NCBI GenBank assembly: GCA_020058145.1 | Contig: JAGVEP010000409.1 | Coordinates: forward strand, 1 to 34,741 | DNA length: 34,741 bases | Direction: 5' to 3' | From: Phycisphaerae bacterium | GTDB taxonomy: Bacteria > Planctomycetota > Phycisphaerae > UBA1845 > Fen-1342 | Shown: positions 1 through 34,741 of the stretch, piece after piece | How the letters are laid out: the number at the start of each line of letters is the position of its first letter | Numbering within the stretch: the first letter of the stretch is position 1 | The notes under the pieces: generated by a model | Database searches by the model: none | Told to the model about the DNA's origin: nothing | The model's input: only the letters and a program-made list of their open reading frames with translations | Translations under genes and position numbers: made by a program

Positions 1-311
1 AAGCGGTGCGTCGCGTCGCGTGTCGCCGCCACGTTGCCCGCCTCGTCGGTGAAGCGGGTGAGCTGCGCCACGAAGGCGGCGGCGGTGCCACCGGCGTTGT
101 CCCCATCGCCCTGTTGGGCGGGATACGCCCGGTGATCCTGGAAGTAACGCTCGATCGCCACGCGCAGAATTTGCAGGTCCTCGCGCAACACCAGCCCCTC
201 GTCCGGTTTCGTCGCGGCCTGGCCAAGATGGGGAAGGGTCAGCGCGGCGACAATCCCCAGCAGAATGAGCGCCACGACCACCTCAACGATGCTGACGGCT
301 TTGCGGTCCAT
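1..311 (-). CDS. GspG-like pseudopilin (prepilin-type N-terminal domain protein). Only the N-terminal ~103 codons are present; the gene continues beyond the window start.
   Basis: Absent from the ORF track because it has no stop in the window. Reverse-strand translation from ATG 311-309 reads MDRKAVSIVEVVVALILLGIVAALTLPHLGQAATKPDEGLVLREDLQILRVAIERYFQDHRAYPAQQ... This shows a short basic leader, A|VSIVE with Glu at +5, a hydrophobic helix, then the DLxxLxxAIxxYxxDxxxYP motif typical of T2SS major pseudopilins. The start lies 2 nt after the stop of the upstream HD-GYP gene. Confidence 0.6.
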   Translation of the reverse strand, partial: MDRKAVSIVEVVVALILLGIVAALTLPHLGQAATKPDEGLVLREDLQILRVAIERYFQDHRAYPAQQGDGDNAGGTAAAFVAQLTRFTDEAGNVAATRDATHR

Positions 312-313
312 GC

Positions 314-1561
314 CTAGTTCCTCGCCCCCGCGGTCGGCGGGTCGCCGCCCGCGTGCCCGAACCGTGTGCGGAAGCCCTGCGGGTCCGCGGCCATGTGGCG
401 GCGCAGTGTCTCGATGAGCACGCTGGTCAGGTCGGGATCGGTGACCCGGCCGGCTCCCAACTCCAGCAGGCGAATGGCCCCCTCGAACGAGTACGCCTGG
501 CGATAGGGGCGCACCGTGGTGAGCGCGTCCAGTATGTCCACGACGTGAATAATGCGGGCTTCCAGCGGAATTTCGCGGCCCCGCAGCCCACGCGGATAGC
601 CCGAGCCGTCGTGGTTTTCGTGGTGCAGCAGCACCGCTTCGAGCACTTGGATGATCTGGCTCACCGGCTTCAGCACGTCATGCCCGATCTGGGGATGCTG
701 GTGCATTTGCTCCCACTCGTGGGCGGTGAAGGGTCCGGGCTTGTTGAGCACGAGTTCCGGCACGCCGATCTTGCCGACATCATGTAGCAGCCCGGCCCAC
801 TCCAGCGCCTGGAGCTGGCTCGGCGGCAGTCCGAGCGCTTCGCCCAGCAGGCGCGCGTACCCGCCGGCACGTTCCGAGTGCGTGGCGGTGTAATTATCTT
901 TCGCGTCAATGGCGTTCACGAGCGTACACACCGTTTCCAGCGCGGTCTGTTGCAAGTGGCGTACCATGTCCGCGTTGCTCAGCACCTGCGCGCCGTGGGC
1001 GAGGACCGACTCGGCCGCGAGCACGTCGCGTTGCTCGAAAGCCCGCTCCGACGCCGACCGCAACACGATGATCACGCCTGGTTCACACCCCGTGCCCTGC
1101 AGGGCCGCCACGAGGACTCTGGAGTTGGCCAGCGCGGCGGCCTCGCTGGCGCTCAAAACCGGCACGATTGTACGGCCGGTCGTTCGCACCGCTTCGACGT
1201 GCACGGCCAGCGCCTGCCGAACACTATCGGGTCCGGCGGTGACTGCCGCACCCGCGCCGCCGTCCAGCCCGATCTGCTGACAACAGCCCGCCCGGTCCAG
1301 GAACACCGCGCCGGCCGCGAGCAGCGTGCCGAAGCGGCGGATTAAGTCGAGTTCGATCTCGTCCGGGTCCCGTAACTGCGAGATGTGGGCCGTGAGCTCG
1401 AACATGCGGTTGAGCTGTTCGTGCCACTGCAGCAGCTCGCGGCCGAGGCGGTCTTTTTCCTTGGCCAACCGGGCCAGGTGCGCGAGCATGCGGCTCGCGA
1501 CGTCAGCCTCGCGGGCAGCGGCTGCGCTCTCCGTACAGACTGAGACTCGGCCGTTGCTCAT
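314..1561 (-). CDS. HD-GYP domain phosphohydrolase (putative c-di-GMP phosphodiesterase) with an N-terminal coiled-coil/GAF-like sensor region
   Basis: 415-aa ORF starting at ATG 1561-1559. It carries the HDVGKIGVP and HHENHDGSGYPRGL motifs (HD...GYP signature). Calling the N-terminal ~200 aa sensor region GAF-like is inference. Confidence 0.9.
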   Translation of the reverse strand: MSNGRVSVCTESAAAAREADVASRMLAHLARLAKEKDRLGRELLQWHEQLNRMFELTAHISQLRDPDEIELDLIRRFGTLLAAGAVFLDRAGCCQQIGLDGGAGAAVTAGPDSVRQALAVHVEAVRTTGRTIVPVLSASEAAALANSRVLVAALQGTGCEPGVIIVLRSASERAFEQRDVLAAESVLAHGAQVLSNADMVRHLQQTALETVCTLVNAIDAKDNYTATHSERAGGYARLLGEALGLPPSQLQALEWAGLLHDVGKIGVPELVLNKPGPFTAHEWEQMHQHPQIGHDVLKPVSQIIQVLEAVLLHHENHDGSGYPRGLRGREIPLEARIIHVVDILDALTTVRPYRQAYSFEGAIRLLELGAGRVTDPDLTSVLIETLRRHMAADPQGFRTRFGHAGGDPPTAGARN

Positions 1562-2102
1562 GCTACGTGCACCTGGTCAGAGGGATTGACGAAACCACTA
1601 CTCTCCATATCGAGATTCCGGTCCCCGCCAATCGGTTTGTGTCGCCGGGAATCCCTGTGGGGGCGGAGGCGGGCGGAATCTGGGACGTGTCGGCGAGTGG
1701 GAGTCGGATAATTCACTGGCGGGGCGGTTCGGTTCGGTGCCAGCCGAAATGTGACCGCCGACGTCCCCAGCGGGCGCTGGACAGGGGTGGTGTGTTAGAA
1801 ACGCACGCCGCGCGCCGCTGACCCTCACGCCGCGTTAATCGCTTTTTCTCACATTTCGACACCGCGCGAAAACGCCGGGCGCGAAAGGGGTTTGGCGCTG
1901 TGCAATGGCCCGTGCGCCGCCCGGCGGAGTCAGGCAAGGTCAGCCGGGAAATGTCGATTTAGTCGTGCATGCGGCGCGGCGGCGCGGTATTCTGGAGTCA
2001 GCGGGCGATCGCGAGGCCTGGGCCGGCACCAGCCGGGGTCCGACGCCGGGTTCCGCAGGTCGTGGACGTTCATGCACTTCCGGCAGGAACAGGAGTGACA
2101 AC

Positions 2103-2582
2103 GTGTTCGGTAAAGGGCGAGCAGACCGGGGGCGGGACCTCCTTCTGGGTGCAACCGCGTGCTTGGGGATGTGCCTGCTGGCCGCCGGGGCCAGCGCGGC
2201 GGAGCTGCACGTCCCGGGGCAGTACGCCACCATCCAAGCCGCGATCAACGCCGCGCAGAATGGCGATACGGTGATCGTGGCCGACGGCATCTACACCGGG
2301 TCGGGCAACCGCGACATCGACTTTTTGGGCAAGGCCATTACCGTGCGATCTGCGAGCGGCCCGGTGAACTGCATCATCGACTGCGCGCCCGGCATCCACC
2401 GCGGCTTCCGATTCCATTCGGGTGAGGCGGAGTCGTCAGTCTTGGATGGACTGACCATCCGAAACGGGGACGCGCCCCAGGAGGAAGAGTGTTTATCCTC
2501 CGGGGGCGGGATTCTGTGCCGCGACGGGAGCGGTCCGACGATCCGCAACTGCATTCTGCTGCAGAATCACGCGAGCTGGTGA
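2103..2582 (+). CDS. Secreted parallel-beta-helix (PbH1) repeat protein, N-terminal fragment. It ends at an in-frame TGA and continues in the next ORF, so this is probably one interrupted gene.
   Basis: GTG 2103 lies 7 nt after AGGAG (2091-2095). The signal peptide reads MFGKGRADRGRDLLLGATACLGMCLLAAGASAAE. Beta-helix repeat motifs follow (AINAAQNGDTVIVADGIYTG, NCIIDC, GGGILC, IRNCILLQN). TGA 2580-2582 is in the same frame as ORF 2598..3353. Confidence 0.7.
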   Translation: MFGKGRADRGRDLLLGATACLGMCLLAAGASAAELHVPGQYATIQAAINAAQNGDTVIVADGIYTGSGNRDIDFLGKAITVRSASGPVNCIIDCAPGIHRGFRFHSGEAESSVLDGLTIRNGDAPQEEECLSSGGGILCRDGSGPTIRNCILLQNHASW

Positions 2583-2597
2583 GGCGGCGGAGGCATA

Positions 2598-3353
2598 ATG
2601 TGCTGGTACAGCACACCGACCATTGAGAATTGCCTGATTGCGAATAACACGGGCGTTGAAGGCGGCGGAATCTGCGTGTACAACGCTGGGCCGGACAAGG
2701 TCGCCGTCCGGAACTGCATCATCTTGGCCAACGAAGGTGAGTACGGAGGGGGCGTCGAAGGTTGCGGGCTGGTACTGTACGGCTGCACGATCGTGGCCAA
2801 CAGCGAAGGCGGGATTTCCTCCCGCGGCGACACGAGGGTCTACAACAGCGTGATTTGGGGGAACACCCCGTCTCAGATTGTCCACGGCTCGCCGTACATA
2901 GAGTTTAGCGACGTTCAGGGCGGCTGGCCGGGCACGGGTAACATCGATGCCGACCCGTTATTCGTGGACCAGGGCACCGGAGACTTTCGCCTTCAGGCCA
3001 GTTCGCCGTGCATCGACGCCGGCAGCCAGAGTTATCAGCCCCTCACGCTCGAAACCGACTTCGACGGCCGCATGCGCGTTTGGGACGGCAACGGGAATGG
3101 TCAAGCGGTTATCGACATGGGCGCCTATGAGCACGGCTCCTTCCGCTACGGCGATCTGAACTGCGACGGTGCGGTCGATTTCGATGACATTGACCCGTTC
3201 ATTCTCGCGCTCAGCGACCCGGCGGGCTATCAGGCCGCGTATCCGGGTTGCGCGCGCCTCCTGGCCGACGACGACGGCGACGGCGACGTGGATTTTGACG
3301 ACATCAATCCGTTTGTGGCAAAAATCAGCGGAAACGTACGCGATCCGGGCTGA
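2598..3353 (+). CDS. Parallel-beta-helix repeat protein, C-terminal fragment, with a dockerin/EF-hand-like C-terminal module
   Basis: Same reading frame as 2103..2582. It continues the N-x-A/N...GGG-I repeats (NCLIANNTGVEGGGICV, NCIILANEGEYGGGV, GCTIVANSEGG, NSVIWGN). The C-terminus reads GDLNCDGAVDFDDIDPF...DDDGDGDVDFDDINPF, a paired Ca-binding dockerin-like repeat. Confidence 0.75.
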   Translation: MCWYSTPTIENCLIANNTGVEGGGICVYNAGPDKVAVRNCIILANEGEYGGGVEGCGLVLYGCTIVANSEGGISSRGDTRVYNSVIWGNTPSQIVHGSPYIEFSDVQGGWPGTGNIDADPLFVDQGTGDFRLQASSPCIDAGSQSYQPLTLETDFDGRMRVWDGNGNGQAVIDMGAYEHGSFRYGDLNCDGAVDFDDIDPFILALSDPAGYQAAYPGCARLLADDDGDGDVDFDDINPFVAKISGNVRDPG

Positions 3354-3389
3354 CCGGGCGACGACCGGCTCATGATGACGCCAGCGAAA

Positions 3390-3422
3390 CGCCCCAGCCC
3401 TTCCGCTGGAAGGACTGGGGCG
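3390..3422. terminator. Candidate bidirectional terminator hairpin between convergent genes
   Basis: The sequence cGCCCCAGcCCTTCc-gctg-GAAGGaCTGGGGCg forms a 13-14 bp GC-rich stem with one mismatch. It lies 37 nt after the stop at 3353 and ~110 nt after the stop at 3532. There is no clear U-tract. Confidence 0.45.
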
Positions 3423-3531
3423 CTCGCTTGGCGTGTCGCACGGCCTCCTGCCTTGATCCCACGGGCTGCTCGCTCAACCCATCAGATCCAACGGAAGTCG
3501 TTTGCACCCTCGCGTTGTCGTAAGACCCGGT

Positions 3532-5727
3532 CTAGCTCGACAGCAACGCCACGAAGGTGTTGATGTCATCGAAATCGACAATATCGTCGTTATTGCAGTC
3601 GCCGTTCATGAAGTCGCAGTCCGGGTACGCGGCCGCGTAGCCGGCCGGGTCGCTCAGAGCGAGCACGAACGGGTTGATGTCGTCGAAGTCGATCGCGCCG
3701 TCGCAGTTCAGGTCGCCGATGCCCGAGAGCATGCGGAGCACGACGCCGGTCGTTCCGAACGGCGTGCCGGTGCCGTTCGCCAGCACGTAGATCTCGCCGC
3801 TGGCGTCCTGCCCGAAGCCGAGCAGGGAGAGGCCCAGGGCGGTCTGACCCTGGAGCTTGAACTCCTTGAGCACGTTGCCGGTGTCGAGGTAGAAGAGCCG
3901 GCCGTCATTGGCAAACGTGCGGGCGAAATCACCGCACACGTACTTGCCGACGAGATGCGGATATTGGCTGCCGCGGTAAACGAATCCGCCGACGACGGCC
4001 AGGCCGTCGCCATGGTCGTACTCCGCGACCGGGTGAATCAGTCCGGACGGCACATCGAGCGGCCGGTCGGTCACGTAGCCGGCCTGATCGCCGTTAAACA
4101 CGAAGTAGAAGTTGCCCTCCTTGGCGCGCCAGCCGTAATTGCCGCCGGCCACGACCGGGGGGTTGATTTCTTCGATCGCGTTCTGGCCGACATCGGGGCA
4201 GTGCAGGTCGCCGGTCGCGGAATCGAAGGAGAACCGCCAGGGGTTGCGCCAGCCGAGCGAGTAGTTCTCGTCGAGGCCGGCCACGCCGACGAACGGATTG
4301 TCAGCCGGGATCCCGTACTGGCCGTTCGCGGAGTTCGTGCCGTGCGGATCGATGCGAATGAGCTTGCCGAGGATCACGTTGTTATTCTGCCCGTTGCCGA
4401 TGCAGCCGTGGCCGTAGCGCGGGCTGGGGAGCTTGCGATCGCGATCGTCGCCGCCGCCGCCGTCCCCCAACGAAGCGTAGAGCCTGCCGTCCGGGCCGAA
4501 GTTCAGCGCGCCGCCGTTATGATTGAACTGCGGCTTGTCGATGCGCACGAGTTCCCGGCGGCTGTTGGGATCGACGACGGAGTTCGGGTCGGTGGGGTTC
4601 GGGACTTGCCACTCGGCGATCACGCTCTGGCAGTTCGGGATCTGGTTGGGGTCGTTCGGGTCGAGTGTCGTGAAGTCCGCCGTCCCGGTGTCGGGCTCGG
4701 AGGTAAAGGTATAGAGGTAGCCGTTGCTCGCGTAGTTTGGATCGAACGCGATGCCGAGGAGCCCGCGCTCGTCAAAAGTACCCGGCCCGTTGACGCCGAG
4801 CGGCACCAGTCGGGAGTACACGTCGAGGAATACGCTCTTGTCCCCGTTGGACAGGTCGACGGCCCACAGAATGCCGTTCTGGTCGCTGACGAAGAACCGG
4901 CTGTCGCCCGGAGCGGACGCGCCCCAGTTCGGGGCGGTCATCCCGGATGCGATCGGCTGCAGCCGCACCCGGCGTGTCCCTTGCGGGATAGGCGGGAGCG
5001 GATCAACCACGGCCGCCGGCATCACCTGCCCGCGAATCTCGCCGCCGGGGAACAACGAGGTGTGGATGTTCACGTACCAGCGGCCGGCCAGCACATTGGC
5101 AGCGTCGGACGCGCTTAAGCCCGCCGACCCGATGATGGGACTGCCATTCGGCAGCGAGATGCGGACGCCCGCGTTAGAACACGGGTTGGCGGCCCCGTGG
5201 AAATGTGCGGCCGTCTGGCTGCCAGTGAGTCCGCTGAACGTGATGTTCCAGGAGAACAGATTGGTTACGAGGTCGAGCGTTGCCGTACCGCTGCCGGTTG
5301 CCGGGGTGGTCGCCATCGGCACTTCCTGGGCACCGTCCACTGTGATCGTAAAATCGGCATTCACACCTGAGACGATCGTGATCGTGCCCTTCATTTCGGC
5401 CATCACGCAATGGGGGACACAGAAGTAGGGCACCAACCCGACGCCACTGCTGGGGACCACCCAGTCAAACGTCTGGTTTGTGACGTTAATTGCCTGGTTG
5501 AAGTACAGACCGTCGTATGTGCAGTTGGTCCCGGAAGTCGCGGTATGACTGCCGTTGACCCACTGCCAGTGGACCGTGTCGCCCGGCGCCACGGTGATGT
5601 TCGCCGGCGAAAAGGCAAAGTTCTGACACGTCACGGTGTGCGTCGTCGCGGCCGCTCCGGCCACTATCAGTAGCAGCCCGAACACCGTGGCGACTCGCGT
5701 TCTGAAGACCCATACTTGCTCTCTCAT
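3532..5727 (-). CDS. Secreted multidomain protein: cupredoxin-like domain + CHRD domain + PQQ-type glucose/sorbosone dehydrogenase beta-propeller + C-terminal dockerin-like module
   Basis: Start chosen at ATG 5727-5725, preceded by AAGGAG; the ORF-track start at 5982 is an Arg/Pro-rich extension. Signal peptide: MREQVWVFRTRVATVFGLLLIVAGAAA. Cupredoxin: HTVTCQNFAFSPANITVAPGDTVHWQW...YFCVPHCVMAEMKGTITIV. CHRD: GAQEVP...AAHFHGAA...WYVNIHTSLFPGGEIRGQV. GSDH: FNHNGGALNFGPDGRLYASLGDGGGGDD...GWRNPWRFSFD...GGNYGWR. Dockerin-like: GDLNCDGAIDFDDINPF...NNDDIVDFDDINTF. Confidence 0.85.
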   Translation of the reverse strand: MREQVWVFRTRVATVFGLLLIVAGAAATTHTVTCQNFAFSPANITVAPGDTVHWQWVNGSHTATSGTNCTYDGLYFNQAINVTNQTFDWVVPSSGVGLVPYFCVPHCVMAEMKGTITIVSGVNADFTITVDGAQEVPMATTPATGSGTATLDLVTNLFSWNITFSGLTGSQTAAHFHGAANPCSNAGVRISLPNGSPIIGSAGLSASDAANVLAGRWYVNIHTSLFPGGEIRGQVMPAAVVDPLPPIPQGTRRVRLQPIASGMTAPNWGASAPGDSRFFVSDQNGILWAVDLSNGDKSVFLDVYSRLVPLGVNGPGTFDERGLLGIAFDPNYASNGYLYTFTSEPDTGTADFTTLDPNDPNQIPNCQSVIAEWQVPNPTDPNSVVDPNSRRELVRIDKPQFNHNGGALNFGPDGRLYASLGDGGGGDDRDRKLPSPRYGHGCIGNGQNNNVILGKLIRIDPHGTNSANGQYGIPADNPFVGVAGLDENYSLGWRNPWRFSFDSATGDLHCPDVGQNAIEEINPPVVAGGNYGWRAKEGNFYFVFNGDQAGYVTDRPLDVPSGLIHPVAEYDHGDGLAVVGGFVYRGSQYPHLVGKYVCGDFARTFANDGRLFYLDTGNVLKEFKLQGQTALGLSLLGFGQDASGEIYVLANGTGTPFGTTGVVLRMLSGIGDLNCDGAIDFDDINPFVLALSDPAGYAAAYPDCDFMNGDCNNDDIVDFDDINTFVALLSS

Positions 5728-5810
5728 GTCTTGCTCCTTTGGTTTGAATTCAGCCCTTTCCAACACAAAACTCGAAACGCACCACCTGGGCGCTCGCCCG
5801 CCCGGTCTGA

Positions 5811-6080
5811 TCAGTCCACCGTCGCGCCGTCCAGGAGTTCCCGCATCAACGCGGGGCAGTTCACGACATCGACCGCCTCTCGGCACAGCACGCGCAGCCG
5901 TCGCAACCCGTCGCGGTCGATCCACGTCACGTTCTCGAAATCGAGGCGCACCTGGCGGCGTTGTGCTTGCCACCGACGGCACTCAGCCTCCAACTCCGCT
6001 ACCCAGTCCGCTGCGACTTGTCCTTCCACCTTCAGGGTCACGCCGACGCCACTCTCCGCCACTTTTGTGATCCGCAACAT
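5811..6080 (-). CDS. STAS-domain protein (anti-sigma-factor-antagonist-like)
   Basis: 89 aa from ATG 6080-6078, preceded by GGAAGGA. The sequence MLRITKVAESGVGVTLKVEGQVAADWVAELEAE...VRLDFENVTWIDRDGLRRLRVL fits the STAS pattern (l.l.G.l...v.lDl..v.fiD..Gl). The longer ORF-track start at 6137 would overlap the sigma-54 promoter match. Confidence 0.65.
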   Translation of the reverse strand: MLRITKVAESGVGVTLKVEGQVAADWVAELEAECRRWQAQRRQVRLDFENVTWIDRDGLRRLRVLCREAVDVVNCPALMRELLDGATVD

Positions 6081-6120
6081 CGTGATCCTTCCGCCGCCAT
6101 GCGGCTGAATGAATAGATAG

Positions 6121-6136
6121 AGCAACTGGCGTTCCA
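6121..6136 (-). promoter_or_regulatory. Sigma-54 (-24/-12) promoter directing transcription leftward into the STAS gene and the cupredoxin/CHRD/dehydrogenase gene
   Basis: The reverse strand reads TGGAACGCCAGTTGCT, which matches TGGCACG-N4-TTGCW with exact GG/GC spacing. It lies ~41 nt upstream of ATG 6080, in the only AT-rich stretch of the window, and directly downstream of a sigma-54 enhancer-binding protein gene. Confidence 0.6.
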
Positions 6137-6232
6137 ATTAGTACCGAAAATATGCGATTTGTATTAATTCCTTGGCCATAAACGTTTTACGGTCTCAGCA
6201 GCCGCGACGGAGACTTGGCCGACGGGCCCTGT

Positions 6233-6270
6233 TTCACGATCTTTCAGGAATTCCACGAAATTCCGTGAAT
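6233..6270. promoter_or_regulatory. Candidate upstream activator sequence for the sigma-54 activator
   Basis: There is a tandem 10-bp direct repeat, GAATTCCACG (6248-6257) and AAATTCCGTG (6258-6267). It sits within the inverted pair TTCACG (6233-6238) and CGTGAA (6264-6269). The site is ~100-135 bp upstream of the -24 element, a typical enhancer distance. Confidence 0.3.
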
Positions 6271-6272
6271 GC

Positions 6273-8108
6273 TCAGGTCGGCCGAGTGATCCCGAGCTTC
6301 TTCAGGCGAGATTCGAGCGTGGAGGGCTTCAACCCCAAGACGGTCGCCGCCCCGTGCGGGCCGCTGACCCGCCAGCGCGCCGCCTCGAGCACGCGGAGGA
6401 TGTGTTGCCGCTCAACGTCGGCCAGCGTGAGCGCGGCGTTCTCCGGCGCGATCGGCTGCGGGACAGCGTTCGCGCGCGGCCATTCGCCCAGCTCAAGCGT
6501 CGGACCCGGGCTGAGAATGACCGCGCGCTCGATCACGTTCTGGAGTTCCCGGACGTTGCCGGGCCAGGTGTACGCACACAACGCCGCCATCGTTCGCGCG
6601 GGCACCGCGTCGATGCGTTTGCCCATTCGCCGGGCGAGGGCCACGGTGAAGTGGCGCGCCAGCAGCGGGATGTCGTCGGCCCGCTCGCGCAGCGGGGGCA
6701 CCCGGATGGGAAAGACGTTCAGGCGGTAGTACAGGGCGGCACGAAACCGCTGCTGGCCCAGCGCGGGGTCGAGGTCCTGGTTGGTGGCCGCGACGACGCG
6801 CACGTTGACGCGCAGCGTTTCCGTCCCGCCGACGCGCTCGAACTCGCCCTCCTGTAGCACGCGCAGCAGCTTGGGCTGGAGCTCGAGCGGCAGATCACCA
6901 ACCTCGTCGAGGAAGATCGTGCCGCCGTCGGCCATTTCGAAACGGCCGATTTTCCGGGCCAGCGCGCCGGTAAAGGCGCCCTTTTCGTGCCCGAACAGCT
7001 CACTCTCCACGAGACCGGCGGGCAGCGCGGCGCAATTGAGTTTCACCAGGATCGCGCCGCGGCGTGCGCTCTGGCCGTGGATAGCTTGCGCGACCAGTTC
7101 TTTGCCGGTGCCCGTTTCGCCGGTCACGAGGACGGTGGAGTCGGTCATCGCGACCTGGTCGATCATCTGCCGGACGTTCTGGATGGCCGGAGACTCACCG
7201 ACCATTTCGTCGTGGCTGCGGTGGGCCTTGATCTCCTCGTGGAGATAAAGGTTTTCGAGGTGCAGCTTACGGAGCTTTTGCTGGGCCTGCTGACGGTCGT
7301 TTACGTCGCGCAGGATGAGGGTCAACAGCCGCTGGGCGGCGAACTGAACCTGGGAGATGGTGGCCTCAATGGGGAAGGTCTCGCCGTCGGCCCGCAGCGC
7401 GCTCAATCCGGTCGGTACCCATACATACGGTTTCTTCACGCGGTTTTGCGCAAACGCCGTTCGACAACGCGTCAACATTTCGCGCAGGGCCGGCGGGGCA
7501 AAGCGGTCGAACGACTGCCCGATGGCGGCTGCGGCCGGGCAGCGGAAGACCTCCTCCGCGGCCGAGTTAAACAGGCGGACGATGCGCTGCTCGTCGATGG
7601 TCACGATGGCATCGAGCGCGGACGCGAGAATCAGCGCCAGCCGCTCTTCGCTCTCACGCAGCGCCTCCTCCGCCCGTTTGCGCTCCGTGATGTCGCGCGA
7701 GATCCCGATCAGCCCCACGATGCGGCCGGCCGTGTCGCGGTAGGGCGTCTTGGTCGACAGAAATACGCGCGGCTGCCCCGCAATGGGAAGCGTTACCTCG
7801 AAAGCGTGCGGCTCGCCGGACTGGAGTACCTCGCGGTCATGAGCGATGACTGCGGCGGCCGTCTCGGGCGGGAAAAAGGCGCGGTCATCCCGTCCCAGGA
7901 TCTCGTCCGCTCGGCGGCCAATGTAGCGGGCCCCCGCCGCGTTGATCGCCACGTAACGTCCGTCGAGGTCTTTGACAAAAACCGAGTCCGTGGTCCCGTC
8001 CAGAGCGGCGCGCAGCAGCCGCGGCTCCTCGCTGAAACCGGCGGAGCTCAGGCCCACTGCGGCTGTGTCGTTAGCCGGCGGCACATGTTCGTTTCCTGAC
8101 ACATTCAC
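6273..8108 (-). CDS. Sigma-54-dependent transcriptional activator (NtrC-family EBP) with two N-terminal PAS domains and a C-terminal Fis-type HTH
   Basis: 611 aa with a GTG start at 8108. Motifs: Walker A GETGTGKE, the [15 protein letters not shown] sigma-54 contact loop, the R-finger region, and the C-terminal [24 protein letters not shown]. Two PAS-like segments are present ([15 protein letters not shown]..., [16 protein letters not shown]...). Confidence 0.92.
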
Positions 8109-8120
8109 GCTGGTTCTCGC

Positions 8121-8993
8121 CTATCGGTCGCTGGACTCCGCCGTGAGCTCGAACCACTCCCCCTTCCGCCGAACGGACACCACCGGCGTTTCCAATTCGT
8201 GGTCGAAGGCGTACAGGCCGTCCCGTTCCGCGAGCCAGGTGAGCATTTGCTGTTTGGAGGCCCGGTTGTCGAGCGGGTACAGGTCGTAAGCCATGTTATA
8301 GGCGGCCCCGAGATGGTGTCGCGTGGGCATGAGGTCGCCGCCGAAAGCGAGCACGCGATCGCTGCCCTGCACGGCGATGGAGTGGTGTCCGCGGGTGTGT
8401 CCGGGCGTGGGGAGCGTGTGGATGCCCGGAGCGATTTCGGTGGCGCCCTCGATGACGCGCCAGGCATCGGCTGCACAGAGCGGCGAGTAGTTCTCCGCGC
8501 GATACGTGGCGGTCATGATGCCGAAGTTCGCGCAGGCGTCGTCGAGTTCGGGCTTGTGTACGTACACGCGGGCGTTCGGGAAGGTCAGTTTCAGTTGGCC
8601 ATCGGCGTTGTGGGTCAGCCCGCCGGCGTGATCGAAGTGCAGGTGCGAAACCACGACATCGGTGATCGACGCCGGGTCCACCCCCAGTGCCAGCAGGTTG
8701 GGCCGCAACCAGCAAGTGGGGTCGAGCGCGAAGATGTTCTGCTCTTTGGGGGTGTACTTTGAGCCGTGGCCGGTTTCGATCAGCACGCGGCGGTCGGTGC
8801 CCGGGCGCTCGACGAGCAGGCAGTTGCAAGCCAGCAGAATGCGATTCTGGTCGTCGGCGGGGTAGCTGCGGGACCAGAGCGCCTTGGGAATCAGGCCAAA
8901 CATGGCCCCGCCATCGAGCTTGAACTGGCCGCCGCTCACGAGGGTGACGGTGCAGTTGCCCAGGTCGTAGCGGGGCGGTGGGTTCGCCTGCAT
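8121..8993 (-). CDS. MBL-fold metallo-hydrolase
   Basis: Motifs include HLHFDHAGG (HxHxDH) and a later HTPGHTRGH. Start taken at ATG 8993 (MQANPPPRYDLGNCTVTLVSGG...). The ORF also opens at GTG 9032, so the start is uncertain. Confidence 0.8.
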   Translation of the reverse strand: MQANPPPRYDLGNCTVTLVSGGQFKLDGGAMFGLIPKALWSRSYPADDQNRILLACNCLLVERPGTDRRVLIETGHGSKYTPKEQNIFALDPTCWLRPNLLALGVDPASITDVVVSHLHFDHAGGLTHNADGQLKLTFPNARVYVHKPELDDACANFGIMTATYRAENYSPLCAADAWRVIEGATEIAPGIHTLPTPGHTRGHHSIAVQGSDRVLAFGGDLMPTRHHLGAAYNMAYDLYPLDNRASKQQMLTWLAERDGLYAFDHELETPVVSVRRKGEWFELTAESSDR

Positions 8994-9033
8994 AATGCTA
9001 ATGATATCCGACTGCCACGCTGGAGGACGCACT

Positions 9034-9570
9034 TTGACACTCGCGAAATCGCCGCTGGATATCCGCGGCCTGTGCCTCGATGTCGATGGTGTGCTGACCG
9101 ATGGGCGGCTGTCGTGGGACGACGCCGGCCACGGCGGCCGGCAGTTTCACGTACACGACGGGTTTGCGATTGACTGGTATCAGCGGCTCGGCGGCGTCGT
9201 GCTCATTTGCTCGGGCAAGACGTCGGAGGCCGTCGCCGCCCGGGCCCGCGAGCTGAAGATCCAGCACATGGTCCAGGGCAGCCGCGATAAGGTGCGCGAC
9301 GTGCAGGCCCTCATCGCGCCGCTGGGGCTGCGGCTCGACCAACTCGCGGTGATGGGCGATGACTTGCCAGACGTGCCGCTCATGAAGGTCTGCGGTTTTC
9401 CGATCGCCGTCGCGAACGCGGTCGATGAGGCCAAGGCCGCCGCACGGCTGGTGACGCGCCGGGCGGGGGGCGACGGGGCCGTGCGCGAGGCGCTCGAGCA
9501 CCTGCTGAGGCTGTCCGGGCAGTGGGCCGAGGTGCTGGCACACTACGGGATAGGTACCCAAGGAACGTAA
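9034..9570 (+). CDS. kdsC: 3-deoxy-D-manno-octulosonate-8-phosphate phosphatase (HAD superfamily, KdsC)
   Basis: Motifs LCLDVDGVLTDG (HAD motif I), FHVHDGFAI, SGKTS, GDDLPD and RRAGGDGAVRE follow the E. coli KdsC pattern. The ORF opens at ATG 8995, but GGAGGA (9022-9027) followed 6 nt later by in-frame TTG 9034 looks like the better start. Confidence 0.8.
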   Translation: MTLAKSPLDIRGLCLDVDGVLTDGRLSWDDAGHGGRQFHVHDGFAIDWYQRLGGVVLICSGKTSEAVAARARELKIQHMVQGSRDKVRDVQALIAPLGLRLDQLAVMGDDLPDVPLMKVCGFPIAVANAVDEAKAAARLVTRRAGGDGAVREALEHLLRLSGQWAEVLAHYGIGTQGT

Positions 9571-9660
9571 CGTCGGACTCGGAGGTCCGACGCTACTATG
9601 CCGTCGGACTCGGAGGTCCGACGCTACTATGCCGTCGGACTCGGAGGTCCGACGCTACTG
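9571..9660 (+). repeat. Three head-to-tail copies of a 31-bp unit carrying a hairpin core (CGTCGGAC-tcggag-GTCCGACG); REP-like element, family A
   Basis: The unit cgtcggactcggaggtccgacgctactatgc occurs at 9571-9601 and 9602-9632, and as cgtcggactcggaggtccgacgctactg at 9633-9660. The array starts 1 nt after the kdsC stop and ends 34 nt before ATG 9695. Confidence 0.9.
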
Positions 9661-9694
9661 GACGCGCCGCGCGCGTCAGGCGAGGATTACCCGT

Positions 9695-12600
9695 ATGGCG
9701 CGAAACATCGTCCTGGCTGTCGCCACGCTGGCGGTCCTGGTGCTCGTGTTCGTCGGGTATGGATTGCTCGTCGGCACGCCGGCCGCGGAACACGCCGACC
9801 GGCGGGGTACCGAGCCGGTCCCACGGCACGAGCCGCCCACAACCGCACCGCTGAAGGTCGGCGACATGCTGACCATCCCCGCGGGCGGCAAGATCATGTT
9901 CCGCCGCTATGACGACAAGACCGGCCGGCCGCGCGACATGTTCCTGTGCCGCGATTGGCAGCCGGTGCCCGGCTCGAAGAACGAGATCCGCGTCGCGCAG
10001 CCCGAGTTGGCCATTCGGCTGCCCAGCGGCATGATCGCCACGATCTCCGCCGAAGAGGGACAAATCACGGTCGATCGGCTGGAGGAATCGCAAATGCGGC
10101 CCAAGCTCGGCCGCCTGGCCGGCGACGTGCGGATGGTGGTGGACCGCGATACCGGACTTGACCGCTCGCCTAAAGAGGAACGGCCTGAGGACCTGATCAC
10201 GATCGCGGTGCCGCAACTGACGTTCGATCTCGAGATCGGGGAGCTTAAGACAGACGATCACATTACGGTCGTTTCTGACGACTTCGAGATCGCCGGCGCC
10301 GGCCTGCACCTCATCTGGAACCAGATGGCCAATCGGATTGAGACCTTGACCATCGAGCGCGGCGAGCAGTTCGTGCTCTACGGCGCCGCGGGGCTGTTCG
10401 GCCTGCAACCCGGTCGCGAAACGGGCGAGACCAGCACGTCTGAGCCCGCCACCGCCCCGGCGGAAAAAGCCAAGCACCGGCAGCCCAGACGACCGCCGCG
10501 CCCGGCGACGGCGTATGATTGCCTGCTTACCGGCGGGCTCGTGGCCGAGCAATACCACGGCAGCGAGCGGGTCGGCGGGCTGGACGCGGACGAGGTGCAC
10601 CTGCTGTTCGACGTGGGCGGTGCCAACCGGCTGGTCAGGGCCAAAACCCCCACGACCACGGCACTTGGCGCGCACGGCGCGTCCAGTAGCGTCGGACCTC
10701 CGAGTCCGACGAGCCGCCCGGCGCGCGAGGAGCGTGATCGGCTGGTCGTACACTGGACCGGCAAGCTGCAACTCGGTCCGACGGAACCGCCGGGTGCGGA
10801 CGAGCCGCCGCGCCGTCGCTTCGAGGCGGTGGGGAACCCGGTCGTGCTGACGCGCGGCGATGGCACGGTGCGCTGCACCAAGGTGGTTTACCACGACGAC
10901 ACGCGGCGTGTGTGGCTCTATCCGACCGCTGGCGGCACGGTCGAGTTCGGCATGGGAGCGAACCTGTCGGCGTCGGCGGAGAGCGTGTTCATCGACCGCA
11001 ATGCGCGGATCGCCAAGCTGATCGGCAACGTCGAGTTGCGCTCCCGCCACGGCGGGACCCCGGCGGCCCGCGTTTCGTCGATCCGTAGCTCTTACTGGGC
11101 GGAATTGCACTTGGCTGAGTCGGCGGCCACCGGCGAAGTTGCCGACAGCGGTGCGCTGGTGGACGTGGGGCGGCTCGAGTCGGCCACGTTTGTCGGCGAC
11201 GTCCAGGTGGTCCTGAACGAGCAACTGCTCACGGCGCACCGGCTCGACGTGACGTTCAAAGCCGACGCCGCCGGGCGGTCGTTCGAGGAATCGCTCGATG
11301 GCGCGACGGCGAGCGGCAACGTGGTCCTGACCAGCGGGAAGGGACGGCTGGAAAGTGGCGAACTGGACCTGGCCTTCGCGCTGGCGCCCGAGCGCGGTCT
11401 GTATCCACGCCGGATGGACGCCCGTGGCGACGTGGTCATTCACCGCGACCGGGCCAGCATTCGCGGCGAGCATATTTCGGCCGAGCTCGAGCCGCCGCCG
11501 GCCGAGTCCGCTGACAAGCAGGCCGCGTTCGTGATGCGTACGCTCAGCGTGCGCGGCGATGCGGAGCTGATCGACCCGGATAACAAGACGGCGGCACGTG
11601 GACAGGAGATTACCGCCGAGTTCGAGGGACTGAATCGGCTTGCCACCGCGACTGTGAGTGGCGACGAGTCGCAACCCGGCTTGGTACACGCCCGGCCCTA
11701 CACCGTCAGCGGGAGGAAGGTCGAATTGGACCGCGGCGCGCAGACCATACACGTGGACGGTCCGTCGCGCCTCGCGCTGCGCACGCAACGAAGCCTGCAG
11801 GGCGAGCGGCGCGGCCAGCCCGTGCCGGTGATCGTCACGAGCGACCGCCTGCTGCACATCGACGGCCGGCGAAACACCGTCCGCTTCGAAGGCAGCGTGG
11901 TGGCACGCAGCGAAGAAGAGGAGCTGCGCGGAGACACCCTGGCGCTGCTGCTGGAAGATGTCGCCGACACCGCCGCGCCGGAATCCCGGCCCGCGTGGCA
12001 GGAGGCCTGGCACCAGATGCGCCGGGCGCTCGGCGCGGCGGACAAGCAGCGCTCGTCCGACGACCTCTTCGCGCTGCAAGCGGAGGATGAGCGCGAGAAG
12101 CTGCGCAAGGAACCCGTCCGGCTGACCGCGGACAACGCCCTCGTCACCAGCGAGACGTTCGAGGCCGGCGACGAACAGCCCGTGATGCACGCCAGCATCT
12201 CCGCCCCGCGGCTCGAGGTCGATATCGTGAGCCGCGAGATCATCACCACCGGCCTGACCGACCTGCTGATGACCGATCGCCGCGGCGTGCAGGATGCGGA
12301 CGCCGCCCGCGACGCGCTCGGTGTGCCGACCGCGCTGCTCAGCCGCGGACCGAGCCAGTCGGCCATCCGCTGCACGGGCCGCATGAGTTACACGCTCGGG
12401 CCGGACGGTCCGGACCGCCGCGACACAGTGATATTCGAAAACCAGGTCGTGTTTGTACACCGCACGGGCAAGGAGATGGTCAACCTGGCCGAGATGCTGC
12501 CGCAGGTGACGCAGAAGCCGGAGCTCCTCGATGCGCTCAAGAGCCGCAACGCCGCGCTCGATTGCGACCGGCTCGAGTGCTGGTTTGCGGTCGATCAGAA

Positions 12601-12916
12601 CGATCACACTCCGCGGCGTGGCGGAGCGTTGACGCGGGCGCCTCTGCGGCTGGCGTCGATGCTGGCGTCGGGCAGCGTGTACTTGCGGGACCAACAGGAC
12701 CCGTTGATTCGCGAAGTCAACGCGGGCTGGCTCGAGTTCAGTCGGGAGCAGAGCCGGATTCACGTGCGCGGCACGCCAGGGGCGGACGCCCGCGTGTACT
12801 CCCAGGACAAGAAGACCGGGCTGTTCGACGTACACGCCGGGCCGCAGCTCGTCATCAACCTGGCGGACGGGACGATTCGGTCGGATCGGATTGAAGGGGA
12901 AATGCGGAGGAAGTAG
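9695..12916 (+). CDS. Large membrane-anchored periplasmic protein with multiple OstA/LptA/LptC-like beta-jellyroll repeats (candidate fused LptC-LptA bridge protein)
   Basis: ATG 9695 lies 8 nt after GAGGA. The N-terminal TM anchor reads MARNIVLAVATLAVLVLVFVGYGLLVG. G-[NDS]-V-hydrophobic strand motifs recur with the periodicity seen in OstA_N domains: AGDVRMVV, IGNVELRS, VGDVQVVL, SGNVVLTS, RGDVVIHR, RGDAELID, EGSVVARS, ENQVVFVH, SGSVYLRD. The gene sits immediately downstream of kdsC. The ORF-track start at 9629 lies inside the repeat array. Confidence 0.6.
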   Translation: MARNIVLAVATLAVLVLVFVGYGLLVGTPAAEHADRRGTEPVPRHEPPTTAPLKVGDMLTIPAGGKIMFRRYDDKTGRPRDMFLCRDWQPVPGSKNEIRVAQPELAIRLPSGMIATISAEEGQITVDRLEESQMRPKLGRLAGDVRMVVDRDTGLDRSPKEERPEDLITIAVPQLTFDLEIGELKTDDHITVVSDDFEIAGAGLHLIWNQMANRIETLTIERGEQFVLYGAAGLFGLQPGRETGETSTSEPATAPAEKAKHRQPRRPPRPATAYDCLLTGGLVAEQYHGSERVGGLDADEVHLLFDVGGANRLVRAKTPTTTALGAHGASSSVGPPSPTSRPAREERDRLVVHWTGKLQLGPTEPPGADEPPRRRFEAVGNPVVLTRGDGTVRCTKVVYHDDTRRVWLYPTAGGTVEFGMGANLSASAESVFIDRNARIAKLIGNVELRSRHGGTPAARVSSIRSSYWAELHLAESAATGEVADSGALVDVGRLESATFVGDVQVVLNEQLLTAHRLDVTFKADAAGRSFEESLDGATASGNVVLTSGKGRLESGELDLAFALAPERGLYPRRMDARGDVVIHRDRASIRGEHISAELEPPPAESADKQAAFVMRTLSVRGDAELIDPDNKTAARGQEITAEFEGLNRLATATVSGDESQPGLVHARPYTVSGRKVELDRGAQTIHVDGPSRLALRTQRSLQGERRGQPVPVIVTSDRLLHIDGRRNTVRFEGSVVARSEEEELRGDTLALLLEDVADTAAPESRPAWQEAWHQMRRALGAADKQRSSDDLFALQAEDEREKLRKEPVRLTADNALVTSETFEAGDEQPVMHASISAPRLEVDIVSREIITTGLTDLLMTDRRGVQDADAARDALGVPTALLSRGPSQSAIRCTGRMSYTLGPDGPDRRDTVIFENQVVFVHRTGKEMVNLAEMLPQVTQKPELLDALKSRNAALDCDRLECWFAVDQNDHTPRRGGALTRAPLRLASMLASGSVYLRDQQDPLIREVNAGWLEFSREQSRIHVRGTPGADARVYSQDKKTGLFDVHAGPQLVINLADGTIRSDRIEGEMRRK
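10664..10711 (-). repeat. Inverted copy of the family A element plus 20 nt of the 9661-9680 leader, embedded in frame inside the Lpt-like CDS
   Basis: 10664-10711 (cttggcgcgcacggcgcgtccagtagcgtcggacctccgagtccgacg) equals the reverse complement of 9633-9680 at 45/48 positions. It is translated as LGAHGASSSVGPPSPT. Confidence 0.9.
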
Positions 12917-12944
12917 CGAGTGGCGAATAGCGAGTAGCGAGTTG
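12913..12944 (+). repeat. Tandem ~7-bp TAGCGAG-type repeats (about 4 units) just downstream of the argS stop, overlapping the stop codon of the Lpt-like gene
   Basis: The sequence gTAGCGAGtgGCGAATAGCGAGTAGCGAGttg is present. The 21-nt core at 12923-12943 recurs at 14926-14946 (20/21). Confidence 0.75.
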
Positions 12945-12955
12945 CTCCAACTCGC
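12937..12955. terminator. Small hairpin between the convergent Lpt-like gene and argS
   Basis: GCGAGTTG-ctc-CAACTCGC forms an 8-bp perfect stem. The loop is only 3 nt and there is no U-tract, so terminator function is uncertain. Confidence 0.3.
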
Positions 12956-12977
12956 CGCAGCGATTCGTGACTCGTCG

Positions 12978-14912
12978 CTACATTCGCTCGATCACCTCAA
13001 TCCCCAGCAGCCCCAAGCCGAGTCGCAGGGTTCGGGCCGCGAGGTCGCAAAGCCGCAGCCGGGACAGCCGCACCGCGTCGTCTGCGGCGAGCACCGGGCA
13101 CGATTCGTAGAAGCGCATGAAATCGGCCGCCAGTTCGTACAAGTAGGCACACAACGTGTGCGGCGTGAGGTTGCTCGCCACGTCGTCGATGGCCTCGCGC
13201 AGCCGTGCAAGGCGCAGGGCCAAGGCGCGTTCCGTGGGGTGGTCGAGGGCCAGTTTCACGTCCGGGGCATACACATCCGCCGTGCCGCCGCGGTCGACTG
13301 CCTTGCGGTAGATCGAGCGAATGCGCGTGTAGGCGTACATCATGTACGGGGCGGTATTGCCCTGCATCGCGAGCATCGTGTCCCAACTGAACACGTAATC
13401 GCCGTTGCGGTCACGGCACAGGTCAGCGTATTTCACCGCCGCGATTCCCACCCGCCGGGCGATATGGCGTCTTTCGTCGTCAGAGAGTGGCGCCGCGATT
13501 TCCCCCGCTTCGTGCCTGCGTGCCTCCGTGCCTTCGTCCCTGCTGCGAAGCAGCTCATAAGCCCGCGCTTCCGCCTCAGCGAGCAACTCCCGCAGCTTGA
13601 CGTTTTTCCCGTCGCGGGTCTTGAGCGGCCGACGGTCGCTGCCCAGCACGCTGCCATAGGTCACGTGCTCGACGCTCACGTCCGGCCCGACCCAGCCGGC
13701 CAGCCGTGCGCACTCGAAGAACATCTGGAAGTGCAGCTTCTGGCGGGCGTCCGTGACATAAATGACCCGCTGGGCGCCGCGCCCGGTCGGAAATTCCAAG
13801 TCGCGCAGGCGGAAGCGAATGGCCGCCAGGTCCGTCGTCGCGTACAGGTACGCCCCGTCCGACTTCTGAATGATCATCGGCAGATGACTGCCGTCGGGGG
13901 CCTTGAACCGCGGCTGGCCCTGCTCGTCGTACATGAACACGCACACCGCGCCCTGGTCGTCGCGCACTTCGGCCCGGAGACTGTCGCACTGGCTTCCAGC
14001 CGGTGAAAGCTCCTGCCTGAGTCCTGCCACGAGCGGTTCCAGGCGATCGTTGTAGAAGCTCTCGCCGCGCACGTCGTCCGGCGTGAGCAGTACCCCTAGC
14101 CGTGCGTAGATTTCCGTGAACGCCCGCCAGCTCTCGGCACAGATTTGCTGCCAGACGTGCCGGGCGACGGGGTCGCCGGACTGGAGCTGTCCGACGCACA
14201 GCCGGGCCTCGTCGGCAAAGGCCGGGTCCTGCTTAAACCGCTCTTGGGCCGCCCGGTAGTCGTTCTCGATCGCCTCCAGCACGTCGCCGTGCGTCGCGGA
14301 CGTGGGCAGCGGGTGCTCGCGATACCAGCGAATGAGCATGCCGAATTGCGTGCCCCAATCGCCGATGTGGTTCTGGCGGATCACGTCGTGCCCCTCGAAG
14401 GCGAGCGCGCGGGCGAACACGTCGCCGATGATCGTGCCGCGGAGATGCCCGACGTGCATCTGCTTGGCGATGTTGGGCTGCGAATACTCGACCACGACCC
14501 GCAGCGGTTGGGTCACCGGGGCCAAACCCACACGGTCGACGGGCGCGTGGGAATGTGGGAACGTGGGAACGTGGGAACAGAGTTCCGGCGCCGGAATCTC
14601 CGCCAAATGCCGTGCCAGAAACTCATTCCGCAGCCGAATGTTGATGAAACCCGGCCCGGCAACCTCCAGCGGCTCTACCACGTCGCCGAGCAGCGGCTCG
14701 ACGGCGGCCTTGATCCGCTCCGCGACCTCGCGTGGCTTGATCTTGAGGGTCTTCGCGAGCGCCATGGCGGCGTTGCACTGGTAGTCGCCGAACTGCGGGT
14801 CGCCCGCGAGCCGCAGGCCGGCGTCGGCAGGCACGGCCGTGGTACCCGCCACCTGCGCAAGCGCCGCGGCGAAGCGGGTGGAGAGCATTTGTTGCAGACT
14901 GTCGTGTTTCAT
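12978..14912 (-). CDS. argS: Arginine--tRNA ligase
   Basis: Motifs: HIGH motif region SQPNIAKQMHVGHLRGTIIGD, a KMSK-equivalent PLKTRDGKNVKL, a DALR anticodon-binding region, and the typical C-terminal ...LGLLGIEVIERM. Start taken at ATG 14912 (MKHDSLQQMLSTRFAAALAQ); the ORF-track start at 15053 adds an Arg/Pro-rich extension. Confidence 0.93.
   Translation of the reverse strand: MKHDSLQQMLSTRFAAALAQVAGTTAVPADAGLRLAGDPQFGDYQCNAAMALAKTLKIKPREVAERIKAAVEPLLGDVVEPLEVAGPGFINIRLRNEFLARHLAEIPAPELCSHVPTFPHSHAPVDRVGLAPVTQPLRVVVEYSQPNIAKQMHVGHLRGTIIGDVFARALAFEGHDVIRQNHIGDWGTQFGMLIRWYREHPLPTSATHGDVLEAIENDYRAAQERFKQDPAFADEARLCVGQLQSGDPVARHVWQQICAESWRAFTEIYARLGVLLTPDDVRGESFYNDRLEPLVAGLRQELSPAGSQCDSLRAEVRDDQGAVCVFMYDEQGQPRFKAPDGSHLPMIIQKSDGAYLYATTDLAAIRFRLRDLEFPTGRGAQRVIYVTDARQKLHFQMFFECARLAGWVGPDVSVEHVTYGSVLGSDRRPLKTRDGKNVKLRELLAEAEARAYELLRSRDEGTEARRHEAGEIAAPLSDDERRHIARRVGIAAVKYADLCRDRNGDYVFSWDTMLAMQGNTAPYMMYAYTRIRSIYRKAVDRGGTADVYAPDVKLALDHPTERALALRLARLREAIDDVASNLTPHTLCAYLYELAADFMRFYESCPVLAADDAVRLSRLRLCDLAARTLRLGLGLLGIEVIERM
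13511..13542 (+). repeat. Four tandem 8-bp units inside argS (CGTGCCTN type)
   Basis: The units are cgtgcctg|cgtgcctc|cgtgcctt|cgtccctg. On the minus strand they are translated within ...RSRDEGTEARRHEAGE..., a variable segment of ArgS. Confidence 0.85.
14547..14578 (+). repeat. Four tandem 8-bp units inside argS (GTGGGAAY type)
   Basis: The units are gtgggaat|gtgggaac|gtgggaac|gtgggaac. On the minus strand they are translated as ...CSHVPTFPHSHAP..., just N-terminal of the catalytic core (VVVEYSQPN...HVGH). Confidence 0.9.
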
Positions 14913-14913
14913 T

Positions 14914-14951
14914 GAGTTAAGAGTAGCGAATAGCGCGTAGCGAGTTAAGAG
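14914..14951 (+). repeat. TAGCGAN heptamer triplet bracketed by a 10-bp direct repeat (GAGTTAAGAG), immediately upstream of the argS start
   Basis: The sequence GAGTTAAGAG-tagcgaatagcgcgtagc-GAGTTAAGAG is present. The core at 14926-14946 (gcgaatagcgcgtagcgagtt) matches 12923-12943 at 20/21 in the same orientation. Confidence 0.8.
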
Positions 14952-15122
14952 GCCGTCCGCGGGGGACAACGACAATGCGAGGTTCGGGGGCTCGTCTTGC
15001 GGGGCGCGCGGGCGAGTCATACCATCCCCGCGGCGCGGCTTCGGCCGGCGCATGAACGCGGCGCACGCGGCTAGGAGGCGCTCCGTACACGCACGGCGGC
15101 CACAACGAGGAGTAATGGGGCC

Positions 15123-17384
15123 ATGGTGACGGTCTGGTGCATCGTCGTTTCTCTCGGATCATTGTTCTTCTTCGGATTACCGCTCGCGGCGTGGGTTGCT
15201 CGGCGCGACGAAGAGGGCGAGACCGAGACGGCGTGGCTGCTCGCACCGTTTCTCGGGCTGTCCATCATCGTCCTCGTGCTCCAGAACCTCGTGTATCTCG
15301 ATCTCCGCGTCGCCACCACGACGCCGTGGCTGTGGGGCGCGGGTGCGCTGCTGGTGCTGCTCCTCATCCTGTCCGGGCGATGGCCCCAACTCCGTAAGGC
15401 TTTCCCGCGGGATGTTTTCCTCTGCGCGCTGCTGGTCTGCGGCGTCCAGTCGGCGGGCCTGCTGATCCGCGGCGTGGACCAGTACGTAGGCAGGTTGTGG
15501 ATCGATCAGTTCACCTACACGGTGACCGCTCAATTCCTGTTGGACCAGCCGTTTAGCCTGACGTCCGAACAAGTGGGCGATCAGCCACACCTCTATAAAG
15601 CGCTGCACATCAAGCACGACCGCATTGGACAGTCCATTCACCACGCCTTCGTGGCGGCTAGTTGCGGACTGGACGCCAAACGGACCTTTGAACCCGCCAT
15701 CCTGTCGGCGTGTTTCCTCAATGTGCTCGCGCTGTTCCTACTGGCCCGCCGCGTCACCACTCGGCGCATGGCGGCCCTGTTGGCAGCCGTCGGCGGCGGT
15801 CTGCTGCCCGCCATCGCCCAAGTGCATCTGGAGAGCTTTCACTCGCAGATGCTGGCGATGCCGCTGATGTTCGCCTGGCCGGAGCTGCTTCACCGCCTGC
15901 TGCACACGCGCCGATTGGTCTGGCTGCTGCCGACCGCGGCGGTCGGCGCAGCGATGGCGAGCATCTACACCGATTACGTACCGCTGTTTGTGGGTGTCGC
16001 GGCCGTGGTCCTGGCAATCGAGCTGATTAAGCAGCGGACGTATGTAGTCACCCGCTGCGGGCTCTGCGTTGCAGTGCTTGGCCTTGCGGCGGTGCTGAAC
16101 ATCGGCTACGTCACCGACCTGACGCGGATCGTCTTTGGACGGCTGACCCAGGCGGGGGTGCTGCCCGCCATTTACCCGTGGGCGCTGCGCGGGGAGGGGC
16201 TGGCGCGCCTGTGGGTGGGCGACTTCGTCGAGGCCTGGACGGCTGGTACGCCGCGTTGGCTGGCCGCGGGAGCACTGGTGCTCACGGTAGGATTGGTGGC
16301 CGGCATCCTGTTCGATATCTGGCGGCGGCGTGACCCGGTGCTGGTCGGCGCCACGGCCCTGCTCATGTTGCCGGCACTGCTCGCCACCCGCGGGCAAGTG
16401 TACGCGTATCAGTTCTACAAGATTCTGCTGTCGGTGTGTCCGCTGCTTCCGCTGGGACTTGCGGCTTGGCATGGGGCCATCGAGGCGCGCACTACACGGT
16501 GGGGGACCGCCACCGGCCGTCTGCTCAGGGGTGTCGGCCTGGGCCTGGCGGTGATCGTTGGCGCTGCAACCACCGTTATGACCGTCCGCGCCGGGGTTGG
16601 GGAGACCGTGGCCGACATCGGCCGAGGCTTCGCGGAACACTTGCGCTACCCCGACATCCGATACCTCTGTGACTATCTCTCGCGCTTGAAAGGCGAGGAC
16701 GTTTTTATTCACAACGGCCCAGCCGTGGTCAACGGTTGGCTGGCCTACTTTGCGCGCGAGGATCGAGTGTGGCTCGGCTATCCGGAAATCTCGGACATCA
16801 GCATCGCCAACTCGCCGGGCGGGAACGTGACCTGTGCCAACCTCCCCGCGAACTTGAACGTCATCGACAGCGGCGCTCAGTACGCCTGCGGGCTCTTGTC
16901 TTCCGGCCCGTTCTTCCCCGACACGCGCACCGAATTGAAGGCCCGTGTTGATCCATTCTGCATTTGGGAGCTCCGTCGCCCGGATTGGCTCATGCTCCTC
17001 GAATGCCGATGGGGATACGGCCCCGGCGAGATAGGCAGTCACGGCTTTTGGTGTGGCGACAAACCAATCGTCATACACTTCCTGTCACCCAGCGCGGGCG
17101 AGGCGCGCATCGCCCTGCGTCTCGACGCAGGTCCGAATCTTCCGGATCCCACACGCTGTCGCTTACGCATCACGACGAACCGTGGGTACGATGCGACTGT
17201 TCCAGTTTCGCTGCCCGCGTCGATCGAGTTGCCGCTGCGCTTGGAGCGCGGTAAGACGCTGGTCACGATTACCGTCGACGATGCGCCGCGGCCCGGCCCG
17301 GCCGCGCCCGAAGACCCGAGGACCCTGATGGCCGCCGTACTGGAGATGCCGCGGTTCGTCTCCTGGACCCCTGACGCACCGTAG
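15123..17384 (+). CDS. Polytopic inner-membrane protein (>=10 predicted TM helices) with a ~270-aa C-terminal soluble domain. It is a candidate GT-C-type glycosyltransferase or glycan polymerase; function is uncertain.
   Basis: 753-aa ORF with GAGGAG 10 nt upstream of ATG 15123. Hydrophobic helices run through ~aa 480, with an acidic patch RRDEEGETE after TM1. The gene lies in a glycan-export locus. The function is inferred from topology and context only. Confidence 0.6.
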   Translation: MVTVWCIVVSLGSLFFFGLPLAAWVARRDEEGETETAWLLAPFLGLSIIVLVLQNLVYLDLRVATTTPWLWGAGALLVLLLILSGRWPQLRKAFPRDVFLCALLVCGVQSAGLLIRGVDQYVGRLWIDQFTYTVTAQFLLDQPFSLTSEQVGDQPHLYKALHIKHDRIGQSIHHAFVAASCGLDAKRTFEPAILSACFLNVLALFLLARRVTTRRMAALLAAVGGGLLPAIAQVHLESFHSQMLAMPLMFAWPELLHRLLHTRRLVWLLPTAAVGAAMASIYTDYVPLFVGVAAVVLAIELIKQRTYVVTRCGLCVAVLGLAAVLNIGYVTDLTRIVFGRLTQAGVLPAIYPWALRGEGLARLWVGDFVEAWTAGTPRWLAAGALVLTVGLVAGILFDIWRRRDPVLVGATALLMLPALLATRGQVYAYQFYKILLSVCPLLPLGLAAWHGAIEARTTRWGTATGRLLRGVGLGLAVIVGAATTVMTVRAGVGETVADIGRGFAEHLRYPDIRYLCDYLSRLKGEDVFIHNGPAVVNGWLAYFAREDRVWLGYPEISDISIANSPGGNVTCANLPANLNVIDSGAQYACGLLSSGPFFPDTRTELKARVDPFCIWELRRPDWLMLLECRWGYGPGEIGSHGFWCGDKPIVIHFLSPSAGEARIALRLDAGPNLPDPTRCRLRITTNRGYDATVPVSLPASIELPLRLERGKTLVTITVDDAPRPGPAAPEDPRTLMAAVLEMPRFVSWTPDAP

Positions 17385-17420
17385 GCGCGCGATGTCCCGA
17401 ATCCTGGCCTGGAGTTACTT

Positions 17421-18605
17421 GTGATCCGAAGGGTCGCTACCGTAGTTGCGGTCACTTGGCTGGCGGCAAGCGTCTGGGGCGCCAGCGCGCAGGGGGCTTC
17501 GGACGACGACACGTTCCTCGCTTCGATCCTGCAGATCGAATTCGACCAGCACCTCGGCGAGGATACGGGCCTCGAAGTCGATCCGGCACGCGAGCTCACC
17601 GTCGACCGCTGTGAGGCGGTATTGCGTGAGTTGCGACCCGGCGCCGTGAGCGTGTTCGCCGTCGGGCACGAGGGGTGGGCGCGGATCTTCAACACAACGC
17701 TGCCACCCCATCCCGCGCTGTCCAAAGACACGCTCGCCGTTTGGCGCGAAGCGTGCAGCCGCACCGGCACGCCTATGTATGTCTACATCAGTTCGCTCAT
17801 CAACTACAAGCTGAACCGCGAACACCCCGAATATGCCCGCCAGTTTTCCAACGGCGGCGTCGCTCCTCAGCGTCTGGATCACAACTCGGATTACGTGGAC
17901 AAGGTCCTGATCCCCTTCATCGAGACCATCCTGCAGCGCTACCACCCGGAGGGGCTCTGGCTGGACGGCGATTTCTGGAGCATTTTCCCGAGCTGGAATC
18001 CGGCCTCCGTGCGACTGTTCAAGCAGCAGACCGGTCTGGACGCTCCCAGGGATTTCGGCCATAAGAACTTCCCCGCTTTCTGGCGCTTCACGCTGGATAG
18101 CCATGCGGAATACTTGGGCCGGCTGACCAACGCCATCCGGGCGCGCGATCCGAACTGCGTGTTCGCGGTGAATGGCGCCTTCACGCTACGCCACCCGCGC
18201 GTCCCGCCGGCGTACATCGGCCGCACCAGCCTGGACCCGCCCACATTCTTCGGGTTGAGCGCCGGATGCCTGGAGGCGCGCTATGGCAACGCCCATCCGG
18301 CCACGCCGCTCGACATCGTAATTTCCGGATTCGTCGAGCCGGAGGGCGCACCCTATCCCTATCCGAAGACGGCCGTACAGCTTGCCCAGGAGGCGGCCAC
18401 GGTTCTCGCCAATGGCGGGCATCTGAAGGTGTACGTGAACCTGAGCGCCGACGGCAGGATTGATGCCGGCGACGTGCGGCGCGTCCGTGAGGCCATTCGC
18501 GAGTTCTGCCGGCCACGCCAGGAGTGCTTTGGCCCCTCTGCATCGGTACCCGACATCGCCATCCTGCACACACGCGCACTTCGACCGCACGCATCGATTG
18601 GATGA
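17421..18605 (+). CDS. Secreted glycoside-hydrolase-like (TIM-barrel-like) protein; probably the 5' part of a frameshifted gene that continues in 18598..19536
   Basis: GTG 17421 follows GGAG. The signal peptide reads MIRRVATVVAVTWLAASVWGASAQG. The motif EGLWLDGDFW resembles the catalytic-barrel motif of GH29/GH42-like enzymes (weak recognition). The C-terminus ...VPDIAILHT aligns with ...ADVGILIT of the downstream paralog, where the chain continues. Confidence 0.6.
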   Translation: MIRRVATVVAVTWLAASVWGASAQGASDDDTFLASILQIEFDQHLGEDTGLEVDPARELTVDRCEAVLRELRPGAVSVFAVGHEGWARIFNTTLPPHPALSKDTLAVWREACSRTGTPMYVYISSLINYKLNREHPEYARQFSNGGVAPQRLDHNSDYVDKVLIPFIETILQRYHPEGLWLDGDFWSIFPSWNPASVRLFKQQTGLDAPRDFGHKNFPAFWRFTLDSHAEYLGRLTNAIRARDPNCVFAVNGAFTLRHPRVPPAYIGRTSLDPPTFFGLSAGCLEARYGNAHPATPLDIVISGFVEPEGAPYPYPKTAVQLAQEAATVLANGGHLKVYVNLSADGRIDAGDVRRVREAIREFCRPRQECFGPSASVPDIAILHTRALRPHASIG

Positions 18606-19536
18606 GATTCACGGCGCGGCTTTGGCCGTCCTGCGCAGCAATCGGCACTGCGACATTCTCGACGACGCTACCTTCTGCCGCCGGGCCGGGGAGTACTCGC
18701 TTGTGGTCGTTCCAGAGCAGGGCGAGCTCTCGGATGCGGTCCTCGCGACACTGGATCGTTTCGTCCGACGTGGCGGTGGACTGGTCGTGTCGCTGCCATC
18801 CGGTCTGGAAGGGGCGGATTGCGAGCGACTGCTGGCACCGTCCGACCAGAACGCAACTCCGGCACGAGTAGCGGTCCAGCCAGCGCTCGCGCAACTCCTG
18901 CCGCTCGAACCGGTCCGCCAGGTGTGGACCGCGGCTCGGATGAGCACTCCGGCCGGGCCTGTGGGGGTGCCGGCCGGTTGGTTCGAAGTGCAGCGGCGTG
19001 GAATGGCGTCGGACCCTGCTGTGCCGGCAGACCTGGGCGTGGTGACCACGCCATCGGCCGACAGGGGTTGGCCGGGACAACTGCATTTTCCCGTTGAACG
19101 GGGACGAGTCGCCGTGTTTACCGCCCCGGTGTTTCGGAGCTTCAGTGAGGGTCCCGACCCGCGCTTGCGGGCACTGATTGACGGTGCGCTGGAGTGGGCG
19201 CGCGGTCGTGCTGCGCCGCTGCGTGTGGTGGCCCCCCCGTGGATCGAGGTGAGTTGGCGGCGGTCGGCCGAAGGTGAGATCATTCACCTGGTGAATCACG
19301 CCCGGGGCTCCGAGGCGCGTCCCCGCAGCCCGGTCGTTGAGTACGTTCCTCTGGCCAACCAGGTGCGCGTAGAACGCGAGCTGCCGCGGCCACCGCGGGC
19401 GGTGCGCTTGGTTCCGTCGGATGCCGGCGAGATACACAGCGAATGGGCTGACGGTCTATTGCGCGTGACGTTGCCTGCCGTTGCGGTTCACGCCGCGCTG
19501 CTGCTCGAGTGGTCGGAGCCGGAGAGTCAGCCGTGA
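18598..19536 (+). CDS. C-terminal part of the glycoside-hydrolase-like protein (GH42-trimerisation/GATase-like domain + beta-sandwich). It is either a separate gene starting at TTG 18598 or the continuation after a +1 frame change near 18567-18579.
   Basis: The coding-like sequence in this frame begins at about ...HAHFDRTHRLDEIHGAALAVLRSNRHCDILDD...YSLVVVPEQGELSDAVLATLDRFVRRGGGLVV. This is paralogous to LLERLQYAVVLLDE...CLIVPNPTFYPVKLWRRLQGYVERGGRLIVV in 19533..22106. The part of the ORF upstream of 18570 looks non-coding. Confidence 0.6.
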   Translation: MDEIHGAALAVLRSNRHCDILDDATFCRRAGEYSLVVVPEQGELSDAVLATLDRFVRRGGGLVVSLPSGLEGADCERLLAPSDQNATPARVAVQPALAQLLPLEPVRQVWTAARMSTPAGPVGVPAGWFEVQRRGMASDPAVPADLGVVTTPSADRGWPGQLHFPVERGRVAVFTAPVFRSFSEGPDPRLRALIDGALEWARGRAAPLRVVAPPWIEVSWRRSAEGEIIHLVNHARGSEARPRSPVVEYVPLANQVRVERELPRPPRAVRLVPSDAGEIHSEWADGLLRVTLPAVAVHAALLLEWSEPESQP

Positions 19537-22106
19537 GAGTGAAGATCGTTGTGGCCGCGGTGTTCGGCTGGTATCTCGCCGGGTTTGGCACCGCCCAACC
19601 GGCTACCGAGTCCTGCCGGGCCGAGTTGCAGGTCCAGCCTTGGCACGCCCATGTCGTGGTTGCGGGTGTGCCCGCGGAAGTCGCTCGGCAACTGTGCTCG
19701 ACGACCAGCATGTTCCCCGGACTGCGTCCCGAATGCCTGATCCTGGCCGATGCTGAGCCGGTAGCACGCGTGCCGCTCGCGGAGGACGGACAACTGCGGT
19801 TTTACATCGCGGCCAACGTTGTCCGGGATCGGACGAGTCTGCTGATTGAGCTGCGGCCTTCCGCAACACAGGCGCCCGACGGCCGCCCGCTCGCCTGGTC
19901 ACTGGCCATTCGCGGATGTGAGGCCGTGCAGTACGTTCGCCAGTCCTATACGATCGACATTGGACACCCGGGAGATGTGCCGTACGTCGGGAGCGGTTTT
20001 TCGTACCAGGAAGGCGCACAGGCGCGGCAGCCGGCGTGGGCGCACGATGCCGATTTTCGCTGGTCGCGCCCGGGCTGCCGTCTGCGCGTGCCCGTCGTGC
20101 CGGGGAACAGCCATACGATCACGCTTTTCGGCGGCGTCCCGGTTGGTTTTCGAGTCCTGAGCAATGAGCGGGAGTTGGCCCGCTTCGAGCGCGCCGCGAC
20201 CAGCGGCTCGTATTCCTTCGACGTAGCACCGGAGGTTACGGCTGACCGCGCCTTTCTCGAAATGACGCTCGTGAGCCTGGACCCAATGCCGTTGCCGAAT
20301 CTCGACCTGCGCGAGCTGTTCTGGGCCCTGGACAGAGTGACGGTCGAGACCTACGGGCCCGGCGGTGTTCTGGACGTTTCGGCCTTGCCGGCCGCCGACC
20401 TGGCGGACGCGGCGTTCCGGGCGGCACTCTCGGTCGATGATGAGGCGCCGTCTCCAGTGCCGGTTGCCCTTCGGGCACGCTGGGACTTGCCAGCGGGCTA
20501 CAAAACCGTCGCCCAAATGCAGCAGGAAGTCGCGACCGTTCTCGCACACGGCGGCGCCTGGTTCCCCGCCGCAGACACGGAGCCCGCGGATACCGCGTAC
20601 GTGAGCGCGCAACTCCTGACTCCTCTTTGGCGGATGACCGGGACGTTGAGCGCCCCGCAACGAGGAGAAATGACCGCCGATGTGGGGATTCTCATCACGC
20701 GCAGCCAACGCCGCGCCGCCCGCTTGCGGCCGAGTACGTCAGACCCACTGCTTCAATCCGCACGCGGAGCCATGCGACTCCTCGAGCGGCTGCAGTACGC
20801 GGTGGTACTCCTGGACGAGTATCGGCTGCCCGAGGATGGCTCCGACCTACCCTGCCTCATCGTGCCCAACCCGACTTTTTATCCGGTGAAGCTCTGGCGG
20901 CGCCTGCAAGGCTATGTGGAGCGCGGCGGCAGGCTGATTGTGGTGGCCAATCTCAGTCTCCCCTTCGATCAGGAGCCCGCCGTCCGCGCGCTGCTCGGGG
21001 CCGTACCCAGGTCCTACGAGCGTGGTCGGTTTCGCATTCCCGTTGGAGACGTCGAAGTTCCAGTCTACAACAACGATTGGCAGGCCGTCCTGGCTCTCGA
21101 TGCCGCTCAGTTACTGTTGCCGCTCGCGCCGGCTACAGGAAGCGGGGGGGAGACTCCGGTGTGGCCGGCGGTGTGCCGGAGGGAATTGGGGTCGGGACGG
21201 GTCGCGACCTTGGCGCTGGATCTGTTTCGTGATTATGAGCGCTATTCCAGCCATCTGTACGCGGACGTACTGCACCATGTTCTCGATCAACTGGGTGTCA
21301 CGCGGGCGCTGGCGATCCACGGAGCTCCCAGCGTCGTTCTCACGCGGGCAACCCGCGCAGACGGGTTGGCCGTCTACCTCACCAACGTGGCCCGCGGCCA
21401 TTACGACTCGGGTGGGCTGATGAACGCGGCTTGCACGGCCATCTTCGCGGATGCGATTCCGCCGACGCCGCCGGTGGAACTCACGTTGAAGTGCGCGACG
21501 CGTGTCGCGGACGTGAGTTTTGTGCCGCCGGACGCCGCCGCCGTCTGGAAGTGGAGCGACGGGCTGCTCGACATCACCACTTCGTCCATCGCGATCCAGC
21601 AGGCGATCGTGGTCCGCACCGACGCCTCGCCTGCCACGCGGGTGCTCTCCTTGCCAGCGGGTTTGCCCGCCGACGTGCCCCTGGTCAGCATCGCCGAGTC
21701 AGTCCGCGCGGACCTCGGTCTGGTTCCGCCGCTACAGACGCCGTGGCCAGTCGAGAAAGTCGAACAGCGCCCGCTCCTGTGGCTCGGCACCGGGCCGGCG
21801 GAGGGCCTGACGTTCAACGTGGCCTGTGCGCACCCCCGCAAGTTCCTGCTGCGCATCGAGGCGGCCGCCGGACACGGACGTACCGATTTCCTGCGCCATC
21901 TCGTGCTCACGCGCGACGGCGAGCCCGTCTGGTCTGGCACCCTGGAAAAATCGGCGGTTCTGAGCGCGAGCCTGGAACTCGGTCCGGGCGAGCACCGTAT
22001 GTGCTTGTACTGCACGGACGAGGCCACCGTGCTCAAACACCCGAACGGCGACACACGCAACCTGCTCGTGGCCCTGCGCGGCGTGACCGTTACGCTGACC
22101 CCGTAA
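19533..22106 (+). CDS. Secreted large protein paralogous to 17421..19536 over its central and C-terminal domains (glycoside-hydrolase-like accessory/GATase-like domain); function unknown
   Basis: GTG 19533 overlaps the upstream stop (GTGA, 19533-19536). The signal peptide reads MRVKIVVAAVFGWYLAGFGTAQP. Paralogy blocks are KTVAQMQQEVATVLAHGG / KTAVQLAQEAATVLANGG and WSDGLLDITT / WADGLLRVTL. Confidence 0.7.
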   Translation: MRVKIVVAAVFGWYLAGFGTAQPATESCRAELQVQPWHAHVVVAGVPAEVARQLCSTTSMFPGLRPECLILADAEPVARVPLAEDGQLRFYIAANVVRDRTSLLIELRPSATQAPDGRPLAWSLAIRGCEAVQYVRQSYTIDIGHPGDVPYVGSGFSYQEGAQARQPAWAHDADFRWSRPGCRLRVPVVPGNSHTITLFGGVPVGFRVLSNERELARFERAATSGSYSFDVAPEVTADRAFLEMTLVSLDPMPLPNLDLRELFWALDRVTVETYGPGGVLDVSALPAADLADAAFRAALSVDDEAPSPVPVALRARWDLPAGYKTVAQMQQEVATVLAHGGAWFPAADTEPADTAYVSAQLLTPLWRMTGTLSAPQRGEMTADVGILITRSQRRAARLRPSTSDPLLQSARGAMRLLERLQYAVVLLDEYRLPEDGSDLPCLIVPNPTFYPVKLWRRLQGYVERGGRLIVVANLSLPFDQEPAVRALLGAVPRSYERGRFRIPVGDVEVPVYNNDWQAVLALDAAQLLLPLAPATGSGGETPVWPAVCRRELGSGRVATLALDLFRDYERYSSHLYADVLHHVLDQLGVTRALAIHGAPSVVLTRATRADGLAVYLTNVARGHYDSGGLMNAACTAIFADAIPPTPPVELTLKCATRVADVSFVPPDAAAVWKWSDGLLDITTSSIAIQQAIVVRTDASPATRVLSLPAGLPADVPLVSIAESVRADLGLVPPLQTPWPVEKVEQRPLLWLGTGPAEGLTFNVACAHPRKFLLRIEAAAGHGRTDFLRHLVLTRDGEPVWSGTLEKSAVLSASLELGPGEHRMCLYCTDEATVLKHPNGDTRNLLVALRGVTVTLTP

Positions 22107-22185
22107 ACCGTCGGCCGCTCCGGGCGGCGCAGCGCTCACCTGCGGGTGCTGCGTTGCGTCGCGAGCTCGTGCGAGCGGCGATTTC

Positions 22186-22214
22186 TTGACGGTCACGGAG
22201 CCAGGGGCTAGGCT
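22186..22214 (+). promoter_or_regulatory. Candidate sigma-70-type promoter for wzm-wzt
   Basis: TTGACG (22186-22191) - 17 nt - TAGGCT (22209-22214), ~28 nt upstream of ATG 22242. Confidence 0.35.
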
Positions 22215-22241
22215 TTCGCGAGCGCGCCGAGTGTCCGAATT

Positions 22242-23057
22242 ATGGTTGTGAGTCTCTGGAAATATCGCCGGCTGATCCTGTACAACTCCGTGGGCGATCT
22301 GCGCAACCGCTACCGCGGGAGCGTCGCCGGGTATTTGTGGAACGTGTTCGTGCCGCTGGCGCAGATTATCGTGTTTTCCACGATTTTTGCGGCCCTGATG
22401 GGCTGGGACCTGCCCGACATACGGGGGGTGAAAATCAAGAGCGGCCTAAGCTACGTCGTGTTTCTCTGCTCGGGGCTGCTGCCCTGGAACACGTTCGCGG
22501 ATACGCTCATGCGCGGCGTGTCGAGCCTGGTCGGCAATGCGGGCTATCTCAAGAAACTGCCGCTGCCGGAACAGCTCTTTGTCGCCCAGGACGCGTGCAG
22601 CGGCTTTCTGTCCGGCCTCTTGGCCGTGGCGATCTTTCTCGTGTTCAGCATCGCCGTCGCCGGCTATGGGCCGTATTGGGAGTGGATACAGATTCTACCC
22701 GGCATGATCCTCCTGAGCAGCTTCGCGTTTGGGCTGGGGTTGGCCCTGAGTTGTATCAATGTGTTTTTCCGCGATGTACAGCCGCTTACGCAAGTGGTGG
22801 TGTTGCTGTGGTTCTGGCTTACGCCGGTTGTGTATATGGAGAGCCACTTCGACAAACCCGGCAAGGAGTGGATGCTGAGTCTGCTGGCGTTCAACCCGAT
22901 GTACCACTTCGTGAAGATCTTCCACGAGGGCGTCTTCATGCACGGCTGGGTGCCGGCGCACACCTGGATCATCTGCGGGCTGGCGACGGCGGCGGTGAAC
23001 GGGTTAGCGCACGCCGTGCTCTGGCGCCTGCGGGCGGATATTCGGGACGCGTTATGA
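22242..23057 (+). CDS. wzm: ABC-2 type polysaccharide/O-antigen export permease (Wzm/TagG family)
   Basis: 271 aa with six hydrophobic helices. The N-terminal signature LWKYRRLILYNSVGDLRNRYRGSVAGYLW is typical of ABC-2 Wzm/KpsM/TagG permeases. The stop overlaps the ATG of the ATPase gene (ATGA). Confidence 0.88.
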   Translation: MVVSLWKYRRLILYNSVGDLRNRYRGSVAGYLWNVFVPLAQIIVFSTIFAALMGWDLPDIRGVKIKSGLSYVVFLCSGLLPWNTFADTLMRGVSSLVGNAGYLKKLPLPEQLFVAQDACSGFLSGLLAVAIFLVFSIAVAGYGPYWEWIQILPGMILLSSFAFGLGLALSCINVFFRDVQPLTQVVVLLWFWLTPVVYMESHFDKPGKEWMLSLLAFNPMYHFVKIFHEGVFMHGWVPAHTWIICGLATAAVNGLAHAVLWRLRADIRDAL

Positions 23058-24403
23058 CGCCGGTAAAGGTCGAAGTCGCCCATCTGACCAAGCGCTTCAA
23101 GATCTACCGCCGCGCGTCCGGCCGGCTCATCGAGTGGCTGTCCGGCGGCAGCGCCGTCCGGCATGACCTGTTCACGGCACTCGACGACATCAACTTTACC
23201 ATGCAGCAGGGGGAGTTCTTCGGCATCATCGGCCCCAACGGCTCCGGCAAGAGCACGCTGCTCAAAATCCTGACCCGTGTGCTCTGGCCGACCGCGGGCC
23301 GTTTTCACATCGACGGCCGCGTGACGAGCCTCCTGGAACTTGGCACGGGCTTCAACCCCGAGCTGACCGGCCGCGAAAACATCGTCAACAGCGCCCGTTT
23401 CCTCGGCTTTGACGAGGCGTACATCCAGCGGCGCATGCCGGAGATGATCGCGTTCGCCGACATCGGGCACTATGTCGATCAGCCGATCAAGTACTACTCT
23501 TCCGGCATGTTGGTACGTCTGGCGTTTTCGATTTTCTCGCACGTCGAGCCGGACGTGTTCATCGTCGACGAGGCCCTCTCGGTCGGCGACGTGTATTTCA
23601 CGCAGAAGTGCTTCCAGCGCCTGGATCAGATGCGCAGCGCCGGCTGCACGCTGCTCTTTGTCAGTCACGACCTGACCGCGGTGCGCAAGTACTGCGACAA
23701 AGCTCTGTACTTGCACGAAGGCCACTGCCGCTTCCTTGGCTCGCCGGTCGAGGCCACGGACCTGTACCTGGAAGCCATGTCGCCCGGCGGGGTGGCGCGG
23801 CAGCTCGCACCCCAGAGCGACGGCCGGCTGCGTCCGGACCCTACGGCGGAGCAGATTCGCGCGCGGGTGACGGCCTTGCGTACCCGTTTCGGCCGCGAGC
23901 TCGGGGAGAAGTTCGATGAAGCCGCGTGCGCGCGGGTGGCCGGGTTTACCAGTGCCCGCATCGGCACCGGCCAGGCGCACGTGGTGGCCCTGCGCGTGTG
24001 TGGCGCGGACGGGCACAGCCGCGAGTGTTTCTCGCTGCGCGACGTCATTCACGTACACCTGCTGGCCGAGGTGGTGGCGGACGTCGCGAAATCGACCGTG
24101 AGTCTACAGGTCACCAACCACATGGGTATTGTGGTGTGGGGTACAAATCATGAGCGGCTGACCGGTCAAACGGTGACCTTGCGGGCGGGCACGTGGTTCT
24201 ACACCCATTTTGTGCTCCAGCCCGGTCTCGGTCCCGGTGAGTACACAGTGGACGTTGGCCTGGGGGATGCCAGCGGCGAAGGGCACGTCTTCGATCGTCT
24301 GACCGGCATTGCCCGCCTGGAGATCACCCCGGAAGGCGCCCGCGACTTCATGGGCCTGGCGCGCATCCCCTGTGAGTGCACCGTCGCGAGTTACCCGGCC
24401 TGA
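23054..24403 (+). CDS. wzt: Polysaccharide export ABC transporter ATP-binding protein with a C-terminal glycan-binding (Wzt_C-like) domain
   Basis: ATG 23054 (ATGA overlap). Motifs: Walker A GPNGSGKST, signature YSSGMLVRLAF, Walker B VFIVDEALSVGD. A ~180-aa C-terminal beta-sandwich-like extension (VVALRVCGADG...TVDVGLGDASGEGHVFDRLTGIARLEI) resembles that of Wzt proteins that recognise a terminally modified O-antigen. Confidence 0.88.
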   Translation: MTPVKVEVAHLTKRFKIYRRASGRLIEWLSGGSAVRHDLFTALDDINFTMQQGEFFGIIGPNGSGKSTLLKILTRVLWPTAGRFHIDGRVTSLLELGTGFNPELTGRENIVNSARFLGFDEAYIQRRMPEMIAFADIGHYVDQPIKYYSSGMLVRLAFSIFSHVEPDVFIVDEALSVGDVYFTQKCFQRLDQMRSAGCTLLFVSHDLTAVRKYCDKALYLHEGHCRFLGSPVEATDLYLEAMSPGGVARQLAPQSDGRLRPDPTAEQIRARVTALRTRFGRELGEKFDEAACARVAGFTSARIGTGQAHVVALRVCGADGHSRECFSLRDVIHVHLLAEVVADVAKSTVSLQVTNHMGIVVWGTNHERLTGQTVTLRAGTWFYTHFVLQPGLGPGEYTVDVGLGDASGEGHVFDRLTGIARLEITPEGARDFMGLARIPCECTVASYPA

Positions 24404-25377
24404 TCCCCCTCCGCCGGCCGGCCGGCGGGCGCGGGGAAGTTGATCCGCTCCCGTTCGACGACCAGCGGCCGTTTGCGCACCTGAAAATGGATGGCGCTGA
24501 TGTACTCACCGAGCACGCCGAAGAAGAAAAGCTGTATCCCGGCAAAGAAGAAGATCGCGACGATCAAGGTGGGGATGCCCGGCGCGCCGAGTTGGCCGAG
24601 GATCGCGTTCAGGATCAGCGTGGCGAAAGCATACAACAGGCTGAGCACCGCCAGCACGAACCCGGCCAACAGGCACAGCCGCATGGGCACGTTGGTAAAC
24701 GAAATCAGCCCATTCAGGCCCTGGTCAATCAGATGGTACAGGCGGTTCTTGGAGAATCCCCGGCGCCGGGCTTTCCAGGTGTACGGCACACCGACGGCGC
24801 GAAAGCCACAACTCGCGATCATGCCGCGGATGTAAGGATAATAGTCGTCGCAGGCGCGCAGCGCCTCGATGACCACCCGGTCGATGAGCTGAAAATCGCC
24901 GACGTTGAGCGGAATGTGAATACCGGCGCAGTAGTTCACGAGCCGGTAATACAGCCCCCGCACCGTCCGCATCGTCCAGCCTTCCTCGCGATTGGCCCGA
25001 ATGCCATACGCGACTTCGTGGCCGTTCTCCCAGTGGCGCACAAACTCCGGGATGACTTCGGGCGGGTCCTGGAGATCCACGGGCAGCAGCACGACCGCCG
25101 CGTCTCCGCGGGCACTCATCAGGCCGTTGAACGTCGAACAGGACGGGCCGAAGTTACGCGCGTTGACAATCACCCGGACACGCGCGTCGCTGGCGGCCAG
25201 CTCGCGCAGCACGGCGACCGTGCGGTCGCCCGACGCGTTGTCGCAGAAAATGTGCTCGTAGTCGTACTGCGGCAGCCCCGCGAAGACCCGCGCAACCGCG
25301 GCGTGACAGTCGCGCACGTTTTCCTCTTCGTTGTACACCGGGGTGATGACGCTGATGCACTTGGGCGCTGCGTTCAC
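24391..25377 (-). CDS. GT2-family polyprenyl-phosphate glycosyltransferase (GtrB/ArnC/DPM1-like) with two C-terminal TM helices
   Basis: GTG 25377 overlaps the upstream stop (GTGA). Motifs: ISVITPVYNEEENV, DNASGDRT, LPVDLQDPPE. The C-terminal helices read LCLLAGFVLAVLSLLYAFATLIL and IVAIFFFAGIQLFFFGVLGEYI. Confidence 0.85.
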   Translation of the reverse strand: MNAAPKCISVITPVYNEEENVRDCHAAVARVFAGLPQYDYEHIFCDNASGDRTVAVLRELAASDARVRVIVNARNFGPSCSTFNGLMSARGDAAVVLLPVDLQDPPEVIPEFVRHWENGHEVAYGIRANREEGWTMRTVRGLYYRLVNYCAGIHIPLNVGDFQLIDRVVIEALRACDDYYPYIRGMIASCGFRAVGVPYTWKARRRGFSKNRLYHLIDQGLNGLISFTNVPMRLCLLAGFVLAVLSLLYAFATLILNAILGQLGAPGIPTLIVAIFFFAGIQLFFFGVLGEYISAIHFQVRKRPLVVERERINFPAPAGRPAEGDQAG

Positions 25378-26297
25378 GTGGCTCTCCCCTTGAGCGTCAC
25401 GAGCACCAGGTCGAGCAGCGTGCCATCCTGGTCACGCAGGTACGCCTGGCTGCCGATGCGCTCGCGGATTTGATCTGGGGACCCGAAGCGGGCAAATGGC
25501 CCATGCGCCCCCGCCAGTTCGGCGAGAACCTCCGCGACGGCCGAGCCCAACCCGCCGATGATGCTGTGTTCCTCGACCGTGACGACCCCGCCGGTCTCGT
25601 GCGCCGCCGCTGCGACCGCCGCGGTATCGAGCGGCTTGAGCGTCGGCATGCTCACGACCCGGGCTTCGATGCGATGTTGTGTCGCCAGCCGGCCGGCGGT
25701 CTCCATGGTGTACGCCAGCGTCGCGCCCGTCGAGATGAGCGTCACGTCGCGGCCCTCGCGCAGCCGCAGCGCGCGGCCAATCGCGAAATCCGGCGGATTC
25801 TGGTGCACCACGGTCTCGCGTGCCTTGCCGAGCCGCAGATAGCACGGTCCCGGCCAGTTGACGAGCGCGCGGGTCGCCAGCGCCGTCTCGACGGGGTCGC
25901 CCGGGGCCAGGACGGTCATGTTCGGCAGGGCCCGCATGACGGCGAGGTCTTCGAGGCCGTGGTGCGTGTAGCCCTGCGGCCCGTAGGCGAAGCCGCCGCC
26001 GACGGCGACGATTTTGACCGGCAGTTCGTGGTAGCAGACGTCGTTGCGAATCTGCTCCAGGCAGCGGATCGTCGGGAAATTGGCAATGGAATAGGTGAAA
26101 ACGATGTGGCCGCAGCTCGCCACGCCGGCCGCCACGCCGGTGAGGTTCTGCTCGGCGACGCCGACGTTGACGTAGCGGGTGGGAAAACGCGCGAAGAAGC
26201 GTTCGAGCACGGAATACCCGAGGTCTCCGGAGAGCAGCCAGATACGCGGGTCCTGGCTCGCCAGCTCGCAGAGCGTGTTGATGAACGCCGTTCTCAC
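25374..26297 (-). CDS. Transketolase, C-terminal (pyrimidine-binding + C-terminal domain) subunit of a split transketolase
   Basis: 307 aa. Motifs: RTAFINTLCELASQDPRIWLLSGDLGYS, NVGVAEQNLTGVAAG, GPQGYTHHGLEDLAVMRALPNM. There is a 4-nt overlap with the N-terminal subunit gene. Confidence 0.88.
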   Translation of the reverse strand: MRTAFINTLCELASQDPRIWLLSGDLGYSVLERFFARFPTRYVNVGVAEQNLTGVAAGVASCGHIVFTYSIANFPTIRCLEQIRNDVCYHELPVKIVAVGGGFAYGPQGYTHHGLEDLAVMRALPNMTVLAPGDPVETALATRALVNWPGPCYLRLGKARETVVHQNPPDFAIGRALRLREGRDVTLISTGATLAYTMETAGRLATQHRIEARVVSMPTLKPLDTAAVAAAAHETGGVVTVEEHSIIGGLGSAVAEVLAELAGAHGPFARFGSPDQIRERIGSQAYLRDQDGTLLDLVLVTLKGRAT

Positions 26298-27118
26298 GCC
26301 TGTTCCCCCAGTTCCGCCAGCGCCGCCGCCAACTGCTCGTCGTTGGGCGACTGGTAATGCCAGGCCAGTTGATTTTCCATGAAGCTCACGCCTTTGCCCT
26401 TGACCGTGTGCGCGATGACGACCGATGGCCGGCCTGGCTGGAAGGGCACGGCCCCGAGCGCGGCGTGAATCTGGGCATGGTCGTGGCCGTCAAGCTCGCG
26501 GACCGCCCAGCCGAACGCCCGCCACTTGTCCGCCAGGGGTTCCAGGTCGAGCACTTCCTTCACGGTCCCGAAGCTCTGAATCTTGTTGTAGTCGATCACG
26601 GCCACCAGGTTATCCAGGCGGTGATGCGGGGCGAAGAGAACCGCCTCCCAGGTGGAACCCTCGTCACATTCGCCATCGCTGAGCTGGACAAACGCACGAA
26701 ACTCCTGGCCAGCGCGCTTGGCCGCGAGCGCCACGCCACAACCCAGCGAGAGACCATGACCGAGGGAGCCCGTGGAGAAATCCACACCGGGAACATGGCG
26801 GGAAACGTGTCCTGCCAGGAGGCTGCCGTCGTCGCAGTAGCCGTCGAGCCAGGCGTGCGGAAAGAAGCCGCGCTCGGCGAGCACGGCGTACAGGGCGGCG
26901 GCGCCATGCCCCTTGCTCAGGACGAAACGGTCACGGGCCGGCCAGTCCGGGCGCCGGGGCTCGACACGCAGCACGGAGTGGTAGAACACGGCCAGCAGAT
27001 CCGTCATGCTCAGGCAGGTGCCAATGTGCGACGCCTTGGCGTGGTGCACCATGCGCACGGCGCGCGCGCGGATGCGCCGGGCCAGCGGAATCGTCGTGTG
27101 GGTGTTGTCAGTCGCCAC
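26294..27118 (-). CDS. Transketolase, N-terminal (ThDP-binding) subunit of a split transketolase
   Basis: 274 aa with a GTG start at 27118. Motifs: ASHIGTCLSMTDLLAVFY, LSKGHGAAALYAVL, SLGHGLSLGCGVALA, LSDGECDEGSTWEA. Confidence 0.88.
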   Translation of the reverse strand: MATDNTHTTIPLARRIRARAVRMVHHAKASHIGTCLSMTDLLAVFYHSVLRVEPRRPDWPARDRFVLSKGHGAAALYAVLAERGFFPHAWLDGYCDDGSLLAGHVSRHVPGVDFSTGSLGHGLSLGCGVALAAKRAGQEFRAFVQLSDGECDEGSTWEAVLFAPHHRLDNLVAVIDYNKIQSFGTVKEVLDLEPLADKWRAFGWAVRELDGHDHAQIHAALGAVPFQPGRPSVVIAHTVKGKGVSFMENQLAWHYQSPNDEQLAAALAELGEQA

Positions 27119-28070
27119 GTGGTTCTCGGGTCCTGCCCGCGTGCCATTGTCGATACCAGTCTACGGTGCGTCGGAGTCCTTCGTCGAGCGAAGTTTGGGG
27201 CGTCCAAGCTGTTGCCGTGGTCAACTTCGTGATGTCCGCCTCGAGGTGCATCACCTGGTCCGGGCGGTACGGCACCTCGCCGAAACCCAGCTCGGCGACG
27301 GGGTCGACCAGGTCGCGGATGCGCTCGACGATCTCACGGATCGTCGCCGTGCGGCCCGAGCCGAGGTTGAAGATACCGGTGGCCTGCCCTGTCGCGGCCA
27401 CGCGGCAGACGGCCTCCGCCGCGTCCTCGACGTGAACATAATCCCAGCGCTGGCGGCCCGCCGTGAGCGCCGGACGCTCGTGGCGCAGCAGCCGCAAGGT
27501 CAGGTACGGGATCATCCACGACGGGTCATCCATGGGCCCGTAGGCCGAGAAAAGCCGCAGCCAGGCGAACCGGATGTTGGCCGTCGCGCACAAGTGCTGC
27601 GCCAACATGCAGGCGGACAGCTTGGTGATCCCGTAGAGCGTGGTCGGGTGTGTCGGCGTATCCTCGCGGAGCGGGCCTTCATGCGGTCCGTATTCCGCCT
27701 GCGAACCGAGCCCGATCCAATGCCGGACACCGATCCGGTGCGACAAACGGACCAGATTCACCGTCGCCTCGACGTTGTCGATCTGCTGCGGGTCGTTGCG
27801 GAAGGTGTTGGTGACGCCAGTCCAGGCCAGATGGAGAACCGTGTCCGGCGCAAAGGCGGCCACGGCTGACTCGGCGGCGGCGATTTGGCGCAGGTCTCCA
27901 TCGATCCGCTGCACGCGGTGGGCGAGGTCGCGGATGCGCCAAGCGTCGCTCGTCGTGCGGAGGAACGCGGCCACCTGCACCCGCTCATCCGCGAGCAGCC
28001 GCCGCAGCACGTGGGCCCCGATGAAGCCGGTGGCGCCGGTGAGCAGAATTCGCGAGCCAGGTGGAGTCAT
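27108..28070 (-). CDS. NAD(P)-dependent sugar epimerase/reductase (extended SDR family)
   Basis: Rossmann motif LLTGATGFIGAHV and catalytic YGITK (YxxxK). The gene sits in an NDP-sugar operon. Confidence 0.85.
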   Translation of the reverse strand: MTPPGSRILLTGATGFIGAHVLRRLLADERVQVAAFLRTTSDAWRIRDLAHRVQRIDGDLRQIAAAESAVAAFAPDTVLHLAWTGVTNTFRNDPQQIDNVEATVNLVRLSHRIGVRHWIGLGSQAEYGPHEGPLREDTPTHPTTLYGITKLSACMLAQHLCATANIRFAWLRLFSAYGPMDDPSWMIPYLTLRLLRHERPALTAGRQRWDYVHVEDAAEAVCRVAATGQATGIFNLGSGRTATIREIVERIRDLVDPVAELGFGEVPYRPDQVMHLEADITKLTTATAWTPQTSLDEGLRRTVDWYRQWHAGRTREPRGD

Positions 28071-28078
28071 CCGCGGCC

Positions 28079-29326
28079 TCAGAGCAGTTCCAACAAAGAG
28101 ACGAGCTTGCCGCCGCGCTCCCGGAACTTCGCCAAGCTAGCGCAAATCTCCTCGTAGTACCCGAACGAGAACACGACCAACTCGTCGACCGGGTTGTCGA
28201 GGGCGTGTTGTGGCGGCACGACCGGCACGTGCGCCCCGGGTGTGTAAAGGCCGTGAAAGCTGGGATTCTGGTCGCACACATAGGCGAAATCGCCGGGCTG
28301 GGCACACGCCGCCAGGGTCATGACTCCCCGCCCACCCGCACCGTAGCCGGCCAACCGGCAGCCTTTCGCACGCTGCGCCCGCACATGCGCACGCAGCTTC
28401 TCCACACTCGCCCTGACCGCCGCGCCAAATGCCGTGAAAGTCTCCGGCCGGCCGAGCGCACCGGCGTCTAGCGTCGGCAAGGCGCGGGATGCGTACGCGG
28501 ACCCGCGCAGTGTCGCGCTGACGAGCAGGGAATTCGCCCGGCGGCGCTGCTCGGGCAACAACTCCACGTCGAGGACCTCAAAGCCTGCCCGTTGCAGCAA
28601 GGCCTGCATGGTCGCCGCGCAGCAGTAGGTGGTGTGTTCGTGCTCGAACAGGCAGAACTCGCGCCGCTCGACGATCTTCGCGAGGTCGTGTACCTCGAGC
28701 AGCAGCACGCCCCGCCGCGGGTCCAGCACCCGGCGCACCGCGGCCAGAAAGTCCATTGGGTCCGGCAGGTGGTCGAAGGTGTAGCACAGCAGCACCAGTT
28801 GCACCGGCAGACAGTCGGCGGGGATGTCCCGCTCGGCCTGGTGGTCGAACAGGCGCAGCGCCACCGGAATGCCGTTGCGGCGTGCTCCCGCTACCAGCGG
28901 TGCCGACGGTTCGAAACCGAACACTTTGGCGCCCAGCCGCTGGAAAAACGCGAGTTGGGCACCGTCGCCGCTGCCGATCTCGACCACGGAGTCGCCGGGC
29001 CGGAGCTCGAAGTGCCGCCACGCTTCCTCAGCCAGTTCCCGCATGAACCGGCTGACGAAGCCTGACGCCGACGTGGTATAGGTGTATTCGTTGTAGTAAG
29101 CCCCCATGTCCACGTCGTGCAGGGTCTGGCAAACCCCGCAGCCCGCACAGCGGAATATCTTGATCGCGCAGCGGAACTCCTGCCCGAGCCGGGCCTCGGA
29201 GAGGAAGGCGTCGGTGAGCGGCATATCCGGTAACTCGAGGAAAGCGTCGAGTCGGTCCGAGCCGCACACGCGGCAGTTCTCTCGGTAGGTCACATTGTTG
29301 CCCAAATGCCACTCCTGACGGTTCAT
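28079..29326 (-). CDS. NDP-hexose C-methyltransferase (TylCIII-like: N-terminal Zn-ribbon + class I SAM MTase + C-terminal C-methyltransferase domain)
   Basis: Zn-ribbon CRVCGS...FRCAGCGVCQT, SAM motif VVEIGSGDGAQL, and a long C-terminal domain as in sugar 3-C-methyltransferases. Confidence 0.8.
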   Translation of the reverse strand: MNRQEWHLGNNVTYRENCRVCGSDRLDAFLELPDMPLTDAFLSEARLGQEFRCAIKIFRCAGCGVCQTLHDVDMGAYYNEYTYTTSASGFVSRFMRELAEEAWRHFELRPGDSVVEIGSGDGAQLAFFQRLGAKVFGFEPSAPLVAGARRNGIPVALRLFDHQAERDIPADCLPVQLVLLCYTFDHLPDPMDFLAAVRRVLDPRRGVLLLEVHDLAKIVERREFCLFEHEHTTYCCAATMQALLQRAGFEVLDVELLPEQRRRANSLLVSATLRGSAYASRALPTLDAGALGRPETFTAFGAAVRASVEKLRAHVRAQRAKGCRLAGYGAGGRGVMTLAACAQPGDFAYVCDQNPSFHGLYTPGAHVPVVPPQHALDNPVDELVVFSFGYYEEICASLAKFRERGGKLVSLLELL

Positions 29327-29350
29327 GGGAGCATGTGTGCCGAGCCGTAC

Positions 29351-30442
29351 TTATTGGACAACCTCGTACGCCGCAATATCACCCAGGCTGGCCCGCCGCA
29401 TGTCCGGGCGGGCGTCACCGTGGGCCAGGCGATACCACGTCGCGGTTCGGCGGACGGCCTCGGCGACGTTCCACCGCGGCCGCCAGCCCAGCCGGCCAAT
29501 GGCTTTGTCGATGGACAAGCGCAACAGGCCCGCCTCGTGCGGCTGCCGGTGGTCGCTCTTGTCCTCCCACGACCCGCCGCCCCATGCTGAGACGAACAGG
29601 TCGACGAGCTGCCGCACCGGGATGTCATCGCCCGGCAGCGGCCCGAAATTCCAGGCCTCACACCAGACCGGGTCGTCCGACGCCAGCAGCCGCGCCGCCA
29701 GGGTCAAGTAGCCGCTGAGCGGCTCCAGCACGTGCTGCCACGGCCGGACCGCATGCGGATTTCGTACCGGCACCGGTCGCCCGGCGGCGAGCGCCCGAAC
29801 CGCGTCGCACAGGATACGATCCTTGGCCCAATCGCCGCCGCCGATCACGTTGCCCGCGCGGGCCGTCGCCAGTTTCACGCCATGCTCGCCCAGCCGTAGC
29901 GGCGAGAAGAACGAGTGCCGGTACGCAGCGGTCACGATCTCCGCCGCACCTTTGCTCGCACTATATGGATCATGTCCGCCCATTGGGTCGCATTCGCGAT
30001 AGCCCCAGACGTGCTCGCGGTTCTCGTAGCACTTGTCGCTCGTGACGACGACGACCACGCAGGGCTTGCCGCGGGCGCGGATGGCCTCCAGCACGTTCAC
30101 GGTCCCGAGAATGTTGGTCTCAAATGTCTCGCGGGGGCGGTCGTAGCTGTCGCTGACCAGCGCCTGGGCCGCCAGATGAAACACGATGTCGGGATCGGTA
30201 GCTTGCAAGGCCTGTGCGACGCGCGCCGCGTCACGCAGGTCGGCCTCGTGGTGTGCTGCCAACAAGTCCCGCACACCGGAGACGACGAAGTTGCTCGGCT
30301 CGGTCGGCGGCGGGAGCGCATAACCCGTCACGCGCGCCCCCAGCCGGTGCAGCCAGACCGCCAGCCACGAGCCCTTGAAGCCCGTGTGGCCGGTCAGAAA
30401 AACGGAGCGCCCCCGAAAGGCGTCGGCGAAGGCCGCGCTCAT
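29351..30442 (-). CDS. rfbG: CDP-glucose 4,6-dehydratase
   Basis: ATG 30442 overlaps the rfbF stop (ATGA). Motifs: FRGRSVFLTGHTGFKGSWLAVWL, YSASKGAAE (YxxxK). The ORF-track start at 30601 is an extension into rfbF. Confidence 0.9.
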   Translation of the reverse strand: MSAAFADAFRGRSVFLTGHTGFKGSWLAVWLHRLGARVTGYALPPPTEPSNFVVSGVRDLLAAHHEADLRDAARVAQALQATDPDIVFHLAAQALVSDSYDRPRETFETNILGTVNVLEAIRARGKPCVVVVVTSDKCYENREHVWGYRECDPMGGHDPYSASKGAAEIVTAAYRHSFFSPLRLGEHGVKLATARAGNVIGGGDWAKDRILCDAVRALAAGRPVPVRNPHAVRPWQHVLEPLSGYLTLAARLLASDDPVWCEAWNFGPLPGDDIPVRQLVDLFVSAWGGGSWEDKSDHRQPHEAGLLRLSIDKAIGRLGWRPRWNVAEAVRRTATWYRLAHGDARPDMRRASLGDIAAYEVVQ

Positions 30443-31215
30443 GTCCACACCTTCCACGGCGCCTGGCCCGCGTCCCACATGTCGTTGAGGGCCTTGTACT
30501 CGCGGTACGTGTCCATCGCGTAGAAGAACCCGTCGTGACGGTGGGCCATTAACTGCCCCTCGTGCGCCAGCCGTTCCAGCGGGGCCCGCTCCAAGATGCA
30601 ATCATCTCCGACCAGGTAGTCGAACACTTGGCGGCGGAACACAAAGAAGCCGACATTCACCCAATGTTCCAACCGCGGCTTCTCGCGAAACTGCCGCACG
30701 CAGCCGGCGTCGTCCAGGTCCAGGATGCCGTAGCGCGTTTCGGGCCGCACGGTGGTCAGCGTCGCGAGACGGCCATGCCGGTGGTGGAAAGCGACCAATT
30801 CGGCGATGTTGAGGTTCGAAAGCCCGTCGCCGTAGGTCACGAGAAAGTCATCGCCGTCGATGAACGGCTCGATGCGTTTGACGCGGCCCCCGGTCATGGT
30901 CTCAAGCCCGGTATCCACGAGGGTGACGTGGAAGTCCTGCTCGTCGTGCGCCCCGTGGTAGGTCGTCACGTGCTTGTGGCCGAGGTTGATGGTGAAGTCG
31001 TTGTTGAACGCCTCGTAATTGAGGAAGTACTCCTTAATCATGTGGCCGCGGTACCCCAGGCACAGCACGAACTCGCGGTAGCCGTAGTGGGCAAAGAGCT
31101 TCATAATGTGCCAGAGGATCGGCCGTTGGCCGACGTCGACGAGTGGCTTGGGCCGGAACTCGGTTTCCTCGCGGAGCCGGGTACCCAATCCGCCGCACAG
31201 AATCACGACTTTCAT
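30439..31215 (-). CDS. rfbF: Glucose-1-phosphate cytidylyltransferase
   Basis: MKVVILCGGLGTRLREETEFRPKPLVDVGQRPILWHIMKLFAHYGYREFVLCLGYRGHMIKEYFLNY is the canonical RfbF N-terminus. 258 aa. Confidence 0.93.
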   Translation of the reverse strand: MKVVILCGGLGTRLREETEFRPKPLVDVGQRPILWHIMKLFAHYGYREFVLCLGYRGHMIKEYFLNYEAFNNDFTINLGHKHVTTYHGAHDEQDFHVTLVDTGLETMTGGRVKRIEPFIDGDDFLVTYGDGLSNLNIAELVAFHHRHGRLATLTTVRPETRYGILDLDDAGCVRQFREKPRLEHWVNVGFFVFRRQVFDYLVGDDCILERAPLERLAHEGQLMAHRHDGFFYAMDTYREYKALNDMWDAGQAPWKVWT

Positions 31216-31407
31216 GCGTGTGTTCTCCGGCCGCGAGACGCCGAGCGCAGCGCCTGGTGATCCAGGTCCCGGGCACTCGCCATGACTCGCGGAGCATACT
31301 CGAAAGCCGACCTCGGCAGTAGCGCCGCTTCAGGCCCGCAGCGCACGCGCGGTCCGCGCAGCTTCGGACGAGATGAAATGAGCGAGCAAGACCACGGTTC
31401 CAAATCA

Positions 31408-31453
31408 CCGGGTGGCCTGGGCGTCCCGCCCCGGGTGGCATGGGCGTCCCGCC
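31408..31453 (+). repeat. Tandem 23-bp duplication at the 5' end of the VKOR-DsbA gene
   Basis: ccgggtggcCtgggcgtcccgcc (31408-31430) and ccgggtggcAtgggcgtcccgcc (31431-31453) match at 22/23. The single C>A difference creates ATG 31440. Confidence 0.9.
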
Positions 31454-33422
31454 CGTGAACACGACGGGCAAGATGCCCGCAGTACCCATCGGCCGCGCGA
31501 TTCGCGTGTTGGGTGCGATCTGCCTCGTATTGTGCGTCGGCGCTGCACTCGCGCTCGTGCTCGAGCACCTCGTCGGGCTGCAACTGCCCGGCTGCGGGGC
31601 GGGCAGTCCCTGTGCGAAGGCCAGCGCGAGCGTTTGGGGCAAGGTGCCGTACATAAACTGGCCGGTTTCTTTCCTCGGACTCGCGTATTTTCTGGGTTTG
31701 CTCGTGGCTTGGCTCGCCGCGCGCGGTAGCGTGTCCGGTGCCGCGCGTTGGGTGATCCGCCTCGGCCTGCTGCTGTCGCTGGGGTTCACAGTCGTCATGT
31801 TCGCAGGCGGCTACGTCTGCCCGTACTGCCTCGCGACGCACGCTGGGAACTTGGTCTTCTGGTTGTGCATGGAATTCGGCACCCGTGCCGCACCGGTGGG
31901 TCGCCGGCCGCTGACGGCGCTGGTGGCCGTCTTCGTGTTGTGCTCCGCGGTGCTCGGTGGCGCCGAATGGCGCGGCCGCGCGCGGGCGCGCACGACCGCG
32001 GAAAGGGAAATGCAAGCGTCCGAGGCCGCCATCTTGTCCGCGTCGACGCAGCCCGATGCGGGCAGCAGCGACAAGAACGAATCCGTCAATACCGCGCCGA
32101 GGGAAGCCGTCGCTGAGGCGGGGGTGCGAGAAAGGATTCTCGCACCAGCCGCCGTCGCTGAGGCGGGGGTGCGAGAAAGGATTCTCGCACCAGCCGCTGG
32201 GGTGCGAGAAAGGATTCTCGCACCAGCCGTTCTCGCACCAGCCGCGGGCTTCACCGGGCGCTGGCGGCTCGGTCCGGAGGCGGCCCCCATCCGAGTCGTT
32301 CTGTTCATGGACTACCAGTGCAAGGGCTGCCACCTCATTGAGCTGGAACTCAAGAAGATCATGGAGCAGCACCCGGACATTTCCCTATCGGTCAAGCACT
32401 GGCCGGGGGGCTCGGAGTGCAACCCCAACCCAGCCGAGCGTGAGCACATCTACGCATGCGCCGACGCGCGCGCCGCTGAGGCCGCCGGCATCCTGCACGG
32501 CAACGACGGCTTCTGGAAGCTGCACTTTTGGCTCTTCGGCAAGAGTGGACGCGCAACGGATGCGGACTTCCGGGCGGCCTGCGCCGAGTTCGGTTGGGAT
32601 GCCGACGAATTCGACCGCGTCCGCCACAGCGACGAAACCCAGCGCCGGATCGAAGCGGATGTCGTCGAAGGGTTCAGCTTGGGTCTCTCCTCCACGCCGA
32701 TGGTTTTCATTAACGCCGTCGAATTCAAGGGCTGGGCGGCGCCGTTGGGGCTGACGCGGGTCGTGGACGCCATCAGCCAAAAGGACCTGCCCGCCAAGAC
32801 GGCGGCGAGTGACCGTGCCATGCCGGCGAAGGAGTCGTTCATATTCCAATGGCGTCAGGCGAAAGCTCGCGATCTGCCGGCGACCGCACAGGCCTGGCCG
32901 CGCGGGCCGGCCGCCGCCAAGCTCAAAATCGTCGTCTGGGGCGACTACCAGCAGCCCAACACGGCCCTGGCGGACCGCATCATTCGCGAATTCAGCGCCG
33001 CGCGGAGCGACGTGCAGTACACGTTCCATCCCTACCCGCTCAATCGGGGTTGCAACGTCTCCGCGAAGGAAGACGAGTACCCGTCGGCCTGCCGCGCCGC
33101 GCACGCCGCACAGGCGGCCGGTCTGCTGGCCGGGGCGGACGGATACTGGAGAATGCACGACTGGCTGCTGAAACACCAGGCGGATTTCAGCGACGACACA
33201 CTACGATCCGCGGCCGTCGAGCTGGGCCTCGATCCCACTGAGTTGTTTTCCCGCATGGACAACCCGGCGGTCAGCGCCGCGATCGCCGAAGTGGCCCTCG
33301 CCGGCAGTCAAGCCGGGCTCCAGCACAGTCCGCTGATGTTCCTGAACGGCAAGATCGTGCCCCGTTGGCTGCACGGCAAGGAACCCGTGTTGCGGGCGAT
33401 CCTTGATGCCGCCGCCGAATGA
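31440..33422 (+). CDS. Vitamin K epoxide reductase (VKOR) membrane domain fused to two thioredoxin/DsbA-like domains, the second lacking CxxC
   Basis: VKOR: GCGAGSPCAKASASVWG...CPYCLATH within TM helices. Trx domain 1: FMDYQCKGCHLIE...ECNPNPAEREHIYACADARAAEAAG. Trx domain 2: WGDYQQPNTALAD...GCNVSAKEDEYPSACRAAHAAQAAG. The start may instead be ATG 31473 (MPAVPIGRAIRVLGAICLVL). Confidence 0.82.
   Translation: MGVPPVNTTGKMPAVPIGRAIRVLGAICLVLCVGAALALVLEHLVGLQLPGCGAGSPCAKASASVWGKVPYINWPVSFLGLAYFLGLLVAWLAARGSVSGAARWVIRLGLLLSLGFTVVMFAGGYVCPYCLATHAGNLVFWLCMEFGTRAAPVGRRPLTALVAVFVLCSAVLGGAEWRGRARARTTAEREMQASEAAILSASTQPDAGSSDKNESVNTAPREAVAEAGVRERILAPAAVAEAGVRERILAPAAGVRERILAPAVLAPAAGFTGRWRLGPEAAPIRVVLFMDYQCKGCHLIELELKKIMEQHPDISLSVKHWPGGSECNPNPAEREHIYACADARAAEAAGILHGNDGFWKLHFWLFGKSGRATDADFRAACAEFGWDADEFDRVRHSDETQRRIEADVVEGFSLGLSSTPMVFINAVEFKGWAAPLGLTRVVDAISQKDLPAKTAASDRAMPAKESFIFQWRQAKARDLPATAQAWPRGPAAAKLKIVVWGDYQQPNTALADRIIREFSAARSDVQYTFHPYPLNRGCNVSAKEDEYPSACRAAHAAQAAGLLAGADGYWRMHDWLLKHQADFSDDTLRSAAVELGLDPTELFSRMDNPAVSAAIAEVALAGSQAGLQHSPLMFLNGKIVPRWLHGKEPVLRAILDAAAE
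32106..32243 (+). repeat. Tandem array (45+45+33+15 bp) of a hairpin-containing unit (GTGCGAGAA-agga-TTCTCGCAC) inside the VKOR-DsbA ORF; family B
   Basis: The unit gccgtcgctgaggcgggggtgcgagaaaggattctcgcaccagcc occurs twice (32106-32150, 32151-32195). Truncated units follow at 32196-32228 and 32229-32243. All lengths are multiples of 3. Translation: AVAEAGVRERILAPA x2, AGVRERILAPA, VLAPA. Confidence 0.92.
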
Positions 33423-33428
33423 CGGGGA

Positions 33429-34190
33429 TCAGACCGCGAGCACGTCCGTGACGTGATAACGGCTCGTCGTGTACAGGGGGTAATCATGACCCAGTTCGCG
33501 CCGCAACGTCTGCAGCGCAATGTCCGGGTGGTTGTTGTGCGCACTCAAGTGCGCCATGGCGACCCACTTGGGCCGCTGCCGCCGACAGCGTTTGAGCAGC
33601 GCGGCGGCCTCGTCATTCGAGAGGTGCCCGCTGTCGCCCCGGATCCGTGCCTTCAACTCCGGCGGGTAGGAGCCCTCCGCGAGCATCTGCGGGTCGTAGT
33701 TCGTCTCCAGATACGCGGCGTCAAGCTCGGCCAAGGCGGTCGCCAGCTCGGCGAAAGGATGTCCCAGGTCGGTCAGGATGCCCAGGCGCTTTTGCTCGCA
33801 GGTGACCACAAACGCCACACTTTCGGCGGCGTCGTGTGGCGTGGGCAGGGTGTGGACGCGGACCGAGCCGAATGCGAGCGTCTGGCCGGGTCGAAAATGA
33901 TGGACGTTGCCGAGCCGGCCCGTGTGCCGCGTGATGGCGTGGTGCGTGGCCGGCGTCGCATACAGGGGGAGCTTGAATAGCCGCTGAAAAACGCCGGCGC
34001 AGGCGGTGTGATCACGGTGGCGGTGTGAGAGGATCACGGCATCCACCTGGCGGATATCACGTCCGTGGGCGGCCATCCGCTCCTTCGCCTGGGCCCCCGA
34101 GATGCCGGCGTCGAAGAGGAGGCGCGTACCGGCGGCCTCGACGTAAATGCAATTCCCGTTGGACCCGGATTGGAGCGCGAAGGTCAGCAC
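33429..34190 (-). CDS. MBL-fold metallo-hydrolase (PhnP/YycJ-like)
   Basis: GTG 34190. The sequence MLTFALQSGSNGNCIYVEAAGTRLLFDAG...AVILSHRHRDHT shows an HxHxDH-type motif. 253 aa. Confidence 0.82.
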   Translation of the reverse strand: MLTFALQSGSNGNCIYVEAAGTRLLFDAGISGAQAKERMAAHGRDIRQVDAVILSHRHRDHTACAGVFQRLFKLPLYATPATHHAITRHTGRLGNVHHFRPGQTLAFGSVRVHTLPTPHDAAESVAFVVTCEQKRLGILTDLGHPFAELATALAELDAAYLETNYDPQMLAEGSYPPELKARIRGDSGHLSNDEAAALLKRCRRQRPKWVAMAHLSAHNNHPDIALQTLRRELGHDYPLYTTSRYHVTDVLAV

Positions 34191-34232
34191 CCGGTCATTA
34201 TAGGGCTACTGGCTCGCGCGCGTCCGCGTTTT

Positions 34233-34262
34233 TTGACAGTCGCCGGGGTCCGGCGGTAAGAT
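34233..34262 (+). promoter_or_regulatory. Candidate sigma-70-type promoter for the gene starting at 34335
   Basis: TTGACA (34233-34238) - 18 nt - TAAGAT (34257-34262). The family A hairpin begins ~10 nt downstream, at the predicted 5' end of the transcript. Confidence 0.45.
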
Positions 34263-34272
34263 GTCTTTGCAG

Positions 34273-34299
34273 CCGTCGGACTCGGAGGTCCGACGCTAC
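34273..34299 (+). repeat. Single copy of the family A hairpin element
   Basis: ccgtcggactcggaggtccgacgctac is identical to the core of the 9571-9660 units and in the same orientation. It lies in the 5' leader of the downstream gene. Confidence 0.9.
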
Positions 34300-34334
34300 G
34301 CCTGGGGCCTCAGGCAATAGCGAACTACGGAACC

Positions 34335-34741
34335 ATGTCCGCAGCCGAAATCTGCAGCGCGATTCACCTTCGCACGGGGCTTCGCGCTCGCGTCGCGGCG
34401 GTGGACTCCTGGCTGGAGCAGCATCAGGTTTCAGTCACGACGTATGACGACGTCTACCTGGCGTGTGTGCATCTGCTCCAACGCGGTGCCGACATGCCCG
34501 ACTGCGTGGTGGTCGGGGCTGATTGGCTCACGCCGGATGAGTTCCACATTGTGCCCTACATCCGGCAGACCTGGCCGCACGCCGCCATACTGGTCTACGG
34601 CGGCGAGTGTGAGCAACCGGGTTTCGATGTGCTGCCCTTAACGCGGACGTATGCGCGCGAGGACGGACTGCGGACCATGCTCGCCGAGCCGCCGGGAGAG
34701 CTCGTGCGGCGGCTGCGTGCGCATGTGCCGGTATTTGGGGC
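34335..34741 (+). CDS. Hypothetical protein, possibly a degenerate receiver (CheY-like) domain. Only the 5' part is present and the gene runs off the window end.
   Basis: Not in the ORF track because it has no stop in the window. Translation from ATG 34335 is open to the end: MSAAEICSAIHLRTGLRARVAAVDSWLEQHQVSVTTYDDVYLACVHLLQRGADMPDCVVVGADWLTPDEFHIVPYIRQTWPHAAILVYGG... The alternating beta/alpha pattern resembles a receiver fold, but the function call is weak. Confidence 0.5.
   Translation, partial: MSAAEICSAIHLRTGLRARVAAVDSWLEQHQVSVTTYDDVYLACVHLLQRGADMPDCVVVGADWLTPDEFHIVPYIRQTWPHAAILVYGGECEQPGFDVLPLTRTYAREDGLRTMLAEPPGELVRRLRAHVPVFG

Follow-up and report, generated by a model that had tools for sequence, protein, structure and literature searches.

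Two separate kinds of short repeat are found in the lineage of the Phycisphaerae bacterium analysed here, REP hairpins on the one hand and tandem arrays of 7- or 8-base units on the other. A REP is a short palindrome that is recognised as a single-stranded hairpin and copied by a REP-associated tyrosine transposase (RAYT). In the window, i.e. the whole 34,741-nt stretch of DNA that was analysed, the two hairpin families A and B are probably REP elements with cognate RAYTs in relatives, the 7/8-mer arrays being a different class that is most likely driven by slippage. An earlier reading made from the sequence alone (the sequence-only reading) had described at least six unrelated repeat families in a dense mixture that it did not recognise as described; the repeats are genuine, while its interpretation is upheld only in part and the phenomenon is mostly of a known kind. 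A and B are indeed unrelated in sequence, but they are alike in kind, both being REPs. By TRF, the window has six tandem-array regions (Table 1), three with a period of 7 or 8 and the rest with long periods. In 200 third-order Markov sequences modelled on the window, neither a period-7/8 array with a TRF score ≥45 (three observed) nor a long-period repeat with a score ≥80 (four observed) was ever obtained. Together with exact matches and shuffles, these results confirm that the listed repeats exist and that none is expected by chance.

Table 1. Repeat features of the window and their host genes
Feature	Position	Strand	Remarks
REP-A triplet	9571..9659	+	three identical tandem copies; TRF period 31, 2.9 copies, 100% matches
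Lpt-like gene (LptD_N-type domain)	9696..12916	+	host of intragenic REP-A
Lpt-like in-frame insertion	10668..10709	-	42 bp, 14 codons; clean gap in L104, flanks conserved
Long imperfect hairpin, Lpt-like/argS convergent spacer	12904..12990	.	-44.2 kcal/mol, z = -4.39
argS (arginyl-tRNA synthetase, 644 aa)	12978..14912	-	host of two octamer arrays
argS array, aa 457-468	13511..13543	-	(AGGCACGR) x4.1 on coding strand; TRF period 8; peptide SRDEGTEARRHE
argS array, aa 112-123	14546..14578	-	(GTTCCCAC) x4.1 on coding strand; TRF period 8; peptide CSHVPTFPHSHA
argS 5' leader	14913..14951	-	mRNA strand: CTCTTAAC-(TCGCTAC-like)x3-TCTTAACTCA
23-bp tandem duplication	31408..31454	+	TRF period 23, 2.0 copies, 95% matches
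VKOR-DsbA fusion gene	31440..33422	+	host of REP-B array
Small GTAC-tailed hairpin GGGCAAGATGCCCGCAGTAC	31466..31485	+	5' end of VKOR-DsbA ORF
VKOR-DsbA in-frame insertion	32120..32233	+	114 bp, 38 codons, VKOR/DsbA linker; absent in P0122/L106
REP-A singleton	34274..34299	+	spacer between MBL-fold gene (33429-34190, minus strand) and next ORF

The family A 22-mer CGTCGGACTCGGAGGTCCGACG has five exact copies in the window (9571, 9602 and 9633, plus strand; 10690, minus strand; 34274, plus strand), against 0.02 in shuffles. The conserved unit is 26 nt long with CTAC at its 3′ end (CGTCGGAC-TCGGAG-GTCCGACG-CTAC, repeated in the triplet with a period of 31), and its reverse complement is GTAG followed by the palindrome. 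Across 157 copies, conservation is confined to the hairpin with its 8-bp stem and to the 3′ CTAC, and a compensatory stem variant exists (CGTCGGGC..GCCCGACG). The triplet sits between the stop codon of a KdsC-like gene (TAA, 9568–9570), which it directly follows, and the Lpt-like start; since the latter is the ATG at 9696 and not position 9629, the triplet is intergenic. It is not present at the orthologous site of relative L104. Related Planctomycetota MAGs contain family A in at least 160 exact copies, mostly arranged as inverted doublets that face outward; more than 103 loci are among the matches listed, and the single MAG JACRLV01 has 126 copies. Its close pairs comprise 22 '-+' (heads outward; spacing mostly 42–44 or 32 nt), 21 direct and 0 '+-' arrangements. 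In its anatomy, family A combines the classic GTAG head with a palindrome, and it forms REPIN-like doublets. The window itself has family A only as direct tandems and singletons, with no inverted doublets, which counts against a REP assignment.

Family B (GTGCGAGAAAGGATTCTCGCAC) has three exact copies in the window (32124, 32169 and 32202; 0 expected). The untagged unit, GGTGCGAGAA-AGGA-TTCTCGCACC, forms a 10-bp stem and lies at 32123–32146, 32168–32191 and 32201–32224, followed by a partial 3′ half-copy at 32225–32243. It was found on at least 120 metagenome contigs among the matches listed, where the conserved unit is accompanied by a recurrent partial 3′ arm, as in the window, by a conserved CCAGCG tail and frequently by a companion hairpin. 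The absence from family B of the GTAG or CGTC tag that defines the published REP super-families is a point against its being a REP.

For both families, candidate transposases were found in related genomes. The family A candidate (L054 ORF 2199–2735, minus strand) matches E. coli RayT (2.9e-7), Pfam Y1_Tnp (33 bits, cut-off 23) and the NCBIfam model NF047646 'REP-associated tyrosine transposase' (85.1 bits, cut-off 80), and has family A copies on both sides, including a tandem run of four. Three further RAYT genes (L168, L179 and L217; 104.8–114.2 bits on NF047646) are bracketed by B hairpins. A-type and B-type RAYTs share 25% identity, and each family has a RAYT clade of its own. No RAYT gene was found among the ORFs of the window; the window's own genome nevertheless presumably encodes such genes, and A and B elements are probably moved by their products. 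That A and B are genome-wide families, found in many genomes and not confined to the window, agrees with the sequence-only reading.

One may also consider that no transposase is involved, and that all repeats, A and B included, arose through local replication errors (slippage or hairpin-induced template switching) plus ectopic recombination. Local events did take place in the window (a 31-bp triplication, nested 45/33/15-bp duplications and a 23-bp duplication), and the inverted REP-A copy with its flank lies only 1 kb away from the intergenic array. However, units of 22–26 nt recur identically at hundreds of unlinked places across many genomes, doublet orientation is strictly asymmetric, and four RAYT genes are each bracketed by the matching family, which makes this explanation improbable.

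As REPs, families A and B share with the known REP/REPIN-RAYT systems (REP/BIME and RayT of E. coli, the REPINs of Pseudomonas, GTAG families) a GC-rich palindrome of 20–40 nt, hundreds of dispersed copies that are mostly extragenic and near gene 3′ ends, an arrangement in inverted doublets, the presence of several families in one genome, RAYT genes that have REPs of their own on either side, and occasional in-frame intragenic copies (PMC3733652, PMC3116915). Family A has its GTAG head in common with the GTAG-tagged families described by Di Nocera et al. 2013, including those of R. baltica and Opitutus terrae. In the planctomycete R. baltica, several REP families co-exist with many tyrosine transposases, and REPs lying in frame inside genes are on record from Opitutus terrae as well as from Rickettsia and Thauera (PMC3733652); both features had been described in PVC bacteria before. 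The claim of an undescribed phenomenon is thus not upheld for A and B, which are probably REPs with cognate RAYTs. They differ from known REPs in being new sequence families of uncultured Phycisphaerae-like planctomycetes, in having identical cores that are common to many metagenomic organisms and not species-specific, in the missing tag and the recurrent extra 3′ half-arm of family B, and in a share inside genes that looks high (a crude ORF heuristic puts it at ~13% in family A and ~29% in family B).

A further likeness is to the Rickettsia palindromic elements (RPEs), palindromic selfish DNA present in frame in coding genes, including housekeeping genes, where it adds a surface or loop peptide and does not destroy function. 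RPE-1 is reportedly 100–150 bp long and restricted to Rickettsia (Ogata et al. 2000), whereas the A/B elements are 26–31 bp long and RAYT-associated. RPE-4 and RPE-6 have been classed as CGTC REPs by Di Nocera et al. (PMC3733652).

The intragenic copies in the window all keep the frame open and are all situated in variable regions. The Lpt-like insert consists of REP-A (10686–10711, minus strand) plus ~16 nt matching the 3′ flank of the intergenic copy (9659–9675), and encodes the peptide ...GAHGASSSVGPPSPT.... The intergenic copy whose flank is matched lies 1 kb away and in the opposite orientation, and a local template-switch duplication explains this as well as transposition does. The REP-B insert in VKOR-DsbA (fold z = -5.65) arose by nested tandem duplications of 45, 33 and 15 bp, the same nested periods being detected by TRF at 32106–32244. 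The syntenic relative L104/L106 (87% nucleotide identity) has neither the A triplet nor the inserts of 42 and 114 bp; the flanks at these places are clean and conserved, and 44 kb of this relative contain no A or B copy. Hence the two inserts are lineage-specific, as the sequence-only reading had suggested. In other REP host genes, Pfam domains flank the insert on both sides (Mo-oxidoreductase, TPPII, AcrB, aconitase-family, transketolase, ValS). Across hosts, family A is read as SVGPPSPT, VGLGGPT or SDSEVRR, and family B as VRERILAP, GARKDSRTS or CEKGFSH; since one element is read in several frames and orientations, the elements act at the DNA and not at the peptide level.

The intact frames, and arrays that stay at the same protein positions in orthologues, might still suggest that selection acts on the intragenic repeats as protein repeats (functional peptide motifs), with DNA repetition being secondary. 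We regard this as very improbable, because the peptide changes with host, frame and orientation, the peptides at the orthologous MurD site differ (GTKARRPGGTEG versus GAKGSRDQGLKG), the ArgS model has its lowest-confidence loops at these sites, and the A/B inserts are wholly missing in close relatives. It is also hardly credible that the arrays are artefacts of metagenome assembly. The window comes from such an assembly, as does every comparator, and assemblers can collapse or expand short tandem repeats; but independent JGI, ENA, NCBI and Logan assemblies have the same elements at orthologous sites, every array is shorter than a read, frames are intact, and A and B are present on hundreds of independent contigs.

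We propose that a RAYT would copy REP A/B, with new copies mostly placed between genes, and that intragenic copies would survive only if they are a multiple of three bases, free of stops and in a flexible loop. Such a rule would yield the 42-bp Lpt-like insertion as well as a 31-bp seed in VKOR-DsbA, which may then have been enlarged by the local 45-, 33- and 15-bp duplications. The heptamer/octamer arrays would expand, contract and homogenise, most likely via replication slippage, and within genes would be kept only in loops; one heptamer array has become fixed as a conserved argS leader, and another supplies a hairpin stem in a convergent-gene spacer.

The octamer arrays of argS are members of a 7/8-mer class that is spread through the lineage. 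Over 1.66 Mb, arrays of period 7 and period 8 reach densities of 53 and 34 per Mb, compared with 25, 14 and 8 per Mb for periods 6, 9 and 3. Both periods show a secondary length mode at ~30–35 nt, which partly reflects the detection threshold of TRF. The predominant unit differs from MAG to MAG. NAACTGA-type arrays were found in L098 and L117. The (AGGCACGR)n arrays occur in ArgS, MurD, a ClpB-like AAA_2 domain (13 copies), two further ORFs and 10 IMG/VR contigs; (GTTCCCAC)n occupies two different ArgS sites and is also present in a pyruvyl transferase. In ArgS, the first array (aa 112–123) lies in the linker that joins the N-terminal domain to the catalytic one, and the same site is occupied in L104, L107 and L109; at the second (aa 457–468), L104 is longer than the window by 24 bp and orthologues have related units. 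In the AlphaFold2 model, pLDDT falls below 50 only at residues 116–123 and 468–471, overlapping both arrays. In orthologues these arrays occupy fixed loops, but with genome-specific units. At the second site the units differ between orthologues by 1–2 substitutions that are common to all units of one array, which fits slippage-driven homogenisation.

Slippage, probable as it is as the driver, leaves unaccounted for the recurrence of the same octamer units in unrelated genes and genomes, as well as L108's single unit at three separate sites where relatives have others: GGGATCRA is present at MurD aa ~136–148 and at the two ArgS sites, whereas L107 has a different unit at each of the three. In MurD, the flanks of L108 and L107 are ~95% identical, yet every unit differs, and the L108 unit at ArgS site 1 resembles the reverse complement of that in other genomes. 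These observations, with the MAG-specific units and the length mode, would suit a separate self-propagating or templated class (the REP/RAYT reading of A and B still standing), in which inter-array conversion or an unknown enzyme would seed or overwrite ~4-unit (~32 nt) arrays, built from a genome-specific unit, at many loci, essential-gene loops included. We consider this unlikely, though it deserves some weight. A candidate enzyme or template was not found, arrays show no proximity to A/B REPs (7/145 within 100 nt versus 7.4 expected), the ArgS site 2 differences are explained by vertical descent plus within-array homogenisation, the length mode owes something to the detection threshold, and the comparison covers few genomes and three orthologous sites. 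The argS octamer arrays are the least explained part, and it is reasonable to retain the suspicion that the sequence-only reading voiced about them.

Heptamer arrays are abundant in other phyla, for example the cyanobacterial STRR, the TAACTGA repeats (MacGregor 2015, PMC4679880) and the GGGNATC repeats known from Xanthomonas and Nostoc (Rehm 2015, PMC4692102). They share with the present arrays a genome-wide occurrence of tandem 7-nt units, a preference for about four units, a frequent position immediately before a start codon or immediately after a stop, and an unknown mechanism of spread. By comparison, octamers are here nearly as common as heptamers, many arrays are in frame within essential genes (ArgS, MurD, ValS, ClpB-like), many intergenic ones are inverted pairs with hairpin arms of ~30 nt, and the units, most of which do not form G-quadruplexes, are genome-specific. 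Contingency-locus microsatellites and VNTRs are likewise intragenic short-unit arrays of changing copy number (24 bp between the window and L104), but here essential housekeeping genes are the hosts, and the frame is kept in all arrays seen. Since a change by a single 8-nt unit would shift the frame, this points to purifying selection and not to phase variation.

An inserting process thus exists, as the sequence-only reading proposed, but several of the repeats that it had included do not fit that reading. The heptamer array 5′ of argS directly precedes the ATG at 14912, is unstructured (fold z = -0.68) and is kept in 6/6 orthologues with ≥67% amino acid identity, the sequence further upstream being unalignable; it is a conserved leader and not a result of recent repeat generation. 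The 23-bp duplication, taken there for a repeat family in a linker or loop (a location that does hold for the intragenic A, B and octamer copies), overlaps the annotated VKOR-DsbA ATG (31440) and lies at the extreme 5′ end or in the 5′ UTR. It coincides with a synteny break relative to L106, and no related copies were found outside this site, indicating a local event. The small hairpin GGGCAAGATGCCCGCAGTAC has one near-identical copy, with a CTAC tail, in the CAZNFA01 MAG. Finally, the (TAGCGAG)-type array 3′ of argS (12912–12942; TRF period 7, 4.4 copies), likewise attributed to repeat generation, is the left arm of the long hairpin between the convergent genes. It runs into a GTAG-headed 7-bp hairpin at 12934–12954, and the right arm, its imperfect complement, overlaps the argS stop codon. 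The L104 spacer has a different heptamer (GAGTTCY) and an equivalent hairpin (z = -4.45).

Every repeat that the sequence-only reading had listed is present in the window (66% G+C), and none is expected by chance: no comparable period-7/8 array or long-period repeat arose when the window was simulated 200 times with a third-order Markov model. The 22-mer of the GTAG-headed hairpin (family A) occurs exactly five times where 0.02 occurrences are expected, a density of 5 copies per 35 kb, and that of the untagged hairpin (family B) three times where none is expected. With TRF, the 31-bp triplet, both 8-bp arrays and the heptamer array 3' of argS were detected, as were the 23-bp duplication and a nested 45/33/15-bp structure within the VKOR-DsbA gene; the heptamers upstream of argS are visible in the sequence. 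The homologues of ArgS and VKOR-DsbA carry source names of Phycisphaerae or Planctomycetota. We have corrected the boundaries of argS and the start codon of the Lpt-like gene, the latter placing the A triplet in an intergenic position. The 23-bp duplication arose locally, where synteny breaks off, and neither it nor the hairpin at 12934 has relatives in the 1.66 Mb of DNA fetched for comparison.

Positions of the repeats and genes discussed
Feature	Locus	Position	Remark
Family A triplet	window	9571-9659	intergenic
Native hairpin	window	9661-9677	7-bp stem, GACGCGC-CGC-GCGCGTC
Lpt-like gene, corrected start	window	9696	ATG
argS, corrected	window	12978-14912	minus strand
argS leader	window	14913-14951	minus strand
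argS leader	L104	9962-10000	
argS leader	L107	8672-8710	
argS leader	L108	9960-10000	
argS leader	L109	133-172	
argS leader	L110	88-126	
Transketolase, two adjacent genes	window	25374-27118	N-terminal part; pyrimidine-binding/C-terminal part
Family B array	window	32120-32233	VKOR|DsbA linker
Extra 3'-arm copy of B	window	32225-32243	
Family A single copy	window	34274-34299	
NapH-like Fer4 membrane protein	L022	673-2487	CAZNFA01
TPPII-like peptidase	L089	1167-5207	
HTH + DDE_3 (IS630-like) transposase	L106	12876-13926	3' of MBL-fold gene
Fused transketolase	L210	171-2294	
B 3'-arm/tail tandem repeats	L217	769-830	
murD array	L107	8082-8120	
murD array	L108	9441-9478	
NAACTGA-type heptamer array	L098	1675-1727	
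NAACTGA-type heptamer array	L117	3504-3529	

Two known classes of element were checked against these repeats. A known RNA family is ruled out, as the Rfam covariance models gave no match at the gathering threshold over the entire window. A CRISPR array consists of 25-40-nt repeats with unique spacers of similar length; this reading is ruled out by the spacing, because the spacers of the A triplet are an identical 5 nt and the B units abut.

The family A unit is a GC-rich imperfect palindrome of 26 nt, within the 20-40 nt usual for REPs, with an 8-bp stem and a 6-nt loop. Among the matches listed, the CTAC 3' of the hairpin (the reverse complement of GTAG) is 92-100% conserved over 157 oriented copies, and the flanks beyond hairpin and CTAC are not conserved. 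The textbook anatomy of a REP is GTAG plus a palindrome, which is what family A shows when read in the other orientation; it is a REP of the GTAG type. A scan of its 20-nt core against one genome per species gave at least 103 stretches; the majority of those among the matches listed belong to a groundwater Planctomycetota MAG, JACRLV01 (at least 126 copies on 72 stretches), and further sources are CAZNFA01, CAYMXT01, BTUU01 and several Phycisphaerae bins. Beyond the REP itself, the window overlaps with none of the 103 genome loci listed. In these relatives, the close pairs among the matches listed comprise 22 in '-+' orientation, mostly 42-44 or 32 nt apart, and none in '+-' orientation, an asymmetry that matches the inverted doublet pattern of REPINs. 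The window itself holds direct tandems and singletons, with no inverted doublets.

The sequence-only reading had proposed a search for RAYT (REP-associated tyrosine transposase) genes; RAYTs flanked by A or B are found in related genomes, with none in the window. For family A the association rests on one related genome, CAYMXT01, where an ORF similar to E. coli RayT (Pfam Y1_Tnp, 33 bits) scores 85.1 bits with the NCBIfam equivalog NF047646 'REP-associated tyrosine transposase' (cut-off 80). Copies of A bracket this ORF on both sides, including a tandem run of four, and one nearby variant carries a compensatory stem change. Exact A copies are also seen on short contigs binned to unrelated taxa (Desulfurellales and Reyranella), which is probably due to mis-binning, horizontal transfer being less likely.

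Family B is a GC-rich palindrome with a 10-bp stem and a 4-nt loop, and was found on at least 120 metagenome contigs of 57-71% G+C. Among the matches listed, the unit tgGGTGCGAGAAAGGATTCTCGCACCAGCg is conserved; it often comes after another hairpin with an identical AGGA loop, and an extra copy of the 3' arm often trails it, exactly as in the window. Neither a GTAG nor a CGTC tag is present among these matches, the conserved flanks being tgG...CCAGCg. On three metagenome contigs of other organisms (L168, L179 and L217), B hairpins and their companion hairpins lie on both sides of RAYT genes that score 104.8-114.2 bits with NF047646 (cut-off 80). Since the B-type and A-type RAYTs are only 25% identical, two REP-RAYT pairs are indicated. 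Carriage of family B by viruses was considered and ruled out, with no match in IMG/VR. Directly after the RAYT-flanking B copies, in L217 and in the tail that follows the B copy of L132, a 16-nt unit and an 11-nt unit of the B 3' arm and tail are each repeated three times in tandem, resembling the partial arm of the window.

How do these families compare with published systems? The Rickettsia palindromic elements are 100-150 bp long, restricted to Rickettsia and inserted in frame. The elements described here are 26-31 nt long, occur in Planctomycetota and are RAYT-associated; they share only the in-frame behaviour. REP super-families with GTAG and CGTC tags are known in eight phyla, Planctomycetes included; R. 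baltica combines several families of REPs with 'a plethora' of tyrosine transposases, and codogenic intragenic REPs are most numerous in Opitutus terrae, also a PVC member, and R. conorii (Di Nocera et al. 2013, PMC3733652). Because such elements are already covered there, A and B are new families of a described kind, although family B, lacking either tag, is RAYT-associated yet falls outside both tagged super-families. The repeat-inserting process that had been proposed from the sequence does exist, but it is not an undescribed one, as the hairpins are of the known REP/RAYT kind and in-frame REPs have been published (PMC3733652). An uncultured planctomycete lineage thereby gains two REP families, each paired with a RAYT clade of its own. 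Their identical 22-nt cores across many metagenomic organisms are unusual for REPs, and bear on the lifetime of REP-RAYT pairs or their possible transfer.

To follow the insertions, the window was compared with L104 and L106, two contigs of JGI sample 3300036760 that are syntenic with it at 85-87% nucleotide identity. The orthologous spacer of L104 lacks the A triplet, the Lpt-like gene shows a clean 42-bp gap there, and the VKOR|DsbA linker of the relative shows a clean gap of 114 bp; no A or B copy was found across the 44 kb of the relative. The intragenic hairpins are thus lineage-specific in-frame insertions, a possibility that the sequence-only reading had put up for checking; L104 and L106 are without them, and the genome comparison suggests that both A and B are mobile. 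The 114 bp can be decomposed into a 31-bp element that took the place of about 10 bp, and subsequent tandem duplications of 45, 33 and 15 bp, every step being a multiple of three. The 42-bp insert combines REP-A with 16 nt that match, in inverted orientation, the flank of the intergenic copy lying 1 kb upstream, and could be either a moved composite unit or a local template-switch copy.

Several features of the surrounding DNA were also observed. REP-A was inserted directly beside a native hairpin upstream of the Lpt-like start, which is kept in L104, and part of this hairpin was co-copied into the Lpt-like gene. On the 3' side of the MBL-fold gene, where the window has its single REP-A copy, L106 has a transposase gene, and 5' of VKOR-DsbA the two are not syntenic.

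In-frame insertion into conserved enzymes is routine in this lineage. By a crude ORF heuristic, coding-like ORFs hold 19 of the 143 A copies and 32 of the 112 B copies among the matches listed. Pfam domains are found on both sides of the insert in a Mo-oxidoreductase, TPPII, AcrB, an aconitase-family protein, transketolase, an ImuB-like protein and ValS, and likewise in a NapH-like protein with both A and B. One DNA element gives different peptides depending on frame and orientation, which argues that selection is not on a peptide motif. Such insertions bear on gene calling, on protein-length outliers in MAGs (ArgS, 614-928 aa) and on alignment 'insertions'. In the NapH-like protein a single loop carries one A and one B, and this B copy has the VLAPA partial arm that is also seen in the window. 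The TPPII-like peptidase has, in addition to its A insert, a perfect 30-bp tandem triplication (10 aa, SERAAQASAH), and in L210 a fused transketolase carries a B copy exactly at the inter-domain linker, whereas the window encodes transketolase in two adjacent genes.

The heptamer and octamer arrays belong to another class than the hairpins, and we have surveyed them with TRF across the whole 1.66 Mb of fetched DNA. Arrays of period 7 are the most frequent (53 per Mb), followed by periods 8 (34), 6 (25), 9 (14) and 3 (8), and both period 7 and period 8 have a secondary length mode at about 30-35 nt. A degenerate TCGCYAY/GCGARTR family recurs in several MAGs, and many intergenic arrays are inverted pairs folding into long hairpins. 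The resemblance of GTAGCGA to the GTAG head and of AGCGACGA to the B tail would suit an origin of the arrays from REP heads and tails; this was dropped for lack of spatial association, 7 of 145 arrays lying within 100 nt of an A or B copy against 7.4 expected. A G-quadruplex account (after Rehm 2015) is favoured by the units GTGGGAAC, GGGATCRA and AAGGGACG, which offer four GGG tracts, but is not general, since AGGCACGR, AGCGACGR and the AT-rich intergenic units do not.

The arrays are a trait of the lineage, and analogues of them have been published. The heptamer SSR classes (STRR/TAACTGA/GGGNATC) are likewise 7-nt tandem arrays, many per genome and over-represented relative to other periods; TAACTGA repeats lie just 5' of start codons (PMC4679880), and GGGNATC arrays prefer four units (PMC4692102). 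NAACTGA-type arrays, a unit described in Beggiatoaceae, cyanobacteria and Bacteroidetes (MacGregor 2015, PMC4679880), were also noticed in one MAG of the Planctomycetales and on one IMG/VR contig. Three viral-classed contigs, L115 (IMGVR_UViG_3300017448_000088), L116 and L120, are crowded with 7/8-mer arrays, L115 having about 20 in 10 kb, and many of the arrays are nested inverted pairs; these contigs could be misclassified planctomycete DNA or phages with the repeat style of their host.

Within argS, both array sites (aa 112-123 and aa 457-468) are indel-rich in the orthologue alignment, and in the AlphaFold2 model (mean pLDDT 82.8) the only two segments below 50 both coincide with the arrays. 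The lengths of ArgS in the lineage (P0001-P0120) vary in a few loops only, and in some of these loops peptides that recognisably stem from hairpins or arrays are found (DVASAPRGRR and GIEGSRDQ, for example). We have compared the arrays of the window with the DNA of five orthologues.

Octamer units and copy numbers at the array sites of argS
Locus	Site 1	Site 2	Third site
window	(GTTCCCAC) x4.1	(AGGCACGR)	
L104	(GTTCCCAC) diverged, x2.8	partial	
L107	(GTTCCCAC) x4.2	(AAGGGACG)	
L109	(GTTCCCAC) x7.2	(AGCGACGA)	
L108	(GGGATCRA) x4.2	(AGGGATCG) x10.5	
L110	none	none	(CGTTCCCA) x4

The same units recur in unrelated genes, namely a ClpB-like AAA_2 domain (13 units), pyruvyl transferase, ValS and MurD, and on ten IMG/VR contigs. 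The MurD arrays of L107 and L108 sit at the same residue between flanks of about 95% identity, each with a different unit, and GGGATCRA is used by L108 at all three sites examined (murD and both argS sites). The murD gene is a neighbour of argS, and its arrays lie at about aa 135-148 of MurD orthologues that are 82% identical, with AGGCACGR in L107 and AAGGGATC in L108. Nothing specific was found in the literature on in-frame octamer arrays within housekeeping genes. In our reading the arrays are due to slippage and homogenisation within each array, with selection for an open frame and a position in loops; this does not account for the sharing of units across loci. As the main alternative, that sharing would fit a distinct, actively propagating repeat system of the planctomycete lineage and some associated viral contigs, in which blocks of about four copies of a unit specific to the genome are seeded or overwritten across many loci, including fixed surface loops of ArgS, MurD, ValS and ClpB-like proteins, by a mechanism other than RAYT transposition or simple in-place slippage; we regard this as improbable. 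Octamer arrays that sit at fixed loops and use genome-specific units offer a small and readily testable example of how repeats evolve in concert within essential genes, and it is these arrays, together with the conserved argS leader, that deserve attention.

The argS leader, CTTAAC-(TCGCTAY)x3-TCTTAACTC, lies immediately 5' of the ATG. It is present in 6/6 orthologues with at least 67% identity, where the sequence upstream of it is unalignable and even the upstream gene differs; orthologues at a greater distance have a degenerate form of it or lack it. Of the strict (TCGCYAY)n arrays, 14 in number, only six lie ahead of an ORF start, and five of these are the argS leader. Predicted to be unstructured and matching no Rfam family, the leader is a candidate for a new cis-regulatory or translation-initiation element. 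On the other side of argS, the heptamer array 3' of the Lpt-like stop codon forms the left arm of an 87-nt hairpin between convergent genes (z = -4.39), and L104 has an equivalent hairpin made from a different heptamer (z = -4.45).

Follow-up and report, generated by a model that had tools for sequence, protein, structure and literature searches.

A 48-bp inverted repeat linking the kdsC-lpt spacer to an Lpt-like coding region in a Phycisphaerae bacterium is probably the by-product of a REP-associated templated insertion

How does a gene come to carry, a kilobase into its own coding region, an inverted copy of the sequence that precedes its start codon, and does the resulting inverted repeat serve any function? 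The question is raised by a probable LPS-transport gene in a 34,741-nucleotide stretch of Phycisphaerae DNA (contig JAGVEP010000409.1), referred to here as the window; features are on the plus strand unless stated otherwise. The first-pass annotation of this DNA had described a 48-bp inverted repeat and offered three explanations for it: a long-range RNA duplex, an invertible cassette, or neutral dispersal of a REP-like element. The reverse complementarity itself was borne out by direct comparison, in which the left arm (9633-9680) matched the right arm (10664-10711) at 45 of 48 positions. The mismatches fall at arm positions 38, 44 and 47 and leave a perfect run of 37 nt, and a repeat search recovered the arms as 9633-9678 and 10666-10711 (46 nt, 96% complementary, 987 nt apart). 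The segment between the arms is 983 bp long (9681-10663) and contains the ribosome-binding site (RBS) and the start codon. The match is beyond chance: the 27-nt pattern of REP plus CTACT occurs five times in the window against 0 expected, and the 21-nt extension occurs twice against 0.04 expected.

The left arm lies downstream of a kdsC-family phosphatase gene (8995-9570; TIGR01670 KdsC-phosphatase, 126.9 bits against a cut-off of 106.95; Pfam Hydrolase_3), the synteny of which is kept in two related loci (L001 and L108), and what had been labelled a leader is more exactly the 124-nt kdsC-lpt intergenic spacer. The TAA stop of the kdsC-family gene (9568-9570) directly adjoins a tandem array of three 31-nt REP units (9571-9659; TRF period 31, 2.9 copies, 100% matches), which was found independently as a direct repeat. 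Each unit reads CGTCGGAC-TCGGAG-GTCCGACG, then CTACT, the minus strand of which supplies the GTAG head; the fold predicted for a unit has a 9-bp stem and an energy of -14.4 kcal/mol. The array is followed by a native leader segment, GGACGCGCCGCGCGCGTCAGG (9660-9680), which is a small hairpin itself (GACGCGC-CGC-GCGCGTC), and the left arm, composed of the third REP unit and this native leader, ends two bases 5' of the RBS. The probable RBS (GAGGA, 9683-9687) and ATG start (9695-9697) are directly 3' of the arm. From the alignments, ATG 9695 is the most likely start because the N-terminus read from there aligns at residue 1 with all orthologs; an ATG at 9629, inside the repeat, is an unlikely start. 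A promoter and terminator scan of 8900-10900 found none in the spacer. An Rfam scan of 9000-11200 placed CRISPR-DR29 on the palindrome at 26.2 bits, below the gathering score of 39, and this match was rejected as chance. A fifth REP copy of the window (34274-34300) lies between genes, and its 3' flank is unrelated.

The gene downstream of the spacer (9695-12916) encodes a protein of 1073 aa, in which serial beta-jellyroll modules of the LptC/LptA type come after a membrane helix at the N-terminus. It matches Pfam LptD_N (36.7 bits), its AF2 model (mean pLDDT 80.4) has Foldseek matches to LptA 2r1a, LptC 3my2 and LptD, and 62 orthologs were found in Phycisphaerae/Planctomycetota. The right arm consists of a 42-nt in-frame insertion (10668-10709), which adds a net 14 residues, and of 4 nt and 2 nt of the adjoining target sequence, where the match to the donor continues. 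Residues 323-338 read LGAHGASSSVGPPSPT, and translation agrees with the in-frame readthrough given in the first-pass annotation. In DNA alignment with the 89%-identical relative L001, the insertion appears as a single clean 42-nt gap (CACCTG/CGAGCC, the slash marking the gap), and in protein alignment with the closest ortholog (P0002, 89-90% identical) it is the only gap. The internal copy is missing from 62 of the 62 orthologs. The AF2 model gives residues 310-339 a pLDDT below 50, and the length of the insertion site varies by 0-15 residues among orthologs; as modelled, the insert falls between beta-jellyroll modules, in a Pro/Ser/Thr linker that is disordered and of variable length.

The insertion is the reverse complement of leader positions 9635-9676 at 40 of 42 positions. 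Its REP part does not distinguish among the units of the array, since the right arm is also perfect over 27 nt against the other two leader units, and the source is identified by the remainder. In L001, the REP array is missing from the orthologous spacer and no REP core is found in 22 kb, and its REP-free leader has the native segment as GGACGCGCCGCGCGGGTCCGG, just 5' of an identical GCGAGGATTA...ATG. What the arm contains beyond the REP (GGACGCGCCGCGCG.GTC.GG) occupies the same place before the RBS. The 18-mer that runs from the REP into the extension was found in 0 of 108 loci, and among about 236 REP copies there are no other distant pairs that share a unique flank. The match of about 20 nt into leader-specific sequence, on which the first-pass annotation had relied, is thereby confirmed and strengthened, since the closest relative has the stretch in its REP-free leader and the other REP copies examined lack it. 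The annotation was also right that the intragenic copy derived from this locus. The direction, which it had left open, can be settled as running from the leader into the gene, because the insert is missing from orthologs, the L001 leader has the stretch without the REP, and other REP copies lack the leader extension. All three arm differences are derived in the intragenic copy.

On sequence grounds, the repeat is a GTAG-type REP, as seen in its palindrome, GTAG head, copy number and doublets, and in a RAYT candidate in a related MAG. More than 160 copies of the REP core, as a lower bound among the matches listed, are present in related Phycisphaerae/Planctomycetota MAGs, and a genome scan gave more than 104 REP-bearing stretches among the matches listed, most of them in MAG JACRLV01 and others in CAZNFA01, CAYMXT01 and other Phycisphaerae. 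For the window's own genome, the count is the five copies visible in 34.7 kb, all five of which have GTAG (CTAC on the other strand). In other genomes, CTAC comes next in 146 of the 159 exact-core copies listed, with nothing conserved beyond it. Inverted doublets of the REPIN/BIME type make up 21 adjacent pairs, all in '-+' order and mostly 42-44 nt start to start, and a further 20 pairs are direct tandems. The RAYT candidate (L053:2199-2735, minus strand, in MAG CAYMXT01) matches Pfam Y1_Tnp at 33.6 bits (cut-off 23), contains an HLHVL HUH motif, and has REP copies on both sides. These properties resemble those of GTAG-type REP/REPIN elements and their RAYTs: the 22-nt GC-rich palindrome with GTAG head and high copy number, the inverted doublets, spaced about 20 nt apart, alongside direct tandem arrays, the placement just 3' of the stop codon of an upstream gene, and the repeat-flanked RAYT gene (Nunvar 2010, PMC2817692; Di Nocera 2013, PMC3733652; Bertels & Rainey 2011, PMC3116915). 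GTAG REPs and intragenic REPs, including those of Planctomycetes, have been described before.

Intragenic copies were called with a GC3-phase test, which placed 4 of 103 evaluable REP clusters in frame within coding sequence. It was used in place of a count of long stop-to-stop ORF spans, which was dropped after 76 of 236 copies looked 'inside'; that test is useless because the DNA is high in GC. Repeat-derived in-frame DNA recurs in the clade, in the Lpt-like gene, a TPPII-like peptidase gene (L088), a ValRS-like gene (L083) and a Fer4 protein. The TPPII-like and ValRS-like copies, in related MAGs, are read in the same frame (VGPPSPT), and the ValRS-like copy is accompanied by about 12 extra residues relative to orthologs. 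The analysis documents a Phycisphaerae GTAG REP/RAYT family with units that are repeatedly tolerated in frame in protein linkers. The TPPII orthologs share 54% identity or less with the L088 protein and are too divergent for a net insertion to be called. A REP doublet in a further locus (L009) lies in a molybdopterin-enzyme ORF, in a region without alignment to solved structures.

Of the three original explanations, neutral dispersal of a REP-like element comes closest, but the insert is not a mobile REP alone, since it adds 15 nt of unique native leader and has apparent microhomology at its junctions. The combination of REP, unique leader and junction microhomology favours templated copying over ordinary REP transposition. 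The reverse complement of the donor begins with CCTG and ends with CG, the same bases that flank the gap in L001. Taking the L001 state as ancestral, the junction microhomology is CCTG (4 nt) and CG (2 nt); one base of the four is inferred, because CTTG is what now stands in the window. Two further orthologous loci (L106 and L107) keep the target's Pro codon CCN. By a rough estimate, six or more matching junction bases would arise by chance with a probability of about 0.003-0.004. We consider it probable that the right arm is the mutational scar of a template switch that was tolerated in the linker, and that the 48-bp inverted repeat is a by-product without a dedicated function. Under this model, the target before insertion would have read CACCTGCGAGCC, and the donor template would be the promoter-distal REP unit of the spacer with the first 15 or so nt of the native leader hairpin. 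During replication, a nascent strand ending in ...CCTG would leave its template, re-anneal about 1 kb away on CAGG, on the complementary or its own strand, beside the hairpin-forming REPs, copy 42 nt backwards and return by way of the CG microhomology. Within the insert, the two differences fall on the 1st and 7th bases to be synthesised after the proposed switch, positions that fit an error-prone restart. Survival of the product would be favoured by a length that is a multiple of three, by a stop-free flexible Gly/Ser/Pro peptide (..SSSVGPPSPT..) and by the disordered site; the neutrality of the insert is read from this location. The distance from donor to target, about 990 nt, counts against the model, as typical short-range template switches span tens to hundreds of bases, although a bacterial Okazaki fragment is long enough to span it.

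Other routes to the same allele can be weighed against this one. The insert might have been built in two steps, with a canonical REP unit, made up of GTAG head and palindrome and about 27 nt (9 codons) long, inserting in frame and a later break repair or gene conversion on the inverted leader REP extending it by 15 nt into the leader flank, resolved at CCTG. The REP singletons in the TPPII-like and ValRS-like genes provide a precedent, the latter with its additional residues; moreover, 27 and 15 are both multiples of three, and the right-hand junction has just 2 nt of microhomology. We nevertheless judge this history unlikely, as it requires two rare events at one site, and no ortholog has an intermediate allele, the closest relative having neither REP nor extension there. 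The reading frame that the insert shares with other intragenic REPs fits a two-step history equally well. Aberrant mobilisation by a RAYT, in which the minus-strand GTAG hairpin is bound, the DNA is cut at a distant CT, and the REP with its flank is moved to a CT-containing target, draws on the REP-flanked Y1_Tnp protein of the related MAG and on E. coli TnpA-REP, which cuts at CT dinucleotides, possibly far from the hairpin, and for which strand transfer is possible (PMC3479197). A CT is indeed present at the left junction in both donor (GCCT/GACG) and target (ACCT/G). The right junction (..GTCCGA/CG), however, is not at a CT, foreign flank occurs on no other of the roughly 236 copies, and there is no RAYT among the window ORFs scanned, which makes this route decidedly unlikely. 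Finally, the allele is known from a single metagenomic contig, and an exact look-up of the window's Lpt-like protein found no record elsewhere, as would be seen if repeat-containing reads had been wrongly joined in assembly. Such an artefact is highly improbable for an insert that is exactly in frame and stop-free, differs from its donor at 2 of 42 positions, and has clean junctions within an otherwise collinear gene; in addition, independent assemblies of related MAGs also have in-frame REPs.

The remaining explanations assign the repeat a function. The geometry suits a phase-variable cassette, in which recombination at the 48-bp arms would flip the 983-bp segment with its RBS and start and switch the gene off and on. 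The earlier statement that the window has no recombinase held up, as scans of its 25 long ORFs gave no domain of a recombinase, integrase, invertase or transposase; two of the window ORFs, of 753 aa (15123-17384) and 865 aa (19509-22106), gave zero domain matches. The syntenic gene calls of L001 likewise include no recombinase, integrase or transposase. One arm arose as a recent, lineage-confined templated insertion, and a simulated inversion leaves codons 340-1073 (734 codons) without a start, with the frame closing 18 codons upstream, so that inversion would only destroy a probable LPS-transport gene. Metagenome scans with the 37-nt perfect arm and with the protein gave no match at all, and so no other contig with either arm or either orientation. 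We find the cassette barely credible. If the arms paired on a kdsC-lpt transcript, the 47-bp helix might be cut by RNase III or block re-initiation and so tune Lpt-like levels; the predicted duplex of the arms (-107.7 kcal/mol) is far more stable than the local hairpins (-27.2 and -25.2), in agreement with the earlier suggestion that the arms could pair, and the MFE fold of 9560-10730 includes the helix, with an energy 44.6 kcal/mol better than that of the best fold with spans limited to 600 nt. In RNA, G-U pairing would accommodate two of the three DNA mismatches, and the left arm stops just short of the RBS. The same numbers, however, are expected from any recent 48-nt inverted copy, and G-U pairing as a sign of selection was rejected as non-significant because about half of all transitions preserve pairing by chance. 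Local REP hairpins would form first, ribosomes would cross the 983-nt loop and the right arm, and there is no Rfam match. The helix is missing from all 62 orthologs, including the 89%-identical one, and in L001 the left arm, too, is without its REP part; the duplex thus stands as a thermodynamic prediction and not as a conserved regulatory feature. A functional RNA is in our estimate very unlikely, and pairing of the arms, should it occur, would be likelier to harm the transcript, for instance by offering RNase III a target, than to regulate it. Equally doubtful is a broader proposal in which the REP hairpins of the clade are recurrent donors and triggers of templated in-frame linker insertions (Gly/Ser/Pro, always in the VGPPSPT frame) and the leader-coding helix here subjects the mRNA for an LPS-transport bridge protein to autoregulation or RNase III-dependent decay.

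The locus can be compared with known systems. Rickettsia palindromic elements are larger, at about 100-150 nt, and integrate as whole units. They and the 'REP-decorated' proteins (Di Nocera 2013) share with the present case in-frame repeat DNA that is missing from orthologs and located in a surface or linker region; unlike in those in-frame insertions, the insert here is not the mobile unit alone, and its source is traced to a specific neighbouring copy. Compared with GTAG REPs, the intragenic copy is unusual in adding 15 nt of unique donor flank and in being inverted and 1 kb from its donor, a combination unseen in the other copies examined. Single-event inverted copies by template switching are established (PMC8794818, PMC7954356). 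The four-point model of template-switch or quasipalindrome mutagenesis (PMC8794818, PMC7954356, PMC7202029) has a reverse complement of nearby sequence arise in a single event that gives a perfect inverted repeat, and the present case also shares microhomology at the switch points (partly inferred here) and hairpin-forming donor DNA. It differs from a typical template switch in its jump of about 1 kb and in being a pure 42-nt insertion with no replacement. With the fim/hin inversion switches it has in common inverted repeats around a segment with expression signals, but there is no recombinase, the arms are recent and accidental, and the inverted state has no functional read-out.

The locus is an ordinary but instructive REP-associated templated insertion. 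It opens no new biological question, and it offers a clean, traceable case in an important envelope gene, with donor, target, junctions and outgroup state all visible. It also illustrates that a single mutational step can yield a long inverted repeat resembling a riboswitch or an invertible element, and for genome scans this single-step origin is a warning that REP-containing inverted repeats need comparison with close relatives before function is claimed. At the other end of the Lpt-like gene, a run of AGTAGCG heptamers (12912-12942) was considered as a remnant of the REP head and rejected, as L001 has a different heptamer run (GAGTTCT) there. Each of the two runs gives a long hairpin, located where the convergent lpt-like and argS genes meet.

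The 48-bp inverted repeat described in the first-pass annotation is real. Direct comparison of 9633-9680 with the reverse complement of 10664-10711 gave 45/48 matches; 37 nt match without a break, arm positions 38, 44 and 47 do not pair, and a repeat search returned 46 nt at 96%. The left arm consists of the third unit of a perfect 3 × 31-nt tandem array (9571-9659; TRF period 31, 100% matches) and the next 21 nt. Each array unit is the palindrome CGTCGGAC-TCGGAG-GTCCGACG followed by CTACT, and the first base of the array adjoins the kdsC TAA stop. Compared with shuffled sequence, the 27-nt REP pattern occurs five times in the window versus 0 expected (pattern search placed the fifth copy at 34274-34300), and the 21-nt extension twice versus 0.04 expected.

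The array lies between a KdsC-family phosphatase gene (8995-9570; TIGR01670, 126.9 bits, cut-off 106.95) and a gene of 1073 aa whose most likely start is the ATG at 9695, with GAGGA ahead at 9683-9687. The encoded protein has an N-terminal helix and a Pfam LptD_N match, and its AlphaFold model is a series of beta modules (mean pLDDT 80.4) for which Foldseek found matches to LptA (2r1a), LptC (3my2) and the N-terminal region of LptD. On this predicted fold, the LptD_N and Foldseek matches justify the name "Lpt-like". The order of the two genes recalls the E. coli kdsC-lptC-lptA cluster.

The array unit has the defining features of a GTAG-type REP/REPIN with a RAYT (PMC2817692; PMC3733652), an assignment that follows from its GTAG head, its doublets and a REP-flanked Y1_Tnp gene. 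A scan for the 22-nt core, taking one genome per species, gave more than 104 stretches as a lower bound; those among the matches listed come mostly from the groundwater Planctomycetota MAG JACRLV01, with others in CAZNFA01, CAYMXT01 and several Phycisphaerae MAGs. Among the same matches, CTAC (the GTAG head on the other strand) follows 146 of 159 exact-core copies, with no conserved sequence past it in those 159, and adjacent copies form 21 inverted doublets in a single arrangement, typically 42-44 nt start to start, as well as 20 direct tandem pairs. CAYMXT01, which also codes for a 70%-identical Lpt ortholog (P0003), has a 178-aa ORF (L053:2199-2735, minus strand, CAYMXT010000013.1) that scores 33.6 bits against Pfam Y1_Tnp (cut-off 23), contains the motif HLHVL and lies between REPs on both sides (L053:1972-2830). 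GTAG REPs are known in Planctomycetes, and REPs inside genes have also been reported (PMC3733652). The leader extension was found on no other REP copy among the matches listed, where the window pair is the sole distant REP pair with a common unique flank, and the 18-mer joining REP to extension is absent from all 108 loci.

Further features of this family were seen in passing. A 4-unit tandem REP array of 28-nt period adjoins the RAYT-like gene of L053. The core plus CTAC is identical even in MAGs whose Lpt-like proteins are ~70% identical to that of the window (e.g. CAYMXT01), and despite this perfect conservation its spread across the clade is patchy, the 89%-identical closest relative having none in 22 kb. 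A longer conserved composite of ~12 copies, a REPIN/MITE-like element, joins a variant REP (CGCCGGACCTCCGAGTCCGGCG), a 23-nt spacer, a canonical REP and ~45 nt of 3' flank (ctacgggagtggcgcgttcgaggggttttgcaccggactgcta) (L009, L015, L017, L032, L039, L043, L047, L073, L084, L086, L105 of CAZNFA01; L025 of DAOVQG01); L097 and L101 carry the conserved 3' flank alone. One composite copy lies within an ORF with molybdopterin-oxidoreductase domains, in a region without alignment to solved structures. In JACRLV01, another repeat (...cagaaccccaagcgccagcgcgcggggcc...) lies directly upstream of many REPs in either orientation (for example L003, L010, L014, L035, L048, L065, L069, L099 and L100), so that REPs there often belong to a larger composite.

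The right arm contains a lineage-specific insertion. The Lpt-like protein has 62 homologs, from Phycisphaerae/Planctomycetota wherever the source is named, and residues LGAHGASSSVGPPS are unique to the window protein among 15 and also among 63 aligned sequences; the internal copy, which the first-pass annotation proposed to look for in orthologs, is thus seen in the window protein alone among the 63. Relative to P0002, the ortholog on the closest relative's contig L001 (90% aa, 88.6% nt, third-position identity 78%), the insert is the sole gap over 1059 aligned residues, and the DNA gap is exactly 42 nt (10668-10709; CACCTG|CGAGCC in L001). L001 is syntenic with the window (sigma-54 activator, MBL hydrolase, KdsC-like gene, Lpt-like gene, argS) and has no REP core in its 22 kb. 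Its kdsC-lpt spacer ends in ...ctGGACGCGCCGCGCGGGTCCGGCGAGGATTAACGCATG, that of the window in ...CTGGACGCGCCGCGCGCGTCAGGCGAGGATTACCCGTATG. Because L001 is REP-free yet has the leader stretch, the left arm outside its REP is ancestral leader sequence. On this comparison the REP array was added later, upstream of the ancestral leader, and since the intragenic arm reproduces both, copying ran from leader to gene. The earlier claim that the intragenic copy derives from the leader locus itself, or the reverse, is upheld, with the direction fixed by L001. The intragenic copy agrees with the window leader at both leader positions that distinguish the window from L001. Where the two arms disagree, at three positions, L001 has the base of the leader, so that all three changes arose in the intragenic copy; each is a transition and each is non-synonymous (P>L, D>G, R>H).

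How the copy arose may be read from its junctions. The donor reverse complement is CCTG-ACGCGC...GAGTCCGA-CG and the empty target CACCTG|CGAGCC, with the Pro codon (CCN) at the target kept in two related loci (L106 and L107). Since 48 nt match yet 42 were added, there are 4 + 2 nt of junction microhomology with L001 as the empty target, and the chance of such a match is roughly estimated at 0.003-0.004. We infer from this pattern that a template switch took place. That such switches can make an inverted copy in a single event is established (PMC8794818, PMC7954356, PMC7202029). A nascent 3' end ...CCTG would re-anneal on CAGG (9677-9680), on the complementary or its own strand, and synthesis would copy back through the leader hairpin and adjacent REP before returning via CG; hairpin-forming REPs would be plausible stall or switch sites. 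The two differences within the insert fall at the 1st and 7th bases made after the proposed switch, which fits an error-prone restart, later substitution or peptide selection being equally possible.

A two-step origin, in which a canonical 27-nt REP insertion was followed by templated extension, seems to us unlikely, and RAYT-mediated transfer of a REP with its flank still less probable: E. coli TnpA-REP cuts C|T sites, possibly far from the hairpin (PMC3479197), and CT is present at the left junction in donor and target alike, but the right junction has none. The intragenic-copy allele is known from one contig, and two metagenome scans (37-nt arm; protein) and an exact-protein look-up returned no match to it; an assembly artefact is nevertheless unlikely because the insert is in frame, differs from the donor at 2/42 positions and has clean junctions. 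Neutral local dispersal of a REP-like element comes closest of the three earlier proposals, but the insert is made up of REP plus unique leader flank, which points to a templated copy instead of REP transposition. With the direction resolved, the probable mechanism is templated insertion, associated with a REP, into a disordered linker. The biology of the inverted repeat is ordinary, one more case of known kinds: the GTAG REP family, the intragenic REP and the template-switch insertion.

The arms had also been proposed to pair on one mRNA. The predicted arm duplex has -107.7 kcal/mol, versus -27.2 and -25.2 for the local hairpins, and the MFE fold of 9560-10730, which includes a 47-bp helix, is more stable by 44.6 kcal/mol than one restricted to spans of 600 nt. 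Although the duplex therefore appears in the predicted fold, the pairing is absent from all relatives and so gives no sign of selection; moreover, any fresh 48-nt inverted copy would fold likewise, local hairpins would form first, and ribosomes would cross the loop and right arm. The helix, if formed, would be an RNase III-type substrate with the mRNA cut within the coding region, more likely a cost than a control. An Rfam scan (9000-11200) added nothing, and a promoter/terminator scan (8900-10900) found nothing in the kdsC-lpt spacer. The alternative of an invertible cassette is very unlikely: a domain scan of 25 long window ORFs found no recombinase or transposase domains, the other ORFs coding for housekeeping proteins, sugar-nucleotide/polysaccharide enzymes, ArgRS, a sigma-54 activator and similar proteins, and in the simulated inversion the frame closes 18 codons upstream of codons 340-1073, which are left without a start. 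A rare RecA-dependent inversion over the 37-nt perfect run is conceivable and would merely inactivate the Lpt-like gene.

The insert adds 14 stop-free codons to a Pro/Ser/Thr/Ala linker whose length differs by 0-15 residues across the family, and residues 310-339 have pLDDT <50 in the AlphaFold model. A GC3-phase test on 103 REP clusters among the matches listed found four in frame within coding sequence: the window Lpt-like gene, a TPPII-like peptidase between its TPPII and TPPII_C domains (L088:1896-1917, CAYMXT010000196.1), a ValRS-like gene with ~12 extra residues versus orthologs (L083:3819-3840, CAZNFA010000046.1) and, as a doublet, a Fer4 protein (L022:1092-1158, CAZNFA010000002.1). In-frame REPs thus recur in the GTAG REP family and are tolerated, as has been reported of other REPs and of Rickettsia RPEs. 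All three singletons use the GTAG strand and one reading frame (..S-V-G-P-P-S-P-T..), which suggests that an intragenic REP is tolerated in this flexible peptide frame alone.

A second palindromic family, GTGCGAGAA-AGG-ATTCTCGCAC, occupies 32106-32244 (palindromes at 32124-32145, 32169-32190 and 32202-32223) as perfect tandem units of 45, 33 and 15 nt. These units lie inside a plus-strand ORF (31440-33422; VKOR / Thioredoxin_4 / DSBA), where they are translated as AVAEAGVRERILAPA repeats in the interdomain linker (residues 222-268). Six further copies occur in related MAG loci (L017, L022, two in L024, L057, L059), that in L022 being in frame (VRERILAPAVLAPA) directly after the REP doublet. 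The start of the VKOR/DsbA ORF (31408-31454) carries a 23-nt unit (CCGGGTGGCATGGGCGTCCCGCC) twice at 95% identity. Finally, the convergent gap between the Lpt-like gene and argS holds heptamer runs at a position common to the window (12912-12990, AGTAGCG-like) and the closest relative (L001:12437-12530, GAGTTCT), unlike in sequence, which form a long imperfect hairpin that is probably a bidirectional terminator.
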